Below, in pieces: positions 1-61,032 of a stretch of 61,032 bases of DNA. The stretch lies in IMG/VR virus record IMGVR_UViG_3300032219_001145, positions 1 through 61,032 of that record. One strand, given 5' to 3'. The DNA comes from a virus. Its lineage: Duplodnaviria; Caudoviricetes. Below the pieces are notes generated by a model. The model was given only the letters and a program-made list of their open reading frames with translations. It did not search any database and was not told the DNA's origin. The position numbers were made by a program, and so were the translations under genes. How positions within the stretch are numbered: the first letter of the stretch is position 1; each line of letters opens with the position of its first letter.

Positions 1-118
1 AATGTACAAGTCCATCACAGTGCCTTTGGTAGCGCCAAGAGCAGCACCAAGCAACGTGCCAGTAGGCAGCGTGATGGTTGTGGCAGCAGCAGAGGTAGAT
101 GTGATGTAGCCAGTTGCA
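1..118. repeat. Terminal direct repeat, copy 1 (circular assembly overlap)
   Basis: 1-118 is identical to 60915-61032 and falls inside a reading frame that continues across the join. Confidence 0.95.
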
Positions 119-333
119 ACTTCTGCTGCGGTAGCTGTTGCAGTAGCGTTAATCGCGGCAGTTGAGGGGTGATTCTGATCAGTGAAGACCAGGTTGGTGG
201 TCGTCAGATTTGTAACGCTGGTAGTAACGCCAAAACTAGCGTCAACAGTGACGTTGCCAGTGGTGGGGCCTACAGTGATTGATTGAAAGCCGTTTTGCGA
301 TCGAACTGGGCCGGTGAACGTGGTATTTGCCAT
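1..333 (-). CDS. 5' part of a junction-spanning Thr/Ala-rich virion structural protein (about 172 aa, continues at 60914-60729)
   Basis: ATG at 333 with AAGGA upstream; reads MANTTFTGPVRSQNGF...LGAALGATKGTVMDLYI and runs in frame into the 60729 ORF; lies just downstream of the major capsid gene. Confidence 0.85.
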   Translation of the reverse strand, partial: MANTTFTGPVRSQNGFQSITVGPTTGNVTVDASFGVTTSVTNLTTTNLVFTDQNHPSTAAINATATATAAEVATGYITSTSAAATTITLPTGTLLGAALGATKGTVMDLYI

Positions 334-340
334 GATTGAT

Positions 341-420
341 TCCTTACATGCAAGTGAAAGTGTTCTGTCTGCATGTCGTCAGCCGGGACTGTCAGAACAC
401 CGGAGGACCCCGGAATGTGC
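341..420 (-). ncRNA. Structured element downstream of the capsid gene, possibly a Mu-gpT-DE-like RNA motif
   Basis: Two crossing stems: 360-367 with 393-400 (8 bp) and 346-352 with 370-376 (7 bp); located 3' of a Mu gpT-like gene. Confidence 0.5.
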
Positions 421-432
421 TCAATATACATC

Positions 433-462
433 AAAAGAAAAAGGGGCACAAGGCCCCTTTTT
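433..462 (-). terminator. Intrinsic terminator after the major capsid gene
   Basis: AGGGGC/GCCCCT stem flanked by A and T tracts, about 15 nt after the stop codon. Confidence 0.75.
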
Positions 463-477
463 CCGTTTACCTGTTTA

Positions 478-1383
478 TTAAGCGCCAGGCGAGCCAAAGA
501 TGCCGCGTGGATCGCTGAAGCCAAAGCTGTAGCGCTCACGTGCCTTGTAGCGGACGTTGCCGGTGTCGAAGTCGCCCTCGAAGCCAGTCTTCATGGACAC
601 GCGTTCAAACATTTTCATGCCGTTAGGAGCGTCAGTCTTGATGAAGTACGCATCTGGATCGGTCAGGAAGTTGTTAACCACGTAGCCTTGAGGAACCATG
701 CCCATGTTGCGGATGGCGTTGACATCGTTATCAGCAGTACCGACGCGGAGCGTGGACTTCATGATACGGTCAGCAGTGAACATCAGCTCTTTGGGGATGA
801 TCAACTTCAGGCCTTGGACGGCGATCTTCAGGCCGCGCTCGTCGGTGAACGCTGCGATGTCGATCAGAGCTTGTTCCAAGGAGGTCTCGGACAAGTCAGC
901 GGCCGTAGCCAAGGTGTTGGACAGGTTAGGACCAGACAGGGTCGGGTGATTGGTTGCGCACAGAGCAACACCGTCGCCACCGATGGAGGTGGTGAAAGCG
1001 TTGTTGAGCACAGCCGCAGCCTTGATCTGCTTGGTCTGAGCCATAGAACGGGCCAGGGCCTTGGTGTAGCGGGCAGACAAGCGGTCGTAGAGGTTATCTT
1101 CAACAGCTTCTTCCGTCAGCGAGAACGCCAAAGCAATGGTCTCATGGGTGTAGCGAGCTGTGTAGACCTCTTGAGCTTGGTCGTACGAAACGCCCGCGCC
1201 TTCAGTCTTCACAGGAGCTTCGCCGAAGCCCGATTCCATCACTTCCTCTTCAAACGCGCGGTCCGAAGACTCGATAGCGTAGATTTGGGTGTGTTGATTC
1301 TCGTAGTTTTTGTACTCGAGTCCGAACAGAGCATTGAGACCAGGCTCAAGCTCTTTCACCAGTTGTGCACGTGAAATTGCCAT
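478..1383 (-). CDS. Major capsid protein (Mu gpT-like, HK97 fold)
   Basis: 301 aa, MAISRAQLVKELEPGLNALFG...YKARERYSFGFSDPRG; follows scaffold and portal, precedes a terminator. Confidence 0.9.
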   Translation of the reverse strand: MAISRAQLVKELEPGLNALFGLEYKNYENQHTQIYAIESSDRAFEEEVMESGFGEAPVKTEGAGVSYDQAQEVYTARYTHETIALAFSLTEEAVEDNLYDRLSARYTKALARSMAQTKQIKAAAVLNNAFTTSIGGDGVALCATNHPTLSGPNLSNTLATAADLSETSLEQALIDIAAFTDERGLKIAVQGLKLIIPKELMFTADRIMKSTLRVGTADNDVNAIRNMGMVPQGYVVNNFLTDPDAYFIKTDAPNGMKMFERVSMKTGFEGDFDTGNVRYKARERYSFGFSDPRGIFGSPGA

Positions 1384-1394
1384 GATTGATCTCC

Positions 1395-1976
1395 TTAGGT
1401 GCTAAAGCCCGGCGTGCCAGTGCTGCCGTACATGTGCTCGTTAATCTTCACAACAAGAACGGCGTATTGGCCCAACTCGTTGCCCGGAACATTCCACAAA
1501 CCGACTACCTTCAAGTTGGCAGCAGCGCTTTCCGTGAAAGTACCACTCATGGTCATGTTAGACAGTCCAGTTGTGGTGCTACCAGTGGTGGAAGCGGTGA
1601 TGTCAGCGTTGGTGCCGAATGCAGCCTGGGTGGGGGTGCCAGCGTTCTGGATGATGAACAACTGGCTAGGATCGTCAATCACGTCAGCAATGATCTTGCC
1701 GCTAGTGATGTTGACGGAACCAGGATAGTAGTTCTTCCAGGTGGGTTTGCCAGTGGTGGGGTCAATGTAATTGCATCCATTGAACACGCCAACTGCAACC
1801 GTGTGGTCGGTGTTGTTGAACTTGACCAAGTAACCATTGTCAATGGTCACCAAGTCGCCTTGGAAAATTGCCCCGGACTGGTTATCCGCAATCTCATAGC
1901 CGTACTGTTTTTGACCACCAGTAGCGGAGAGATTGCCGAGAGGACGCAGACCAAAGGGCTTATTTACGTTTGCCAT
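1395..1976 (-). CDS. Probable capsid decoration/cement protein
   Basis: 193 aa, MANVNKPFGLRP...IFQGDLV; immediately upstream of the capsid gene. Confidence 0.6.
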   Translation of the reverse strand: MANVNKPFGLRPLGNLSATGGQKQYGYEIADNQSGAIFQGDLVTIDNGYLVKFNNTDHTVAVGVFNGCNYIDPTTGKPTWKNYYPGSVNITSGKIIADVIDDPSQLFIIQNAGTPTQAAFGTNADITASTTGSTTTGLSNMTMSGTFTESAAANLKVVGLWNVPGNELGQYAVLVVKINEHMYGSTGTPGFST

Positions 1977-2006
1977 TTGTCATTTCCTTAAAAAAAATAA
2001 AATTTG

Positions 2007-2486
2007 TCAGCCCTTGTTAGAGCCACCAAAAGAAACGCGAGACTGACGTGTGGGCCGCTGAATGGTCATGCTGTTGTGAGCATTCGCTTTCATCAACTCG
2101 TTGTCCGCCGCCTGTAATTGGTCGTTCGCTCGACTTTGGTAATACGCAGTGCGCTCCGCCAACGTCTCAACCGGAATACGTGCAAGAAGTAAACCTCCCA
2201 CGCTGATAACACCAGCATGTCGGCCGTCTTCTACTGTTGGCACATGATAGTCGGGGTACTCGTCCCCACGAACCAGCTCATACCCCTCGCGGAGCTTTCC
2301 AGAGATGTTCGTGCGGTCGTCAATACCACCGGCTTCAGAGCGAATCCAACGGTGCTTGTATCCAGGAGGCGCAGGTGGCGCATCCAGCCGTGAAGGGGGA
2401 GCCCAAGGTTTACGTCGCGCATCTTGATCACGGGATTCGGCCCCGCGTGAAGTGCGATTGAGTGTAGGTACTTTAACGTCTGACAT
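2007..2486 (-). CDS. Conserved head-module hypothetical protein
   Basis: 159 aa, PPSRLDAPPAPPGYKHRWIR motif; AGGAG RBS. Confidence 0.75.
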   Translation of the reverse strand: MSDVKVPTLNRTSRGAESRDQDARRKPWAPPSRLDAPPAPPGYKHRWIRSEAGGIDDRTNISGKLREGYELVRGDEYPDYHVPTVEDGRHAGVISVGGLLLARIPVETLAERTAYYQSRANDQLQAADNELMKANAHNSMTIQRPTRQSRVSFGGSNKG

Positions 2487-2490
2487 GGTC

Positions 2491-3411
2491 TTACTCCTTT
2501 ACGTACTTGGCATATTCCTCAAGCGGAACACCCAGCTTTTTGGCAATTGCAACTTGACTCGGGGTCAACTTGACAGTGCGGCGTGCGTTGTTGATACCCG
2601 AAGATCGGGATGCAGGAGCCACCGTTTGCACGAGTCTGGCGGACCTGTTAGTTTGCGCTTGCTGCTGACCCCCGCCCAGCTTCTGGGGGAAGGTCTGCTT
2701 CAAGCGCGCGTCTAGCTCATCATAATACTCATTGCTGTTTGGGTCAAATCCCTCAGACTGAATCAACTGACGATGGATTCCCCAGGCTGCATGAGTCATG
2801 GCAGTATCTCGGCCGTACCAGGGGTTACGTTCAGCCCAGTCCTCGACCCGTGGGTCGACTTCCTGCTGAACTTGTACCTGGGGCTGCTGGGCAGCTTGCT
2901 GGGCAGCGACCTGCTGCTGATAGTTCCACTGCTGCACCTGCTGCTCGCGCTGTTGGGTAGCAGCAGTGATCTGGCTTTGCTCCATAGTGAGCGAGGTCAG
3001 GCGCTGCTGGGCTTCCGTTTCGGTGTCAATGTCACCTTCTTCACGGGCCTTGCGGATGATTTGCTTTAGGGCAACAACTTGCGTCTGAACACGGCCATTG
3101 GCCTCGCCCAGGCGCGCGCCGTCCACGGTCATGTACTGCTGCTCGAGCTGGGTAGCCCGGGCCTGTACGCTCTTTGCGTACTCCAAGGCTGCCTGCTCGC
3201 GGCGCTGGGTCTCGCGCAGGCGCGCGGTCAGTTTGTCAATGCGCTTCTTGACGCCTTCGCTGTACTGGTCAAGCTCTCCGGCCTCACTGGAGGTTGTCTC
3301 AACCCTGGGCGCTTGGGGCTTGTCCAATACTTCAGCAGCACCGTCCTCCCCAATGGAAACGGTGGCCGGACTCTCGTCCTCACCTATCTTAAATTCAAGT
3401 TGCTCATTCAT
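2491..3411 (-). CDS. Probable scaffolding protein
   Basis: 306 aa, coiled-coil, Gln/Glu rich; C-terminal VKLTPSQVAIAKKLGVPLEEYAKY helix pair; position in head module. Confidence 0.7.
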   Translation of the reverse strand: MNEQLEFKIGEDESPATVSIGEDGAAEVLDKPQAPRVETTSSEAGELDQYSEGVKKRIDKLTARLRETQRREQAALEYAKSVQARATQLEQQYMTVDGARLGEANGRVQTQVVALKQIIRKAREEGDIDTETEAQQRLTSLTMEQSQITAATQQREQQVQQWNYQQQVAAQQAAQQPQVQVQQEVDPRVEDWAERNPWYGRDTAMTHAAWGIHRQLIQSEGFDPNSNEYYDELDARLKQTFPQKLGGGQQQAQTNRSARLVQTVAPASRSSGINNARRTVKLTPSQVAIAKKLGVPLEEYAKYVKE

Positions 3412-3423
3412 GTCATTGCTCCT

Positions 3424-3897
3424 TTACATGTGCAGGATGTCTTCAGGACTGTTTACCACTCCAAGTACCTCGTCGTCGTTGATGAGACGAATCTCACCCC
3501 CGTCGATTGGGATGCGTGCGCCAGCGTAGCGGCCAAAAATAATCCAATCACCCTGTTTGCACCAGGCACCGGTGGGGAATTTGGATTGATCGGCATAGGC
3601 CAAGGACCCTACCTTCAAAACGTAGCCGCATGTGGTGCCAAGCTGCGTTCTGCGCTGCGTTTCTTCGGGGATAAAAATACCGCCCTTAGTTACATCCGCG
3701 CCGCGATAGGGAAGGATGGCGATGCGCCACCCACTGGGTTTTGGTATGGTGTCGATGACCGCTTGGTGGAGCTTTTCGGGGTCAAAGCCCTGCTCGGTGT
3801 AGGCGTCTTCAAGGGCAGGCGGCTTGTTAGCTGCCTCCTCGGCCCACTTACGCTCCAAGGCGGTCATGTTGATTTCAGGTACTGTTGCGGTTTCCAT
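3424..3897 (-). CDS. groES: GroES-like co-chaperonin
   Basis: PSGWRIAI...TKGGIFIP...VLKVG...GDWIIFGRYAG...INDDEVLGVV matches the Cpn10 pattern. Confidence 0.85.
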   Translation of the reverse strand: METATVPEINMTALERKWAEEAANKPPALEDAYTEQGFDPEKLHQAVIDTIPKPSGWRIAILPYRGADVTKGGIFIPEETQRRTQLGTTCGYVLKVGSLAYADQSKFPTGAWCKQGDWIIFGRYAGARIPIDGGEIRLINDDEVLGVVNSPEDILHM

Positions 3898-3907
3898 GGT
3901 CTTCCTT

Positions 3908-4111
3908 TCACTTAAGTAAATCGTCTGTGTCATCCGTGACTTTCCTGAGCAAGTCTTTCACGGAGTCTTCAGCCAGTCTCAAGCCCTCAAGGCGACCCAT
4001 CATGAAGCGATACCGCTCCATGTCTGTAATGGTTCCGTTCAGGACAATCATTTTTGATTGATCCTGAAGTTTCCTGATCTCTTTCAGAACTGCTTCTGCA
4101 AATTCAAGCAT
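3908..4111 (-). CDS. Small hypothetical protein (67 aa)
   Basis: MLEFAEAVLKEIRK...YRFMMGRLEGL; fills the gap between portal and groES. Confidence 0.7.
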   Translation of the reverse strand: MLEFAEAVLKEIRKLQDQSKMIVLNGTITDMERYRFMMGRLEGLRLAEDSVKDLLRKVTDDTDDLLK

Positions 4112-4169
4112 GGTGTTTCCATGAAAAGCAGACGGTACAAGGCCCCGTCTGATAGCCCTCACTCACGAA

Positions 4170-4307
4170 TCAGTATAGCTTAACCGGATAGTTGCCATCT
4201 CTCTTTTTTACTACCTTGAAAGGGCCCTGAACTCCTTTTGGAGTTTGCACTCCGTCCTTGGGCTTCTTAGCAACTGGTTTTTTGGCAGCTGGTTTCTTAA
4301 GCGGCAT
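4170..4307 (-). CDS. Small Lys-rich peptide (45 aa)
   Basis: MPLKKPAAKKPVAKK with AGGAGG RBS, overlapping the portal stop. Confidence 0.55.
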   Translation of the reverse strand: MPLKKPAAKKPVAKKPKDGVQTPKGVQGPFKVVKKRDGNYPVKLY

Positions 4308-6639
4308 ATCGGCCTCCTGGTTGTTGGGGTTGACTGACCTTGGCTTGCTGCAACTGCAGCTTCTGCTGGTTAATCTGGTTGGTCTGCTGCGCTTTCTGCT
4401 GGTCAAGGCCCAGGCGCTGCTGGTCAAGGCCAATGCGTGCCTTGTCTGCCTCTGCGCGCTGGGCAATCTCCTTCTCCTTGAGCTGTATCAGGGGGTCAGG
4501 TCCCTCTCCACCGGCAAGCTTCTCTTGCAGTTCGCGCACTTCCTTCATACCCATGGCAATGTTGATAGCGACGATGCCTTCCTTCTGGATAGCAGAGACC
4601 ATGCGGTCGGGGTCGGTCCCATACTGTTTGAACAGCTCGACTTCCATGTCCTCTTCTGCACGCAAACGGATGTGTTCCAAAACATGCTTCTGCAACTCGG
4701 CAGCAGACATTGGGTTGGCCTGCAGAATGGGCGACATGCCCATCATCAGGTGCGTTGCAATGTGCGCATCGTGCTGCTGGCCGGCAAAGGCTTTGAGCTT
4801 CATGCCGTTGAGGACGTCACTGTTCTCCGACGCCGGGTCGCGGGGCATGTTGGTGTTCTGCGGCAACAGCACACCGTCGATGTCACGGATGTTCAGCGCC
4901 GCATACATGCGGTAGTAGGCCTCGTACATGTTGTGCATGTTCGGGGCGGCCTGGGCAAGCTGCAACTGCATCTGAGCCAACTGGATACGCTGTGCAGAGC
5001 TGAAGATGTTGGGATCAGCCACCGGCTGCACCGACACCATGCTGTCGAAGTCCTTCTTCTTAATCTTGCGGCTGGCACCTGGCACGTCGTAGGGGTACTC
5101 GTCCGGCATGTACTGGCCAAAGCCCTCGAACAGCAGGCGAAACTCCAGCGTCTGTGCATAGTGCAGGCGCTTGTGGATGCTGGACATGACCATTGAGCCG
5201 CGTTCCAGCAGCGCCAGGGTCGTTCCGACCTGTGCGTACTGGTTGCCGTCGCCCACTTGCATGTCGGCGGTGCTGGACAGGCGCTTGCCCGAGTCCACCA
5301 GGAAGCCCATCAGGGCAAACAGCACCTGGCTCGGCTCTTTGTACGGCAAAGGCAGCAGCGAGGACGCCAGTTCCGCGCCGCCGGCGTCAATGTCACGCCA
5401 TTCGCCAGGCTGGATGGGGTTGGAGTCGTCCGCGATCCGCGCGCCACGGGCTTTAAAGCCTGCAGGCAGGTTAGCGAGCGTGCCGGCGTCAATCAGCTGG
5501 CGCAGGGCGCTCGTGGCGGCCTTTCCAAGGCCTCCGATGAGGTGCACAAAGCCCAAGCCGTACGCTCCGGGGCCCTCGACCAGCACGTAATGCACAAAAT
5601 AATTGCGCCGCGTGCATTTTTCGTCGTTTTCTTTCCAGTTGCGACGGATTCCGACCACCTTCAGGGTGTCTTCGGCAAGGGTAACCACGTACGGGCGTTT
5701 GATTCCGGTCGGTTCGCCGTTTTCGTCCTTGTCTTCAAAGCCTGTGAGGTCCAAATCAACCAGTTGCTCAAGCAAAAATATCTCACCGACGTCGTCCGTG
5801 GGCTGAATACCGGTGACTTTGTCGACGGCCTCCTGGATTTGGCTTGCATCAGCAGGAGAAGCGTAGGTATCAAGATTTACATCAAGGTATTCGCCGGCCA
5901 AAGCACGCTTGCGGTACTCGTTTGAGTCCATTGCAATGCGGTGAGTCAGGCGTGGGCACTGGGAAACGACGCTCGAGCCGTTGTACGGGATGTAAATGTC
6001 GTCCGCCAGGCATAGTTTCGAGACCATGCGACCCAGTTGGTAGTCGTAGTAGACCTTTTTGAAGGTCGAACCACCGTAGCCAGTGTAGAAAAGCTGCTGG
6101 TCGAACTCAGGTGTGTACTCTTCCATCACCGTGGTGATCTGGTAGTTCATGAAATCCTGCACCCGGCCGGCCTGTTGGAACTTTTCTACCGTCTCTTTGC
6201 CCATAATCTGCGAGCGGACAGGGCCGCCAGCAGGCATCAGCTCCTTGAAGGCCTGTGCCTGGAACTGAATGATGGCCTCGGTCAACATTGGGTGGGTCGC
6301 GCCCGACGCGCCACGGAAAGGCTTGGTGCGCTCTTCCATGCGAAAGCCCAATAAATCAAGGCCCTTGGCGTACATGGACTCCCATTCGGAGCGAGAGCCC
6401 TTGTCGGCCTCGAACAAAGACGACACCTCAATGCCGATGGAGGCCAGAACGTCCGGCTCAATGACCGCTGCCAAGTTGCTGTAGAAATCCACCTCCTCGG
6501 CGTCTTTCTCTCCCATCTCAACAATGGCTCCACCGTCCTCTTCGATGATGATTTCAATGTCGGATTGGGGCTCCGGGATGCCGCCACCTATCACCACCTC
6601 AAGGGTAGGCATCCGGTTCAGTGCTTTTTCGATTGCCAT
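4297..6639 (-). CDS. Portal protein (P22-like, long C-terminal barrel)
   Basis: 780 aa, HPMLTEAIIQFQAQA, GSTFKKVYYD, LIDAGTLANLPAGFK; coiled-coil C-terminus; lies between terminase and head genes. Confidence 0.85.
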   Translation of the reverse strand: MAIEKALNRMPTLEVVIGGGIPEPQSDIEIIIEEDGGAIVEMGEKDAEEVDFYSNLAAVIEPDVLASIGIEVSSLFEADKGSRSEWESMYAKGLDLLGFRMEERTKPFRGASGATHPMLTEAIIQFQAQAFKELMPAGGPVRSQIMGKETVEKFQQAGRVQDFMNYQITTVMEEYTPEFDQQLFYTGYGGSTFKKVYYDYQLGRMVSKLCLADDIYIPYNGSSVVSQCPRLTHRIAMDSNEYRKRALAGEYLDVNLDTYASPADASQIQEAVDKVTGIQPTDDVGEIFLLEQLVDLDLTGFEDKDENGEPTGIKRPYVVTLAEDTLKVVGIRRNWKENDEKCTRRNYFVHYVLVEGPGAYGLGFVHLIGGLGKAATSALRQLIDAGTLANLPAGFKARGARIADDSNPIQPGEWRDIDAGGAELASSLLPLPYKEPSQVLFALMGFLVDSGKRLSSTADMQVGDGNQYAQVGTTLALLERGSMVMSSIHKRLHYAQTLEFRLLFEGFGQYMPDEYPYDVPGASRKIKKKDFDSMVSVQPVADPNIFSSAQRIQLAQMQLQLAQAAPNMHNMYEAYYRMYAALNIRDIDGVLLPQNTNMPRDPASENSDVLNGMKLKAFAGQQHDAHIATHLMMGMSPILQANPMSAAELQKHVLEHIRLRAEEDMEVELFKQYGTDPDRMVSAIQKEGIVAINIAMGMKEVRELQEKLAGGEGPDPLIQLKEKEIAQRAEADKARIGLDQQRLGLDQQKAQQTNQINQQKLQLQQAKVSQPQQPGGRYAA

Positions 6640-6648
6640 ATGTGTTCC

Positions 6649-9600
6649 TTAGCTGTGAGCCTTGATGAAAGCCGTGTTCTTGTCGACCTCACCGCCTTTT
6701 GCGTATGGTACCGCGCCTTTCATCTCTGGCGTGATGTCGATGTAACGAACCGCTTCTTTTCCACCGCCCAAATGCTTCTCTTTGTAGCGATTGGCCAGTT
6801 GCTGTGCTTCCTGCAAGCTGTTGGCATTTTGGTTGACAATTTCTGTCGACCCATCAGCTCTTACGCCCAAAACGGTTGTGTCGGTAAAGTTCCCTCGTCC
6901 AACAATGTAGTCAACATAGGCGGGCGCGATGGGTTCAGTTTTAATTTGCGTTATGCCTGTTGCGGCATTGAACTTTTTGCCCTGCTTTACAAGGAACGCG
7001 GGGTAGATTTCATCATAGTATTTTTTCATACCCTCGCTGGCAACCTGAAGGTCATCGCCCTCCAGCCTTCTTACTTCAGCCAGGTCCGGCTCAATCTCAG
7101 GGTTAAATTCATTTCTACCTTCTTTAGCCATCATTTTTTTAGTGACTTCTCTTCCCACAATGCCTTCTAATTCTTTTGCGGAGTAGTCGCCTCGCAACAC
7201 GTTTGCACCGTTTTTTGAGATGACGTTGATGTAAAAACCCTTTTCTGTAGGCTCATAGCTAATGTTGTCCACTTTTTCGGCCATGTTATACCGCTGGGCC
7301 TGCTGCATGCCCGTGGTTAGTCCCACTCGCTCATAGCCATTGTCAGCGGCATACTTCAATGCGCGCTTGAGGGCCAGTTGATGCCATGTGTCTTTGAAAG
7401 GCGCGTCGGGAACGCCTTCGTTAGAACCTCTGCCAAGCCTATTTTGTTCTGTCTGCAACATATTGAGTCTGTTAGAAACACTGTTCCATTCATTAAGAAT
7501 GTCTCTTGGGGCGTCTTTGCCTTGACTTGTATAAGGTAATGCAAGTTCTTCAAGTTGCTTTTTTCTTTCCCCTAACTGCTGTCTTTCTGCAAGCAAATTA
7601 TCTAGTTTCTTTTGTTCCGCAAGTTGTCTTTCTGAAGTGTTATACCCCTTTTCCCGCCCCGCTTGATGCCAATCAGATTGAAGTTCTTCAATTAACAGCA
7701 TTTTCTTGCCATCAGCATCCACGCGGTCGTTAACTCGCATGTGGGCCAAAACATTGGGTTGGTTAAAATGGGATGACTTATATGTTTGTGATCTGATTTT
7801 TTTTCTTAACTCTAGTGCCGTGGCTTCCGCTTGATCTCGTAACTTTACAGAATCTCTGAGTTTTTGATAGAGCGCAACCGTGCCCGGAGTGCCGGGGTTT
7901 AACTCGCTTGCGGCCCTCCATTCCCCCATTAAATTAGTAGTTTGCCTCCTTAAATCCCCCGCAGCAATTTGAGCAGCATCTAATTCAGCTTCTCCGCGAA
8001 CAGGTGTAGTCAACAATATTTCACGGTAGTTCTTACCGCCTGGAAGTACGAGACGGGGGTTGTCGAATCTAGTTGGCGCAGGTTCAGGGACAACATATGC
8101 GGCATCCGCTTCACGGTCCCGTACGCTCTGCAGTTCTGTAAGCCTGTTAGACAGGGCAGGGTCGTATGTATCGAAGTCTATCCGCCTGTAAAGCGCCTGT
8201 ATCTCAGGTTCGTACTTGTCAAACACTGCCTTGCGCTTGGCAATGCCTGCAGGGTCTTCGACGACGTTACCGCCTAGCTGCACCTCTTTGACGTCAATCC
8301 GGTTGTTGGCTATGAAGTCCTGGACCTCTTGCCGCGTTACCTTGGGTTTCCCCTTTAAAAACTCGTCCAGCCCCATGGACGTTAACTCTTCTTTTTTCAC
8401 ATCAGAGGCCTTCATCAGGTCGTTCAGGAACGCGTTGCCTGGACCTTCTTTACGGGGCAAGTTCAAAGCTGCTTGCTCTGCCGCAGAGTAAAACCCCAAG
8501 TTAGATGCGGGAGCAGGGATCACTGCACGGCTTTGAGGCGAGACAGCGTACGACGCGCCGGGCGCGGAAAACTGTTGGTTGTACTGCTGGAAGTCCTTGG
8601 CCACGGCTGTGGCTGCCTTGCCTGTTTTTTCCGCGCCCTTGACAGCCGCGCGTGTTACGCCAGCAGGATTGATGAAGTTGGACAGGAGCTCGCCGGCGGT
8701 GTAGAAGCCCTTGGCGGTCAAGTCGGCAGGAGGTGCCTGGCGAATACCCGCCTGGGTCATCTTCTCCTTGATGAAGTCGCTGCCCCCGATGGGCTTCTCG
8801 GCGGTGTAGCCAAACGGGCGCATCAGCATTGTTGCCACATCCACCGGCGCACCCAGAATGTCATAGGGCAATTCCGTCGCGCCCTTGGCCATGTTGACGT
8901 ACGCGTCGCCGGAGTCTATGGCCTGGCTGACAGGCCCCTTCTTGCGGTTCAGTCCGGTGCTTGGGCGGGCCTTGGGCACGTAAAACTTGTCCAAAGATTC
9001 TTCGCCTTCTTCCGGGCTGCCTCCGGCGCGGTATTCAGGAGGCGGGGTCATGCCCTTTTCTGCCTTGGCTTTGCGCGCGTCCATCTGCTCACGGCCCATG
9101 ATGTACGGCTTGCCTTCAACCTTTTTGGTCTGGGCCTGCAGTGCCATGGCCCGCACGAGCTTCTCTAAATCTGCCTGGCTCGTGGTCCGTGATGCAAGGT
9201 CCACGCCCAGCTTGTTGTTGTGCACGTCCAGTTCGTAATCGTCACGCGGCTTGCCAATGCCAAACATGCTGAAGAACGACTCAGGGTTGCTTGTACGCTC
9301 ATGAACCTTGCCCAGGAACGCTGCCACATCTGGGCCAACCTTCTTTGACAGGGCGGCTGCGGCCAGCATGTGGCGGGCCGCGTCCCGCTGGTCGTCCTGG
9401 CCCAACTGATCCGGGAACATGCGCTCCGACACGTCGGCGGCATAGCTGCTTACGCTGAAAATGCCAGGCTCTTTGGCACCTTCAGCGTCCGACTTTTTTG
9501 CTTCACCACCTTCTTTAAAGCGGTTTTTGGTCAGCCGGTTCTTGGTCAGTGTTGGGCCTTCCAAGGTCGGCGCACCAAAGGTGTCAGCGGACAGACCTCT

Positions 9601-12078
9601 GGCTTGTTCCTGTGCCGACCTGATCTTCAGTTGGTAGATTCGGGCAAGCTCTTCCATCTGCGAACGGGCAGATTCCGTGTTCCGCGCTGCGGGGGCCCTG
9701 TCCTTCATTGCGCCCAGGTCACCCTTGGCCAAGTCCTCATACGCCAGCTGCATTGCCTTGTCCGCTTCCGCGCCGCCGCCCGAGGCGGACCTTGAGCGCT
9801 TGATGGACTGCCGTGTAGGCGAGGCCTTGCCTGCGCCACTGAGGTCGGCCAGCATTTTCTGCGCTGTGCCCACGGGGTCCGTGTTGATGACCTCTTCCGG
9901 CTCCTCATCCGACAGGGTTTCGGCGTTCTGCGCCATCAGGGCTTCAAGGTCTACGTCGCCGCCCTTGGCAAAGCCTCCGCGTGTTCCGCGATCCCCACCG
10001 CCTGATGCGTCGCGCGCGCCGCCGCCGGTGTCTCTGCCTCCAGTAGCCGCACCCCCGCCATACCCGCCGCCGCTTTGGCTGCCGCCGCGCTCTCCGCTAG
10101 GGGGCGGGCCGTCAGGACCAGGCCCATAGGCTTCATTTGAACGCAACTGACTTAGTACACGGCTAGGTTGCGCTTGCAAACTTCCCGAAGGTGCTCCAGC
10201 CTCAACATTCTTAGCGGTTGCATTTCTCTCGGCTACGGTGGATAAGTAGCTGCCGTATGTGTTAGCCAATGACCCAAGCGCTTTTAAAGGCATACCAAAA
10301 GGGGCCATCACAGGATAGTTTGACAGTGCTTTTCCTGCGTCCAGCATGGACCGCGCAAACCCCGGGCTCGGGTTAAACCCTTCTCCGGGCGCACCTTCAG
10401 GGGCAGTTTGCCTACCGCCTCCACCCCTATTCTCCGCGCCTCTTACAACCCAGTCGTTGCTTGGCGGGGTATATCCGCCGCTACTGGCTACATAGGTCTG
10501 GCCCGTCTTGGGGTTGTACCAAGTAACTGTTTCCATGCTGTTCACGCTGTTGGAAGGCGGCTTAAACCCAAAATCTCCGCCTACTTCGCCGCCCTTGGCA
10601 AAGCCAAAGGGCCCACTAATCGGGGCCATGCCTGGTGCAGTTATCCGGTTGCCCATGCGGTCCGTAAAGAATCCGGCGTTCTGTGCGCCACCCAACATAG
10701 TGGGCGACAAGTTGGGGTTCGAGCCCATGGTATTCATTGTGTTCATCGCGCCGTACATGGGCATGTCGGGCGAGCCAATGGCCGCGCTTCCTGGAGCAAG
10801 GCCCGTGGAGGTCTGCGGCGTCATGGCAAAGTAGTTGCTGGTCGCCGCGTTGACAGGACCCACTGCACCTATGCCACGGCTGGTGTAGCTGGGCATGGCA
10901 GGCATAGAGATGGGGATGTCCGCAGCAGATTGGCCGGCAGAACCTCCCATGCCAGGCAGCCTTATTTGGCCGGGCAAAACAGGCGGCATATACGAGGTGT
11001 TTTCAGGTGCTCTGCTAATAAACTCAGGCACTGCATTCCGAGCTCTTGGAGTTGGCGGAGTTGGAAGTGGAGGCGGAGCTATGGGCGTAAGTTGAGGCGG
11101 AGCCGCAGGAGGAGATTCGGTATACGGGGGCGGAACCGTTGGGGGTGCTGGCATTTGCTCCAACTGGTCTCTTGCCGAGGGAGGCGCAGGTGTTCCGATA
11201 ACGGGAACTGCAATCATTCTTTCGCGCGCTGCCGCTGCTTCCCGCTCCGCCTGTGCTCTGGCCGCTGCATCCGCCGCGTCTCTTTCCCTCTGTGCCTCTT
11301 GCGCTAGACGCGCCAGGTAAGACTCATACGCCCTGTCGTTCTGCTTGCCCAAGCTCCCTGAGCCTACCGTCCCAAAGTACGGGGAGTCGTACATATCCGC
11401 CGTACCGATTTGGCCAAACGGGTCACTGTTTTTCTCTATGTAAGCCCTGTACTCGGGGGACTCATAGTACGGGTTGTCCGCCGCTACTGTGGAAGGTAAA
11501 AAAGCAGGTTGGGCTTTTGCCCCACGTTGTCGGGCCTCCAGCTCCGCCCGATCAGCAGCTTGTTGCGGGGATATCGGACCGTTTAAAGGCGCAATTGTTG
11601 TAACTACATCCTTAGCAAACTGTTCGCCTCGGTCTAACGATGATGTTCCTGACGAAGAGGGGCTAAAGGCGTTTTCAATTTTTTTGACAACCTCGCCAAC
11701 AAAGCCCCCTTTAAATTCTGACAGGCCTGTAACAGGGTTGATGGTCCCAGAGCCGCCGTTCTCTTTTAAGAACCGCACTGACTCGGGTGACAGGTAGGCA
11801 AGGAGTTCATCGCCGCCCCGACCTGCGGCCGCCACCTGGTCGGCCAGCTCCATGATTTCTTCTTTGGTGTAGCCGTATGACTCGAAGTCCTTAATGATTG
11901 AGCGGGCTGCTTTGTCCTGTGGGTCTTCGCTGACCTCGCCGCCCTTGGCCATGAGACGGGTCATCTCGTCGTTGTACGCCTGACGTTGCTGCTCAAATGC
12001 GTCCAGTTCCATTTGCCGCGTGCTGGGATCGGCAAAGTTCTGAACAGCAGGCATGTCGTACTTAGATTTCTTCATCAT
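6649..12078 (-). CDS. Large modular (polyvalent-type) protein, 1809 aa, probably virion-internal
   Basis: Segments separated by [M/F/Y]xxGG motifs; contains GSGTINP module, Pro-rich linkers, an RH..HE..DxHNN domain and an EELQSDWHQ domain. Confidence 0.75.
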   Translation of the reverse strand: MMKKSKYDMPAVQNFADPSTRQMELDAFEQQRQAYNDEMTRLMAKGGEVSEDPQDKAARSIIKDFESYGYTKEEIMELADQVAAAGRGGDELLAYLSPESVRFLKENGGSGTINPVTGLSEFKGGFVGEVVKKIENAFSPSSSGTSSLDRGEQFAKDVVTTIAPLNGPISPQQAADRAELEARQRGAKAQPAFLPSTVAADNPYYESPEYRAYIEKNSDPFGQIGTADMYDSPYFGTVGSGSLGKQNDRAYESYLARLAQEAQRERDAADAAARAQAEREAAAARERMIAVPVIGTPAPPSARDQLEQMPAPPTVPPPYTESPPAAPPQLTPIAPPPLPTPPTPRARNAVPEFISRAPENTSYMPPVLPGQIRLPGMGGSAGQSAADIPISMPAMPSYTSRGIGAVGPVNAATSNYFAMTPQTSTGLAPGSAAIGSPDMPMYGAMNTMNTMGSNPNLSPTMLGGAQNAGFFTDRMGNRITAPGMAPISGPFGFAKGGEVGGDFGFKPPSNSVNSMETVTWYNPKTGQTYVASSGGYTPPSNDWVVRGAENRGGGGRQTAPEGAPGEGFNPSPGFARSMLDAGKALSNYPVMAPFGMPLKALGSLANTYGSYLSTVAERNATAKNVEAGAPSGSLQAQPSRVLSQLRSNEAYGPGPDGPPPSGERGGSQSGGGYGGGAATGGRDTGGGARDASGGGDRGTRGGFAKGGDVDLEALMAQNAETLSDEEPEEVINTDPVGTAQKMLADLSGAGKASPTRQSIKRSRSASGGGAEADKAMQLAYEDLAKGDLGAMKDRAPAARNTESARSQMEELARIYQLKIRSAQEQARGLSADTFGAPTLEGPTLTKNRLTKNRFKEGGEAKKSDAEGAKEPGIFSVSSYAADVSERMFPDQLGQDDQRDAARHMLAAAALSKKVGPDVAAFLGKVHERTSNPESFFSMFGIGKPRDDYELDVHNNKLGVDLASRTTSQADLEKLVRAMALQAQTKKVEGKPYIMGREQMDARKAKAEKGMTPPPEYRAGGSPEEGEESLDKFYVPKARPSTGLNRKKGPVSQAIDSGDAYVNMAKGATELPYDILGAPVDVATMLMRPFGYTAEKPIGGSDFIKEKMTQAGIRQAPPADLTAKGFYTAGELLSNFINPAGVTRAAVKGAEKTGKAATAVAKDFQQYNQQFSAPGASYAVSPQSRAVIPAPASNLGFYSAAEQAALNLPRKEGPGNAFLNDLMKASDVKKEELTSMGLDEFLKGKPKVTRQEVQDFIANNRIDVKEVQLGGNVVEDPAGIAKRKAVFDKYEPEIQALYRRIDFDTYDPALSNRLTELQSVRDREADAAYVVPEPAPTRFDNPRLVLPGGKNYREILLTTPVRGEAELDAAQIAAGDLRRQTTNLMGEWRAASELNPGTPGTVALYQKLRDSVKLRDQAEATALELRKKIRSQTYKSSHFNQPNVLAHMRVNDRVDADGKKMLLIEELQSDWHQAGREKGYNTSERQLAEQKKLDNLLAERQQLGERKKQLEELALPYTSQGKDAPRDILNEWNSVSNRLNMLQTEQNRLGRGSNEGVPDAPFKDTWHQLALKRALKYAADNGYERVGLTTGMQQAQRYNMAEKVDNISYEPTEKGFYINVISKNGANVLRGDYSAKELEGIVGREVTKKMMAKEGRNEFNPEIEPDLAEVRRLEGDDLQVASEGMKKYYDEIYPAFLVKQGKKFNAATGITQIKTEPIAPAYVDYIVGRGNFTDTTVLGVRADGSTEIVNQNANSLQEAQQLANRYKEKHLGGGKEAVRYIDITPEMKGAVPYAKGGEVDKNTAFIKAHS

Positions 12079-12117
12079 ATCGCCCCGGCCAAGGAAGTAG
12101 TTTGGACATTTTACGCG

Positions 12118-13575
12118 TCAATAGTACTCCGGCACAAGGTCCTTGGCGGATTCTTCTTCCACGTCATCTGTACCCAGGGTAATGAAGTTGCCGCGCCGAA
12201 AACGGTCCATGGCCATTGTTGTGCTGTCCACCATGTCGTCATTGTCGCCATGCGGGAAGGCCGCGCATTCCTCTACAAGCATCTCGGCCCATTCCGTATC
12301 CGGGGCCCAGACCATGCCAGCCTCAAATACAGGTGCTACTGCGTTGGCCCGCGCTACCTTGTCGGTGCCCGTGCGCCGCCCGCCAGGGGAGTACATCGTG
12401 ACCGGGATGTTCATTCTTCGCAGCTCCTGCTGGAGAGGAGTTCCTGTGGCCTTGGCCTCGATCAGCACGTTGTCCGGTTGCCAAAGGTCGTACTGTTCCT
12501 TGGCAATACGTTTGAGTTCCGGGAAGTCCCAGCGCCCGCGCTTGACGTCCAGCAGCATGATTGACGCGCCGGAATCCTCGCTCAGGTAGAACACGCCCCA
12601 GGTCGTGATGACAGAATAGTCAGCCGTCTCCTTTTTGGAATACGCCGTGTCCATGGACTGGATGATGTAGTTCACAATGGGCGGCTCGTCCTTTGGCCAG
12701 ACTTTCCACCACTCCCTTTTCAGGATGGCACCCTCGTCGTTCGTGGGCTGCTGCTGGTACATCGCGTTCCACTTCTGCACCGACAAAGAGGCTTTCACGC
12801 CTTCAAGCTCCTCCAACTTCCAGTAGCCCGGCCAAAGGGGGCGACCGCTTGGCAGGATGGCGGGGAACTCGATGACCTCCCACTGGTCCGCGTTGCGCGA
12901 TTTCTGCGCCTTGAGCAGCCGCGCCGTCAAGTCCTTGGTGCTCCAGCGCGTCATCACAATGACAATTGCACCACCTGGTTGCAAACGCGTGCGAGGGCCA
13001 GAGATGTACCACTCCCAGGCGTTGTCCAAAGCAAGCTCACTCATCGCATCCTGTTCCGAATGCGGGTCGTCAATGATCAAGACGTCCGCGCCACGGCCGG
13101 TCATTGCGCCGCCCACACCGACGGCAAAGTACTCCCCACCTTTGTTTGTGTCCCACCGGCCGGCGGCCTTCGAGTCCTGCTTCAAGATCACATCGGGGAA
13201 CACCTGCTTGTACGTGTCCATGTCCATTAGGTCACGGACTTTCCGGCCGAATCGAACGGCTAACTCGCTGTTGTGGGTCGCTTCAATGGCCTTGGTTCGC
13301 GGGTCTCTTCCCATCAGGTAGGCAGGGAGCAGATAGCTTGCAAATTCAGATTTTGTGTGCCGGGGAGGCATGTTGATGATCAAACGCTTAAGGGTGCCGT
13401 TGGCAATCCGGTCGAACGCCTTTGCCATGACCGTGTGGTGCTCTCCAAGGATCGCGCTGGGCCAGACGTAGCGGGCAAAGTCGATGAAGCTGGTCTGGGC
13501 ATTGCTTTGCGCACCAAGCTGCGCGAGCCGGTACTCGAGTCTCAGCCGTTCCGCGTCTACTTCTTCAGGGATCAT
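12118..13575 (-). CDS. terL: Terminase large subunit
   Basis: Walker A-like INMPPRHTKSE, Walker B LIIDDPH, coupling motif VMTRW, nuclease motifs SMDTAY and DDMVDS. Confidence 0.95.
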   Translation of the reverse strand: MIPEEVDAERLRLEYRLAQLGAQSNAQTSFIDFARYVWPSAILGEHHTVMAKAFDRIANGTLKRLIINMPPRHTKSEFASYLLPAYLMGRDPRTKAIEATHNSELAVRFGRKVRDLMDMDTYKQVFPDVILKQDSKAAGRWDTNKGGEYFAVGVGGAMTGRGADVLIIDDPHSEQDAMSELALDNAWEWYISGPRTRLQPGGAIVIVMTRWSTKDLTARLLKAQKSRNADQWEVIEFPAILPSGRPLWPGYWKLEELEGVKASLSVQKWNAMYQQQPTNDEGAILKREWWKVWPKDEPPIVNYIIQSMDTAYSKKETADYSVITTWGVFYLSEDSGASIMLLDVKRGRWDFPELKRIAKEQYDLWQPDNVLIEAKATGTPLQQELRRMNIPVTMYSPGGRRTGTDKVARANAVAPVFEAGMVWAPDTEWAEMLVEECAAFPHGDNDDMVDSTTMAMDRFRRGNFITLGTDDVEEESAKDLVPEYY

Positions 13576-13605
13576 GGAAGTCCGTTTCGTTTCAAATTTT
13601 TAAAT

Positions 13606-13634
13606 ATTTTGACACGAGTTGAGTTTGTTGACAA
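13606..13634 (-). promoter_or_regulatory. Sigma70-type promoter for the terL/morphogenesis operon
   Basis: TTGTCA-17 bp-CAAAAT with TGn extension, about 30 nt upstream of terL. Confidence 0.55.
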
Positions 13635-13664
13635 AGGGGGCCCTTTATTGCTGGGCCCGAAAAC

Positions 13665-13680
13665 TGTTTCACGTGAAACT
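13665..13680. promoter_or_regulatory. parS: parS-like ParB-binding palindrome
   Basis: TGTTTCACGTGAAACT, 15/16 match to the chromosomal parS consensus TGTTTCACGTGAAACA; intergenic. Confidence 0.75.
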
Positions 13681-13759
13681 GACCGTGTGAAAAAGGGCTA
13701 ATGCCCGCGCAGCTGGCGACCCGGCCCGTTTTTTGGGCCCCGGCACCCCGGGGTCGGCG

Positions 13760-14305
13760 GCCAGGCACCAGGGCGCGCGCACCAGGGCGACGCGGCCACC
13801 GGGCCACCAGGGCGCGCACCAGGTAACGCGGGCCACGGCCCCAGGTCGGCGGCCACCAGGTCGGCGGCCACCAGGTCGACGGCCACCAGGTCGGCGGCCA
13901 CCAGGTCGGCGGCCACCAGGGCGCGCACCAGGTAACGCGGACCACGGGCCCCGGCACCAGGTCGACGGGCCACCAGGTCGACGGCCACCAGGTCGGCGGG
14001 CCCCGGCACCAGGTCCAGGCACCGAGCCCCAGGGCGCGCGGACCATGGCCACCAGGGCGCGGCCGGCGAGCCCAGGCACCAGGTCGACGGGCCACGGGCC
14101 ACGGCCACCAGGTCGGCGAGCCCCGGCACCAGGCACCAGGTCGACGGGCCACCAGGGCGCGGATCGGGGCCTGGGCGGTGCGATACGCGGGCCACGGTTC
14201 AGGCGTCCGGTGGCCGGGGCCACGGGGCGGGCCCAGGCGGCCACCAGGTCGGCGGGTTACCCGGAAAACCCGGCGGGTTATATGCGCCGTCGGTGCGATA
14301 CCAGG
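13760..14305 (+). repeat. Non-coding, strand-oriented CACCAGG repeat array
   Basis: About 28 CCAGG versus 1 CCTGG on the + strand (manual count); core 15-bp tandem CCAGGTCGGCGGCCA at 13841-13920. Confidence 0.9.
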
Positions 14306-14308
14306 CGC

Positions 14309-14335
14309 AAAAAAACCCGGCGCGCGGCCGGGTTT
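14309..14335 (-). terminator. Intrinsic terminator closing the early region
   Basis: AAACCCGGC-loop-GCCGGGTTT stem with U tract on the - strand. Confidence 0.75.
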
Positions 14336-14357
14336 GAGTTAAGGGAAACCGGCCAGG

Positions 14358-14576
14358 CTAGGCGGGCACCCCGGCGGTGGCGGCCAACTCAGTCAGCATG
14401 GCGTCGGCGGTGCCCAGGGCGTCGGCCCGGTTATCGGTGAAATACTCGGCGACCAGGCGGCCGCCGGGGCCGGTGGCGCGAACCTGGTATTCGGACCAGG
14501 TGGCCGACCAGGCGACGCGTACCAGGCCCGCGTCGGCCAGGTGGACCAGCTGGACCAGCTGCAGCCGGGGGCTCAT
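14358..14576 (-). CDS. Early hypothetical protein (72 aa)
   Basis: ATGA-coupled to the upstream gene; WSEYQV...YFTDNRADALGTA. Confidence 0.7.
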   Translation of the reverse strand: MSPRLQLVQLVHLADAGLVRVAWSATWSEYQVRATGPGGRLVAEYFTDNRADALGTADAMLTELAATAGVPA

Positions 14577-14809
14577 GCGCGCTCCACCCGGATACCGCCA
14601 CGCGGGCCCAGGCTAAGGACCAGGTCGGGGTATTCCACCAGCTCGGCCCGACTCGGGGCCAGGTGTATCGAACCGTCCAGGGCCTGGCCATATTCGGCCA
14701 GGTCGTGCGCGTCGTAGCCATAAGCGGCTATAGCAGCAGCGCGCGTGCGATAAGGGCGGGCCTGGTCCAGGTCGTCCGAGCCCAGGCGCAGGAAATAAAG
14801 CGCGCTCAT
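14573..14809 (-). CDS. Early hypothetical protein (78 aa)
   Basis: ATGA coupling on both sides; C-terminal LGPRGGIRVERA. Confidence 0.7.
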   Translation of the reverse strand: MSALYFLRLGSDDLDQARPYRTRAAAIAAYGYDAHDLAEYGQALDGSIHLAPSRAELVEYPDLVLSLGPRGGIRVERA

Positions 14810-15138
14810 GATTGAGCCCCCTCGGCCAGGTCGGCCAGGTCGTTATAACTAAGGGCGTCGGCGACCAGCTCGGCCACCGGGCGACGGGCGACGGCCACCC
14901 CGGCCAACAGCTCGGCGGGCAGCAAACAATCCAGGGCGAAGCGCTCCCAGGTCACGCCGTCGGCCACGCGGTGAAATACGGTCGACGTGCCGGTGACCAT
15001 AACCGGCCAGGCTTCGCACAATACGGCCACGCCGTCGGCCACCAGCATCACGTCACCGTGCGCGATTACTTCGCACTGCGACCAGTCGTAAGCGCTGGAC
15101 ATGTCCAGGGCGCGGAGATCAAAAATTATCGGGCTCAT
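14806..15138 (-). CDS. Early hypothetical protein (110 aa)
   Basis: Preceded by promoter and AGAAAGCGAGAAA leader; AYDWSQCE...GDVMLV..GVAVLCEAWPV. Confidence 0.7.
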   Translation of the reverse strand: MSPIIFDLRALDMSSAYDWSQCEVIAHGDVMLVADGVAVLCEAWPVMVTGTSTVFHRVADGVTWERFALDCLLPAELLAGVAVARRPVAELVADALSYNDLADLAEGAQS

Positions 15139-15186
15139 GCTTTCTCGCTTTCTAGGTTAGTCCCGGCCACCGTGGCCGGGGATTAA

Positions 15187-15216
15187 ATTTTACTCTAATA
15201 AATCCACTGAGTGCAA
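15187..15216 (-). promoter_or_regulatory. Early sigma70-type promoter
   Basis: TTGCAC-18 bp-TAAAAT. Confidence 0.65.
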
Positions 15217-15221
15217 CAAGT

Positions 15222-15246
15222 AAAAAGCCCGGCACCTGGCCGGGCT
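15222..15246 (-). terminator. Intrinsic terminator
   Basis: AGCCCGGC/GCCGGGCT stem plus U tract after the DUF932 gene. Confidence 0.7.
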
Positions 15247-15266
15247 CGGTGGCCAGGTCGGCCAGG

Positions 15267-16295
15267 TTACGCGGCGACGCCCAGCTCGGCATCGGCCAAC
15301 AGTTCGACGGCCCGGGCCTTAAGTGCTGCGCCGGTGCCAAACCACGCGCTTTCCATGCGGGTATTGTCCGAGCGGCCGCGCTCATGGTCGACCAGCTCGG
15401 TAACAGAATTCAGCATCGCCCAGCGGGTCCCGGCCACGCCGGGCAGGTCGGAACCGATCGCCCGGCCGTTAAATAATTCCATGATCCGAACGTAAGCCTT
15501 CGATTCATTTACAGGGCGCGCGCTCGAATGGTATGGGCGCAGCAGCTCGGACACAAATGCGTCGGCCTGGTCGCGATCCATGGGGGCCCCGGCGAGCTGG
15601 CGCGACTGAACCAGGAAACCCTCGAACGCATTCGCGACAATGCCGAGCTGTAGCCGGACGGCGTCGGGATCGAAGCGCTCAGAATGCAGAACCCGAACGG
15701 CCGATTTCAGATAGCCGGTGTTAATCTCGCCCTCGCCCTGAATCACGCGGCCGCCACTGTATCCGCCCACGGCCGCCGTGATTGTGTTATGGCAAACCAC
15801 GCGGATCGCTGTAAATTTTGCGACCGTCGCCATGGTCCCGTCGTAGCTGGTGCCCAACAGTAGATAGGGCTTCACCAGGTCGCCGTCAACCACGGGCGCA
15901 GCATCGCCGACGCTGGCCAGGGCCCAAACCCGGCGGCCGTCACTCAGAGCCCCGGCGGTTTCCAATTGAAAGCCGCCCAGGTCGACCAGGGAGCGGAAAA
16001 AATCCATCACCTGGCCGGGCTGTACCACGTTATATGCATTCGACACGACGGCCAGGGGCGCGCCGGTGTCCGAACGGTGTAAAACTTTACGAGCTGGCCA
16101 GGTTTGCAGCTCGGTCGCGGCCGGTGTCGAATATTGCACGGGGCTTTCGAGCACGTCATAAGCCAGGCCCGCCTCGCGTGTCCAGGTGTCAATACTGGCC
16201 CCAGGTGTTAAGGCCTGGCCCAGGGAATGCCATGGGGTTTGTCCGGTGTATGCCATGGCGGCGCGGCCGGTGGTTTCGTCGATCATATGTGCCAT
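15267..16295 (-). CDS. DUF932 / TIGR03299-type phage-plasmid protein
   Basis: MAH...TPWHSLG, ETAGALSDGRRVWALA, AIRVVCHNT, WAMLNSVTELVDH, SAWFGTGAALK. Confidence 0.85.
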   Translation of the reverse strand: MAHMIDETTGRAAMAYTGQTPWHSLGQALTPGASIDTWTREAGLAYDVLESPVQYSTPAATELQTWPARKVLHRSDTGAPLAVVSNAYNVVQPGQVMDFFRSLVDLGGFQLETAGALSDGRRVWALASVGDAAPVVDGDLVKPYLLLGTSYDGTMATVAKFTAIRVVCHNTITAAVGGYSGGRVIQGEGEINTGYLKSAVRVLHSERFDPDAVRLQLGIVANAFEGFLVQSRQLAGAPMDRDQADAFVSELLRPYHSSARPVNESKAYVRIMELFNGRAIGSDLPGVAGTRWAMLNSVTELVDHERGRSDNTRMESAWFGTGAALKARAVELLADAELGVAA

Positions 16296-16345
16296 TTGAT
16301 TCTCGCTTTCTAGGTTGATGCCGGGGAAAATCCCCCGGCCGGATA

Positions 16346-16375
16346 ATTTTAGCCTAATATTTTTCGGTTTGTCAA
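16346..16375 (-). promoter_or_regulatory. Early sigma70-type promoter
   Basis: TTGACA-18 bp-TAAAAT. Confidence 0.75.
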
Positions 16376-16395
16376 CAAGTCAACAAAAATATATT

Positions 16396-17085
16396 TTAGG
16401 TCGCCAGGCCCAGGTCGCCGACCACGTGATGGCGCAGCAGCGATCCAGGCGGCAGCGAACGGGAAAACCGCAGCAGCTCGGCCGCGTCGTCCTGGTGGCC
16501 GCCGGTTTTTGCTTTTTCCCAGGCCAGGCGAACGGGCCCGCCGTTACCGTAGCAGCCGCCCGGGGCATCGTCGCCGACCAGGCGCGCGCCGCTACCATGG
16601 GCGACAAACACAATCACATAATCCCGGTCGCCGCGTGCGCACAATGGGCGGCCGCCGCCGCACTGGTCGCAGCTGAAATTTTCGGCCAGCTCGGCCGGGC
16701 ATTGCACAAAGCGCACGGCGTCGACGGTGTACGGCCATACGGTGCCGGACGGTGCGGCCACCACGGCCGGGCGGCCGATGGCCACGGCGGCCAGGGCCTG
16801 GGGGATCGTGTCACAGCTCGCATTTATCACGGTTTCACCAGGTGCGGGCACTGGCAGCAGCTCGGCCGCAAAATGCGAATACGTCCAGGCCTGGCCATTA
16901 CGCGGGACGGCCTGGCGAACGGCCTGCAAATATTCCAGGTCGACCAGGTCGGCCGCGTGGTCGCCCTGGGGATTCAGTGCGCAGGTTTTCGGGCAGGTCG
17001 CGAATACGTTATGGCCACCGGCGCGGTAAGTCACAGCGATGGGGCCGGTCTTTTTGTTGCCGGAATGTTTGACGGTCTTAAGCAT
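16396..17085 (-). CDS. Cys-rich phage protein (gp88-like, possible Fe-S binding)
   Basis: SGNKKTGPI, TCPxxC, CPA...CxxC...LC, FVAHG, LRHHVVGD motifs. Confidence 0.6.
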   Translation of the reverse strand: MLKTVKHSGNKKTGPIAVTYRAGGHNVFATCPKTCALNPQGDHAADLVDLEYLQAVRQAVPRNGQAWTYSHFAAELLPVPAPGETVINASCDTIPQALAAVAIGRPAVVAAPSGTVWPYTVDAVRFVQCPAELAENFSCDQCGGGRPLCARGDRDYVIVFVAHGSGARLVGDDAPGGCYGNGGPVRLAWEKAKTGGHQDDAAELLRFSRSLPPGSLLRHHVVGDLGLAT

Positions 17086-17347
17086 ACTGGCCCCCTGGGA
17101 TTGTGTCGGCCTGGGGCGCGCGCTCGATCAGGGCGAGGGTTTTTAGGTCGGTTATTTCCTGGGATAAACCAGGGCGGAACCAGGCCCCATTGTGTTCAAC
17201 GGCCACCTGTTCGCCGTACATGTACGCGTTTTCGTTTTGCGTCACGTTTGACGCGGCCGGGCTCAGGTGCCGGGGCTGCACCAGGTAAACCGCGCGGGCC
17301 CCGGAGGGGAGGACCACCAGTAAGGCGGTGTCGGACAATAAAGGCAT
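17078..17347 (-). CDS. Early hypothetical protein (89 aa)
   Basis: ATG after AGAAAGCGAGAAA leader; TATAAT at 17404-17409. Confidence 0.65.
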   Translation of the reverse strand: MPLLSDTALLVVLPSGARAVYLVQPRHLSPAASNVTQNENAYMYGEQVAVEHNGAWFRPGLSQEITDLKTLALIERAPQADTIPGGQYA

Positions 17348-17443
17348 AATTTTCTCGCTTTCTTTCTTTCTAAGTGGCCGGGCGGGTTGCCTGGCCTGAA
17401 ATTATTATAGTGCAATAAATCAACAAATCAACTGCCTACAAAT

Positions 17444-17469
17444 AAAAAAAAACCCGGCACGCGGCCGGG
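17444..17469 (-). terminator. Intrinsic terminator
   Basis: CCCGGC/GCCGGG stem plus 9-U tract. Confidence 0.7.
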
Positions 17470-17489
17470 CAGGGATCGAGCGGGCCGGA

Positions 17490-17711
17490 TCAGGCCCGAC
17501 GGTCGGCCAGCGCCTGGTCGGCCTCGGCAGCGCATGCGCGCCAGGCATTCCAGGAAATAAAGCCGGTTTCGGCGTCGGGCGGCGTCTCGGTGGCCAGGAT
17601 ATCGGCCGCATAGTTGCGCATCGCTTCAAGGACAAAAGCCTGCATGAGCGGGCCGGTGCTGGACTGCTCCATTATGCGAACGATAAATTTTGTGTTTGTC
17701 TCGCGTGTCAT
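17490..17711 (-). CDS. Early hypothetical protein (73 aa)
   Basis: MTRETNTKFI...GPLMQAFVLEAM...FISWNAW. Confidence 0.7.
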   Translation of the reverse strand: MTRETNTKFIVRIMEQSSTGPLMQAFVLEAMRNYAADILATETPPDAETGFISWNAWRACAAEADQALADRRA

Positions 17712-17721
17712 GGTAGCCCCC

Positions 17722-18150
17722 TTATGGTCGAATTGAAAAAGTGTTGTTGGAGAAAAAGTCGCGCATCACCTCGTCGATATCGATGTGCGCATAAATTTTC
17801 TCGCTATCGAATTCTGATGCCAGGTCGGACAGATCAATCTCGCCCGCCAGGTCGGCCAATTCGATCTCGCCCGCGATGGTGGTCAGCTGGCCTTCGGTCA
17901 GCTCGGCCGCCAGGTCGGATACGCTGATATTTTCCCCAACGGTCACCAGCTGGGAGTCGCTGAGGTGCTCGGCGATGGTGGCCAGCTGGGAGTCGCCGAT
18001 ATATTCGGCCAACTGCGCCGGGGTAATGTTGCCCAGTGCTTTGTCGCTGGCGTGGGTCGCCAGCTCCACGCGAACCATGTCGGCCACCAGGGGGCGCATT
18101 TGCTCGGCGAGGTCTTTGACCAGCGCCTGCATGATTGTGTTGAATTCCAT
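17722..18150 (-). CDS. Acidic helical-repeat early protein (142 aa)
   Basis: About 9-12 aa repeats such as QLATIAEHL and DLAGEI; strongly Asp/Glu rich. Confidence 0.75.
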   Translation of the reverse strand: MEFNTIMQALVKDLAEQMRPLVADMVRVELATHASDKALGNITPAQLAEYIGDSQLATIAEHLSDSQLVTVGENISVSDLAAELTEGQLTTIAGEIELADLAGEIDLSDLASEFDSEKIYAHIDIDEVMRDFFSNNTFSIRP

Positions 18151-18203
18151 GTCTTTCTCGCTTTCTGAGGGTTATGGCTTCGCGGATCGCTCGGCCTGGT
18201 TGC

Positions 18204-18233
18204 ATTGTATATCCACTTTTATCCACTTGTCAA
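18204..18233 (-). promoter_or_regulatory. Early sigma70-type promoter
   Basis: TTGACA-18 bp-TACAAT. Confidence 0.75.
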
Positions 18234-18385
18234 CTGCCACCACCAAATATTTTGTGGAAAAGCCAAAAGCCCAGCAAACGACGAACCAGGCTGCCGGTTT
18301 GTGCCTGCTTTTGTTCAGGGTCTGGGGGTGGTCTCAATTGGTGCAAGCGCGCCTCTTCCAGGCGTTTTCGGTCTCGACGTCGCAT
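18230..18385 (-). CDS. Small protein (51 aa) below the ORF-track cutoff
   Basis: MRRRDRKRLEEARL...LVRRLLGFWLFHKIFGGGS; fills the gap. Confidence 0.45.
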   Translation of the reverse strand: MRRRDRKRLEEARLHQLRPPPDPEQKQAQTGSLVRRLLGFWLFHKIFGGGS

Positions 18386-18389
18386 GCGG

Positions 18390-18548
18390 TCACCGATCTA
18401 GCTCTGAATCACCGGGTTCGTATCGCTCGTATGCCAGGAACAGGGTAATGACCTGCTCCCGGGTCACCTTGAGGTCGCGGGCGATTTCTGTCACGGTCCA
18501 ACCAGCCGCGTCGGCCTCGAACGCTTCTTCGATCAATTCGTTATCCAT
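18390..18548 (-). CDS. Small helix-turn-helix protein (52 aa) below the ORF-track cutoff
   Basis: MDNELIEEAFEADAAGWTVTEIARDLKVTREQV; conserved leader and promoter upstream. Confidence 0.65.
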   Translation of the reverse strand: MDNELIEEAFEADAAGWTVTEIARDLKVTREQVITLFLAYERYEPGDSELDR

Positions 18549-18593
18549 AAATTTCTCTCTTTCTAGGTTGCCTGGGACATCCAGGTGCTTACC

Positions 18594-18623
18594 ACTTTAT
18601 CACAACTCTCGCATACAAGTCAA
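18594..18623 (-). promoter_or_regulatory. Early sigma70-type promoter
   Basis: TTGACT-18 bp-TAAAGT. Confidence 0.6.
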
Positions 18624-19042
18624 CTGTCAGTTAAATGTTTCCTGAGTTCAGACCAGGACACGCCCGTCCACGGCCACCGGGCCAGCGCGGGGGTATCGAC
18701 CCCCAGGGTCGCCAGGTCGATTGCCTGCTCGCCGCAAAACAGCAGCAGCTCGGATTTGCTGGCATGCGTCGTGCCGGCCGGGTGATATTGCACCAGGATG
18801 TAGGTCGGGCAGCGCAGGTCGGCATGTTTGACGTGAAAGGCGACCTGGTGGGGTGATAGGGCGACCTTGCGGCCGCGTTTGACCACCTTCAGCTCGACCA
18901 TGACAAACAAGCCATGCGGGAATGCCAGCAGGCAGTCCGGAATGCCCAGGTTCACCCTGGACTCAATCCGGGTGAAATGGCAGTTTGGGAGGTTTTCTCT
19001 CAGCCTTTTGTACAGGTTCGCTTCGGGTTTCAGTGCCATCAT
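18620..19042 (-). CDS. VRR-NUC / Holliday-resolvase-like PD-(D/E)XK nuclease
   Basis: E..LY, RIES..NLGIPD, MVELKV, LSPHQVAFH. Confidence 0.8.
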   Translation of the reverse strand: MMALKPEANLYKRLRENLPNCHFTRIESRVNLGIPDCLLAFPHGLFVMVELKVVKRGRKVALSPHQVAFHVKHADLRCPTYILVQYHPAGTTHASKSELLLFCGEQAIDLATLGVDTPALARWPWTGVSWSELRKHLTDS

Positions 19043-19634
19043 CTTCCCCTTCTTCGGGTTCTTCCTCGATCTGCTTGGGTGTCACGTCCACAATAGGCCC
19101 AGCGTTGCCGCCGTACAGGCGTTTGATTTCTTCGAGCTTGCGCACGACCTCTTCTTTGCTCATGCTGTCGATTGTGCCGTGGCGAATTTCTTTGCGGTCG
19201 ATGTAAATCGAACCCAGGGCCTGGCCCCTTCGGTATTCGGCCTGGACGGCCGCGCCGTATGCGCCAGCCTGCAGCGCCTGGTCGCGGATAACCTGCAGGT
19301 CTCGCATATGCCGCTCGAACGTGGTGCCGTACTTCTCGCCCAGCTCGCGCCTTCGCTCCTGGATCGCGGCCACGATATGCGGGCAAATCTCCGGGTCGGT
19401 CAGCTCGCGGGCCCGGCTCTTGGCCCAAACCTCGCTGTACCCGGCGCGGATTGCCGACTCTTTCAAGGTGACGTGACCATCGCCCGCGCAAAATTCTTCG
19501 ACAAACTTCCATTCCTGGCTGGTCAAAACTCTTGGCTTGTGGGCTTTGACCGGGCCGGTCACCCGGGCCTCGACAACAGCAGGCCTCCCGCCCAGGCTCT
19601 TGCCGGCCAAGAACTTCTCGTCTTTACCGCCCAT
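18963..19634 (-). CDS. terS: Terminase small subunit-like protein
   Basis: LTSQEWKFVEEF...ESAIRAGYS...ARELTDP, AAVQAEYRRGQALG; TGATG coupling at 19634. Confidence 0.75.
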   Translation of the reverse strand: MGGKDEKFLAGKSLGGRPAVVEARVTGPVKAHKPRVLTSQEWKFVEEFCAGDGHVTLKESAIRAGYSEVWAKSRARELTDPEICPHIVAAIQERRRELGEKYGTTFERHMRDLQVIRDQALQAGAYGAAVQAEYRRGQALGSIYIDRKEIRHGTIDSMSKEEVVRKLEEIKRLYGGNAGPIVDVTPKQIEEEPEEGEDDGTETRSEPVQKAERKPPKLPFHPD

Positions 19635-19852
19635 CAAGCCACCCGCCACAGCCGCCAGCCTTCGCCATAGCGCCGACAGGTGAATCGGGTGCCTGGGTGG
19701 CGTTTGGAGTACATGTAGGCCGCGCTGCGCAGGTTCTTGATCCAGGTGGCGTCCAACACCAGGAAACTGTCCCCAAGGGCCATATCAGGGAATGGGTAAC
19801 GCTCGCGGGGGTCGACGCCGCCAGGGAGGGGGATGTTTTTGTCAATTTTCAT
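19634..19852 (-). CDS. Small conserved phage protein, probably DNA-binding
   Basis: MKIDKNIPLP...YPFPDMALGDSFLV...GWRLWRVA. Confidence 0.7.
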   Translation of the reverse strand: MKIDKNIPLPGGVDPRERYPFPDMALGDSFLVLDATWIKNLRSAAYMYSKRHPGTRFTCRRYGEGWRLWRVA

Positions 19853-19914
19853 GGCTACATTGTGCAACAAAACCACAACTAACGCAACTACAAGGGCAAC
19901 CCAGGTCAAATTCG

Positions 19915-20140
19915 GGGTTTTATGTAGACTTTTTTAGACCAACGTATGAAAAGTTTTTTTCAAAAAGTTAGCTCGCGCGCATTTTATGTAAATTACACCT
20001 ATTGACTATGTGTAATGTAGTGTGTTCTCATAACCTATTGATTTCATTAAACTATTACACCATTACGTCTATTACACTTAATTTCAAAAAAATAAAAAAA
20101 ATAAAATCACTTTTTCATTTTTGTTCTACTGAATAGCTGA
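19915..20140. other. AT-rich non-coding region with ATTACAC repeats, candidate replication origin
   Basis: ATTACAC at about 19992, 20054 and 20071, inverted GTGTAAT at about 20010, followed by A and T tracts. Confidence 0.5.
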
Positions 20141-20233
20141 AATTGACCGTGAGCCGTGATCCCCGCACCTTTCCCCTGTATAAATCCCCAGTAAAACTAA
20201 GGGTAAACCCCTACAAACATTTCCCTTGACACG

Positions 20234-20262
20234 TTGACAGTTGATGTGTTATATGGTAAAAT
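20234..20262 (+). promoter_or_regulatory. Strong sigma70-type promoter
   Basis: TTGACA-17 bp-TAAAAT with TGn extension. Confidence 0.85.
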
Positions 20263-20321
20263 ATAGTTGTCAATTAGATAAATTGACAAATGTTCTTTAA
20301 CAACAGAAAGTGAGAAAGCAT

Positions 20322-20567
20322 ATGAACACGACAAATCGCGTGTGGATTGAACTGCAGCCGCCCAAAACCTTGGAGCACGGCGAAGAGCAATGTAGGCTGG
20401 CCAACAAAATGCTTAAACGGCTTGGGTTGGACGTGACACAGACCTTCTTTTGGGTTGGACTGGGCCCCGGCCGACCCACCTACAACTTTACGCTGAACGA
20501 CAGCGGGGAATTCATGGAATGCCCCGACAACGGCCAGTGGTTCAATTTAACCAAACTTGCGGGCTAA
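20322..20567 (+). CDS. Stand-alone hypothetical protein (81 aa) on the opposite strand
   Basis: Own promoter, AGAAAGTGAGAAA leader and terminator. Confidence 0.8.
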   Translation: MNTTNRVWIELQPPKTLEHGEEQCRLANKMLKRLGLDVTQTFFWVGLGPGRPTYNFTLNDSGEFMECPDNGQWFNLTKLAG

Positions 20568-20580
20568 CCCCCGCACCTCG

Positions 20581-20612
20581 AAACCCGCCAGCTCAACCCT
20601 GGCGGGTTTTTT
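20581..20612 (+). terminator. Intrinsic terminator
   Basis: AAACCCGCCAG/CTGGCGGGTTT stem plus U tract. Confidence 0.85.
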
Positions 20613-23484
20613 ATTGCACCCTCTCCCCCAACCACTGCCGGTGCTCCCCCGACAGCATCTTGGCCGCCACCTCCATGGGCAGCAGCTCCCCAAACTCAAT
20701 CTCTGTCACGTCCCCGTTGTTCATCACCGGCCCGAAAAGGGCGTACTTCTGCCCGCCGGCCGTGATCACCACTATTTGAACCATGGCCCGTGGCTCGAGG
20801 GCCTGGACCAGCTCTTGTAAGGACGGGGTCATATCTTGCTCCATACCCAAACGCCCAGAATGACCAGCAGCACCCAGTACTGGTCTTCGCTCACCTCCTC
20901 AACTCCAAGCTGAGTTCCTCCACCTTCGCCAGGAGTTCCTGCGCCTGGGCGGCCAGGTGCTCCATTTGGTCGTTCTGCACCTCAATCCTTCTGCGCAGGC
21001 CGTTGACGTACTCCAGGGTTTCTACGCAGGTGATCGGCCGTGGTGGGTTTTCCGTCGAAAAGATAGCGGGTCTCATGTGGTTTGCTCCTTGAGGGTAATA
21101 AGTCGTTCTTTTACGGTTTTAATCACGTGGCTATAAATGATGGGTTCTTTTTCTTTAAGGCGCTCCATGGCCTTTTCTAACCAAGTTTCATCATTTGGCA
21201 AATCTTTCAACAACTCCATCAGTTCTTTGCGTGTTGTCATCCGGCCTTCTCCTTCAGTTCCTCAACATATTGCACCAGGTGGTCCAGGACCTGCGGCTCC
21301 AGGGCCACGACGTTGTTTTCGTGGTGATTGACTGCCAGCCACACGGAGTAGCCGTCAAAACTGGCGTACACGCCGTCACCCAGGTAGGTTGACGGGTAGG
21401 GTTCGTTTTCATCCATTGTTTTTCTCCTTCAATTTCTCGTTGATGGCTGCTGCCAAAATATCAAACCATTCCTGTGTGGTCTTGCCCGCACCCATTCCTT
21501 CCAACGGCATGATGGCGGGGCGCAGCTCCTTGATGAGTTGCACGGTCACTCCCAACGCGTCCGCTACCCCTTGTTCGTAGCTGTCTGCGCACAGCTTCAA
21601 CAATGCTTCACGGTCCATTATTCTTGCTCCTTAATTTAGCCTCAATGTCCCTGACCATTTCAAATATGGTTGAACGACCCGCCCCTGTCTGCCAATCTTC
21701 CCAGTCCCAATAGGCTTGAATTTCCTCATCTGTCAGCCCTACCCACTCGCGCCTGTAGTCTTGGATGTCGTCGTCTTCAACGCGCTCCGACATCTTTCTG
21801 TATACCGCCCTAGCGGTAGGTGTATCGGGCATGTTGTTGTCTGCCAATAGTTGGCCCAACTTGTCCGCAGCCATGCGCCGCTTGGCTTGAAAGCCGCCGC
21901 CCCAGGCACCTTGCCTGCGGGCCAGGTCGTCGAACGCTTCGTCTTCTGCGTCTTTCATGAGAACACCCCCCACATAACTGCGCCAATGGTGACCACAACC
22001 AGCACCACAAAGCCCACGCCGAGAAAGGTCTTCAAGGCGTCGATGAAAAAGTCTTCGTCGTTGTCGTCGTTCATTCCGCATCCCTCCATGTCCAACCCAG
22101 CAGCTTGGTCGTGTTCTCAATCTGCTCGGGCGTTGGCTTGTGGTACATAGCAAAACTTGTATGGGGGTTTGCTTCTGCGTAGAGTACCCAGTAGCCCACA
22201 GGTGGGGGCGGTGCGTATAGTTTGTATGAAACTGGGGTGGGGATTGTGCCGCTGGTCAGTTCTTCTTCCATCAAAACTTCTCCTTGTAAAACTTCCCGAT
22301 AACCTCCGCCAGTTCGTGGATATGAAAGTCTCCGCCTTCACCACCAGCGTCGCTGATCCAAATATTGCCTGGCAGCACGCCCGGGGACAACGTCCAGCCG
22401 GCCACGTGAACCTCGTAGCGTTCGCGGCCGTCCTTCACGCCCTGGTCGTAGGCCACCTGGGCCTTGCACGCGTCTTCGATCGTCATCATCGTGTACTTCT
22501 GACATTCTTGCCAGACAAACCTGGCGTTTTCTTTGTGGAGGAGTTTGTGTTCTGCTTTGCTCAATTGGAGCCACCAGTCTTCAAAGGTCATGGCAACTCC
22601 CCATGATGGCCGTGAGCCGATCCAACTCACCTATTACAAAAGTCCTGAACTGCGCATAGTCCATATCGGTTTGCCTACCAATCGTGGCTAGGATAAGCAA
22701 AACAGCGTTAAGCCCCACAGGGCCCCCTGCTGCTTCAATCAGGGTTTTGATTTCCGCGTACAACGTAACCACGTTCGTATCACGGAGAAACTTTTCTTCA
22801 CTCATGGCGGCCCCCTCTGAACAGGCCCGTGATCCGTGTCCCTGCCAGCTGAAGCAGTGACATGTTGGCCAAGTACTCGCGCAACCGGCTCGCCTCCAGC
22901 TCCTTGGCGTTGCTATGTTTGGCCAGGAGCGCGTAAGCGTCTTCAAACTCCACGCGTGCCGCTTCGCGGCCCTTGCTCCAACCATCGGCGTAAGCCTCTG
23001 CTGCCACGACCGCAAAGGTGCGGCGTTTGTATTTTCTAGTCTCAGCCATATCAGCTCTCCATATGGTCAAAAACAGCTTCGTCAATACGCAGGCGCTCTT
23101 TGTGGGACATCTTGGCCTCGAGCCATGGCGCGGGTTGGCCCCTGCAGTCGAGGACTTCCCACTCACCTTCCCCGCCTTCTGCGGGATAGCAGTTCTCGGG
23201 CGGGCCGCCAATGTAAGCAGGGCGGTGGCTTTCCCAGGACAGCACGCGGATGATGCAGGGGATGCCGCAGCAGGTGTATTCAAATTCGCTCATGCCCTGA
23301 TCTCCAAAAGCTGCTCGTCGCAGTCCTCGTCAACGTACACCGAGAACAGGGTCAACTCAAAGTCGCCCTCTTCGGTTTCAATGACGATGTCCCGCGAGGC
23401 GGAAAACATGTCATTGGTTTTGCTGGACCGGGTCGCGCTGAAACGGATGCTTTTGACGCGATGGATGTTCAAGTTGAAGTTCAT
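20611..23484 (-). other. Run of small, translationally coupled hypothetical genes (e.g. 20611-20844, 20891-21076, 21073-21240, 21237-21416, 21409-21618, 22071-22274, 23051-23293, 23290-23484)
   Basis: Tiled - strand ORFs with ATGA-type overlaps and GGAG-like RBS; no recognisable function. Confidence 0.65.
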
Positions 23485-23561
23485 CTCTTTCTCTCTTTCT
23501 GTTGATGGAGACTAAATTATATAGGTATCGTACCAATTCTTCTCAGTAGTTTCCCTGATTT

Positions 23562-23798
23562 TTAAGCAGGTTCGTAGGTCATTTCAAATATGTCCGGCTT
23601 GCAAGGGTAATGCTCCCCCTTCACGCCCGTGATGATGTAGTCACCGGGGCGGACAATGTGGACGCCTTCCAGCGTCTTGATCCAGCCGCACCCCTCTAGC
23701 TGCTGGTCATTGCATTGATATTTGGCAACAGCCCAGTGGTCGCCGTCCTTGAACCATTGCGTGGCCTCAATGACCACTGGTTTTTTTCGGTACTTCAC
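23562..23798 (-). CDS. Conserved phage protein (KKPVVIEA...TLEG...GDYII...YPCKPDIF family)
   Basis: Recognisable family motif string. Confidence 0.8.
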   Translation of the reverse strand: MKYRKKPVVIEATQWFKDGDHWAVAKYQCNDQQLEGCGWIKTLEGVHIVRPGDYIITGVKGEHYPCKPDIFEMTYEPA

Positions 23799-24256
23799 CG
23801 TGCATTCCCCTGCAAGCGGTCCGCGACCAGTGTAGCGTAGCCCGCGATGTCTACCCAGCTATCCACCTTGTCGGGGTTGCCGTTCACGATGCGGCCGATC
23901 TTGTGCAGGATCATCTCCAGGGCTTCCCACTGGTCATCTGCAAAGGTCTTGTCGTGAATGGCTGCGTGGTCCGCGACCAGTCGTTTCATACCCTGCATCA
24001 GTGCAGCGCCATCCTTGAACTTGCCGTAGTCCACAGCACGCTCGTTGATGGTTTCGTCCGCTCCGACTGTTTCGTGGATGAAGAGCCCAGGCCCCACTTC
24101 AGAGAACGGCACGTTCATATGCGCCAGCTCATTGCGCACCTGCGTGCGCAGCTTGTAGGTCATAGGCTTGGACGCCTGGTACTTCGCAGCCACCGTGGCC
24201 ACGCTGCTGCCGGGGAATTTGCGAAAGTGTTCGCGGACTTTTTCAGACTTGTTCAT
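23795..24256 (-). CDS. DUF6378-like protein
   Basis: ERAVDYG...KIGRIVNG...DSWVDIAGYATL. Confidence 0.7.
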   Translation of the reverse strand: MNKSEKVREHFRKFPGSSVATVAAKYQASKPMTYKLRTQVRNELAHMNVPFSEVGPGLFIHETVGADETINERAVDYGKFKDGAALMQGMKRLVADHAAIHDKTFADDQWEALEMILHKIGRIVNGNPDKVDSWVDIAGYATLVADRLQGNAR

Positions 24257-24738
24257 GTGGTTTCCTTTTGAATTTGAACGATTGCACGTGCCTTGCCCTG
24301 GGCCAATACCTTTAGGACAAAGTCGTGCGCCTTTTCGATGTCATGAACAGTGGCATGCGCCAACTGCTCCTCATGCAGGTCCATCACCAGCTGCAGTGCT
24401 GTCCACTGCTTGGCTGTCATGATGAACCGCATTCCGTTGGCCACGCCCCGCTGCGATAAGGCAAGCAAGGCGTCTTGCCCCTGCCTGATCTCCTCGAGCC
24501 AGTCGTGACCTTTGCCCATGAGGGCCAGCGCTTCAGTGATGTTGAAAGCGCCGATCAGCATGTCAATGTCTCCTTTGTTTGCGTCGCCCTTGCGGACGTG
24601 GTCCAGGGCCGCGCGGTTCTTGATCTGTACGTCAAGGTACGTTCCCGGCAGATCGCGCACAGGCATAAGGCCTGACAGCACGAACTCCAGAGGGTTCTGA
24701 AGAACGGGGCGGGGGCGGTATTTGCTACGCTTTCTCAT
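24253..24738 (-). CDS. Hypothetical phage protein
   Basis: MRKRSKYRPRPVLQNPL; coupled to neighbours. Confidence 0.7.
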   Translation of the reverse strand: MRKRSKYRPRPVLQNPLEFVLSGLMPVRDLPGTYLDVQIKNRAALDHVRKGDANKGDIDMLIGAFNITEALALMGKGHDWLEEIRQGQDALLALSQRGVANGMRFIMTAKQWTALQLVMDLHEEQLAHATVHDIEKAHDFVLKVLAQGKARAIVQIQKETT

Positions 24739-25129
24739 GTGCTGCACGCCACAAAAAGACTTGCCAGCAGCAGCGTCAGTAAGAGGGCGAAGAACATGAT
24801 GGTTCTGTCGCGGACCAGGAGGCGGTAGTTGCCAAGCAGGATGTTCTGCAAAAACTCCTCGTCCTCTGACATTGGCGCGGGCCGTGGCACGTAGGCCAGG
24901 CCGATCAGTACTTTGCCGGTGTTCACATACTTGCCTGTGGCGGCGAGTTTGTTGAATACCTGCTGTTCTCTCGTAAGGGGTTTTTTAGCCATTTCAACCT
25001 TTCTCCTTTCTATGTTGGAGCTGTGATCGTAGCACATTTATCTCACGTGTCAACAACTCAACTCTACTCTCTGCTTCCAACCAGGCTCCACGCCACAGTC
25101 GCTGGTCCTCAATGCGCTGTGCTGCCGCT

Positions 25130-25621
25130 TCAAGCAGGTCCGCCATGAAAGGAAAGACCCCCTTGCTTGAGCGTAGTTCCTCTTGTAGTTTCATGTTCAC
25201 TCCAGGGATGGGTTAGATATTCTTCTCGAAGCAGTCCGTATAGCACCAGGTCTCCACCGTCGGGGAAAGCCTTGCGCATGCGCCCCTCGTGCTGAAAGCC
25301 CAGGCGCGATACAAAGCGCTGGGCGTTAAGGTTCTCTGCCCGGACGAGGCCCGTGACCCGTGGTACTTCAAGCACCATGAACGGAAACTCAAACGACGCG
25401 TTGAAGAAGCTGCGCGACAGCCAGCAGCTCTTGGGCCGTGCAGCGATATGCATGTCGATGTTGGTGCCCGTGTAGGCAGAGAACACGGTGGCCGCCAGGA
25501 ACTCGTCGTTGTCGTCCACCAGGCTTATCGCAGTGACGTTCCCCGACACACCTTCAATGCCAATGATCTCCTTGGCCCAGGCTACGGCCTCCTTGACCCG
25601 TTCAAAACGTAGAATTTTCAC
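25130..25621 (-). CDS. GNAT-fold acetyltransferase (RimJ/RimL-like)
   Basis: VRAENLNAQRFVSRLGFQHEGRMR...LYGLLREE. Confidence 0.75.
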   Translation of the reverse strand: MKILRFERVKEAVAWAKEIIGIEGVSGNVTAISLVDDNDEFLAATVFSAYTGTNIDMHIAARPKSCWLSRSFFNASFEFPFMVLEVPRVTGLVRAENLNAQRFVSRLGFQHEGRMRKAFPDGGDLVLYGLLREEYLTHPWSEHETTRGTTLKQGGLSFHGGPA

Positions 25622-25794
25622 GGTAGTTCTCCGCGATGTCGTCTTCAAACAGCATCATCTGCTCCTCAGTGAGGGTCTTGGTGATGTCCACCTGGCGCGG
25701 CTTGCCGCTGGGGCCTGTGATAGTCAACAGGACCTTGGTGATGTCCAGTTGCGCGGGCAGTTCTGTGTCTTCCACCAGCATGGCCGGCAGCACC

Positions 25795-26181
25795 TCAAAA
25801 GTGAGTTCGACGGGGAACGTCATCTCGGTTTGATATTTCATTTTTGGCTTTCTCTCTTGTTTTGGCAATACGCTGTAGCGTCAGGGATTCTTCATAGGCA
25901 ATGTCAAACACGGGAATCATTAGGCAGTGCAGATACGCGCCCATTCCTATCTTGTAAAAGGCAGCCACTTCTTTAAGCATGTAGTACGCCTCCTCGGGTA
26001 CGGATACGGTAATCCAGCGCTGCCCCGCGCGCTTGGAGGGTGACGCACGTACAGCGTCATAGCGGTCCTTTTTTGGACGCCCATTCTTCCTCGGCCTGCC
26101 CCGTTTCTTCATTGGCTGGCGGATGTACGGCTCCGGGTTGGCAGGTACAACTTGGGTTCGCGGTGTAGCAGGTCTTCCCAT
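25795..26181 (-). CDS. AT-hook-containing DNA-binding protein
   Basis: MGRP, KRGRPRK and GRPKK motifs followed by a ribbon-helix-helix-like WITVSVPEEAYYMLKEVA. Confidence 0.6.
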   Translation of the reverse strand: MGRPATPRTQVVPANPEPYIRQPMKKRGRPRKNGRPKKDRYDAVRASPSKRAGQRWITVSVPEEAYYMLKEVAAFYKIGMGAYLHCLMIPVFDIAYEESLTLQRIAKTREKAKNEISNRDDVPRRTHF

Positions 26182-26212
26182 CTAATTCTCCTTTCTATTG
26201 AACAGTCGTCAA

Positions 26213-28090
26213 TTATGACGCCTCTCCCCAGTTTGGTCCAGTCTCCACGTCAACACGGGAGGGAACTTCTAGGGTTACTGCCTTGGCCATGATCTCGGCT
26301 GCAGCGCGGGCCTCGTCGATGTTCCTGACGGACAGCGCTACTTCGTCATGCACCTGCAGCAGCAATTTAAAACCGGCCTTGTGCAATGCCACCATGCCTG
26401 CCTTGGTCTGGTCTGCGGCCGACCCTTGGATCAAACGGTTCAGGCCCTTGTAGGTGCCCGCGCGCTTGATCCGTGAGCCGTATTCCATGACTGCCTGCTC
26501 GCGCGGCAGCGCCTTGTTCACGCCCCACTCCACAGGCTCCCACAGCGGGAAGCGGCACTTGCGGCCTAGGAGCGTGCGGATGGACCCGCCAGAGGCCGGG
26601 TGCTCAATGCGCTTCATGACAGCGTCCACGGTGCCTTTAAGAAACGGGACTTTGCTGTGGAATGTGGCGATCAGCTCGCTGGCCTCATCCAGGGGCAGGT
26701 CTAGCTGTGTGGCCAGCTTGGCTTTGCCCATGCCATACATCAGGCCCAGGCCGATGGTCTTGGCAGCCTTGCGTTTGATTCCGGCCATGTCGGCGACCAT
26801 CTGGTGGAAGTCCGTGTCGGGGTTGTCGCGGTAGGCCTGTGCCATCTTCTCCGCGCCGGGCAGGCCCAGCAGTGTGGCGTAGTGCACCAATAAACGCGGT
26901 TCTTGGGAAGAAAAGTCGTTTGCTGCCCAAATATCGCCATCTTCGGGCAGAAACAGGCCCCGCACCATGGGGCCGATGATCTCGTGGCGCGCGGGCACCT
27001 GCTGGAGGTTGGGGTTGGACGCTGACAGCCGCCCCGTGACGGTGCCGCCTTCCTCGTTGCGCATCTGGTTGAAGTGGGTGTGGACGCGGCCGTCCTTGGC
27101 GCTGTGCTTCAGGTAGGGCTCCAGGAACGTGCCGTGGGTCTTGTTCAGCTCCCGGGCCTCCAGGATCATCTTGGACATAGGGTGCTCGTGCGTATCCAGG
27201 AAGCTCTTGGTAAAGCTCGGCGCGCCAGCGGCTGTCTTGGGGTACTGGACGCCCAGGCGGTCGAATGCGGCGGCAATGGACTGCGCGGCCCAGATGTCCA
27301 CCTGCATGCCGGCCTGGCTCTTCAAGTACTTCAGAATTTCGGTTTCCTTACTCCGCATCTCGGCCATCTTCTGCTCGCACTTGGCGCGGTTGAAGTTGAT
27401 GCCCTGCAGCGTGATGTTCACCAGCACCGGCAGCACTTCGGTCTCCATCCTGAACACCGACTCCACCTCGTCGTTGCGCATGAGCGCCTTGAAGTGATGC
27501 CACAGCTTCAAAGTCAGCGCGGCGTCCTGCTCGGCGTAGTCGCCCACGTGCATGGCAGGCAGCTTCCACAATTCCTTTTTGGGGTGCACGCCGAAGTCGG
27601 ACGCCGACTCCTTCAAGCCCTGCTCAGACTTGATCTCCTTAAGGTAGTCAAAGCCCAGGCTGTTCAAGCTGTACGCAAACCGGTTCTCGTCCAGCACAGG
27701 TGCTGCCAGCATGGTGTCGTAGATCGTGCCGTTTACTTCAAATCCGGTGGCTCTGAGCCAGCCGAGGTCGTAGGCGGCGTTGTGCATGATCTTGTCTGCG
27801 GGCGTAGCCAAGACATCACGTATCCAGCGCTCCACAATACGCCTGTCCAGATTGCCACCACCAGCGTGAGCGACAGGGAAATAGCCAGCCCAACCGTCAA
27901 TAGCAACGGCATAACCAACAATGTAGCCGTCATTCCGAGGCCAGCCAGGGCCCAGGCTCTCCATGTTAGGGTCACAGGTTTCGAGGTCAATTGCAATCTC
28001 CTTAGCTTCACTGAGGTTGGGGAAAGATGCCGGCGGCAGCCACTCGGAAATCCGAGGGAACATGGGCATGGTCTTGGTATCGCGCTTCAT
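26213..28090 (-). CDS. polA: Family A DNA polymerase with 3'-5' exonuclease
   Basis: AIDLET, HNAAYD, YAEQDA; TVTGRLSASNPNLQQ, DFSSQEPR, KTIGLGLMYG, QVHDE; ATGA-coupled start at 28090. Confidence 0.95.
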   Translation of the reverse strand: MKRDTKTMPMFPRISEWLPPASFPNLSEAKEIAIDLETCDPNMESLGPGWPRNDGYIVGYAVAIDGWAGYFPVAHAGGGNLDRRIVERWIRDVLATPADKIMHNAAYDLGWLRATGFEVNGTIYDTMLAAPVLDENRFAYSLNSLGFDYLKEIKSEQGLKESASDFGVHPKKELWKLPAMHVGDYAEQDAALTLKLWHHFKALMRNDEVESVFRMETEVLPVLVNITLQGINFNRAKCEQKMAEMRSKETEILKYLKSQAGMQVDIWAAQSIAAAFDRLGVQYPKTAAGAPSFTKSFLDTHEHPMSKMILEARELNKTHGTFLEPYLKHSAKDGRVHTHFNQMRNEEGGTVTGRLSASNPNLQQVPARHEIIGPMVRGLFLPEDGDIWAANDFSSQEPRLLVHYATLLGLPGAEKMAQAYRDNPDTDFHQMVADMAGIKRKAAKTIGLGLMYGMGKAKLATQLDLPLDEASELIATFHSKVPFLKGTVDAVMKRIEHPASGGSIRTLLGRKCRFPLWEPVEWGVNKALPREQAVMEYGSRIKRAGTYKGLNRLIQGSAADQTKAGMVALHKAGFKLLLQVHDEVALSVRNIDEARAAAEIMAKAVTLEVPSRVDVETGPNWGEAS

Positions 28091-29586
28091 AGTCTGAAGC
28101 CTTTCAGTTCGTTCTTTGGCAGCACGATGTGCAGCGTTTGCTTGGCGCGGGTGATGCCCACATACAGCAGACGATTGATGTCGTCCGAGTTCTTGTCGTA
28201 GTCCTTGGCAAAGCGCGTGGACAGGTCCGACATCAGCAGCACGTTGTCGGCCTCGCCGCCCTTGGCACCGTGGATCGTGGACAACTTGATGGGCACGTGG
28301 CCCGTGAGCTTTGTGTTGCGGCGCAGCAAAGAGACCAAGTAGTCCCGACGGTCCTCGCTGATCTTGGTCAGCGCCTTGTGCCAAATTTCATCTGAAAGAA
28401 GCCCGTGCTTCTCTTTCAAAAGGTCAATTGTGTACACACCTGCCGGGTCGGCCGTGCGCAGCATCTTGTGGCCGTGCTTGATGAAGTCGCTGCCCATGTA
28501 CTTGTAGACCACTTTGAGCACGTGGAACGGCACCTCGCCGCCCTTGCGCAGCTTCTCCCAGCCCAGCACCGCGATCAGGATGCTCTCACTCACGCTGCGT
28601 TGTCCGTGGCGCTCGAACAGCAGCCCCTGGCTTTTTATCCAGTCATGCATGTCGGTGAGCATGTAGTTGGCGCTGGCCAGGATGAGCCAGTTGCCCTGGC
28701 TGATGTCGACCTGCTGGAAGTCGTTGTAGTAGCTGATGCTGCCCGCCTCTTCGCGCGCCTTCCAGACCTTGGGCTGGCGGTGCTTGATGCGGGTCACCAC
28801 GCGATTGGCTAGGGCGTGGATTTTTGATGGTACCCGGTACGACTGGTCAAGGATTTTGACATCACCCGTAAACCCCAGGAAGCTCGCAACGTCAGCTCCG
28901 GCCCAGGTGTAGACCGCCTGGTCGTCGTCCCCTGCCAAAAAGGCGCGCTGGGAGCGCAACGCAAGTTGCTCGACCAGCCTCCATTGCAAGCGTGACAGGT
29001 CTTGTGCCTCGTCGATGATCAGGGCGTCCAGCTTTGGCAGGCGCTCGGGCTCCAGCAGCACGTGCTCCAGGAGGTCGGTGAAGTCCAGCAAACTGCGGGA
29101 TGTTTTGTAGTGTCGGTAGGCCCGCTCGACGTACTCAAAGTGGTACCACTCGATCTGCATCTCAGACATGTTGTAGTGCGTGCGCAGGTCCATGCCGCGA
29201 ATGCGGGCAATGTTGATCTCGTTCAGGATCGGGTTGTCGGCCTTGACCGCAAACTCCTCGTCGCCGTTCTCAATGGCCAGCTCAATGCCCGCCTCTAAAG
29301 CAAACTCACGGTAGTGCTCCGGCGACATCATGTCCTTGGTGGTGATGCCCAGGCAGCGGTAGGCCAGGCTGTGCAGCGTGCGAAAAAACGGGAAGTCCGT
29401 GTCGGGGTTCAGGTTGGGGAACTTCTGGATGGCCCGGTCGCGCGCTTCGGTGGCCGCCTTCTTGGTGAAAGCAAAGTAGCCAATCTTCATTGGGTGCACA
29501 TTGTTCTCCAGCTCGGTCTCAACAATGCTCAGGAGGTAGGTGGTCTTGCCGGACCCGGGTGGGCCGAAAACTTTGGTGGTGCTCAT
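28087..29586 (-). CDS. UvrD/Rep-like SF1 helicase
   Basis: GPPGSGKT, TLHS, IDEAQD, GDDDQA, QSYR, STIHGAKGGE, YVGITRA. Confidence 0.92.
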   Translation of the reverse strand: MSTTKVFGPPGSGKTTYLLSIVETELENNVHPMKIGYFAFTKKAATEARDRAIQKFPNLNPDTDFPFFRTLHSLAYRCLGITTKDMMSPEHYREFALEAGIELAIENGDEEFAVKADNPILNEINIARIRGMDLRTHYNMSEMQIEWYHFEYVERAYRHYKTSRSLLDFTDLLEHVLLEPERLPKLDALIIDEAQDLSRLQWRLVEQLALRSQRAFLAGDDDQAVYTWAGADVASFLGFTGDVKILDQSYRVPSKIHALANRVVTRIKHRQPKVWKAREEAGSISYYNDFQQVDISQGNWLILASANYMLTDMHDWIKSQGLLFERHGQRSVSESILIAVLGWEKLRKGGEVPFHVLKVVYKYMGSDFIKHGHKMLRTADPAGVYTIDLLKEKHGLLSDEIWHKALTKISEDRRDYLVSLLRRNTKLTGHVPIKLSTIHGAKGGEADNVLLMSDLSTRFAKDYDKNSDDINRLLYVGITRAKQTLHIVLPKNELKGFRL

Positions 29587-29819
29587 TCGTCCTCCCAATA
29601 GTCATTTGGCCAAACAAGGACAGGAGTGTGCGGACCGACGTATGCACCTTCGATGTTAAATTCGATGTACTCACGGGCATCCTCTGAGTCCATGCCGTCT
29701 TTGACAAGGTTCTTGCGAATCACTTCCGCGTCGTAGACCAAAACATCCACCATAGAGTTGTTGCGCCAGATCATTGCAGGGCCGATGATCGCGTCGTCAT
29801 GTCCGTCAATTTTTAGCAT
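29583..29819 (-). CDS. Conserved acidic hypothetical protein
   Basis: DGHDDAIIG...EDAREYIEFNIEGAYVGPHTP. Confidence 0.75.
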   Translation of the reverse strand: MLKIDGHDDAIIGPAMIWRNNSMVDVLVYDAEVIRKNLVKDGMDSEDAREYIEFNIEGAYVGPHTPVLVWPNDYWEDE

Positions 29820-31351
29820 CAGAATGGACTCCTTTGTGTACGTTGTTCTGGGGTGTCAAACGGTGCGTCTTGGTGGCTGAAGCGTGAAATCTTCCAGCAC
29901 CGTGCTGCGCGGTTCTTGAGAAACAAACTGATCGGCTCGCCACCCAGGTCACGCAGGCGCTGCGCCATCTTTGGATGCGTCATGCCCTTGAAGTTGTTGC
30001 GCACCAGGTGCGCTTCCAGGTCCTTCATGCGGAAGTAGGTCTTGGCCTCGTTGTCGTCCGTCCAGGGACGGCCCATGAGGATTTCTTCGCGGTCCATTGC
30101 TTGCTGCAGGTGGGTGCAGAACTCTTCAAGCAGGTCGTTGAAGCGGCCGGTGATGCTGGTGTCTTCGCTGGCCTCGGTGATCTGCTCGGTCTCAACCATC
30201 TCCTTAAGCAATGCATTGAGAAGCTGCTCCCAGTCTTGCTTGCGCAGCGTGGGCGGCAAGAGGTTCAGCTTTTCAACGCAGGCCTTTTGAAAGGCCGCCT
30301 GTGCAAACAAGCTCTCGGTGTCCAGCTCGATCCGCTTGCCGTTGATGTCCAGGAACCACAGCGGCGGCTCCGAGTTGTACTTGGACAGTGAGGACATCTG
30401 CGGCGCGTCTGGCCCGTTGGCCCCGATCCCGTGTTTGCGTGTCCTGCAAAGCCCGCTGTTGCAAAAGCTGTTGAGCGGGGAGTCCTTGCACTTGTAGCGA
30501 TATTCTTTCTTGTGCAGCTGCTTGACCAGGATTTGAACCTCGTTGTTGGGCAGCGGCGGGGAAACGTACTTCAGGTTGTGCTCGACCAGGGCATCGTCCC
30601 AGTGGATGGGGATGACCTTCTTGAGGTAGATGCCAATGTTGAACAGCGCGTTGTTGCGTGTGCCTTCGGGCACGCCCTGGGTGCACAGTGCCTGCAGGCA
30701 TGGCGGGCCGTCTTTGATGGGATGGTCAGGGGCCTTTGGCTCTTCGGGGAACTTGAGGTCGGGGTCTTGCACCCACTGGTCGTACAGCTCGTAGAACTCC
30801 TCCAGGGTGGCCGCCGTGCCGTCGTCCCTGATGGCGTAGCGCATGGTCTGATCCCCGCCGAAATACGGCAGGTTCAGAAAGTTGCCCGTGTCGCCACGGT
30901 CAACCAGGATTTCAGCTTGCTTGGGAAAAATCTCACGGCCAGCTTCGCCCAGAAGGGCGGCGGAGGCCTTGAGAAACCGCTGCATCTCGGCAGCGGGTAT
31001 GGGTTCTTTGGTGAACAGGAAAACGTGTGCGCCACCAGACTTGCTGCGGCACACAACCATCGGGAGCCCGAGGTTCCTGACCTTCTTTATCAGGCCGACG
31101 TGGTCCAGAGGATACTGGTCAATGTCAATACAGCCCCAGATGCAGGAGTTATCTGCCCGGATCGGAATAATTCCCAGACTCGGTTCAGCGCCTTCAAGGT
31201 GTTTGGCCCACAGGTCGTCCGTCGGTGGCTTGCGCACCACGACGGCCTTGCCTGCCTGCTTTCCGTCTCCACGGGATGATTCAATTTTGTATGTCCCATA
31301 GGCGATATCCAGGCCGGAAAAAATCGCTTTGAACCGGGTTATGTCAGTCAT
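29819..31351 (-). CDS. AEP-type primase with PriCT-like domain
   Basis: CIDID, SKSGGAH, GNFLNLPY, PPCL..GTRNNALF, Cys cluster. Confidence 0.8.
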   Translation of the reverse strand: MTDITRFKAIFSGLDIAYGTYKIESSRGDGKQAGKAVVVRKPPTDDLWAKHLEGAEPSLGIIPIRADNSCIWGCIDIDQYPLDHVGLIKKVRNLGLPMVVCRSKSGGAHVFLFTKEPIPAAEMQRFLKASAALLGEAGREIFPKQAEILVDRGDTGNFLNLPYFGGDQTMRYAIRDDGTAATLEEFYELYDQWVQDPDLKFPEEPKAPDHPIKDGPPCLQALCTQGVPEGTRNNALFNIGIYLKKVIPIHWDDALVEHNLKYVSPPLPNNEVQILVKQLHKKEYRYKCKDSPLNSFCNSGLCRTRKHGIGANGPDAPQMSSLSKYNSEPPLWFLDINGKRIELDTESLFAQAAFQKACVEKLNLLPPTLRKQDWEQLLNALLKEMVETEQITEASEDTSITGRFNDLLEEFCTHLQQAMDREEILMGRPWTDDNEAKTYFRMKDLEAHLVRNNFKGMTHPKMAQRLRDLGGEPISLFLKNRAARCWKISRFSHQDAPFDTPEQRTQRSPF

Positions 31352-31363
31352 TTCTTCTTTCTA

Positions 31364-31466
31364 GTGAGGTGGGGCCTACTCACGCCGGGAGGGGTACCCG
31401 TGTTTTGCCTTTCATGAGCTACATGAAACGACTCAACTATCAGTCTCCCAAACACTTTCGGCCCCG
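31364..31466 (-). promoter_or_regulatory. Structured intergenic leader upstream of the primase gene
   Basis: Nested stems GGGGCC/GGCCCC, GTGTTT/AAACAC, GACT/AGTC, TTTCATG/CATGAAA. Confidence 0.5.
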
Positions 31467-31470
31467 AAAA

Positions 31471-32244
31471 TCAGAATGGTGCAGGACCGTTTCCGGCAGC
31501 TCCAGCTTCAGTTTCGTGCTTCACCTTCACGTCACCCGCACCGACTGACTGTGCGAATGTCTTGGCAGCATTGTAGATATCGGCGGACTCGACAGGGCCG
31601 GTGCGCTCGACTTCCCAGCCGTACCACTTGCCCTTGTCGTTGGACTCGGCAACAGTGGAGAGTTTGTACATCTGGCTGTACATCGGCGGTGTGAACAGCC
31701 CGTTCTTCCCGGACATCTTCACCGACTGCATCATAGAGTTCCACTTGCGGCTCTTCTTGAGCTGCGTAGACTTCATGGTGATGAGGGCCGGCTCAGGATA
31801 GCCCGACGAGCCAATCATCATCACGTAGTAGTTTGCGGTGTTCTCGATGTAGTTGCCGTTGTCCAGGTAGTCCTTGTTGTCACCAGGCTCTTTATGAGTC
31901 TGCGACAAAACGTCACTGGTTGCCGGGTAGATGTGCACAGGTGCACCGCTGCCCTGGCCGCGTGGCATCCATTCAATGTACTGACGCACGTATGCGCAAG
32001 GTACAACAAAGATACCGCTCTTACCGTCAAACAGTTCACCCGTCACGGAGTTGAGGATCATGCCTGGGAGGGCACCATCAACTTCTCCGACTTCAGGGCT
32101 GGTGCTTGTCAGCAGACGCAGGAAAGGCAGTGCGTAGTCTTCCTGATTCATGCCGCTAAAGCCGGCACCAGCATCCTGTTCCATGTCGCCCACAATTGCC
32201 AGTGCAGCACTAGCTTTCTGTTCCGCGATTTCGTTTTTAGCCAT
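31471..32244 (-). CDS. Probable ssDNA-binding protein
   Basis: Position in replication module; LPFLRLL, ITMKSTQLKKSRKWNS; C-terminal ...APF tail. Confidence 0.6.
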   Translation of the reverse strand: MAKNEIAEQKASAALAIVGDMEQDAGAGFSGMNQEDYALPFLRLLTSTSPEVGEVDGALPGMILNSVTGELFDGKSGIFVVPCAYVRQYIEWMPRGQGSGAPVHIYPATSDVLSQTHKEPGDNKDYLDNGNYIENTANYYVMMIGSSGYPEPALITMKSTQLKKSRKWNSMMQSVKMSGKNGLFTPPMYSQMYKLSTVAESNDKGKWYGWEVERTGPVESADIYNAAKTFAQSVGAGDVKVKHETEAGAAGNGPAPF

Positions 32245-32260
32245 GATTCTTTTCCTTGTT

Positions 32261-32815
32261 TCAGTTTGATTTGATGATTGCTTTTTGACCAATGAATACG
32301 CCAAAAAGTTCTGTGTCGACGGTTTGACCCTTTTCGACACGTTCCTTAACCCAGGCCTTGAGAGTCTGGGGTTCTATCTTCTGTGCCTGCTCGGCAGGGT
32401 AGCCTTGCGTGCCCAGTAGATTCAGCAGACGAACGGATAGCTCGTCTTCACCACGCCCGAAACGGACGCTGATGGTGTTTTTGATGATGTCGTCAAAGCC
32501 ATTGTCGCGCAGCCATTGGTACGCTTCGGCCTGACGGGCCTTTGGAATGCTCGCTCCGTAGAACGGCTTGATGTCAATGCTACTGCCATCTTCCATCACA
32601 AACTTCTTCATCCCTGTCTCGGCCATAGCCTCGGGGATAGTCTGCTCGGTGAGCTTGCGGTACTGCTCGTTTCTCTCTGAGAGCACTTCCTCCATCTCAG
32701 CGATCTCCTTCTCAAGCATCTTGGCACGCTTGGCAAGCCCAGCGATACCCGATACCTGGTCATCAGATACCTTCAACGCACCTGCGTCGTCTTCAAACAA
32801 ATTCGTAAGACTCAT
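32261..32815 (-). CDS. Conserved replication-module hypothetical protein
   Basis: IPEAMAE, WLRDNGFDDIIKN, EPQTLKAWVKE. Confidence 0.75.
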   Translation of the reverse strand: MSLTNLFEDDAGALKVSDDQVSGIAGLAKRAKMLEKEIAEMEEVLSERNEQYRKLTEQTIPEAMAETGMKKFVMEDGSSIDIKPFYGASIPKARQAEAYQWLRDNGFDDIIKNTISVRFGRGEDELSVRLLNLLGTQGYPAEQAQKIEPQTLKAWVKERVEKGQTVDTELFGVFIGQKAIIKSN

Positions 32816-33137
32816 CTATTTCTCCTTTCTTGAACAAATCAACCTCCAGTGGAATATAACGTCTTTCACGCTTGTCCCACTTGAGGCACTTAAAGCGGCC
32901 ATTGTTTTTACTGGCTGCTACTGCACAGGCAATGCCTATGGCAGAGGGGTCTCCAATGAGGAGCAAAAAGTCCTCATCAGAAAATTTCTCCAGCTTACGC
33001 TGAATACGGCGGACTGTCGGCACAACGGAGAAAGCTATCTGCGCATTGGGAGGCAGAATAGTTTCGATCTGGCCATAGTCCAGAGCGCTTGCTATGTTGT
33101 GTTGCGTAGTCTCCGAGACCACGTAAACCTTGGGCAT
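32793..33137 (-). CDS. Hypothetical protein
   Basis: DFLLLIGDP...LKWDKRERRY; first gene after a TTGCAT-18 bp-TACACT promoter at 33169-33198. Confidence 0.7.
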   Translation of the reverse strand: MPKVYVVSETTQHNIASALDYGQIETILPPNAQIAFSVVPTVRRIQRKLEKFSDEDFLLLIGDPSAIGIACAVAASKNNGRFKCLKWDKRERRYIPLEVDLFKKGEIDESYEFV

Positions 33138-33220
33138 GTGAATTTCTCCTTTCTGAATTCGAGCGGCCAGTGTACACTATCTTTTCAGGGAAATGCAACC
33201 CCTGCCAGAAAGATATACGT

Positions 33221-34672
33221 ATGGACCAATTTTTATCGACCTACCCCTTCAAGAACAAGCCCTTTGTACACCAGCAGGCTTACCTTCAACGCTTCTGGGA
33301 GTACCAGGTAGCGGCCCTGTTCGCCGACATGGGCACAGGGAAAAGTTTCATGCTGATCAACAACGTGGCCATGCTCTACGACAAGGGCAAACTCAACGGA
33401 TTTTTGATCGTAGCCCCAAAAGGGGTGTACCGCAACTGGTATGACACCGAAATCCCTAAGCATTTACCCGACCATGTCGTGTACCGCATGGCCATTTGGT
33501 CGCCGTCGCCCAGAAAAGCCGAACAAAAAGCACTGGACGACCTGTTCACGGTCACCGAGGACCTCAAAATCCTGGTGATGAACATCGAGGCGTTCAGCAC
33601 TGCCAAGGGCACCGCTTACGCCAAGCGCTTCTTGCTCGTGCACAACGCAATGATGGCGATTGATGAGAGCACCACCATTAAGACGCCCAACTCTGCCCGC
33701 AGCAAGAACACCGAGAAGGTGGGCCATGGCGCGCGATACAGGCGCATCCTCACGGGCTCCCCCGTGACCAAGAGCCCGATGGACCTGTACCAGCAATGCG
33801 CTTTCCTGTCGGACAACTGCCTGAACGTGAGCAGCTATTACGTGTTCCAGGCGCGCTACGCCGTGACCGTGGAGCGCCAGCTGAACACCCATAGCTTCAA
33901 GCAGATCGTGGGCTACAGACGCCTGGACGAGCTGAAAGAAAAGCTCGACCGGTTTGCCTTTCGCGTGAAGAAGGAGGAGTGCCTGGACCTGCCCGACAAG
34001 CTCTACGTCAAGCGTGAGGTGGACCTGACGCCGGAGCAGCTCAGGTACTACAACCAAATGAAGGCCTTTGCCATGGCGCAGATTGAGGGCGGCCTGGTGA
34101 GCACCGTCAACGCGCTCACCCAGCTCATGCGCCTGCACCAGATCGTCTGCGGCCACGTGAAACTGGACGACGGCACCGTAATTGAGCTGCCCAATAAGCG
34201 CCTGGACGAGCTGCTGGCCATTGTCGAAGAGACGGACGGCAAGCTCATCATTTGGGCCAACTACAGGCACGACATTGAGGCCATCAAGATGGCGCTCGCA
34301 AAGGAATACGGCATGAACACCGTGGGCATGTACTACGGGGACACCGACATGGATGAGCGAAAGCGTGTCCTGGAGGAGTTTCAAAACCCAGACAGCGAAA
34401 TGCGTTTCTTTGTGGGAAACCCCAGCACTGGTGGCTACGGCCTGACGCTCACAGCGGCCAGCACGATGGTCTATTACAGCAACAGCTTTGACCTGGAAAA
34501 ACGCCTGCAGTCCGAGGACCGCGCACATCGTATTGGCCAGACCAAGAACGTGACCTACATCGACCTGATTGCCGTGGGCACCGTGGACGAAAAGATCGTC
34601 AAAGCGCTGCGAGCAAAGATTGACATTGCAACCCAAGTTCTTGGAGAGAAGTTCAAATCATGGCTGATTTAA
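33221..34672 (+). CDS. SNF2-family helicase
   Basis: DMGTGKS, IDES, LTGSP, GGYGLTL, QSEDRAHRIGQ. Confidence 0.92.
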   Translation: MDQFLSTYPFKNKPFVHQQAYLQRFWEYQVAALFADMGTGKSFMLINNVAMLYDKGKLNGFLIVAPKGVYRNWYDTEIPKHLPDHVVYRMAIWSPSPRKAEQKALDDLFTVTEDLKILVMNIEAFSTAKGTAYAKRFLLVHNAMMAIDESTTIKTPNSARSKNTEKVGHGARYRRILTGSPVTKSPMDLYQQCAFLSDNCLNVSSYYVFQARYAVTVERQLNTHSFKQIVGYRRLDELKEKLDRFAFRVKKEECLDLPDKLYVKREVDLTPEQLRYYNQMKAFAMAQIEGGLVSTVNALTQLMRLHQIVCGHVKLDDGTVIELPNKRLDELLAIVEETDGKLIIWANYRHDIEAIKMALAKEYGMNTVGMYYGDTDMDERKRVLEEFQNPDSEMRFFVGNPSTGGYGLTLTAASTMVYYSNSFDLEKRLQSEDRAHRIGQTKNVTYIDLIAVGTVDEKIVKALRAKIDIATQVLGEKFKSWLI

Positions 34673-35340
34673 TCCCGTGGGCACGCCGTTACGTGTACGA
34701 AAAACTCGAGCGAATCGACGCATCTTCCGGACGTGTTTATGTGCTGCCCGGCGGTGCACAGGTTCCGTCTGTGACCACCATACTGGACCGCACCAAGGAC
34801 AAGACAGCGCTCCTGGAGTGGGCCGCCCGCGTGGGCCACGCAGAGGCTAACAGGCAGCGCGACCAAGCAGCCTACATTGGCACGTGGATGCACAACACGC
34901 TGGAGGCTGTGCTATCGGGTGACCCGTTGTCCTTGGGCCGTGATTGGGAGGCCATGAAGGGCCACCAGATGGCGCTTACCCTGGCCAACAAGTACTTCGG
35001 GGCAATCAGCGCGATCCACGGCTCGGAGGTATGCCTGTACTACAAGGACCGCTACGCCGGCACAACTGACCTGGTGGCCACGTACCGTGGCAAGCTGGCC
35101 ATCGTCGACTTCAAGCAGTCCGTCAAGCCCAAGCGCTACGAGTACATCACCGACTACTTTCACCAGTTGGCCGCCTATGCCGTGGCACATGACTGGAAGC
35201 ACCGCACGTCAATTGACTATGCCGCTGTGCTGATTGCAGTGCAGGACGGGACGACGCAGGAGTTCACCATTGCGGGCCGGGACTGGGAACTGTTCAAGGC
35301 CGAGTGGATGCAGCGGTTAGCGCAGTTTGGGCAATACTAG
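34660..35340 (+). CDS. PD-(D/E)XK exonuclease (MGME1/RecB-like)
   Basis: PSVTTIL, GTWMH, YAGTTD, IVDFK, QLAAYA. Confidence 0.88.
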   Translation: MADLIPWARRYVYEKLERIDASSGRVYVLPGGAQVPSVTTILDRTKDKTALLEWAARVGHAEANRQRDQAAYIGTWMHNTLEAVLSGDPLSLGRDWEAMKGHQMALTLANKYFGAISAIHGSEVCLYYKDRYAGTTDLVATYRGKLAIVDFKQSVKPKRYEYITDYFHQLAAYAVAHDWKHRTSIDYAAVLIAVQDGTTQEFTIAGRDWELFKAEWMQRLAQFGQY

Positions 35341-35787
35341 CCAGAGGGTGAGAAATATAACCAGAAATACGAGGAGGACTACGGCCGCTATGGTGGCTAT
35401 CTCCTCTATCTGTTTGTCGCGCCTGAGCTTGGCCTCACGCTTGCGCCGCGTTGCGTGCGCTGCTTCAATTTCCATGTTTTGGGCGCGCTTAACAATGCGT
35501 TGCCACACGTCCATTTTGTTGCTCTGGAAGAACAACATCTGCACTTGGCTTTCAAACTCTTTGGCCTGTTCTATGGCCAGCTCCAGCTCCAGCGCTTGAC
35601 CCAGGGCAGAGCCTTTAAAGTCGCCTGCCTTTGCCTGTTTAACAACCGCAATCGCCTGTTCTTTGGCCTCAAAATACTTTCCCAACACAGGGCCCAGAGA
35701 GGCCACGTCGTCGACTGTTTTAGCAACCTTTTTTACAAGGGTGACGGCCGAGGATATGGCCGCTAGGGCTGTGATTGGGTCGATCAT
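35317..35787 (-). CDS. Membrane-anchored hypothetical protein
   Basis: MIDPITALAA; C-terminal hydrophobic helix. Confidence 0.7.
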   Translation of the reverse strand: MIDPITALAAISSAVTLVKKVAKTVDDVASLGPVLGKYFEAKEQAIAVVKQAKAGDFKGSALGQALELELAIEQAKEFESQVQMLFFQSNKMDVWQRIVKRAQNMEIEAAHATRRKREAKLRRDKQIEEIATIAAVVLLVFLVIFLTLWLVLPKLR

Positions 35788-35938
35788 TTCTTCTCTCGCC
35801 ACTCAAGACAATGCACTCTTCCTTCGTGTGCGTCTTTTGTCCAGGCCCACCGAACGCACTCCATCTTGGGTGCCTTGGCCGGTGCGGGCTTTTGCCCGCT
35901 AATCAACAGAGGTTGAGCGGCCAGCAGCATGGCTACGA

Positions 35939-38900
35939 TTACTTTTGAGGCTGTAATTGCCCACCCACCATCGGACTGACGCTGTCAAACGGGAAGAGTG
36001 ACTGGTACTGGGCCCGTGCGTTGGCGTTGGCTTTGGTGGGAGCACCGCTGTCCCCTGTCTGGCCAGGAGGTTTTGGCGCGGTGTCCAGGAGCCCTGGCAC
36101 GCCACGCGTGTTTGGTGCTTTGGGCAGCATGCGCAGCTGACGATATGCTTCGCCCTGTGACGTGAGCGGCGAGGTCTGAACTGGCTTTTCTTCCTGCGGC
36201 GCGTTTATGTAGTTCAAGGCCGGTGTGACGGCACTCTTGCCTACCGAGACGCCAAAGGAGCCCAGCAAGTTGATTACACCGTTGGCAATGTTCCTGTTCT
36301 CTTTCTCAGTGCGGCCCTTGGCCAAGAGCAAGGCCATTGCATCGGGGTCCTTGACAGCGTTTTCTAGGATCACGCGCACGGTGGCATTTGGCAGTGCATC
36401 AAAAATCTGGCGCACGGCTTTGGAGCCTGCAGAAGCTGCAATCAAGGCCCCTGGGCCGCCAGGTGAAGCGGCCGTACCGATCCGCGCGCCGATGATGCGC
36501 AGGCCAAGCTCAGTGACGGCGTCAGCCCCTTGAATTACGTCCTCAACTGGGATTTTGTTTTTGAGGGCCGTCTCAATGCGCGCCATCGGGGTAAGGAGCT
36601 TTTTGAAGTTTGACAACTCCTGCAGCGTCATCATGCCGTTGGCACGCATGATGTTGGCAATAGACGGCTGGTTGCGTGAGATTGGGTCAAACAACGCTGC
36701 CGTGTAGGCGTCAATGCTGAACTTCGCGTCGGCACCAGGGCTGTTGCCTCCGGCCTTCATGTAGGCGTAGTCGTACAGTGATGATTTAAATCCTTCCACC
36801 GCATCTGGGCCGCCTTTTTTGGCCAATTCCGCAAGGGCGCGAATGTCTCTCACGGGGAACCGGCCGTTCAGACTGTCCGAAATCACCTTGATGGGGCTCT
36901 CGGCAGTCAGCAACTTGGCAAATGCAAGTTGATTGTTTGCGGTACGGGACAGTGCACTGGTTTCCTTGGTTACCTGCGTCAGCAAGTTTGCCGCGTGGGC
37001 CGCGTCCCGCAGCTCCCCCATGAGGCCCAATCGTTCCAATAGCGCGGAATTTTCTTGCGCAAACTTGGTGAGCTTATCGAACTGCAGTTCCTGTACAAAA
37101 GTCCCAGACTCACTGCCTGGGACAACCCTTAGGGCCTTTGCAGCGGCCAAACGCAGAACCCTGTTGTGTGCATCACGAACGGAAGCGACGTTGCCTGTTG
37201 CGGCAACAGCAAAGGGCTTTAGCTCAAGCGCTCGCGGGCTATCTTTGCCAAACTTGGCAACCGCCTCTCTATATTGCGTGCGCATAAACGCAACAGCGTC
37301 CTCGACTTCCTTCATGCGCATGGCGGTCTGACCTGCGCTGCCGCCAAAGGCATTTTGAACAAGCGTCTCCACCGGGATGCGATCCTTGCCTTTTTCAGTT
37401 ACGGCAGTCAGATTGCCGGCGTAGGTCCGCGTAAAGGTGTCGTTTAGCGCACGAGAAAACTCCCGTGCCTGGTCGTACATCGGGTCCTTGAGCGTGTTAA
37501 GGTCCTGCAGCATGCCGTCGGCCAATTTGCTGTAAAAGTCCGCGTTGGCCCTCTTGCCTTCGCCTGCGGCTTCCCGGGCCATACCGAGCAGCCTGGAGCG
37601 GTAGTTCACCAGGTCTTGAACAGGTTGCTCCCTGATCGACGGCATGCCTGGCGACATGACCCCCTTCCCTCTATGAACACTGAGGGGAATTTTTCCGGTG
37701 TTTAAATACTCGTCGGTCAGCTTGCCTTCTCGAAATAACTCTACTGAGTCTTTGTCTATGCCAAACGACTTCATAATATCGCGCACTTGCGGCGGAATAT
37801 CGTTAAACAATGCCGGCCCCATCTCGGAGGCTCTTGCAAGAAAAGCGTTAACAGTTTTAGAGGGCGTTATTGCCGGAAAAAGAATCCTGGTGTCTGTAAC
37901 TGTCTTAAAAATTTCCCTTCCGGTACGTTGGTCAATGTCAACTAAAACCTTCTCTTGAAAGGTTTTTTTAAAAGGCTTGGTCAATCCTTCTAACGCAGAG
38001 GTCCAGAGCTTGGACTCAACCTCCCGCGCTTCGGTCAAGGCCCGTTCCACCTGGTCTTTGACGATCATCCCAACTTGCGTGCGCGCCTCAGGGGACTCTG
38101 TGTTGATTTTGGCAATTTTGCGCGCCGCGTTGGCATCAGCCAAAGACAGACGAGTTTCAAGGCCGTTGACAAAACGGTCGTAGCGCAGCTTGCTGGCGGC
38201 AATCAGTCCCTCAGGGCCTGTTTTTCCCAGTGCTTCGATGAGCTCTTGATAGGCCAGCATAGCCGTGCGGCCCTGCTCTGCCGTCTCGCCGCCAAACTGA
38301 GCACGATGGTTGCCCAACGACGCTTCCAAATCCATCAGGGCCTTGCTGCCCGTCTTCTGCCCAGAAGTAGGCGTTGGCACACCCTTTGGCATCTGTTGGC
38401 GCAAGGCCTTGAGCAGTGCTTCAGGGTCCTCGCCACTTTTCTCCAGGGCGTCCAACAGGAGGTTGGCGGCTTTCTTTTCCAAGGACGCGCTGCGTCCCGC
38501 AAAGCCTGCTTTGGCGGCACTTAAGGCTGCTTTGCTGGCGTCAACCCCAAGCGTAAGCAGCTTGCTCACAGGGGCCACACCTGCTGCCAACTCAGCGGTA
38601 AGGCGAACACCCTCTTGGCCCGGGCGATAGGCCTCGGCAGTGCCCCCCGCAACGCCCATTGATGCGGCGGTGACCGCCTCGCTGCCCATGAACACCTTGG
38701 GGCTGCTACGAGCAGCCTTTCCCATGGTAGACAGAAAGGTAGCCACGCGACCCGCAGTAGGGCCCGCTATTGGCAGACCAAAGGTAACGGGTGCTGAGGC
38801 AAGGCTCGAACCAAAAGTGGTTCCGCCTTCAAAGTAAGGCTTTAAACGCGGGTCTTGCTCTTCAGGGATCAGCCCTGAAGCGGCCTGTCCTGCCTCGTAC

Positions 38901-39283
38901 CCGAAGTAGCCGCCCAGCGCCGTAGTGGCAAGTGGAATGGCTGCGGCAAAAGGCCCCATAAAAGGCGTTGCCGGAGCAACCATAGGCATGCCAACCCTAA
39001 AACCTGTCAGTGCACCGGCCAAGATGGGCGGGTCACGAAGCGCGCCCTTGGCAGCGCCCTTGGCAACGGATGTGGCCATATCGCCAGCGCCTGGCTCCGG
39101 AGGCCCACCAGAAGGGAAAAGGTCGTCGACGGTCATCTCTTTCAGCGTCGTTGGGGAGGCGCTGTCACTGCCCCCTTTTGGCGCAGGCGCTTTTGGGTAA
39201 AAAGCAGGCTTTTGCTTTTGCGCAGGCGCTTCCGGTTTTTTTCCAGAAGGGAAAAGGTCGTCAATGGTTGGAGCGGTTGCCAT
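35939..39283 (-). CDS. Large internal virion/ejection-type protein (1114 aa)
   Basis: Helical, Ala/Gly rich, with hydrophobic segments; last of four large genes after the tail nozzle. Confidence 0.65.
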   Translation of the reverse strand: MATAPTIDDLFPSGKKPEAPAQKQKPAFYPKAPAPKGGSDSASPTTLKEMTVDDLFPSGGPPEPGAGDMATSVAKGAAKGALRDPPILAGALTGFRVGMPMVAPATPFMGPFAAAIPLATTALGGYFGYEAGQAASGLIPEEQDPRLKPYFEGGTTFGSSLASAPVTFGLPIAGPTAGRVATFLSTMGKAARSSPKVFMGSEAVTAASMGVAGGTAEAYRPGQEGVRLTAELAAGVAPVSKLLTLGVDASKAALSAAKAGFAGRSASLEKKAANLLLDALEKSGEDPEALLKALRQQMPKGVPTPTSGQKTGSKALMDLEASLGNHRAQFGGETAEQGRTAMLAYQELIEALGKTGPEGLIAASKLRYDRFVNGLETRLSLADANAARKIAKINTESPEARTQVGMIVKDQVERALTEAREVESKLWTSALEGLTKPFKKTFQEKVLVDIDQRTGREIFKTVTDTRILFPAITPSKTVNAFLARASEMGPALFNDIPPQVRDIMKSFGIDKDSVELFREGKLTDEYLNTGKIPLSVHRGKGVMSPGMPSIREQPVQDLVNYRSRLLGMAREAAGEGKRANADFYSKLADGMLQDLNTLKDPMYDQAREFSRALNDTFTRTYAGNLTAVTEKGKDRIPVETLVQNAFGGSAGQTAMRMKEVEDAVAFMRTQYREAVAKFGKDSPRALELKPFAVAATGNVASVRDAHNRVLRLAAAKALRVVPGSESGTFVQELQFDKLTKFAQENSALLERLGLMGELRDAAHAANLLTQVTKETSALSRTANNQLAFAKLLTAESPIKVISDSLNGRFPVRDIRALAELAKKGGPDAVEGFKSSLYDYAYMKAGGNSPGADAKFSIDAYTAALFDPISRNQPSIANIMRANGMMTLQELSNFKKLLTPMARIETALKNKIPVEDVIQGADAVTELGLRIIGARIGTAASPGGPGALIAASAGSKAVRQIFDALPNATVRVILENAVKDPDAMALLLAKGRTEKENRNIANGVINLLGSFGVSVGKSAVTPALNYINAPQEEKPVQTSPLTSQGEAYRQLRMLPKAPNTRGVPGLLDTAPKPPGQTGDSGAPTKANANARAQYQSLFPFDSVSPMVGGQLQPQK

Positions 39284-39287
39284 TTAG

Positions 39288-41375
39288 TTACCTCGCGGGG
39301 CCGTCATATTTTATTTGTAGCTGCTTGAAACCGGTCTTAGGGTTGAGCACAATGTACTCGCCTGGAGGCAAGGTCTTCCACACCGCAGGATCAGTAACCG
39401 TGCGCTGTTGGATACCCAACAGGTCACGCACCGCAGCCAACTCTTCGAGCTTTTTGGTTGCATCATTCCGAGCGGAAATACCCGTCCTTGCCTCGGCTTG
39501 AACGCTACGGACTTTTTTCTCAATACCCTCAAGTACGTTGTCCAAACTAATAATCTGATTGATGTAGGCGTTCTTGTTGGAAAACAGTCTGGGAGTCAGT
39601 TTCAACTCTCCCAAAATCTGCTGACGCTCCCCCTCTGCGAAACGAGGATTTTCCTGCAGTGTATTGACGACGCGATTGGTCATGCTCTCTATCATTGTTG
39701 TACTTTGTTGGAACTCTGGACCAATGTTTCCAGCCGCGCTCAACGGCACGTTGCGCGCTACGCCAGCCACCAGTACAGGCACAAAGCCCGTGCCTGTTGC
39801 AGCCAAGTCAAAGAAGGTCGACTTAGGTGCAGTGGTCGCAATCTGGAAGATTTCCGGTTTTGTGCCAGCCGCCGTTAAGCCCACAGGATTTGCCTTTAAG
39901 ACAGGCGGAGCCACGCCTCCCACAGTGGTCGTGGTGCTTGGTTTAGGAGCCTTGCCGCCCAGGGCCTCCCTAACAAAGTCAGGCAGCTCGTTGCGTTGAG
40001 TGCGAATTGACTTGAGACCTGTCTCTGGATCGGTAGATTCAATCACGGTGGGCTGCGTGTAGTCCGTGACCGCAGTCATAAACGCGTTGCGTTGCTCGGG
40101 TTCCAGTGACCCCGCTGCGTACAGCGGAGCAAATTGAATGAGGGTGTTCAAGATGTCGCCTTTATTGCCCGAGCCAAGAGGGCCCTTTTTAGCGGCTTCA
40201 GCAGCTTTTTCGGCGGCGGCAGCGGCTGCTCTAGCCTTGGCAGCGTCTACTACCCCTCTCGCTCTAATGTCAGCAGCGCTAATCCTTCCTTGGGCAGTAT
40301 TTATCTGATTCATCAGGTCGTTTTTACGTTTCTGCAAATCACTGTTCTGAGCGTTAACCTGGTCGATATCTTTCTCACCTTGTTGCAGTGCCAACGCCTT
40401 AAGCTGGCGGTCAATTTTGCCAATTTCGTCAATGCGCTTGCCCATGGCAGCGGGCAGTGTTCGGGTCGCCCCTGCAAGGCGCGACATAAAGCTGCCGCTT
40501 AAAGGACGGCCCGCATCATCGGTGTTTGCAGCAAAGCCAAAGGCCCGTTGTCCAAGATCAAAGAGCAACTGCGCTTCTGACGCTGCTTTGTCTGGGCCAA
40601 GCAGTTTGTTGTACTCAGGTAGGCGCGCTAACATGGCAGCCGACAAAGTAGGCGCTACAGTCGGTTGCTTGTTGAAAAGCTCCATTCCCGACCTCTTGGC
40701 TGCTGCCACAAGGTCAGGCGGGTACTGTACTAAATCAGCTTCAGCAGGAACGGCCTCGCCAGCAGGGACCACGCCGTCCTCATCAGACCCTGCTTGAAAA
40801 TTTTGGACGTACCCACCACGCGCCATGGCCATGGGAGGCATGTCACCTGGAGGCATTGCGGGCGGAGCGCCCGGTGGGCCAGGGGGAGGCATACCAGGAG
40901 CGCCGCCGCCCATGCTTGCCATCAAAGCGGCAATACCGCCTTGGTCAGGGGGTGGAGCCATGCCAGCATCAGGAGGCATTGGGGGCATGCCGGGAGGAGG
41001 CATACCAGGAGCGCCACCCATCATCGGGGGCTGTGGCCCTTGGGCCATGGGCTGTGATTGGGGAAGCGCGCCAATACCGCCACCGCCTTGCTGCGCCAGG
41101 ATAGGCTGCAGCATTGCCAGTACTTGCTCAGGTGTCTCGGTAGCCGCCTGGTAACCCACAAGGTCGGCCAACTCATCACGGCGCGCGTCAATAGAGCGCA
41201 TGTCACCCCGCAGGTTGTTCATCAAGATTTCAGGAGAGCCGGGACGACGCTCCATCATCATTTCAGGGTCTTCACCGCCCTCGTCGTCGCCTTCATCGTC
41301 CATGAGGTCCATGAGCCCTTGCATGATTCCCATGTTTTCGATGTCATCGTCTTCGCTCATCATTTTTTTGTTCAT
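39288..41375 (-). CDS. Internal virion/ejection-type protein (695 aa)
   Basis: Pro/Met-rich N-terminus, MARGG motif, coiled-coil. Confidence 0.6.
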   Translation of the reverse strand: MNKKMMSEDDDIENMGIMQGLMDLMDDEGDDEGGEDPEMMMERRPGSPEILMNNLRGDMRSIDARRDELADLVGYQAATETPEQVLAMLQPILAQQGGGGIGALPQSQPMAQGPQPPMMGGAPGMPPPGMPPMPPDAGMAPPPDQGGIAALMASMGGGAPGMPPPGPPGAPPAMPPGDMPPMAMARGGYVQNFQAGSDEDGVVPAGEAVPAEADLVQYPPDLVAAAKRSGMELFNKQPTVAPTLSAAMLARLPEYNKLLGPDKAASEAQLLFDLGQRAFGFAANTDDAGRPLSGSFMSRLAGATRTLPAAMGKRIDEIGKIDRQLKALALQQGEKDIDQVNAQNSDLQKRKNDLMNQINTAQGRISAADIRARGVVDAAKARAAAAAAEKAAEAAKKGPLGSGNKGDILNTLIQFAPLYAAGSLEPEQRNAFMTAVTDYTQPTVIESTDPETGLKSIRTQRNELPDFVREALGGKAPKPSTTTTVGGVAPPVLKANPVGLTAAGTKPEIFQIATTAPKSTFFDLAATGTGFVPVLVAGVARNVPLSAAGNIGPEFQQSTTMIESMTNRVVNTLQENPRFAEGERQQILGELKLTPRLFSNKNAYINQIISLDNVLEGIEKKVRSVQAEARTGISARNDATKKLEELAAVRDLLGIQQRTVTDPAVWKTLPPGEYIVLNPKTGFKQLQIKYDGPAR

Positions 41376-41384
41376 ATTGACCTC

Positions 41385-43340
41385 TTAGAAAAGACCGGCT
41401 TTTTTCGCGCCAGCGAGAGTTGAGAGTCCTCCCAAACCAATGCCGACCGCCTGCTGGAACGGACTTGCCGTCGGCTGGCTCGCCACTGCCGTAGACATCT
41501 GTGAGGACGGTGCACCCTTGTAAATGTCGGACAAGAAACCGGCCTGTTGATACGGTGCGTAGACCTTCTGCAATTCGGAAGCTCGCTGTGCATCCAGCGT
41601 CTGCTGGTTGAACGCTTGTTGCGACTGACCGACGTTGTACAAGAAGTTCATGTCACCCTGCTGCAGAGCCTGAGCCGTTTGGCCCAACGCGCCTTGCTGC
41701 ACGCCAAGCTGGCCAAGCTGACCGCCCAACGCACCAAGTCCTTGAGCCGTTTGTTGGCCAATACCAAACTGCTGCCCCGCCAACTGGCCAATGCCCTGGC
41801 CAAGTCCCTGGAACTGCTGCGCCTGCTGGCCGTAAATGCCTGCAGCCGTTTGAGCGGATTGATTGCGAGCCTGTGCCTGCTGCATCATCAGGTTGGCAAT
41901 GTTTTGGTTAATTGCCGCCTCTTGACCAGCCAAAGCGCCACCTTGAGACGCCAGGTTGCCGTACTGCTGCGCGGCCTGTTGGTAAATGTTCGCCGCACCC
42001 TGGCCAAGCTGTGCCTGTTGCACGCCCAATTGACCAAGACCCTGGCCGGCACCCACTTGCTGCTGTGCCAAGTTGCCATAAAGACCCGCTGCTGCCTGAC
42101 CCAACTGCGCTTGCTGCGCGGCCTGCTGGCCTACTTGAGTGCCCGCTTGCACGCCCAGGCCTGCCTGTTGTGCGGCCAACTGAGCAGCCTGCTGCTGTAA
42201 CCCGGCCTGCTGTGCAGAAACCTGCGCTTGCTGCGCGCCCAACTGGCCAATGCCTTGGCCCGCCTGCATCTGACGGCCCTGCTGCTGTTCAAAAGATGCC
42301 ATGGCCTGCGCTTGCGCCTGGCTGTAGCCTTGCGACAAAAGATTGGCAATTGTGGAGGACTTTTGATCCATCAAGTTGCGCTGCATTTCAGCGCGCTGAA
42401 CACCTTCACGCTCACCACCAAACGCACCGGACCTTACCGCCTGCGCTGCCAGGCCTTGGCCAGCAATCGCGGACTGACGGTCCATCTGCCGCATCGTTTC
42501 GTCGATGACTTGCTGGCGATAGGGGTCCATGAAGGACTGAGCAGAGGCCGGGTTGTAGCCTTGTGCAGCGCCTGCAATCGTTCCAATGCCTGCTTGAAGC
42601 GCGCCCTGGGCCATGCCAAACCCAGGCTGACGAGCAGCTTGCGCGGCCATGCCCACAGCTTGCTGACCTTGGCCAAGGCCTTGACTGATTAAATTCTGAG
42701 CGCCGCTGTAATCCGCGCCGCCAGAGCCAAGTGCCAACATCTGGGCTTGCGTCAATCCCCCAATGCCTTGGCCAATCGCGGCCGTTGCAGGACGCAGGTC
42801 CGCCTGGCTGGACATGGCCGCCATGTTCTGGGCCGTGGCCAGTGAGCCGAGGCCCGTGTTCAGGTCTTGACGCGCCGCGCCAAACTGCCCAGTGGTGTCG
42901 GATGCTGCTGCGCGCTGCGCGGCCTGGTCAAGGTAGCCCAGGCCTTGGTTGATTTGACCGATGCCAGAGGTGATATTGGCCGTGGCCCCACCTGCTTGGC
43001 CCAGGGCCTTTTGCGCATCAGTGAACTGGTTGCGGGTGTCAGCACCGCGCAGAATGTCAGCGGCTTCGCTGGTGGTGTTGTACGCGCCGCCCAGTGCCTG
43101 GTTGGCAGCGGTCATGTAGGGCGTGAAAGCCCCAACGCCCTGTGCTTCAGCGGCTCTAATCGCGGCCTGCTGGGCAGGGGAGAACCCTGCCACTTGGTAG
43201 CCAGGAAGCTGCTCGGCAAGCGTTTGACCTCCACCCTGGTTAAAGGCCAGTCTCTGGGCTTCTTGCAGTAGCTTGAGTTTGTACGCTTCGATCTCCGGGG
43301 CTTCCCGGACTATCTGTTGGGTGACTGTTTCTTCTGCCAT
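41385..43340 (-). CDS. Gln/Ala/Gly-rich DNA ejection (pilot-like) protein
   Basis: VAGFSPAQ, FMDPYRQQV, GAFGGER, GQ/AQ heptads, hydrophobic Gly-rich C-terminus. Confidence 0.7.
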   Translation of the reverse strand: MAEETVTQQIVREAPEIEAYKLKLLQEAQRLAFNQGGGQTLAEQLPGYQVAGFSPAQQAAIRAAEAQGVGAFTPYMTAANQALGGAYNTTSEAADILRGADTRNQFTDAQKALGQAGGATANITSGIGQINQGLGYLDQAAQRAAASDTTGQFGAARQDLNTGLGSLATAQNMAAMSSQADLRPATAAIGQGIGGLTQAQMLALGSGGADYSGAQNLISQGLGQGQQAVGMAAQAARQPGFGMAQGALQAGIGTIAGAAQGYNPASAQSFMDPYRQQVIDETMRQMDRQSAIAGQGLAAQAVRSGAFGGEREGVQRAEMQRNLMDQKSSTIANLLSQGYSQAQAQAMASFEQQQGRQMQAGQGIGQLGAQQAQVSAQQAGLQQQAAQLAAQQAGLGVQAGTQVGQQAAQQAQLGQAAAGLYGNLAQQQVGAGQGLGQLGVQQAQLGQGAANIYQQAAQQYGNLASQGGALAGQEAAINQNIANLMMQQAQARNQSAQTAAGIYGQQAQQFQGLGQGIGQLAGQQFGIGQQTAQGLGALGGQLGQLGVQQGALGQTAQALQQGDMNFLYNVGQSQQAFNQQTLDAQRASELQKVYAPYQQAGFLSDIYKGAPSSQMSTAVASQPTASPFQQAVGIGLGGLSTLAGAKKAGLF

Positions 43341-45659
43341 TTATTTCCCCTTAACGGCTCCGCCTTCGAGCTTCTTCATTAACTTGTACATGCGAGCTGC
43401 GCCCTTGCGACGGCTGCCGCCTCCGGCGTTGCGCACAGCCTTGGCCGTAAACACGAACTCGCCGTCTGACAGCATCGCGGGGATGTCATCCGAAGTGCCA
43501 GTGCCAGGGCCGTTGATTGGGCCTTGACGGCGGGGGAAGTCGGTCATCTTGGCGTCACCGCCCTTGGCCATGCGACGGGGTTGACCATCAGGACCATAGA
43601 TAAGCGGCACGCCATACAGGCCCGCTACGTTGTAAGGTTGCGCCACGCCGCCAGGACGGTTTGTTATGCCGGTCGGTATGACGTTGCCCGGTTGGCCAAT
43701 GGGAATTGAGCCGTATGACGGGGTGGGGACAATTGGACTGGCTGGTGCCGAAGGCCGGGTGTAGCTGCCAAGGCCCCCGCTGAACAACTGGGGGTTATCC
43801 CTTATGTAGTCATTGCCCGTGTAATTGCGGTTGAACGCAGGGTTTTGGTTGACAGGTTCGCTATCCATGGCACCCGCGAGGTACGCAACCCCAGTTCCTA
43901 CCGCTGCCAGTGGGCCGTATTTGGTGAAGATACCTGCGTCCGCTGCCAGACCAGGACGGCTGGGCGAAAGGTACTCGTTGTACAGGTTCTTGGTGCCGGA
44001 AATCGCTCTGTCAAGGTATGACGGAGGTTGATAGCCCGGAGGTGGGGTATTTGGGATCGGAGTTTTACTGCCCAGGTCCGTCTGGGAATAGTCAGGCGGG
44101 AAGACTCCCTGGCCCGGAGGTGGAGTATTCGGGAATGGAAGTTGTGTGCCCGGAGGTGGAGTATTCGGGAACGGGAATTGTGTGCCCGGAGGTGGAGTAT
44201 TTGGTATCGGAGTTAGCTCGCCCAAATACGGAGCCCTTGGATTTGCCATACCAGGTACGCTGTTAGCAGCGTACCCCCCACGGGCGTCAGGAGGTAAGTT
44301 AGAGCCCCCACTGGCCACGTTATACCCGGCCTCTGGAGCTGCGTTAGGAGCCAGCTCCAGAGCACCAGCGTAATTAGCGGGCTGCACTATGTCCGGCCCT
44401 GCGCCAGGGGGCAGCTCCAAAGCAGTACGGTTTACCAGGTCCGTTGCATCGGCGTATGGGTCACCCGCCCCAGCAGCCCGTAGCATGTTCTGTGCAGTGG
44501 CGTCTGCTGGGACAGGCCGGCCACCTGCTAACTCAATGTCAGAGGGCCCGTCCAACTTCACAGCGCCCTCAGCGGTATTCTGAAGTCCTCGCATCGCCCC
44601 TGCTGATACGCCCGAGATCAGGCCCATTCTCAAAGCGTCTTGCTCGCTCATGCCCCCTAGCCTGCCGATACCCGCGCCAATTAAACCGGTTGTCAAGCCT
44701 GTGTTCAATGCACCTCCGGCTACGCCGGGCAAATAACCGCTAAGGCCTTTCAACGGGCTCCCAAGGCCCCCAAAGTCACCGCCACCGCCAATGTAGCCCA
44801 TTGCACCTGAGATCAGAGCGTCTTTGACATCGCCCCCGCCCAAGAGGGAAGACCCTGCGCTGGCAAGACCATATATCGCTGGAGCGCTTAATGACATGCC
44901 GAAGCCTGCTGCCGCCGGTCCGAGGACCGATGCCAAAGCAATAGTAGTCATAATGCGCCCGACAGGACTCTTAAGCACGTCTTTGGTGACGGTTACAACG
45001 CTTTTGACGGCGTCTTTGACACCGCCCACGACGTCCTCAAGAATGTTGCCGCCCTTGAATTCGGGTAAACCCGTAGCAGGGTTGATCGTGCCGGAACCGC
45101 CACGGCGCTTGAGCATCGCGGCTTCTTGGGGGGTAATGTGGGCAAGGATGCTGTCCCCGCCGCGCCCTTTACTGGCGAGGTACTGGCCGACATCGGCCAA
45201 GCCGCCGGAGGCCATGCCTATAGGTTGCAGGCCCTCAACCACGGGGCTCATGTCCATGGGCTCTTGCGCGCCAGCGCCCTGCATCTGCCGCATTTCCTGC
45301 AGCACCGCGAGCATCGCGCCAATAAACTCGGGGTCGTACTCTGCCGGCATGTCCCCCTCATCAAGGGCATCGGCTTCAATCATCTTCTGGAGCAAGTTTT
45401 TGTAGTCGCCAGGGTTCTGGCTGACATATGTAAAAACCTGGATGAGCACGTCAAGCTGCGCAGGCGTGAGCTGAAGGTCACCAATGTTCTGGCGAATGGC
45501 CTCTTTTAAGGCAGCATCCTCTCCGGGGCGGGCCATGCCGAGCGCTGTCATCGCGGCATCGTAAGAGTCCGCACTGGTGACGGTTGGTTGTTGCTGTTGG
45601 GCTTGTTCGCCCTCCATGCCCATGCCTTGAGGCAAGGCCATGATTCCTTCAGTTGCCAT
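43341..45659 (-). CDS. Internal virion/ejection-type protein with GSGTINP module and C-terminal GPGTGTSD domain
   Basis: GRGGDSILAH..GSGTINPATGLPEF, Gly-rich hydrophobic segments, GPGTGTSDDIPAMLSDGEFV. Confidence 0.7.
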   Translation of the reverse strand: MATEGIMALPQGMGMEGEQAQQQQPTVTSADSYDAAMTALGMARPGEDAALKEAIRQNIGDLQLTPAQLDVLIQVFTYVSQNPGDYKNLLQKMIEADALDEGDMPAEYDPEFIGAMLAVLQEMRQMQGAGAQEPMDMSPVVEGLQPIGMASGGLADVGQYLASKGRGGDSILAHITPQEAAMLKRRGGSGTINPATGLPEFKGGNILEDVVGGVKDAVKSVVTVTKDVLKSPVGRIMTTIALASVLGPAAAGFGMSLSAPAIYGLASAGSSLLGGGDVKDALISGAMGYIGGGGDFGGLGSPLKGLSGYLPGVAGGALNTGLTTGLIGAGIGRLGGMSEQDALRMGLISGVSAGAMRGLQNTAEGAVKLDGPSDIELAGGRPVPADATAQNMLRAAGAGDPYADATDLVNRTALELPPGAGPDIVQPANYAGALELAPNAAPEAGYNVASGGSNLPPDARGGYAANSVPGMANPRAPYLGELTPIPNTPPPGTQFPFPNTPPPGTQLPFPNTPPPGQGVFPPDYSQTDLGSKTPIPNTPPPGYQPPSYLDRAISGTKNLYNEYLSPSRPGLAADAGIFTKYGPLAAVGTGVAYLAGAMDSEPVNQNPAFNRNYTGNDYIRDNPQLFSGGLGSYTRPSAPASPIVPTPSYGSIPIGQPGNVIPTGITNRPGGVAQPYNVAGLYGVPLIYGPDGQPRRMAKGGDAKMTDFPRRQGPINGPGTGTSDDIPAMLSDGEFVFTAKAVRNAGGGSRRKGAARMYKLMKKLEGGAVKGK
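44035..44212 (-). repeat. 36-bp coding tandem repeat (PNTPPPG)
   Basis: CCCGGAGGTGGAGTATT at 44113, 44149 and 44185, plus a variant at 44035. Confidence 0.85.
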
Positions 45660-45763
45660 GATAGTCCTTTCCAATTTTTGCCAAAGACCTCATGGGCCGC
45701 GCGCCGGGAAAGGACGCGTTGATGGCAAGATTATCCATTAAATTCTCAACTTCTGTCCACCCA

Positions 45764-46096
45764 TTACGATCTGTCCACCTCTAAATAGGACAGGTAAAAG
45801 TCAACTGTTGCTACTGAACTGGTGACTTTAATCACGTCGGTCGCCTCCAATACACAAGGCACACCGCTCAAAATGTCCATGGTCTGGTTCGTGGGCAGCG
45901 AATAGACCTTCAACAAGCAGTACGCGGTGGCTGCGCCAAGCGGGTAGACGTTGACCGTCAAAGCTGTGGTGGAGGCGTTCCTGTTGGTCACCCGCAAGGA
46001 GGACAGCACCGCCGTATTGGCGGCCGGCACGGTGTAGATCGTGGTTTCAGTCGCAGCGGCCGGGGTCAGGAATTTCCGAAGGTACTTGTTTGCCAT
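45764..46096 (-). CDS. Small tail structural protein
   Basis: TTIYTVPAANTAVLSSLRVTN; beta-rich. Confidence 0.6.
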   Translation of the reverse strand: MANKYLRKFLTPAAATETTIYTVPAANTAVLSSLRVTNRNASTTALTVNVYPLGAATAYCLLKVYSLPTNQTMDILSGVPCVLEATDVIKVTSSVATVDFYLSYLEVDRS

Positions 46097-46098
46097 GG

Positions 46099-46809
46099 TC
46101 AGTTCGCCGATACAAAGTTGATGGTGAGAATCACTGACGGAATGGCGGGGCGCGTGGGGCTTGTTCCGGCGGCATAGTGCTGAATAAAGACGTTCAAATT
46201 ATCCGACCACCAGGCAACTTGCAAGTAGTCGTTGGTGGGGTCGTTTACAGTGAAAATACCAGTAATTGCTGGGACTATGTGGGACCAAATACTGGCGCTC
46301 TTACGGGCAGGTACATCAAAGCGAGTGTTGCTCAACGGGTAGTTGACACCAGTGTCCTTGGCCCATACCTCAAATTCAGCGGCTGTATTGCTGCGATTTG
46401 TTACCTGCAAGGTAAACGTCACCAGATACTGACCTGCGCAAGGAACCCTGATCCGTGAGCCGCTCTCCACGGTTATTCCGTTGGAAAACGCAGGGGCAAA
46501 CGTGAGCAGGTTCTCCGCTGTGATGCTGGCGTTTGTCTGGTCCTGGTCCGAGATCATCATTGCCTGGGGCAAGATGATGCCGTTGCTGTTCTGGAATCCA
46601 CGGATACCACCAGCAAACCCGCCTCCCGCTCCGCTGCCCATGGCCATCCACGTTGCAGCGCCAGCAGTGTTCTCACTGGTGACCGGCGTGTAGGTGGTGT
46701 TGAGTTGCAGAATGATCTGCTCAAGCGAACGAACCAACTGGTTGAACTGCTGCGGGTCGTAGCCTGACTGCGTTGCGTTGGGCAGGCGGACGTTGGTGAT
46801 CTTGCTCAT
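46099..46809 (-). CDS. Tail structural protein
   Basis: LPNA..YDPQQFNQL coiled N-terminus, beta-sandwich C-terminus ending RPAIPSVILT. Confidence 0.6.
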   Translation of the reverse strand: MSKITNVRLPNATQSGYDPQQFNQLVRSLEQIILQLNTTYTPVTSENTAGAATWMAMGSGAGGGFAGGIRGFQNSNGIILPQAMMISDQDQTNASITAENLLTFAPAFSNGITVESGSRIRVPCAGQYLVTFTLQVTNRSNTAAEFEVWAKDTGVNYPLSNTRFDVPARKSASIWSHIVPAITGIFTVNDPTNDYLQVAWWSDNLNVFIQHYAAGTSPTRPAIPSVILTINFVSAN

Positions 46810-48656
46810 CGCAGGCCGTCCGGCTGGATGTCCACCCGCAGCGTGCCGTAGCGCCACCATCCGCCCAACTCATCGCTTTCAATGCGCAATTGAATCTGGC
46901 GGCCGCGCGCGCGAGTGCTAACAAACTGCGTGGTCGGTGTGATCGCATAAGGGTCCAAAGAGCTTGCTACTGCAGAAGCCTGTGGATAGGCACGCAAAAG
47001 CAGTCGCACTATTAACTCTCCTACCTGACTCTTAAAGTCAGGGATGAACTTTTGCATCAGCAGCATCTGATCCCCGTCACCAAGATCGAAGTAGCCAGAA
47101 TATATAAAGGCGTCAATTGCCACGCCGTTGGCGTCCACACCGTCTTCCTGGTTGTACAGGTAACTGCGCCCTGCTGTGAGGCCGTAAATTGTGGTGATGG
47201 TGGCGTCGGTATCAAGCGGGTCATACTCTGTGGCCAGAGGTTTATCAAAGGTGCCAGTGTCGGTCCATGCCGTGCGGGACATAGTGCCCACTGACCAGAC
47301 GTTTTCCATGTAGTTGTAGGTCACAAAGCGGTTGACGTAGTCACTGCTCAATGACGGATAAAACCAGGTTACCTCGTTGAACTGGGTGTTGATGCCCACG
47401 TTCACAGCAGTCGCCTGTGCAATGTTTAGGTCTTCAAAAACATAGTCCTGCACGGTGCAGGGAATCTTTTTGACCGTGCCGTCAAACACGAAGAACGCAT
47501 CCTTGCTCATCCAATACGCCACGCCGTTGACGTCCGCAGCCGCGTGAGGCGCGAGGATGCCGCAGTTGGCACCCAGTTGCTGAAAGCCAAACGTGTAGGG
47601 AGGCCCAAGAAACTGCTGACCGTGGATAGACGTGTCTGTCCAAATCAGAATCTGACCACGTGAGCGCAGCGCCGAAATAATCTCGTTGCCGTCCGTGAGC
47701 CGTTGTCCGCCGGCCGTGTTGGTTGCAGTGGCAACAAAGTCGTTGATGTCCTCTTGCGAAGAAAAGCGCACAAACATCGGGTCCTGACTTGTCGGATCAC
47801 CCAACGTGGATTCCGTGCCAAGACACACCAGGTGGCGGTCAGGGGTGGATACCAGCGCAAACTTGGACTTAGTGGGCGCGCCGGAGATGGCCGTGGCCCG
47901 CGTTCCGATACCCGAGGTGGGATTCCACTCGTAGATGCCGCCATCAACCAACTGCAAAATAAGGAGCTGGCCAAAGTTGTCAAACTGCCAGACCCGGGCA
48001 AGCAACGCCAACGCAGCAGAAGCAGGACGGGGCGTGCCCCAGGTGCTCAAGCCCCACGTGCCTGTGCCCCAGCCAAAGTCAACATAGCTGATGTCGCTCC
48101 CGACGTTGATCTGATAGGTCGCGGTTGCCGCGCCGGCCGTCGCTACCGTGGAGGTCGCCGAGGTTGGGGAAACGATTGTGTAAGTGCCAGTGGTCAGGAC
48201 CTCTTGAATCTCAAACTCGTTTGTGAGGCTGGCATTGGTAATACCCCCTGGATTACCTGAGACGGCGCTGAACGTGACAAAGTCACCTTGCACCGCACCG
48301 TGGGTTGCGTCATTGACAACCACCGTGGTGCTGCCGTTGGTAGTGCTGAAAGTACATGCCCCCGTGGCCCGAATGGGGGTGATATCGGCCCACGCTCCGC
48401 CGTAAAACACATAGACCTTGCGGTTTGTTCCAAGGGCCGCGTAGGGCGAGCCCTCCAGATCGTTCCAGGTGAAGATATCACTGGCAGAACCTACAAAGCT
48501 CACCAGCGTGCTGCCAAACTGCGTCCACCCACCCATCTTCTCCGGCAGGCCGTAGCGAAAGCGCACGTAGTCGCTGTCGACCCAGCCGCCTTCAGCGCCG
48601 TACTCGGTGTTCTGTTTGTCGACGCCTGGCTTGAGAAAGAGCCGAAGAAGTGGCAT
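46806..48656 (-). CDS. Tail hub/nozzle (P22 gp10 / T7 gp12-like beta-propeller)
   Basis: KPGVDKQ..WVDSDYVRFRYGLPEKMGGW...RARGRQI; 616 aa, beta-rich. Confidence 0.7.
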   Translation of the reverse strand: MPLLRLFLKPGVDKQNTEYGAEGGWVDSDYVRFRYGLPEKMGGWTQFGSTLVSFVGSASDIFTWNDLEGSPYAALGTNRKVYVFYGGAWADITPIRATGACTFSTTNGSTTVVVNDATHGAVQGDFVTFSAVSGNPGGITNASLTNEFEIQEVLTTGTYTIVSPTSATSTVATAGAATATYQINVGSDISYVDFGWGTGTWGLSTWGTPRPASAALALLARVWQFDNFGQLLILQLVDGGIYEWNPTSGIGTRATAISGAPTKSKFALVSTPDRHLVCLGTESTLGDPTSQDPMFVRFSSQEDINDFVATATNTAGGQRLTDGNEIISALRSRGQILIWTDTSIHGQQFLGPPYTFGFQQLGANCGILAPHAAADVNGVAYWMSKDAFFVFDGTVKKIPCTVQDYVFEDLNIAQATAVNVGINTQFNEVTWFYPSLSSDYVNRFVTYNYMENVWSVGTMSRTAWTDTGTFDKPLATEYDPLDTDATITTIYGLTAGRSYLYNQEDGVDANGVAIDAFIYSGYFDLGDGDQMLLMQKFIPDFKSQVGELIVRLLLRAYPQASAVASSLDPYAITPTTQFVSTRARGRQIQLRIESDELGGWWRYGTLRVDIQPDGLR

Positions 48657-48889
48657 TATCTAAACCCTGCTGTTTTCTTTGCAATCTTTTTAGGCTGCGC
48701 TACAAACTGCTTTCCTGCCGCCTTGCCTTTGCGTTTGGCCTTGGTCGTGGCCGCATATTCAGCAGGAGACAAGGACTTGATTGCGGCCTCAGGTAAGTAG
48801 CGTTCCCCGGTCTTGCTCGAAGGCTTACCGGACTTAGTGCGCCACTTCTGCTCGCCCCAGTCTTTGAGGCTTTTTTGAGGGGCTTTCAA
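48656..48889 (-). CDS. Basic protein, DUF5872-like C-terminal half
   Basis: QKSLKDWGEQKWRTKSG..GERYLP; TTG start overlapping the upstream TGA. Confidence 0.65.
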   Translation of the reverse strand: MKAPQKSLKDWGEQKWRTKSGKPSSKTGERYLPEAAIKSLSPAEYAATTKAKRKGKAAGKQFVAQPKKIAKKTAGFR

Positions 48890-49113
48890 TCTCGGTACCC
48901 CCCGCCTGCGGCCCTGTACTTCTTGGCTACCAACTGTGCTTTTCTCGCGGACCACTGGCCCGCGCCTGTGCCCTGAGTAGCGGCAGATTTGACCTGGCTC
49001 ACGATCCGCTTGCGCAGCTCGGGCTTGGTATAGTTGCCGGCGGCATTGACACTGCCCCCTTTTTTAAGGGCGGCAGCTTTAGGCCTGGCAGGGTTTTTGG
49101 CCGGCTTCTTCAT
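48886..49113 (-). CDS. Basic protein, DUF5872-like N-terminal half
   Basis: NYTKPELRKRI..GQWSARKAQLVAKKY..GGGY. Confidence 0.7.
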   Translation of the reverse strand: MKKPAKNPARPKAAALKKGGSVNAAGNYTKPELRKRIVSQVKSAATQGTGAGQWSARKAQLVAKKYRAAGGGYRD

Positions 49114-49475
49114 GTGACGCGTCTCCATTCAGGTTTGCCGTCACCTCGGCTGAAGTGTGGCGTATCCAGAATCTTAATGCCGTTTCCGCCCCAGGAATTG
49201 AGCGGGTGCAGAGATTCCCAGTAGGCACCCAGCGGCGCGAGTATCTGCTTGTCGTAGATCAGCTTGCCGTTTTGGAAGAAGTTAAGGTCCACCGCCAGGC
49301 GCTTTAAGTGCAAGGAGTTCATGGTATTGCTGCGGCCTGTTTTGACGTAAACGGCTTGCTGTTCGGGCGTGCGGGCGAGTTCTCCGCCGGTGACCATAAA
49401 GCCCTGGGCAGACGCGTACTCCACGAGTCGGCACATGTCCCGCAAAAAGGCTGCTTGTTCTTGGCTCAGGCTCAT
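49110..49475 (-). CDS. Endolysin, M15-family peptidase
   Basis: RTPEQQ, SLHLKRLAVD, WGG..DTPHF. Confidence 0.85.
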   Translation of the reverse strand: MSLSQEQAAFLRDMCRLVEYASAQGFMVTGGELARTPEQQAVYVKTGRSNTMNSLHLKRLAVDLNFFQNGKLIYDKQILAPLGAYWESLHPLNSWGGNGIKILDTPHFSRGDGKPEWRRVT

Positions 49476-49984
49476 TTTGCGCTCCTCATTTCAGCCAGCT
49501 TCTCGACAGTGCGACCACCGAAGTACGCACCCATGATCAACATACCCCAGTTGCCCAGCAAGGTCACGTAGGACTCGTTGGCGTTGTAACCAAAGGCGGA
49601 CATCATGGCAAACAGGAAGTAGCCGCAAAAGATGGCAATCAGGCTCATAGGGCGGATGTTCTTGGACAGCCAGGAATCGGAGGACATGTCCGCCTTCCAT
49701 CGGTCTGTGATGTTTTGGGCATCGGACTGCGCAGCCTTTGCCAGCAGTTCCAACTCAGCCATTTCCAACTTGGCCTTCTCAATGCCCAGCTCCAAGAGGC
49801 GCTCTTCATGCTCATGTTCGAGCTGACGAAGTTTGCTGACCTCTTCCGGGCCGGGGTTATCTGAGATTTTTACGCCAAGCGCGTTTTCAACAACCTCCTT
49901 GCCCTTAGCCTGGATCGCGGAGGACAAAAGACCTAGGCCGTTTTGGGCCAAGGTTCCGAGCAATGATGCGACGATTGGAATCAT
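49472..49984 (-). CDS. Holin-like protein (3TM GTA-type)
   Basis: DSWLSKNIRP, two C-terminal TM helices, AYFGGRTVEK; adjacent to the endolysin. Confidence 0.75.
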   Translation of the reverse strand: MIPIVASLLGTLAQNGLGLLSSAIQAKGKEVVENALGVKISDNPGPEEVSKLRQLEHEHEERLLELGIEKAKLEMAELELLAKAAQSDAQNITDRWKADMSSDSWLSKNIRPMSLIAIFCGYFLFAMMSAFGYNANESYVTLLGNWGMLIMGAYFGGRTVEKLAEMRSAK

Positions 49985-50301
49985 TTGAGTTTCTCCATCC
50001 TGGTTTCGATGACCGCAATACTCTGGCGGTTGTATTGGATATCGTCCCGGTTCTTTTGTATCTCAGCCGAGAGTTCCTGGCGCAACCGCTCACGAGCCAA
50101 CTCTGCCCCTGTGTTGGTAGCCTGCTTGTTGTCGGAAGTGACAACCAGGCTGATCTTGCTGTTCAGGATGGTAACTTCATGGCTTAGGTTAGAAAGCGCC
50201 GACATGAGGTAGACCACGCAGGTAAACAACAGCGGCAGCACTGCAAAGGTGAGTTTTTCAATTAAAGCGCTCTTCGCACTTTCTTTTGCTTCTTCAGCCA
50301 T
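49981..50301 (-). CDS. Membrane protein with coiled coil (lysis region)
   Basis: One N-terminal TM helix followed by a coiled coil. Confidence 0.6.
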   Translation of the reverse strand: MAEEAKESAKSALIEKLTFAVLPLLFTCVVYLMSALSNLSHEVTILNSKISLVVTSDNKQATNTGAELARERLRQELSAEIQKNRDDIQYNRQSIAVIETRMEKLK

Positions 50302-50310
50302 TTTGGTTCC

Positions 50311-50523
50311 TTACATAGTTGCCCCCGATGCAGCAGGAACCGTCGTGATCTCAATCGCCACGGACTGTTTAAGGTCCAGTGGCTGCCCGCAATCGGCGCA
50401 GGCGTCTGCGTCGATCTCGGACTGATCCAGGTCGTAGCCGCACGCACCGCAGAGAACCTCTACAGCGTGTGCAGGCTCGATGCCGCCGTCAGGCAGCGTC
50501 CGTGACGGGCTCTGCAGTCTCAT
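50311..50523 (-). CDS. Small zinc-ribbon protein
   Basis: CGACG...CADCG. Confidence 0.55.
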   Translation of the reverse strand: MRLQSPSRTLPDGGIEPAHAVEVLCGACGYDLDQSEIDADACADCGQPLDLKQSVAIEITTVPAASGATM

Positions 50524-50674
50524 CGGGTTTTGCCATCTCTGGCACTTGGATTTGGGGCTGCACTTCCGCGTGAATGGCATTGACAATATGAAGCACATCG
50601 CCGCAGGGGCGATTACCCAGGTATTGCAGGATGCCGTTCACAAGTTGCAGGCTTACTTTAACGTCTTCATTCAT
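50489..50674 (-). CDS. Small tail-fibre-associated protein
   Basis: LQLVNGILQYLGNRP; GGAG RBS. Confidence 0.6.
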   Translation of the reverse strand: MNEDVKVSLQLVNGILQYLGNRPCGDVLHIVNAIHAEVQPQIQVPEMAKPDETAEPVTDAA

Positions 50675-50728
50675 GGATTTTTCTCCAAAGCATCGCTGAA
50701 GTGGGGCAGCGATGGAACCCCACAAACA

Positions 50729-51055
50729 TTATGCCGCAGGTGCCCAGGGCAAAGCCTGCGATGTCGGAGACACCGGAGGAGTGATCATGCTGTCAATCTG
50801 GCCCTGCACGCACGCTTGCATATTGCTCACGGTCTGCGGGTCAGCCCAACCAATTACTTGGGCTTGGGTCAGTTGAGCGTAGGGCGTAAACGCCTCGCCC
50901 TGTTCGATGGTGAACTGCTGATTGAACCCAATGTCGGCGGTGTATGCTCCGCTTACCCCGGTGATGAGATAGTTGACGTTCACGACGACATCGGTCTGCC
51001 CTGCCTCTTGAGGCAGCGTGTACATCTGGGTAACAGTGGTGGTAAAGGTAGTCAT
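50729..51055 (-). CDS. Tail-fibre-associated protein
   Basis: FTPYAQLTQAQVIGW...LPW; directly after the fibre gene. Confidence 0.65.
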   Translation of the reverse strand: MTTFTTTVTQMYTLPQEAGQTDVVVNVNYLITGVSGAYTADIGFNQQFTIEQGEAFTPYAQLTQAQVIGWADPQTVSNMQACVQGQIDSMITPPVSPTSQALPWAPAA

Positions 51056-51070
51056 GGTAAGTCCTTCAAT

Positions 51071-54000
51071 TTAAGGGTGGGTGGATTTATAGGCATCAAA
51101 CTCTGCCTTGAGTTCTTGGATTGCTTTAACCAAGTAGGGAACGAGATTCTGATTGATACCAAAAACGCGCCCGTCCTCGTCTACCCACTGCTTCTCTGCT
51201 TCATTGGCAGCATGGGTGATAACTTGGTCAGGCAAAACTTGCTGGTACTCTTGGGCAATAAAGCCTATTTCATGCTTGTCATTTTCTTTGTAGTCAAACT
51301 CAACGGGGCGCAAGGCAAGAATCTTGTCAAGGCCGCTTTCAACATCAACAATGTTCTTCTTGATGCGTTGGTCAGAAGTGGTTGACCATGATGCCGAATT
51401 GTTGCCTTGATAAACGCCGCCGCCGTTGGGGTTGATAAACCCTGTGTTGTTTCCTTTGCCTGCTACGTTAACACCAATAACATATTCATAAGACGATGCA
51501 GCATTAGATGCTTGGGCCGCATATCCAACGTAGATGTTGTTGCTGCCCGTAGTAAGCGAGGCTCCATCTTGACCAGCGGACGTACCTACAAAAGTATTGT
51601 TGCCGCCAGTAGTGAGGGACGCTGCCGAATTCATGCCCAACGAGGTGTTGTTATCACCCGTGGTCTTGTTATACATTGCAATATAACCAAGCGCGGTATT
51701 GTTAGTACCTGTGGTGTTTTTTTGTAACGCAGCGTAGCCAATAGCCGTATTATTATTTCCGGTGGTGTTGGCAAACAAGGCTTGGTAGCCCAATGCCGCC
51801 ATGTTACTTCCAGTAGTATTGGTATACCCCGATTGAAAACCAACAGCCACGTTAAGGTCAGTTGTGTTGCTTATCAGCGCAGCGTAACCAACTGCCACAG
51901 TGCCGTAGCCAGTCGTTATCCCCTTGCCTGCCTCAGCACCAAGTGCAGTGTTGTAATTACCAGTTGTACCTGAGTAACCCGCTTGGTAGCCGAGTGCGAC
52001 ATTGGACGTGCCCGTGCTATTTGTGTATTTGGCCTGATACCCCACAGCAGTGTTGCTGCTGGCGGTGGTGTTGGAGCCGAGCGCATATCCACCCAAAGCA
52101 GTATTTGAAGTTCCTGTGGTATTTGCTAGGCCAGATTGACCGCCAACAAACGTGTTGTTATAGCCTGTTGTAGTTGCTGAACCAGTGTTGTACCCAATGA
52201 AAACGCTTCCACTGGATTCTGTTGCAACCGACGGGTTATACAAATACCCTGCTCTATATCCCAACGCAGCCCCGCCAGTTTGAACAGTATTCGTATACAA
52301 GGCTTGATAACCAACTGCCGCACCACCGGCAGCGGTAGTCCCACTATACCCAGCCTGATACCCCACGGCGGTGTTGTTGCTGGCGGTGGTGTTTTGCGCT
52401 AAAGCCCCTGTGCCTACAGCAATGTTGTATGAGCCAGTGGTATTTGCCTGCAATGCGCCAGATGCGGCTTCATCATTTCCACCAACACCAGTATTGCCTG
52501 TTCCAGTGGTGTTCGTTTGCAATACAAATGCGCCAACAGCAGTGACGTGACCGGTGGTATTGTTCTGCCCAGCACCCTGCCCAACAGCGGTGTTTCTGCT
52601 TGCTGTGGTGTTTCCATTCAGTGCCACATAGCCCAGCGCCGTGTTACTTGTGCCGGTGCTGTTTGTATATAGCGCCTGAGTGCCCACTGCCGTGTTGTTG
52701 CTGGCAGTAGTATTGGAGCGGAGCGCGTTTGAACCCATCGCCACATTTGAACCGCCAGTAGTATTGGTCAGCATCGCTTGATAACCAAATGAACTGTTGT
52801 CGTTGGCAGTTGTGGTGTTGCGCTGCGACTCAAGACCAAAGGCACTGTGGTTAGAGCCTGTCGTGTTGCTTAGTAATGCATACGCACCCAACGCAGCGTT
52901 TGCAGTTCCGGTAGTATTTGTATACCCCGCCTGATAACCTACAGCGGTGTTGTTGCTGGCGGTGGTGTTGGAGTTTAGGGCTTGAGTTCCAAGGGCTACG
53001 TTGGATGAGCCTGTGGTATTGCTGTAAGCAGCCCGCCAACCTACAGCCACGTTGGAATCACCAGTGGTGTTGGCAGTAAGAGCGGTATACCCAACGGCGG
53101 TGAGGTTATTGGGAGTAGTGTTTGAGTAAAGAGCTTCGCGCCCCACTGCGGTGTTACCACTGCCAGTGGTATTTGACAATAGTGCAGTATGACCAACGGC
53201 GGTGTTATTGGAGCCAGTAGTGTTTGCCCCTGATGCGCCGTTACCAAAAGCTGAGTTTTGACTGCCAGTCGTGTTGAAATAAAGTGCGCCAACATTTGCG
53301 CCAACTGAACCAAACGCAGAATTTTGAAGGCCAGTTGTATTTGAAGCTAAAGCAATTGAGCCAAATGCGCTATTGCTAGAGCCTGTTGTATTGCTGCCCC
53401 CCGCGCTATAGCCTACCGCAGTGTTGTCGGAGGCGGTGGTGTTGGCTTGGAGTGCCGAGAGTCCTATTGCTGTGTTGTTGGAGCCGGTGGTATTGCTGTC
53501 CAGTGCTTGATAGCCAACAGCAACAAGCGAAGTGCCCGTTGTATTCGCGTAAGCAGCCTGATACCCTACAGCAGTGTTGCCGCTGGCGGTGGTGTTGGAG
53601 CGAAGTGCGTCATTTCCTACCGCTACGTTGTTTGCACCAGTTGTGTTTGAGTAAGCAGCCTGATATCCAACAGCTACATTGTTGCCAGCGGTGGTGTTGG
53701 AGCGAAGCGTGTCAGTTCCAATTGCAGTGTTGCCGCTCCCGCTAGTGTTTAATACCAAAGCTTCTCGACCAAAAGCAGAATTTGTTGTTCCGGTAGTATT
53801 GGTCACCATTGCAGTAGTTCCAACCGCAGTGTTATATATACCCGTGGTATTAGCCTGTAATGCTCGTTGACCAAATGCAGAATTGCTGCTTCCGGTTGTA
53901 TTTGCCGCTAATGCAAGATTACCAACCGTAGTACTTGTAGAATCAGCACCAGCGCCTCGGCCTACGGTGAGTCCGTAGATGTTGGCGTCCAGGCCTACAT

Positions 54001-54997
54001 AGAGCTTCTTGACAATGCCCATGCCGCCGTCCGTTTGGATCGAGCCGGTGGTCGTGCTGCTGGAGTCAGTCGTGCTGTCCACGGTCAACGCGCCGGTCAG
54101 CGTCTGATTACCACCTGCGGTGATGTTGCCGGCGATGAACAGGTTGCGGGGGCGGGTAGCGCCGCTGGCACCAATGTCGTAGGTGTTGTCGGTGAAGATC
54201 AGGTTGCTGGTGATCGTGCTGTTGATGGTCAGCGTGTCAGCGGAGGAGTCACCGACCGTCACGTTGCCGTTCAAATTCACGCCGCCCGTGAGCGTCAGCG
54301 TGCCGCCAACGGACAAGTTACCGCCCACGGTGGCAGCGCCGGCCAGATACAGGTTGCGGGGTCGCGTGGCCCCTGATGCCCCGATATCGTAGGTGTTGTC
54401 AGTGAAAATCAGGTTGCTGCCAATCGTGCCAGGCACAGTGATCAAGTCACCAGAAGCGTTGCCCAGAGCAACAGTGCCGTCCAGGGTGGTTGCACCAGAG
54501 GCGTTGAGCGTGGTGAACGCACCGGTGGAGGCGGAAGCTGCGCCAATGGGCGTGCCATCAATTGCGCCGCCATTGATGTCGACAAAGTCAAACATCTGAA
54601 TGACGTTGGTGCCGTCCACATACAGGTGTGCTTTGCGTCCATTGGTCACGGTAATGCCCGTGCCTGCGGAGGTCTTCACGGTAATGCTTTGACCGCCCGT
54701 GGTGTTGTTCTGAACAACGTACTGCTTCTCGATGGTCGGAACTATCAGCTCACGGGTGGCCGTCAGGCTGCCCGAAGACGTAGCGTTAAGGACCAAGGCC
54801 CGCGCTGTCTGTAGAGCAACGGTGTTGGTCAGGCTAATAGTCAGGTTGGCGTCTGTTGTAAAGACTGGATTGCCAAACCCCGTGATAGCCTGCTCAATGG
54901 CCGTGCCAATGTTGTCGTTGGTTGTAGTGCCCCAGGTGCCTGACTGCTCTCCAGTGCCAATCAGCTCAAATTTAAGGTCTGAATAGGTGCTTGCCAT
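51071..54997 (-). CDS. Tail fibre with 14-aa beta-solenoid repeats and C-terminal S74 intramolecular chaperone
   Basis: Dozens of NTAVGYQAxxxNTT repeats; TSDQRIKKNI...GFIAQE...LVKAIQEL. Confidence 0.88.
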   Translation of the reverse strand: MASTYSDLKFELIGTGEQSGTWGTTTNDNIGTAIEQAITGFGNPVFTTDANLTISLTNTVALQTARALVLNATSSGSLTATRELIVPTIEKQYVVQNNTTGGQSITVKTSAGTGITVTNGRKAHLYVDGTNVIQMFDFVDINGGAIDGTPIGAASASTGAFTTLNASGATTLDGTVALGNASGDLITVPGTIGSNLIFTDNTYDIGASGATRPRNLYLAGAATVGGNLSVGGTLTLTGGVNLNGNVTVGDSSADTLTINSTITSNLIFTDNTYDIGASGATRPRNLFIAGNITAGGNQTLTGALTVDSTTDSSSTTTGSIQTDGGMGIVKKLYVGLDANIYGLTVGRGAGADSTSTTVGNLALAANTTGSSNSAFGQRALQANTTGIYNTAVGTTAMVTNTTGTTNSAFGREALVLNTSGSGNTAIGTDTLRSNTTAGNNVAVGYQAAYSNTTGANNVAVGNDALRSNTTASGNTAVGYQAAYANTTGTSLVAVGYQALDSNTTGSNNTAIGLSALQANTTASDNTAVGYSAGGSNTTGSSNSAFGSIALASNTTGLQNSAFGSVGANVGALYFNTTGSQNSAFGNGASGANTTGSNNTAVGHTALLSNTTGSGNTAVGREALYSNTTPNNLTAVGYTALTANTTGDSNVAVGWRAAYSNTTGSSNVALGTQALNSNTTASNNTAVGYQAGYTNTTGTANAALGAYALLSNTTGSNHSAFGLESQRNTTTANDNSSFGYQAMLTNTTGGSNVAMGSNALRSNTTASNNTAVGTQALYTNSTGTSNTALGYVALNGNTTASRNTAVGQGAGQNNTTGHVTAVGAFVLQTNTTGTGNTGVGGNDEAASGALQANTTGSYNIAVGTGALAQNTTASNNTAVGYQAGYSGTTAAGGAAVGYQALYTNTVQTGGAALGYRAGYLYNPSVATESSGSVFIGYNTGSATTTGYNNTFVGGQSGLANTTGTSNTALGGYALGSNTTASSNTAVGYQAKYTNSTGTSNVALGYQAGYSGTTGNYNTALGAEAGKGITTGYGTVAVGYAALISNTTDLNVAVGFQSGYTNTTGSNMAALGYQALFANTTGNNNTAIGYAALQKNTTGTNNTALGYIAMYNKTTGDNNTSLGMNSAASLTTGGNNTFVGTSAGQDGASLTTGSNNIYVGYAAQASNAASSYEYVIGVNVAGKGNNTGFINPNGGGVYQGNNSASWSTTSDQRIKKNIVDVESGLDKILALRPVEFDYKENDKHEIGFIAQEYQQVLPDQVITHAANEAEKQWVDEDGRVFGINQNLVPYLVKAIQELKAEFDAYKSTHP

Positions 54998-55007
54998 GGT
55001 TTTTCCT

Positions 55008-55712
55008 TTACGTTGGGACCTGCGTCCAAATCACTGTATTTCCGTCATTGACAACGACCCAATTACCTGACTGTGAATCATCCACATTTTGCCAGTTAGG
55101 CGTCTGATTGTCATCTATTACACTCCAAATCAGTACGGTTCCAACCTGCCCCTGCGCAGAAACACCCGTGACAAAAACGTCCGCGTTGGCGGCTACCGTA
55201 ACGCTGCCAACTGATCCCGTGGCCTGCAGTCCTGTAACGGGCACATTCCCGGTTCCCTCAATGGACACTGAGCCAATAGCCATCGTGCCGGCAACACCGG
55301 TGACGGTGACGTTGGCATCTGCCTGGTGGTCAACCGAGCCTACCTGACCTGTCGCCTGCACGCCCGTAACGAACACGTCCGCGTTGGCGGCCACCGTAAC
55401 GCTGCCCAGGGCCATCGTGCCCTGCACGCCCGTGAGCGTGACATTCGCAGCGCCAGTCATGGTGACCTGGCCAACCTGGCCCGTTGCGCTTACCCCAGTA
55501 ACGCTGACATCAGCGTTGGCCGTGACGGTAACCGCACCCAAAAAGGCCGTTGCGCTGACCCCGGAAAGTAAAACGACCGCGTCAGCGGTCACCTGCACAG
55601 AACCTACGGCCCCAGTGGCTTTGATGTCAAGAACGCCCTCTCCCCAGGGCTGTTCGCCCCAGCCTACGCCGGATGCATTCCAGCCTTGAAAGGCAACAAC
55701 AACATCAGCCAC
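55008..55712 (-). CDS. Repeat-rich virion fibre/structural protein
   Basis: About 21-aa repeats of VTGVxATGxVGSVTV; Trp-Gly N-terminus. Confidence 0.7.
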   Translation of the reverse strand: MADVVVAFQGWNASGVGWGEQPWGEGVLDIKATGAVGSVQVTADAVVLLSGVSATAFLGAVTVTANADVSVTGVSATGQVGQVTMTGAANVTLTGVQGTMALGSVTVAANADVFVTGVQATGQVGSVDHQADANVTVTGVAGTMAIGSVSIEGTGNVPVTGLQATGSVGSVTVAANADVFVTGVSAQGQVGTVLIWSVIDDNQTPNWQNVDDSQSGNWVVVNDGNTVIWTQVPT

Positions 55713-55724
55713 ATGCGCTCCTCA

Positions 55725-56162
55725 TCAGGCAATGCGGATGATGGCACTGGTGGAATCGTTCGTTGGGAAGATGATGGTGAACGTGCCGCTGGTGGACGTT
55801 TTTGCACCGCCAAAGTCCAAAACGCAAACAGTAGGGTCGCCCGCAGCCGTATCGTTGTAAATTAACGCGCCAAAGGCCGTGATCGTGGCAGATGTGAACG
55901 ACAAGTCAGCAAAGTCCGTGAACGCGGTAGTTCCAGTGGACGTAGGCGTGACGTTGGTCAATGCGCCGCCACCTGCTACATACGAGCCCGATGCAGCCAC
56001 CTCATTGGTGGCCGTATAGGCGGTCGTTGCTGCAGTGAACGAGGCACTGTTGTCGTACAAGGCCAGCTTGAACGTATTGCCCGTGCTGGTTGTGAAATTG
56101 TGTACACCTTTCATCAACTCCACTTTGAAGCTGGTGCACATGAAATTGCCTGAAAATGCCAT
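55725..56162 (-). CDS. Conserved virion structural protein
   Basis: CTSFKVELM..HNF..FKLALY..GALIYN..VLDFG. Confidence 0.75.
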   Translation of the reverse strand: MAFSGNFMCTSFKVELMKGVHNFTTSTGNTFKLALYDNSASFTAATTAYTATNEVAASGSYVAGGGALTNVTPTSTGTTAFTDFADLSFTSATITAFGALIYNDTAAGDPTVCVLDFGGAKTSTSGTFTIIFPTNDSTSAIIRIA

Positions 56163-56164
56163 TT

Positions 56165-56452
56165 TTAATCTCCTAACAAATGAACCAAGTTGGGGTGACC
56201 CGCCTCGCGCAGGCGCAGGGCAATAGTTGCTCGGTCCTGTTCAACCGCCTCTTTCAAATAAAACGCTACAACATGCTTGACGCTGTCCTTGAAAGCTCTG
56301 GCCTGGGCCTGCACCGCCGGGTGCGACTGGTCCCCAACATAGATGATCTTGTCAGCAGAGCGCGCAGCCAACTCTTCCGTTGTCCAGCCGCGCTTTTGCG
56401 TGGTCTCGACAAAGACGCTGCCTACATGTACGGGTGCTGGTGCTGTGATCAT
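56165..56452 (-). CDS. Conserved hypothetical protein
   Basis: RGWTTEELA..DKII..QARAFK. Confidence 0.7.
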   Translation of the reverse strand: MITAPAPVHVGSVFVETTQKRGWTTEELAARSADKIIYVGDQSHPAVQAQARAFKDSVKHVVAFYLKEAVEQDRATIALRLREAGHPNLVHLLGD

Positions 56453-57108
56453 GGTCCAGGTGAATCCGATTTAAGTGGGATGCGAAGCATGCCGTCACGG
56501 TACTCGTCACGGCGGCGACGGCCCTGTTGCTCTGCGCCCAGACCTTGAATGGCCTCTTTGTAAGCCCCACGGAAGTACTGCATCATCTCAGTAGGTCCCT
56601 TTGTGTAGCTGTAGGCCTGGATCAAGCATGCATACAACAACGCCTCAGGGGCATTATTGCTGATCCAAGTGGTCGGATTGGCCGACGAGAGCTGCGTTGG
56701 ACGATAAATGTAGCCAAGCTCCACGCTGTAGCTCTGATTCGGCGTGGGTGCAATGTAGAACGTGTTTTGGTCCCACACGGCGTAGTACTTGGGCGTGCCT
56801 TGCGTGGTGCCGTTGGCCCAGTACTCTTTCATGAAGGACGTGTCCCTGAAGTCCAGGAACAACTGATCGCCACTGGTGGGCGTCAGGATCAGGTACCGAT
56901 GCGTCAAAAGGTCAGTAGGGGCAGTCAGAAACCGGTTGCCCTGGGTCATGCTGCCTGTCACCTCGAGCTTGAAGACGTCCAGGTCAATCTCGCGAAGAAT
57001 CTGGTTCTCCGCCATGGTGATGAAGGTGTCTATTACCGCACTGGTAAACACGTTACTGTTCACCTCGGTGTAGTTTCGGATGTTGGTGACAAGTTCGTTG
57101 TAGGTCAT
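56449..57108 (-). CDS. Head-tail adaptor-like protein
   Basis: MTYNELVTNIRNY..FITMAE..GTPKYY..LLYACL. Confidence 0.7.
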   Translation of the reverse strand: MTYNELVTNIRNYTEVNSNVFTSAVIDTFITMAENQILREIDLDVFKLEVTGSMTQGNRFLTAPTDLLTHRYLILTPTSGDQLFLDFRDTSFMKEYWANGTTQGTPKYYAVWDQNTFYIAPTPNQSYSVELGYIYRPTQLSSANPTTWISNNAPEALLYACLIQAYSYTKGPTEMMQYFRGAYKEAIQGLGAEQQGRRRRDEYRDGMLRIPLKSDSPGP

Positions 57109-57455
57109 GTAATGCTCACAGTCACTTTGCCAACAACGCCTTGCGCGATGAGCGCCTGGTCTTGGATGTACGGCTGCATGTTGGTGCCACCTCGAACACT
57201 GCCAAAACTTTGAAATGCCGTAAAGCCTGGCGCGCCAACAAAAACAGATACGGGCTCGATGCGATCGGGACGCGGATCACGCAATGCAATGGCGTCCCCG
57301 TTGTAACGAAGCGGCTCGAGCTGGGGTTCTTTTGGCTCGTAGTCATCCGGGCACACCATAAAACCGCGCCAGTTCTTGCGCAGGTTGTTGTACTTGTACC
57401 GCTGCCCGCAGTAGTCGCACAGTCCGTAGGAATATATGCCGGTTGCAAAGGCCAT
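57105..57455 (-). CDS. Zinc-finger-containing morphogenesis protein
   Basis: CDYCG...VCPDD.EPKEPQL..DPRPD. Confidence 0.7.
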   Translation of the reverse strand: MAFATGIYSYGLCDYCGQRYKYNNLRKNWRGFMVCPDDYEPKEPQLEPLRYNGDAIALRDPRPDRIEPVSVFVGAPGFTAFQSFGSVRGGTNMQPYIQDQALIAQGVVGKVTVSIT

Positions 57456-57456
57456 G

Positions 57457-58122
57457 TCATACCCCCAGGTCCGGTACAAACTGCACGCTGGCGGTGTCTC
57501 GGTCTTCCATCGCCGCGCGAAGGAAATCCTCTTCGTAAATAGACTTCAAGGCCGCAACTCGGTCAGCAGCAAACTTGAGTGCCAGGTAGTACGCCAGGCC
57601 CGACGCCAAGCAGGGCAAAAACCTAAAGTTGACGTCGGAAGTGTTGGTGTACGCGCCGGCGTCTTGGATGCGACGAATGCGGTAGTACACAAAGGTGTAG
57701 TTCTGGTCAGCTGCGGGGTAGAAATACACCTTGGGAGTATTGGTGCGCTCCACATAAAACTGCGCAGGACGGGCCTGCGTGGTCTTGTCAGGCACGTTAA
57801 GGTAGTCTTCACGGCTGATGCGCTCGATGTAGACGTCCGTGTTGATGCCCTGGTTGTTTTGGCGAATAATTGCCTCTAACACATTGACCACGTCGGTCGG
57901 CAACGAAATGCTGCTGGTTCCCTGCACTAGGGCAAAAGTAGCCTGCTCAATGGTCCACAAATTTAACCCGCGATTGGCCCAATCAAGAAACAACAGGTTG
58001 AGCGAGCGACGTGCCGACGTGAGTTGATACCCAGCCGTCGGCCGCATGCCGCAGCGCTCAAAAGACTCTTCGATTAAGTCATCAATCGACAGGTCAAATG
58101 TGGTGGTGTTGGAGGTGGTCAT
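57457..58122 (-). CDS. Head completion/adaptor-like protein
   Basis: IEESFERCG..ARRSLNL..WANRGLNLW..GLAYYLA. Confidence 0.7.
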   Translation of the reverse strand: MTTSNTTTFDLSIDDLIEESFERCGMRPTAGYQLTSARRSLNLLFLDWANRGLNLWTIEQATFALVQGTSSISLPTDVVNVLEAIIRQNNQGINTDVYIERISREDYLNVPDKTTQARPAQFYVERTNTPKVYFYPAADQNYTFVYYRIRRIQDAGAYTNTSDVNFRFLPCLASGLAYYLALKFAADRVAALKSIYEEDFLRAAMEDRDTASVQFVPDLGV

Positions 58123-58787
58123 TTGCTGTACAAGTTGTCAAATGTTGCTTGCGCATCCATGTACGAGTCATCCTGCTCCGCGCAATGTATCCACTGACTG
58201 GGCCTGAAATCAGGTGCACCTTCCCCTGTTTGCCAAAACGCAGGGCTTGTGACCCTGACGCGGTTGTTTGGCAACGCCACAATATTCCCCGTCCACTTGC
58301 CTGCATCAGTCAAAATCAAAACATGACTTTGCTTGTGCTGCGCAGGGCAATCGGCTACCTCGCTCTCTGCGTAATCCACGGTGAACAAGTACCTGCCGGT
58401 GTGAAATTCACCGTCAATCTTGCACAGCCAGGGGCTGGGGCTGGTCCGGGCAAACTTTATCACCGTGTGATGGTGCGACGGGCAGTCCCAAGGCTGCGCC
58501 AGATGTGTGGGCATGCGATCCGGCCACTCCTCCAGTGGGATGTCCCCCACCAGCGCTGTGATCGGCATGCGTGCCCACATAGCCCCTCCATGCACGTTCT
58601 CAGAACCGTCTACTTGGCTCTCACACCCGGTAAACACCACCTGAAAACTCAAGCAACGATCCGGCATGACGTTGACCGCAATAACATTTGCGTGCAAGTA
58701 CTCGCCATGGTACTTCTGGTGCATGTGGGTAAACTCACGTCTAACCCAGCATTTGAAGTACGGAATGTTGCTGATGAGGTATGCCAT
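58119..58787 (-). CDS. Conserved His/Cys/Trp-rich hypothetical protein
   Basis: GGAMWARMPITA, QPWDC, YLFTVDY, QHKQSH, ALPNNR. Confidence 0.75.
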   Translation of the reverse strand: MAYLISNIPYFKCWVRREFTHMHQKYHGEYLHANVIAVNVMPDRCLSFQVVFTGCESQVDGSENVHGGAMWARMPITALVGDIPLEEWPDRMPTHLAQPWDCPSHHHTVIKFARTSPSPWLCKIDGEFHTGRYLFTVDYAESEVADCPAQHKQSHVLILTDAGKWTGNIVALPNNRVRVTSPAFWQTGEGAPDFRPSQWIHCAEQDDSYMDAQATFDNLYSK

Positions 58788-59098
58788 TACTTAGCGCGTT
58801 TACCGCCCGCCATCGTGCCCTTGGACATTTTCTTGGCCGCGCCGCCCGCAGCATAGCCTTTGGACATCATGCCGCCAGCGGCATAGCCCTTGGTCATCAT
58901 GCCTCCGCCCATTTTGCCAATAGGCTTGCCCATGGCCATGCGCTTGTGCTCGTTGACGTTGCCTTTGTTGGCCATGCCGCCTTTAGCCATCATAGGAACG
59001 CCTGTAGAGGTGCTCGTTGAAGAAATCATCTTGTTTGCAGGGCCGCTTTCAACAGCGCCACCGCCGCGCGAAGCGGCTCCCATTCCACGTCCGGCCAT
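58787..59098 (-). CDS. Met/Gly/Lys-rich peptide with repeated xxGG motifs
   Basis: MAKGG, YAAGG twice, MAGG; AGGAG RBS. Confidence 0.7.
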   Translation of the reverse strand: MAGRGMGAASRGGGAVESGPANKMISSTSTSTGVPMMAKGGMANKGNVNEHKRMAMGKPIGKMGGGMMTKGYAAGGMMSKGYAAGGAAKKMSKGTMAGGKRAK

Positions 59099-59099
59099 A

Positions 59100-59324
59100 T
59101 CAAACTCCTTTTTTCATTGCGCGGCCTTTAACGTCGGCCGTTTTACGTTTAACAGCGCGACCCATTTTGTCGCCCATGTCAGAATCTTTCATCATCTTGC
59201 CGCCAGGCATCTTGTGCATGCCTACCGCGCCGCCTTTTTTCATTTTGCCAATGCCATCGGCCGCAAAAGCAGGCACAGATTTGCCGCCTTTTTTGACCAT
59301 CTTTAGTTTCGAGGTTGCCATCAT
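59100..59324 (-). CDS. Met/Lys-rich peptide
   Basis: VPAFAADGIGKMKKGGAV; AGGAG RBS. Confidence 0.7.
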   Translation of the reverse strand: MMATSKLKMVKKGGKSVPAFAADGIGKMKKGGAVGMHKMPGGKMMKDSDMGDKMGRAVKRKTADVKGRAMKKGV

Positions 59325-59330
59325 TGCTCC

Positions 59331-59570
59331 TTACTTTGCTTGCTGAATAAGTTGATCAATTTTTGCTTCAAGGCGGTTAAACCGCTGGTCAATGTGGTCA
59401 GTAATGCGCTGCACTTCTGCTTGAGTGGTGTAATCACGGGCAATTTCCTCTCGTGTTTTATTGAGCAGTATGTCTAGCCGCTTGAGTTCCTCAAATTTGT
59501 CTTTGAGCAAGAAGCCAAGTGCGCCGGTTATTAGGGTCAGAGCGAGCGACCAAGCTGAGTTCAGGTCCAT
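59331..59570 (-). CDS. Small membrane/coiled-coil protein
   Basis: N-terminal TM helix; ILLNKTREE..RLEAKID. Confidence 0.7.
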   Translation of the reverse strand: MDLNSAWSLALTLITGALGFLLKDKFEELKRLDILLNKTREEIARDYTTQAEVQRITDHIDQRFNRLEAKIDQLIQQAK

Positions 59571-60149
59571 TTAGTACAGCTTTCCTTTTGTTCTGCCCCG
59601 TATGGCTATTCCATCTCCGCGCCTTGCTGCTTCAGAGAGCTTGACTGATCCGCCCTTCTTAAATTCGCGAGGGGACACGTCATCAAAGGGGCTACTTTCC
59701 GATTTTTTTTCTGACTTAAACAGGGGAGGGTCTTCTTTAGTTGCTGACGATGCGGGGCTGTCTTTTTTGGACAGAAACTTATTCGCTGCGCTTAAGGCAC
59801 GCCCAACAGGCATGGCTGCAATTGCAGCCTTTCCCGCAGTCATTAAGGCATCCGTGGAAGGTGTATCACCCAATTTTGCGCGCGCATCCCGAAACCCTTT
59901 AGCTGTATCGCTTTCACGATATTTATCCAGCAAACCTTTCTCGCTGGCTTGCGATTTAGGGTACGTAGCGCCTTGAGTAAGTTTTGTTTCGCCTTGAGTC
60001 CTGCTCATGCTCGGCATCTTGTCAATCCGTTTTTGCTCATCGTCCGCAGTGACTGTGCCGTATTTTTTGCCGTTGAACGTAAACGTCTTTTTGCCGTCGG
60101 CGCGAGCTTCTTTAAATGCTTCCTGAAAGGGAGATGGTTTTTTAGCCAT
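59571..60149 (-). CDS. Basic hypothetical protein (192 aa)
   Basis: FQEAFKEARADGKKTFTFNGKKY N-terminal motif; FKKGG and RGDGIAIRG at C-terminus. Confidence 0.7.
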   Translation of the reverse strand: MAKKPSPFQEAFKEARADGKKTFTFNGKKYGTVTADDEQKRIDKMPSMSRTQGETKLTQGATYPKSQASEKGLLDKYRESDTAKGFRDARAKLGDTPSTDALMTAGKAAIAAMPVGRALSAANKFLSKKDSPASSATKEDPPLFKSEKKSESSPFDDVSPREFKKGGSVKLSEAARRGDGIAIRGRTKGKLY

Positions 60150-60158
60150 GTCGCACTC

Positions 60159-60413
60159 CTAGCACTTCCACCTTGCTAAAGCAGCTGCCTTGCGGGTCGG
60201 CTTGCCTTTTTCATCTTTCATCGGCCCCGGCATCCCGCCCATGCGCGCGCAGAACGAGTCTTTGCGCGGGCCGCCTTTGGGCTGTGGGGCCTTGAGGTTG
60301 CTGCCTGTTGCCGCGTTGTACTTGGCACGGCCTTTGGCGGTCAAGCCCGCCCCTTTGGAGACGGGCAATTTCTCGCCACGACCAACCGAAAGGGAGGGGC
60401 CTTTCTTAGCCAT
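60159..60413 (-). CDS. Basic protein, DUF6321-like
   Basis: GLTAKGRAKYN..LKAP..RKDSFCARM..ALARWKC. Confidence 0.7.
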   Translation of the reverse strand: MAKKGPSLSVGRGEKLPVSKGAGLTAKGRAKYNAATGSNLKAPQPKGGPRKDSFCARMGGMPGPMKDEKGKPTRKAAALARWKC

Positions 60414-60715
60414 TACTGCGCTGCTCCACCATAAAAGAACAACGTCACGCTGGTAACTTCAGCGCTGGAAACATCAATAAACACCCCTGAATCAAAGAGA
60501 ATTCCCATATCTGGAAGGATGAGGTCAGTGGCTCCCGCCGCAGCAGGGGTAGTGATGGTCAGCAGTACAGTGCCTGCAGTGGTGCTGCCGTTTTTCAACG
60601 TAAAGGACGCGGCCGTAGCCGTGTTTGTGAAGTAAATGCCAGCTACCCTTGTGCGACCCCCAACTGCATGGCCATCGGCAGTCTTTGTGACTGCCTGAAT
60701 ATTGCTGTTGCTCAT
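60413..60715 (-). CDS. Small virion structural protein
   Basis: 100 aa, beta-rich, GILFDSGVFI..VTLFF. Confidence 0.65.
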   Translation of the reverse strand: MSNSNIQAVTKTADGHAVGGRTRVAGIYFTNTATAASFTLKNGSTTAGTVLLTITTPAAAGATDLILPDMGILFDSGVFIDVSSAEVTSVTLFFYGGAAQ

Positions 60716-60728
60716 GTCGGACCCCTAA

Positions 60729-60914
60729 TTAAGCAGTGCGCGTGAAGACGTATGCTGTGGCACTAGAGAACATGATGGTGAAACGAGCCAAACCTGTCAC
60801 ACCCGAAGCAACGGTCAGGTCGCCAAAGCTGGCAGCGGTATCCACTGCTGCGCTAGACAAAACGCCGTTAACTGCAACAGCAATGGTCACGGTGCTTGCA
60901 CCGCCAGTGTTGTC
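60729..60914 (-). CDS. 3' part of the junction-spanning structural protein starting at 333
   Basis: In-frame continuation DNTGGASTVTIA...AYVFTRTA*. Confidence 0.85.
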   Translation of the reverse strand, partial: DNTGGASTVTIAVAVNGVLSSAAVDTAASFGDLTVASGVTGLARFTIMFSSATAYVFTRTA

Positions 60915-61032
60915 AATGTACAAGTCCATCACAGTGCCTTTGGTAGCGCCAAGAGCAGCACCAAGCAACGTGCCAGTAGGCAGCGTGATGGTTGTGGCAG
61001 CAGCAGAGGTAGATGTGATGTAGCCAGTTGCA
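60915..61032. repeat. Terminal direct repeat, copy 2
   Basis: Identical to 1-118. Confidence 0.95.

Follow-up and report, generated by a model that had tools for sequence, protein, structure and literature searches.

The stretch of DNA analysed here (the window) is the 61,032-nucleotide IMG/VR record IMGVR_UViG_3300032219_001145, from a phage (Caudoviricetes) that is uncultured, as are all of its relatives; a 12.7-kb query taken from the window found no nucleotide match among phage records. Between the terminase and portal genes, the window encodes a mosaic giant protein of 1809 residues (6649..12078, on the minus strand, as are the peptides and modules mapped below), in which DUF6973 (residues 874-976) was the sole domain detected. 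The original prediction was that a short peptide of the form [MFY]xxGG recurs through this and several other proteins, and each of the 15 copies it listed was found in the gene named for it, with coordinates checked. Within the giant protein, MAKGGEV (11932..11952, residue 43) closes a 42-residue N-terminal leader at a place where BLAST segment ends cluster; FAKGGEV (10582..10602, residue 493) lies at a module joint, likewise read from BLAST segment ends; and FAKGGDV (9952..9972, residue 703) opens a conserved core (residues 704-870) that was found in 36/40 relatives, with 23 segment starts at this point. FKEGGEA (9499..9519, residue 854) and YRAGGSP (9013..9033, residue 1016; a weaker match, with Pro at +3) occupy the joints ahead of and behind the DUF6973 module, respectively. 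The protein ends in YAKGGEV (residue 1792) and an 11-residue tail, DKNTAFIKAHS (together 6652..6705), and this motif-plus-tail C-terminal cassette also closes unrelated giant proteins of relatives; residues 1200-1809 have no counterpart in 40 relatives. Residues 84-126 (11701..11829) hold the second copy of a GRGGD..NPxTGLxEF-KGG module. PDB sequence searches gave chance matches only for the N terminus of the giant protein and none for residues 1017-1809 or the DUF6973 piece.

Further copies are carried by ejection-type and small basic proteins. The 695-residue ejection-type protein (39288-41375) has MARGGYV (40806..40826, residue 184), which is kept in 29/34 relatives. The 777-residue protein (43341-45674), whose gene lies within a block of four large ejection-type genes, has MASGGLA (45195..45215, residue 154) directly ahead of a GRGGD..NPxTGLxEF module and, at its C terminus, MAKGGDA (residue 702) with a tape-measure-like module (43344..43571) made up of a GPGTGTSDDIPAMLSDGEFV core, two helices, and a LEGGAV end; relatives in this family carry an insert of ∼220 residues between two motifs. 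The 80-residue protein (48886-49128) consists of a leader, LKKGGSV (49048..49068, residue 21), and a small basic domain, and the portion after the motif is exchanged between relatives. Two small proteins are rich in Lys, Met, and Gly: one of 103 residues (58787-59098) with MAKGGMA, YAAGGMM, and YAAGGAA (58835..58990; residues 37, 72, and 82), and one of 74 residues (59100-59324) with MKKGGAV (59223..59243, residue 28). In the 192-residue protein (59571-60149), FKKGGSV (59643..59663, residue 163) is followed by a 23-residue basic tail. Tandem copies in small proteins stand ∼10 residues apart. Pfam at E ≤ 10 returned nothing useful for the small proteins and modules; gene position and homology indicate that the tagged proteins are probably inside the virion.

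The motif was more frequent than chance predicts when measured against 300 within-protein shuffles of 79 proteins (19,239 residues). The loose pattern [MFY]xxGG occurred 28 times versus 16.3 expected (SD 3.9), a count reached in 1/300 shuffles, while [MFYL][AKR][KRSEA]GG occurred 18 times versus 2.1 expected and [MFY][AKR][KRSEA]GGx[VA] occurred 12 times versus 0.22 expected (0/300 shuffles for each), although these refined-pattern figures flatter the motif because the patterns were composed after the hits were seen. An unbiased survey of isolated Gly-Gly pairs found Met or Phe at -3, Ala at -2, Lys at -1, and Ala or Val at +3 in the motif families only; the preference was absent among the 943 Gly-Gly contexts of other families. 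In the uncultured relative DSL-LC04, the motif stands at orthologous places despite different flanks. The ortholog alignment of the 777-residue family is too conserved throughout to single it out. Motif codons differ at synonymous positions. Hydrophobic residues are scarce in the flanks (0.224 versus 0.299; as low in 6/5000 random sets), and AlphaFold2 models the motif region as disordered (pLDDT ∼50), which upholds the predicted placement in linkers or near termini and suggests that the motif would be accessible. From these sequence comparisons, we conclude that the motif is real and under protein-level selection. Limited literature searches found no published description of it. Weaker look-alikes occur in a helicase (LRKGGEV), a DUF7227 protein (YRAGGHN), an acetyltransferase (LKQGGLS), and the fibre (YSAGGSN).

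The motif is also restricted by gene class. Across 147 related loci, with only unique sequences counted, the pattern [MFY][AKR]xGGx[VAIL] occurred in only 7/40 ortholog groups: the giant family (39/47 sequences), the 777-residue (59/59) and 695-residue (29/34) families, and the small-protein families of 103 (22/23), 74 (17/19), 80 (9/24), and 145 (2/22) residues. It was absent from the other 33 groups, including the MCP (0/33), portal (0/71), TerL (0/31), scaffold-like (0/56), 616-residue (0/57), fibre (0/37), and adaptor proteins, as well as two of the four large ejection-type proteins (1114 residues, 0/25; 651 residues, 0/52). Together with the shuffles, DSL-LC04, and the Gly-Gly survey, these counts indicate that the peptide is under selection as a label peculiar to one class, a subset of the late proteins, and to this extent, as a label in linkers and near termini, the original prediction stands. 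Of its two further proposals, a processing site would have a single experimental precedent, in T5 (see below), and an address for head loading is weakened: the motif flanks a tail tape measure module (see below), tape measure proteins sit in tails, and two ejection-type proteins are without it.

Comparison of the giant protein with its relatives placed the motif at module joints. Of the 192 BLAST segment ends, 70 lay no more than 12 residues from a motif, where 15.9 were expected and 2000 simulations reached at most 29. The first motif lies at residues 15-45 in 20/26 giant proteins from a complete terminase-portal interval, and 12/45 giant proteins end in the motif plus one of three conserved tails (4, 11, or 15 residues), an arrangement that looks like a propeptide layout. 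Where the giant gene is split in three (locus L146), every piece has kept the motif; where it is split in two (locus L116), one piece is without it. Domains in the giant proteins of 40 relatives are DUF6973 (17/40), LPD23 (7/40), PcfJ (4/40), and DUF6884 (2/40). The protein resembles the polyvalent proteins, being giant, highly mosaic, and multi-module and encoded in the packaging/head region. Iyer et al. 2017 predict that polyvalent polypeptides are processed by internal zincin-like or assemblin-like peptidases, and the word linker does not occur in the main text of that paper (PMC5512222); an embedded processing peptidase, however, was found neither here nor in the giant proteins of 40 relatives.

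The motif also flanks a module of ∼60 residues that is common to the tape measure proteins of lambda, T5, and JBD30. In residues 702-777 of the 777-residue protein, a Phi-A-x-G-G-x-Phi peptide precedes a ..GE(F/V)V.. hairpin module close to the C terminus, and this C terminus matched tape measure PHROGs (E 3e-8 to 1e-4) and PDB tape measure chains (8zdo, E 4e-4; 8rk3, E 5e-4). Lambda reads FATGG...GEFVFT...YATGG, with FATGG starting at residue 733 and YATGG at residue 778 of gpH, and this phage MAKGG...GEFVFT...LEGG, with a homologous module core (..D.IPA.LS.GEFV..); T5 (R/AEGGMMY...GTEVVT, the slash marking the reported cut) and JBD30 (FASGG...DEFMT...HATGG) have the same layout. In units of this type, the peptide directly precedes the module and often also follows it. 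Other cultured carriers of the motif are Pelagibacter, Vibrio, and Arthrobacter phages. Matches to the module came from 1345 phage records and at least 9449 protein clusters; in 163 copies, Gly-Gly lies 9-40 residues upstream in 137, with Ala at -2 in 110 and Tyr, Phe, Leu, Met, or Ala at -3 in 120, and a second Gly-Gly motif stands behind the module in 37/40 copies having enough downstream sequence. A profile comparison of the hairpin modules ..SDDIPAMLSDGEFV.. and ..GDSILAHITPQEAAM.. set motif on motif, weakly (E 0.027, probability 1.8%). The AlphaFold2 model of the module, of low confidence (mean pLDDT 61.4), gave a hairpin and two helices only, with the motif undocked, and complex prediction for three copies of the 777-residue protein's C-terminal module gave a median of 0.08 against a mark of 0.42 (runs of 0.01, 0.44, and 0.08), an outcome that counts neither for nor against. 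The carrier in lambda and T5 is a long-tail tape measure protein, whereas here it is an ejection-type protein with the module at its end; in 78 window proteins, Pfam and PHROGs detected no family of tail tubes, sheaths, or tape measure proteins, and the adaptors are of the SU10/Pam1 podovirus type. Unlike tape measure units, most motif copies here lie on other proteins and lack the module.

According to the reports, the tape measure proteins mature by cleavage, T5 pb2 to pb2* and pb2C and lambda gpH to gpH* and gpHC (PMC10038345, PMC12617516, PMC11937520), and this experimental evidence places both cuts in the motif-module region, the lambda cut being mapped by mass alone. For T5, a cut is reported after R1127 (PMC10038345), which falls directly before A-E-G-G, within the T5 copy of the motif; the site is disputed, an older assignment being after V1148 ± 1 and R1127 being a tryptic site (PMC11937520). 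For lambda, a cut before ATGG at 734 would by calculation yield products of 79.8 and 12.5 kDa, and those reported are gpH* of ∼78 kDa and a ∼14-kDa fragment from the glycine-rich region (PMC12617516). Protein termini were not analysed in the marine phage proteomics paper.

The prediction that no standard prohead protease would be recognisable in the window proved correct: Pfam and PHROGs gave none on 78 proteins, and 'protease' PHROG matches fell only on the capsid part of fused capsid-protease families. Peptidase domains were found neither in six pieces of the giant protein (E ≤ 1) nor in the giant proteins of 40 relatives (E ≤ 1e-4), and Pfam detected no C39 peptidase or ABC transporter domain among window proteins. 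No protease has been assigned for the lambda and T5 cuts either, and the missing gene here is therefore not decisive. The 159-residue head-module protein (2007-2486), considered as a hidden protease or receptor, was rejected for want of an informative fold match (AlphaFold2 pLDDT 67.9; best VIA-align Z 4.1, mostly to one long helix; no Foldseek match in the PDB at E ≤ 0.001; unnamed viral clusters only in the ESM Atlas). The 193-residue protein (1395-1976) gave only weak cement-protein leads (0.81-0.83). The protein at 58119-58787 is unlikely to be a core partner because few relatives have it (7 matching ORFs, 6 unique sequences) and the gene order of DSL-LC04 holds no counterpart.

The reading we favor, tentatively and in the knowledge that it could well prove wrong, is that the motif signals processing or a junction in a cargo polyprotein. 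Phi-A/K-x-G-G-x-V/A (Phi being Met, Phe, or Tyr) would be a selected short linear signal marking the borders of exchangeable modules, and of short leaders and tails, on a mosaic giant protein of polyvalent type, two ejection-type proteins, and small basic proteins. In a podovirus-like phage, these carriers would probably be packed in the particle and expelled through the tail. We infer that the giant protein could in effect be a cargo polyprotein whose leaders, tails, and modules come apart at the motif or beside it, as the particle assembles or afterwards, akin to the trimming of lambda and T5 tape measure proteins at the homologous unit; the cutting agent, not encoded as a recognisable protease, might be a host factor or assembly-triggered self-processing. 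Against processing, the residue before the T5 cut is Arg rather than Met, Phe, or Tyr, and that cut may have fallen in a linker left exposed next to a bound motif, with the motif itself not being recognised. Cutting at each copy would leave the 103-residue protein as peptides of ∼10-35 residues, and a motif only 4 residues from a C terminus looks more like a docking tag than a cut site. Cleavage, moreover, goes unmentioned in the crAss001 paper, which models gp45 as a single chain.

Known systems resemble such a signal in part. The internal proteins IPI-III and Alt of T4 carry a capsid targeting sequence that is removed by the prohead protease gp21, and the likeness lies in a short peptide common to otherwise unrelated packed, injected proteins, as an N-terminal leader and processing site. 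The T4 signal, however, occurs at the N terminus only and depends on the phage protease for its cut, which follows Leu/Ile-x-Glu, whereas here the consensus differs, tail proteins carry the motif, no protease was found, and copies span residues 21-1792, including internal and C-terminal positions, instead of being confined to the N-terminal 10-20 residues. Gly-Gly-X polyprotein sites are cut by the adenovirus protease and by pS273R of African swine fever virus, and double-glycine leaders are cut by C39 peptidases. In these sites, too, a hydrophobic residue precedes Gly-Gly at a short distance, and the carriers are core or internal virion proteins or leaders; in our motif, however, that residue is one position farther from Gly-Gly, and no clan CE or C39 peptidase domain was found. 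The reported T5 cut precedes Ala rather than following Gly-Gly. Nor does the motif resemble a double-glycine leader in position, being mostly internal, and no C39 or ABC transporter domain accompanies it.

The close rival to processing, which could be right although we would not expect it to be, is that the motif stays uncut as a docking or assembly tag: an exposed peptide, possibly a tight Gly-Gly hairpin, would bind a shared partner (further motif-bearing chains, the hairpin module next to it, or part of the DNA exit channel), anchoring each protein or module in the particle so that they leave in order. Such a tag would suit the class restriction, the motifs at N termini and at extreme C termini (with tails of only 4-15 residues), the tandem copies in small proteins, the tight coupling of the hairpin-helix module to a motif on both sides, and the failure to find a protease gene. 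It would also suit the retention of the motif on all three pieces of the L146 gene, but not its loss from one of the two L116 pieces, and the T5 site after Arg is explained if the cut falls just outside the bound motif. AlphaFold2, however, leaves the motif in cis undocked on its own module, no partner came to light, and it is hard to name a receptor that podovirus heads, siphovirus tails, and crass-like phages would share. We give less credence to a passive, flexible Gly-Gly joint that tolerates module exchange without a specific reader and recurs through cassettes inherited with their linkers; this is improbable even though the motif does lie at recombination joints amid disordered, hydrophilic flanks, since the bulky residue at -3, Ala at -2, and Val, Ala, or Ile at +3 are kept while flanks diverge, and the same seven residues adjoin unrelated modules in very distant phages. 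Nor are the codons conserved, and a DNA-level recombination signal was rejected on that ground.

We consider it very improbable that the motif imitates the GroES mobile loop and recruits host GroEL to large cargo and tape measure proteins. TKGGIFIPE does occur in the Cpn10 domain of the GroES-like protein that the phage itself encodes, and T5 reads GGMMY; in the description of PMC5649160, the mobile loop has a conserved Gly with three small hydrophobic residues after it, and the same paper cites a 1973 account of 'selective host involvement' in T5 tail-protein cleavage among chaperonin-essential cases. In the window, however, the residues after Gly-Gly are mostly charged or polar (GGEV, GGDV, GGSV; in context EV-S, EV-G, DV-D, EA-K, SV-N, and DA-K), contrary to the three-hydrophobic rule, and GGIFI occurs in the GroES-like protein only. 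A dependence of T5 tail assembly on chaperonin can be indirect. Lambda, T5, and JBD30, which have the motif, are not known to have a GroES gene. Other mechanisms were rejected outright: internal translation starts at Met, because Phe and Tyr are equally common; signal peptidase I or rhomboid sites, because no hydrophobic segment precedes the window motifs; and LexA-like self-cleavage, because Ser is not retained in lambda.

The motif also singles out a definite place, open to test, at which lambda gpH and T5 pb2 may be cut during maturation. A bolder extension, which we think unlikely, is that Phi-A-x-G-G-x-Phi is a pan-Caudoviricetes 'exit-path code' defining what enters the DNA exit path and is expelled into the host. 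Tape measure proteins would belong to the set so marked, as would the ejection proteins of podoviruses and cargo of the polyvalent and small basic kinds, and the code would be read by a conserved self-processing or self-associating mechanism with no dedicated protease gene. If true, the exit-path code would leave phages free to swap ready-made cargo modules and would account for the lambda gpH and T5 pb2 cleavages, unassigned for 50 years. If the motif is a processing or docking code, its reach would be wide, the associated module occurring in at least 9449 protein clusters, and it would offer a handle for putting foreign proteins into phage particles. Such a code would show where modules begin and end in giant cargo and tape measure proteins and would account for the evolution of these proteins by cassette exchange, and the injected proteome of uncultured phages would become recognisable from sequence alone.

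Every peptide listed in the original prediction was found in the gene to which it had been assigned. Measured against 300 within-protein shuffles, the loose form [MFY]xxGG showed a mild excess (28 observed versus 16.3 expected), and the refined heptapeptide [MFY][AKR][KRSEA]GGx[VA] occurred 12 times versus 0.22 expected. The refined pattern was defined post hoc, from the hits themselves, and we therefore relied on independent tests. DSL-LC04, the nearest named relative, keeps the motif at orthologous sites within diverged flanks: FAMGGIA and FANGGIA in the ortholog of the 777-aa ejection-type protein, and MANGGIV in that of the 695-aa protein. Its Lys/Met/Gly-rich protein of 75 aa has two copies, and the protein encoded between terminase and portal has three close to its N terminus. 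We collected loci surrounding relatives of the 777-aa protein (67 loci) and of the portal (80 loci); among their unique sequences, [MFY][AKR]xGGx[VAIL] was confined to 7 of 40 ortholog groups. The other 33 had none, including the major capsid protein (0/33), portal (0/71), terminase (0/31), the scaffold-like protein (0/56), the 616-aa structural protein (0/57), the fibre (0/37), and the 1114-aa (0/25) and 651-aa (0/52) proteins. This comparison by gene class across relatives, which had been proposed as a check, bears out the claim of a tag shared by a class of probable internal proteins and absent from capsid, portal, and terminase. A pattern-free tally of every isolated Gly-Gly placed Met/Phe at -3, Ala at -2, Lys at -1, and Ala/Val at +3 in the motif families only. 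Synonymous positions of the motif codons are variable, indicating selection at the peptide rather than the DNA level. The flanks are hydrophilic, and the motif is predicted to be unstructured in an AlphaFold2 model. A limited search of the literature turned up no account of the motif.

The 61,032-base window spans an entire virus record, which carries direct terminal repeats, and nearly all genes lie on the minus strand. Along transcription, with families assigned by Pfam and PHROGs, the order is large terminase (12118-13575), the 1809-aa giant protein (6649-12078, minus strand), portal (4297-6639), an 84-aa protein, and a GroES-like protein (3424-3933). Next come a scaffold-like coiled-coil protein of 306 aa, two conserved proteins (159 and 193 aa), and the major capsid protein (478-1383). 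Past the record ends, the order continues with small proteins (from 60968 to 58787), a pair of SU10/Pam1-type adaptors, the fibre (51071-54997), a holin, an M15 endolysin, the 616-aa protein, and four large proteins of 777, 651, 695, and 1114 aa (from 45674 to 35939). Of the orthologs of these four in the closest GenBank record, the first is labelled "tape measure," the last "DNA transfer," and the middle two hypothetical. Neither tail tube nor sheath families were found among the window proteins with Pfam or PHROGs, from which we infer a podovirus-like phage; DSL-LC04 is likewise a metagenomic assembly (PMC10611076). The GroES-like gene, whose product has a Cpn10 domain (E 4e-9) and an N-terminal extension of 60 residues, lies in the head module (2491-3933, minus strand) directly upstream of the coiled-coil gene, with the capsid gene further on, an order matching the abundant virioplankton contigs described as "GroES + kinesin-like protein + head protein" (PMC5649160). 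Elsewhere, G+C rises to 0.61-0.64 at 12001-18000, downstream of terminase, where DUF932 and DUF7227 genes lie, versus 0.50-0.59 in the rest. A stretch of 298 bases (28087-28384) is shared by the longest ORFs of the DNA polymerase and a UvrD-like helicase, and the real polymerase start is probably further downstream.

The giant protein is extremely mosaic among relatives, and the adjoining portal is 65-96% identical. BLAST segments between the giant protein and its relatives start and stop at the motifs: 70 of 192 segment ends fell within 12 residues of one, versus 15.9 expected and a simulation maximum of 29 (n = 2000). Its conserved core comprises residues 704-870, present in 36 of 40 relatives, and 1020-1190, in about 26 of 40. 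Residues 1200-1809 (6652-8480) matched none of the 40 close relatives examined and resemble proteins of Dolichospermum phage Dfl-JY45, Pelagibacter phage HTVC028P, and a Manatee Spring phage at 29-32% identity; a match to PHROG 7348 ("endolysin") covers residues 1426-1605. The relatives' giant proteins carry DUF6973 (17/40), LPD23 (7/40), PcfJ (4/40), and DUF6884 (2/40), and none of the 40 a peptidase domain. By this content the family falls among the "polyvalent proteins" described by Iyer et al. (PMC5512222); the main text of that paper does not contain the word "linker." DUF6973 (9151-9459) is a cassette with a motif on either side, and its position varies among the 17 relatives that have it; no solved structure matched it by sequence. 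Of 26 complete terminase-portal intervals, 20 have their first motif between residues 15 and 45. At the other end, 12 of 45 giant proteins close with the motif followed by a conserved tail of one of three kinds, 4, 11, or 15 residues long (..KHAA/..SHAA; DKNxxFIKAH[AS]; N/D-xSTAxxQLxxLxAA) on otherwise unrelated bodies. The window protein, ending YAKGGEV-DKNTAFIKAHS (tail at 6652-6684), belongs to the 11-residue class; beyond the window, conserved tails occur at relatives' loci L112, L113, L123, L124, L131, L122, and L089. All three finish in small residues (e.g., -AA, -HA, -HS), which we take to call to mind C-terminal degradation or docking tags.

Module exchange extends to other motif families. 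Some relatives of the 777-aa protein have an insertion of ∼220 residues between two motifs, and members of the 80-aa family differ by exchange of the domain that follows the motif. Adjoining the small motif-bearing proteins is another small portable basic domain, an 84-aa DUF6321 protein (60159-60413), which in PHROGs forms the C-terminal end of far longer proteins (e.g., 437-525 of 525; 859-928 of 928). Residues 702-777 of the 777-aa protein consist of MAKGGDA, 14 residues, a GPGTGTSDDIPAMLSDGEFVFT core, two helices, and LEGGAV. This module matches tape measure PHROGs and the chains of two tape measure proteins, from mycobacteriophage Douge (8zdo) and JBD30 (8rk3), with further matches in 1345 phage records, most of them with a tape measure annotation, in 5180 proteins of one database, and in at least 9449 clusters at 50% identity of another. 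Among 163 module copies in 150 cluster representatives, 137 had Gly-Gly 9-40 residues upstream, with Ala at -2 in 110 of these and Tyr/Phe/Leu/Met/Ala at -3 in 120; a second motif followed in 37 of the 40 copies with enough downstream sequence. Giant proteins that hold four or five copies are built of a motif-module-motif repeat. Inspection of tape measure sequences gave FATGG, GEFVFT, YATGG in lambda gpH; FASGG, DEFMT, HATGG in JBD30 gp46; and RAEGGMMY, GTEVVT in T5 pb2. A second module of ∼45 residues (GRGGD..LA..P.E..GGSGTINPxTGLxEF) is common to the 1809-aa (11701-11829) and 777-aa (45030-45215) proteins. The module, in shorter form GRGGD..ILAH..NPxTGLxEF-KGG, likewise has Gly-Gly peptides on both sides; it was also matched in Methylophilales and uncultured phage records, and no Pfam or PHROG family covers it. 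Its kinship with the tape-measure-like module (E 0.027) is only suggestive.

In lambda and T5, the tape measure protein is cleaved near its C terminus as tails assemble (PMC12617516; PMC10038345). Linares et al. placed the T5 pb2 cut after R1127 (PMC10038345), which directly precedes A-E-G-G. A later reply cites an older assignment after V1148 ± 1, which falls in the GTEVV strand of the module, and points out that R1127 is also a tryptic site (PMC11937520), so the T5 precedent, though real, is insecure. Cutting lambda gpH ahead of ATGG at 734 gives computed products of 79.8 and 12.5 kDa, compatible, and no more than that, with the reported ∼78 and ∼14 kDa (PMC12617516). The JBD30 paper proposes a cut by analogy alone, and the crAss001 paper does not address cleavage. 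As originally noted, no standard prohead protease is recognizable: the window proteins (Pfam, PHROGs), pieces of the giant protein, and the giant proteins of 40 relatives yielded none. This is not decisive, because lambda gpH and T5 pb2 have no assigned protease either. The 159-aa head-module protein (2007-2486) stands out for its conservation (60-95% identity; 61 columns invariant across 31 sequences), with an Arg/Pro-rich, disordered N terminus and neither a family match nor an informative fold match.

The suggestion of a head-loading address is weakened, since the motif also occurs on tail proteins and is missing from two ejection-type proteins (1114 and 651 aa). An uncut docking tag is only a little less probable than processing at the motif: it would suit motifs 4 residues from a C terminus and tandem copies ∼10 residues apart in tiny basic proteins, and the Arg ahead of the T5 cut could be a mere exposed residue next to a bound motif. 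That the motif is a passive joint seems improbable, and that it mimics a chaperonin loop very improbable indeed. Processing is our leading, tentative prediction; it would fit both the short leaders and short conserved tails that the motif delimits and its presence at every joint irrespective of the adjacent modules.

Follow-up and report, generated by a model that had tools for sequence, protein, structure and literature searches.

This study analyzed a complete 61-kb IMG/VR genome of a relative of the lake phage DSL-LC04, in which an array of short oriented words lies directly upstream of the gene for the large terminase subunit, terL. The window, that is, the whole stretch of DNA analyzed, comprises 61,032 nucleotides, and all of the features described here lie on its minus strand. 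The terL gene (12118..13575; 485 aa; phrog_38, E 6e-111) is preceded by a 184-bp spacer (13576..13759), the non-coding array (13760..14305), an intrinsic-terminator-like hairpin at the end of the upstream operon (approximately 14309..14335; 9-bp stem, 5-nt loop, and U7), and the last gene ahead of the array (14358..14576; 72 aa; phrog_7884). The spacer, a candidate place for the terminase cut, contains small GGCCC/GGGCC hairpins, the palindrome GTTTCACGTGAAAC (13666-13679), and the block AGGGCCCCCTTTGTCAAC, and it shows sequence conservation across the relatives compared (DSL-LC04, L089, L051, and L038). It also contains a promoter-like site, TTGTCA-17 nt-(TG)CAAAAT (13606..13634), located 31 bp ahead of the terL start codon. 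The original prediction had placed the array between an early-region terminator and the terL promoter, and the hairpin and the promoter-like site were both found on the minus strand at the positions given above, although the hairpin was absent from the output of a simple terminator scan. A gene encoding a putative small terminase subunit (TerS; 18963..19649; 228 aa) is located 5.4 kb upstream of terL and was assigned through weak matches (phrog_51, 1e-8; PF03592 below the cut-off). The replication genes lie 12-19 kb from the array, with no initiator nearby, and the neighboring 5.7 kb is generally rich in CCNGG and GGCC. A megablast search of 12000-16500 against phage records returned no match, and an Rfam search of 13400-14600 returned a single hit, whose 14.4 bits (gathering score 100) are no better than chance.

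The words of the array were counted on both strands. The plus strand of 13700-14320 carried 28 CCAGG, 1 CCTGG, 21 CACCAGG, 12 CCACCAGG, and 12 GGCCACCAGG, exactly equal to the manual counts reported earlier for CCAGG, CCTGG, CACCAGG, and CCACCAGG; 12 of the 13 forward copies of GGCCACCAGG in the whole window fell in the array. Read on the terL strand, the array contains 28 CCTGG, 21 CCTGGTG, and 12 CCTGGTGGCC, and its motif is (C/G)G(A/C)CCTGGTG(G/C)C. The G+C content of this region is 78%, against 56% for the whole window. We used 1000 dinucleotide-preserving shuffles of the terL strand of 13760-14305 as the null model, in which CCTGG occurred 3.62±1.74 times (maximum 11; 28 observed), CCTGGTG 0.49±0.68 times (maximum 4; 21 observed), and CCTGGTGG 0.17±0.40 times (maximum 2; 12 observed). 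Within the array, the strand bias of CCTGGTG was 21 to 0, and 21 of its 38 copies on the terL strand of the window were located within 730 bp upstream of terL.

Tandem Repeats Finder (TRF) identified a 15-bp tandem core at 13836..13999 (minus strand; 11.2 copies, 82% match; unit CCGACCTGGTGGCCG on the terL strand), together with overlapping periods of 7, 8, 14, 16, 57, and 72 bp. The spacing from one CCTGG to the next was irregular (6 to 81 bp), with some copies overlapping at 7 bp. The word occurred in all three frames (14/8/7) and the spacings were not multiples of three (13/8/7 modulo 3), which indicates that the array is non-coding, as had been proposed, and is not a coding repeat. The bases around the core were semi-conserved (0.5-1.1 bits from -8 to +10), so that the array resembles not only a set of words but also a degenerate tandem repeat. 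This qualifies the earlier claim that the word is conserved, and not a period.

Outside the array, the counts on the terL strand and the other strand were 17 to 8 for CCTGGTG (binomial p 0.11), 4 to 4 for CCTGGTGG, and 7 to 2 for GCTGGTGG. The outside copies of CCTGGTG clustered toward the array (KS p 0.013); nevertheless, a gradient specific to this word was rejected, since it ranked sixth among 34 7-mers of the same composition. The most frequent octamer outside the array was CGACCTGG. The unit of the array is similar to such common oligomers of coding DNA, and its Chi-like appearance could therefore stem from codon-like composition.

We compared the locus among 57 dereplicated relatives. 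The results revealed an oriented array at the same place in 42 of them, in agreement with the expectation that related phages carry such arrays, with words that often differ. CTGGTG outnumbered its complement in 50 relatives, with the reverse in 1; TGGT outnumbered ACCA in 51, against 4; and at least five CTGGTG were present in 37. This polarity was kept despite differing repeat units (15, 12, and 47 bp; GCTGCCTGGTC, CACCTGGTCGA, and CCTGGTGCGCG), within which the CTGGT core recurred. The eighth base alternated between G and C, with pooled counts of 167 for CCTGGTGC and 158 for CCTGGTGG. The relative L089, with a TerL identity of 82%, carried 13 exact copies of GCTGGTGG at the same place and in the same orientation. 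The top word was reversed in 4 of the 57 relatives, and L051 carried five reversed copies of CCGACCAGGC. The more distant relatives HTVC027P, 023Pt_psg01, Pag-Yong1, and CRP-810 had no such gap ahead of terL.

Genome-wide matching of the array words was performed in five complete relatives and DSL-LC04. Two apparent signals were rejected: an 11-to-1 excess of CACCTGGTC in the relative G006 came from the array itself, which an inserted gene had displaced, and a CTGGTGG run of 15-bp period in the relative G003 was a coding Pro-rich repeat. Summed over seven complete genomes, GCTGGTGG outside the arrays occurred 41 times on the terL strand and 7 times on the other, a bias for which codon usage is a possible confound. 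An IMG/VR-wide scan for three close copies of CCTGGTGG returned at least 119 loci, of which 79 were examined. In 77 of these, all spacings were multiples of three, that is, coding repeats of Pro-Gly-Gly or pentapeptide type; the remaining two were the clade relative L267 and the unrelated contig L215, whose non-coding array lies past the 3' end of terL on the other strand. As nearly all of the examined loci are in-frame coding repeats, the scan cannot show convergent arrays in unrelated phages. The terms "terminal repeat" and "packaging" did not occur in the DSL-LC04 paper (PMC10611076), and no Chi signal was mentioned in the passages of it that were examined. A term search of two papers on HTVC023P-type phages found nothing on a pre-terL repeat array, and a literature search for CCTGGTGG yielded primer matches only.

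To account for the array, we weighed a role in DNA packaging, in which the array is part of a pac or cos region read by terminase, either as initiation sites or as a cosQ-like polar signal that slows the motor before the terminal cut. The array is located directly upstream of terL, adjoins the conserved spacer, and has words that are polar relative to the direction from which the motor would arrive. Moreover, 27 of 80 related contigs ended within 1.2 kb upstream of terL, whereas 11 ended in the next 2.8 kb. However, these ends were scattered over 1.1 kb (13469 to 14600) and coincided with repeats; unresolvable repeats account for them, and they were rejected as physical termini. The 118-bp terminal repeat of the window was likewise rejected as a physical end, because it lies inside a gene elsewhere and equals an assembly overlap, and the "terminal repeat" of G006 sits within its own 47-bp tandem array. 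Sites read by TerS should also covary with its DNA-binding domain, but the helix-turn-helix region varied hardly at all among 27 of 28 sequences (L136 gave no readable sequence), which covered at least eight word types. The relatives L151 and L152 were identical in this region, with GCCCTGG as the word of one and CCTGGTGGCC as that of the other, and the identity of TerL was 81-99%. The word thus changes or vanishes while both terminase subunits stay conserved. No covariation of the word was found with TerS or with seven upstream proteins, and together with the invariant TerS region this makes it probable that the word is read by something other than a conserved phage protein. The distance to terS and the 20-30 irregularly spaced and partly overlapping sites argue further against a packaging signal, and we consider this role rather unlikely.

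The array might instead be a GC-rich minisatellite that evolves fast and is read by no sequence-specific factor. Its units would be continually expanded and replaced through slippage and unequal exchange in a tolerated spacer, and it would have at most a bulk role, such as spacing, a stable GC block, or operon insulation. The units turned over among close relatives, and some formed near-perfect higher-order tandems, such as the 47-bp unit repeated eight times in G006. Ten of the 57 relatives had at most one CTGGTG and carried unrelated words (e.g., GGTTCGCG, CCGCGATCCG, CCGAGCTC, and GGCCCGCC), with TerL 84-93% identical. The most general common property of the arrays was a high G+C content (0.59-0.79 in 56 of 57), and direct duplication yields words of one direction automatically. 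Evidence of length change was also obtained from four lake metagenome runs compared as Logan contigs (X1, X2, X8, and X15). In run X1, the flanks were covered but 13871-13969 was not, and the contigs broke at the 15-bp core; the other three runs contained array length variants, with joints skipping 43-199 bp within the array. The clade reached word depths in the thousands in these lake metagenome contigs, and the array explains why assemblies of the clade break just upstream of terL. Nevertheless, the array has been held at one place down to a TerL identity of 77% (DSL-LC04) in genomes that are otherwise tightly packed. The same CTGGT core occurs within different units with a polarity of 50 to 1 for the terL strand, and T exceeded A in 54 of 57 arrays, opposite to the gene skew. 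On balance, an origin as a minisatellite without a reader appears unlikely.

A third explanation is a polar protein roadblock or regulator array, comparable with the stoperators of mycobacteriophages, in which many oriented sites, bound by a DNA-binding protein of the phage or the host, back up the terminator and keep early or middle transcription out of the late operon until its time has come. The array lies exactly between the terminator and the late promoter-like site, its sites are oriented along transcription, and the annotation of DSL-LC04 includes an HTH regulator and a small sigma-like protein. This explanation seems improbable, however, as none of the seven upstream proteins covaried with the word, copies overlapping at 7 bp would be odd for a bound protein, and the words differ between close relatives. 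An iteron-type replication origin is highly improbable: direct repeats do lie beside an AT-rich stretch of roughly 40 bp (13590-13640), but this stretch is the same place as the terL promoter-like site and leader, the unit is short (15 bp), irregularly spaced, and 78% G+C, whereas iterons are regular and about 17-22 bp, and neither an initiator nor the replication genes are close to the array. Least credible of all is a cluster of CCWGG sites (Dcm/EcoRII type) acting through cytosine methylation, by analogy with the Dam control of P1 pac; the 29 CCWGG within 550 bp would suit it, and the reversed word in some relatives would be immaterial for a near-palindromic site, but the 28-to-1 strand bias and the conserved TG(G/C)C extension indicate a longer asymmetric word, CCCGG and CCGGG are similarly enriched in the neighboring genes, several relatives lack a CCWGG array, and no match to a C5-methyltransferase (PF00145) was found in the window.

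The array word differs from E. coli Chi in its first base, C, and is identical to it at the other seven of the eight bases, including the common CTGGTG core. The excerpts of PMC8022716, PMC12315714, and PMC5041463 used here give E. coli Chi as 5'-GCTGGTGG-3', and its variants as GNTGGTGG in H. influenzae, GCTGGCGC in P. syringae, and chi* GCTGGTGCTCG; chi* is read by a RecC mutant (PMC5041463), and the G/C alternation at position 8 of the array word recalls it. The array of the window contained no GCTGGTGG, and its word, CCTGGTG(G/C), is not a known Chi. The excerpts of PMC8022716 describe a test of 25 Chi variants in 495 Proteobacteria; CCTGGTGG was one of these variants and does not belong to the five main motifs named. 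Supplementary Datasets S3-S6 of that paper may list the species in which it scored. The same excerpts state that experiments have identified Chi words in very few bacteria and that none has been detected in most Proteobacteria. The orientation of the words was uniform and correct for a DNA end between the array and terL. By the orientation rule given in the excerpts of PMC12315714, 5'-CCTGGTGG-3' on the terL strand implies that a RecBCD-type enzyme would have to come in from the side of terL, at 13.6-13.7 kb, and the orientation logic of the original prediction is thus upheld.

On the basis of these findings, we tentatively propose, as a possible explanation, that the array is a Chi-like element that stops or redirects a host RecBCD/AddAB-type enzyme at a free end made by terminase. 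We infer where the cut is made, in which direction packaging runs, which host enzyme takes part, and that this enzyme recognizes the word. In the proposed mechanism, the densely packed Chi-like words would lie immediately upstream of the point at which terminase opens the concatemer. Terminase would cut in the conserved 184-bp spacer, stay with the terL side, and package it, and the other side of the cut would be a free duplex end terminated by the array. An enzyme entering this end would read 5'-CCTGGTG(G/C)-3' on the strand that has its 3' end there, which is the active Chi orientation. With at least 20 chances within 550 bp, degradation would stop short of the upstream genes, and the enzyme would then load RecA, so that the concatemer remnant would be kept and could prime recombination-dependent replication. 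With unique genome ends (cos or DTR), protection by the array would extend to the end that is packaged last and ejected first. This last claim is weakened by the closest characterized relative of TerL, that of PY100 (33.5% identity), because PY100 has been reported as a pac/headful packager (PMC8583763).

The anatomy of the locus, the orientation of the words, the conservation of their place and polarity among the relatives, and the absence of covariation with TerS were shown here. The irregular spacing and the overlapping 7-bp copies fit a scanning enzyme better than proteins bound side by side. We also counted in favor of this reading the persistence of polarity through changes of the unit, the 13 exact copies of GCTGGTGG in L089, the 41-to-7 strand bias of GCTGGTGG outside the arrays, and the lack of a match to Gam, RecT, ERF, or AAA_24 in the window. 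The window does encode a PD-(D/E)XK exonuclease, and many of its proteins are unannotated; hence, the lack of a Rec module is not established. By contrast, the unrelated or reversed words in some relatives are not predicted by an orientation-dependent function, and direct tandem duplication alone would yield words of one direction. The weak word bias outside the array, the non-specific gradient, the general richness of the neighboring 5.7 kb in CCNGG and GGCC, and the position of CCTGGTGG outside the main motifs named in the excerpts of PMC8022716 also count against the Chi reading. The original prediction of a Chi-like shield is therefore sustained in part, agreeing with the non-coding nature of the array, its orientation, and the arrays of the relatives but not with the unrelated words in 10 of 57 relatives and the few reversed ones.

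A scan of genome contigs with TerL yielded, as a weak lead to the host, one 3-kb contig in an alphaproteobacterial MAG bin. In this MAG, CCTGGTGG occurred 188 times in 3.8 Mb, against 84 for a control word, and this density is not Chi-like. Among 401 Pseudomonadota genomes, whose counts were read by eye, CCTGGTGG was common in some, and GCTGGTGG was commoner than CCTGGTGG in the five picked for a high CCTGGTGG excess. Nothing about the host follows from these counts.

According to the excerpts of PMC12315714, how phages that lack a RecBCD inhibitor survive the free ends made by packaging is only now being worked out. If the Chi reading is true, no natural Chi element described so far would be as concentrated as this array, which has 20-30 Chi-like words in one orientation at the junction nearest terminase, and phage genomes could become reporters of host Chi specificity. 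A more speculative form of this idea, which we regard as rather doubtful, is a host-tuned DNA-only "Chi bumper," in which the RecBCD/AddAB word of the host is stacked on the unpackaged side of the cut and swapped through repeat turnover at host shifts. In that case, the pre-terL arrays of this clade of very abundant uncultured lake phages (CCTGGTGS, GCTGGTGG, CCTGGTC, GCTGCCTGGT, GGTTCGCG, and others) would read out the Chi words of uncultured freshwater bacteria and would help to pair phages with hosts from sequence alone. Should the Chi reading prove wrong, the array would still mark out a hypervariable locus of use in strain typing.

The array was compared with known systems. Phage T7 reportedly carries short-repeat arrays, SRL and SRR, beside its terminal repeat, as Dunn and Studier are said to have described in 1983. 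In T7, and in the present phage at a candidate junction, short direct repeats with irregular spacing occupy non-coding DNA where the concatemer units of a podovirus join, but the T7 repeats differ in word and composition and flank a mapped terminal repeat. In lambda cosQ and cosB and in the P1 pac hexamers, short oriented repeats by the terminase genes guide the initiation and termination of packaging. Those sites are few, stand at defined positions, and are read by conserved terminase subunits; in contrast, the present array has tens of copies at irregular spacing, and its word changes under constant TerS and TerL. The Rec-less lambdoid phages LLS of E. coli and MD8 of P. aeruginosa were compared on the basis of the excerpts of their description used here (Zheng et al., Genome Res 2025, PMC12315714). 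In these phages, 20-32 sites extend through kilobases of coding DNA, and the enrichment is genome-wide. The present array holds 21-28 copies in a non-coding, tandem-like stretch of 550 bp, outside which the word is little enriched; it belongs to an unrelated podophage-like lineage, and its word is a putative Chi. In topology, however, the systems are equal, and we counted this likeness in favor of the Chi reading. As described in those excerpts, LLS and MD8 carry oriented top-strand Chi and have no Rec module or RecBCD inhibitor; neither they nor the present phage has a recognizable Gam, RecT, or ERF. In all of them, the words lie on the terminase-coding strand, are clustered at the end opposite the terminase genes, and have an orientation that would suit an enzyme entering at a free end produced by terminase.

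The 61,032-bp window is a complete virus record of IMG/VR whose minus strand carries nearly all of its genes. On that strand, terL (12118-13575; phrog_38, E 6e-111) encodes a large terminase whose closest named relative is that of DSL-LC04, a metagenome-assembled lake phage (77% identical), followed by those of phage 023Pt_psg01 and the Pelagibacter phages HTVC027P and HTVC023P (56-59%); the nearest characterised relative is PY100 (33.5% identity). The packaging genes are unusually split: the putative TerS gene (18963-19649, minus strand), which matches phrog_51 and PF03592 weakly, lies 5.4 kb and 8-10 genes upstream of terL, and the intervening genes include those for a DUF932 protein (15267-16295), a DUF7227 protein (16396-17085) and a nuclease/helicase-like 140-aa protein (18620-19042). 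Directly after terL lies the gene of an 1809-aa protein (6649-12078; DUF6973 match, endolysin-like stretch), a probable ejected virion protein whose counterpart in DSL-LC04 carries the annotation 'PcfJ-like'. The 118-bp terminal repeat of the window falls inside a gene and was rejected as a mapped end, being an assembly overlap. The stretch was present in all four sequencing runs examined, three of them labelled freshwater metagenome, and summed word depths reached up to thousands in run X8.

Read as it is transcribed, the minus strand carries in succession a 72-aa gene (14358-14576), a hairpin (9-bp stem and U7), the array (13760-14305), a 184-bp spacer (13576-13759), a promoter-like site (TTGTCA-17-(TG)CAAAAT, 13634-13606) and terL. 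A recount of the + strand over 13700-14320 reproduced the manual counts of the original prediction exactly (CCAGG 28, CCTGG 1, CACCAGG 21, CCACCAGG 12, GGCCACCAGG 12). The G+C content was 78% in the array region and 56% in the window. Read on the terL strand and compared with 1000 dinucleotide-preserving shuffles, CCTGG occurred 28 times against 3.6±1.7, CCTGGTG 21 times against 0.49±0.68, and CCTGGTGG 12 times against 0.17±0.40. The word fell in the three frames 14, 8 and 7 times and is therefore not kept in one reading frame, and Rfam gave no match in the neighbourhood. TRF revealed a single 15-bp tandem core (13836-13999, 11.2 copies) amid overlapping periods of 7 to 72 bp, with word spacings of 6 to 81 bp. 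The site logo, (C/G)G(A/C)CCTGGTG(G/C)C, carries 0.5-1.1 bits in its flanks, so the array is a degenerate tandem repeat as well. The array is a genuine non-coding feature and departs strongly from randomness. The adjoining 5.7 kb on its upstream side (14321-20000) form a compositionally distinct module, with 61% G+C against 56% elsewhere, CCWGG, CCSGG and GGCCA 3-5 times as dense as in the remaining genome, and a coding-strand bias of CCTGG (69 against 27).

We searched IMG/VR with TerL (80 loci, 81-99% identity) and with the putative TerS (80 further loci, 27 containing the terL start); adding the window and DSL-LC04 gave 87 regions of 800 bp or more before terL, which reduced to 57 distinct ones. 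The zone from -800 to -170 before terL was scored, an array being defined by a top 7-mer present seven or more times and no more than twice as its reverse complement. The original prediction asked whether related phages carry differing oriented words before terL; 42 of the 57 regions had such an array, and the units differ. Two results speak against a single conserved word: 10 of the 57 regions had at most one CTGGTG and carried other words, and in 4 the top word was reversed. The top 7-mer outnumbered all of 100 Markov-1 resamples in 31 regions. Across the 57, CTGGTG exceeded CACCAG in 50 and the reverse held in 1, with corresponding figures of 51 and 4 for TGGT over ACCA, 50 and 2 for GTGG over CCAC, and 54 and 3 for T over A; 37 regions held at least five CTGGTG. 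Pooled octamers were led by CCTGGTGC (167) and CCTGGTGG (158), with GCTGGTGG at 24. The repeat unit, a 15-mer in the window, was GCTGCCTGGTC in L016, L019 and L020, CCTGGTGCGCG in L073-L083, CACCTGGTCGA within a 47-bp unit repeated about 8 times in the complete genome G006 (locus L088), and the 12-mer GAGCTGGTGGCC in L089, whose array contains 13 exact E. coli Chi octamers. The DSL-LC04 array is looser, with CCCTGGT and CGTGGCC words. CTGGTG-poor relatives use words such as CCGCGATCCG, CCGAGCTC, GGCCCGCC and CGTGGCC, locus L038 uses GGTTCGCG plus CATGGTG, and L051 carries five reversed CCGACCAGGC. The more distant HTVC027P, 023Pt_psg01, Pag-Yong1 and CRP-810 showed no such gap before terL. An abundant, uncultured clade of lake phages thus keeps the position and polarity of the array, of which our literature searches turned up no published description.

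Assembled contigs of run X1 ended on both sides of the 15-bp core, and contigs from other lake metagenomes (runs X2, X8 and X15) joined across parts of the array (within 13745-14320), skipping 43-199 bp; strains that occur together therefore differ in the length of the array, which could be used to tell them apart. Contig ends lay within 4 kb upstream of terL in 38 of the 80 related contigs (27 of the 38 within 1.2 kb), scattered from within terL to past the array, and the 'terminal repeat' of G006 falls inside its tandem array. These ends are therefore assembly breaks at a repeat and do not count as mapped termini.

The DNA sequence of the spacer is conserved in all relatives read, as far as DSL-LC04, and could hold a pac/cos site or a late-gene regulator site. 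It comprises small GGCCC/GGGCC hairpins with an A-rich loop, GGGC-NNNN-GCCC, GATTTCACAC, and AGGGCCCCCTTTGTCAAC, which immediately precedes the promoter-like site. A perfect 14-bp palindrome, GTTTCACGTGAAAC (13666-13679), is present in addition in the window and in L038. The array-terL junction appears to be an insertion hotspot: G006 has a zinc-finger/HNH-like ORF between spacer and terL, L051 an extra gene between two identical terminators (3094-3510), and L038 a reverse-strand gene at or beside the array (3130-3420). Upstream of the canonical-Chi array of L089 (3225-3255) lies GAGAATGAGAATCATTCTC, which resembles a Fur box, adjoined by a second perfect palindrome, AATGTAAACGTTTACATT. Seven oppositely oriented CTGGTGG with a 15-bp period in genome G003 (locus L038; 60480-60573) were rejected as a second array; they encode a proline-rich repeat, (VVPPP)n, in a large protein downstream of terL. 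In an unrelated 4.5-kb virus contig (L215:700-900), five CCTGGTGG spaced 11 and 13 bp apart (unit ACCTGGTGGTT(CT)) form a non-coding run, after which the DNA is GT-rich; the run lies about 0.7-0.9 kb past the 3' end of the phrog_38-type terL of that contig, on the other strand.

The best-supported mechanism, which we advance tentatively, is a Chi-like stack that would stop or convert a host end-processing nuclease at a terminase-made free end. A packaging signal at this site before terL is a less probable rival. When 28 TerS sequences were aligned (the L136 row was empty), the helix-turn-helix region predicted in them hardly varied, whatever the array word: it was identical in L151 and L152, with GCCCTGG and CCTGGTGGCC arrays, and only a few residues different in L159 and L160, with GGTTCGCGGT arrays. 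TerL remained 81-99% identical despite word changes, and none of seven upstream-encoded proteins covaried with the word. These comparisons make it unlikely that a conserved phage protein reads the word; either the host reads the word or there is no sequence-specific reader at all.

The latter possibility accords with a minisatellite, functionless or acting in bulk, which we consider slightly less probable than a packaging signal. One-directional words arise from direct duplication without any selection, and the unit resembles the commonest coding oligomers, as CGACCTGG ranks first among octamers elsewhere in the window; both points count against the Chi reading. A polar roadblock array is improbable, a replication origin is very unlikely, and a cluster of CCWGG methylation sites is the least credible of all.

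The Chi reading has further limits. It does not predict the unrelated or reversed words that some sister phages carry, unless hosts differ or the function tolerates loss. CCTGGTG outside the array showed a weak excess (17 to 8, p 0.11), and its clustering toward the array was not specific (6 of 34 among same-composition 7-mers). The neighbouring 5.7 kb are generally CCNGG- and GGCC-rich. The single lead to a host is a 3-kb contig from an alphaproteobacterial MAG bin in which the word occurs at no great density; for DSL-LC04, software alone led its authors to predict Pseudomonas and also underlies the Gammaproteobacteria of its GenBank record. Buton and Bobay (PMC8022716) included CCTGGTGG in a set of 25 one-base variants screened across 495 complete Proteobacteria; supplements aside, the five main motifs that they name do not include it. 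In some of 401 Pseudomonadota genomes CCTGGTGG reached 200-400 per Mb; GCTGGTGG was commoner in all five checked.

RecBCD is described as recognising Chi on entering from the end where the Chi-bearing strand ends 3' (PMC12315714). The array words lie on the terL-coding strand, so the enzyme would have to enter from the terL side, which is the active direction originally claimed. The accompanying proposal of an end packaged last and ejected first fared less well. PY100 is reported to package by a headful route from a pac site (PMC8583763); were this phage similar, the useful end would not be a virion end but the side of the first intracellular terminase cut that stays unpackaged, and we therefore prefer that version of the mechanism. 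Gam, RecT, ERF and AAA_24 had no match in the window, although it does encode a PD-(D/E)XK exonuclease. Outside the arrays of seven complete genomes, canonical GCTGGTGG occurred 41 times on the terL strand and 7 times on the other, a bias that may reflect codon usage (CTG, GTG).

Position 8 of the array word alternates between G and C, which recalls chi*, GCTGGTGCTCG, which is read by a RecC mutant (PMC5041463). In lambdoid phages without a Rec module, Zheng et al. (2025, PMC12315714) report Chi almost entirely on the terminase-coding strand, concentrated at the end opposite the terminase genes (LLS, 20 to 3; MD8, 32 to 0 GCTGGCGC); in their account, the left end is occluded by terminase, whereas RecBCD has access to the right end. 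If linearised between array and terL, the window phage would show the LLS/MD8 topology in an extreme form, and its array would be a compact, non-coding variant of their 'terminally clustered Chi' strategy.
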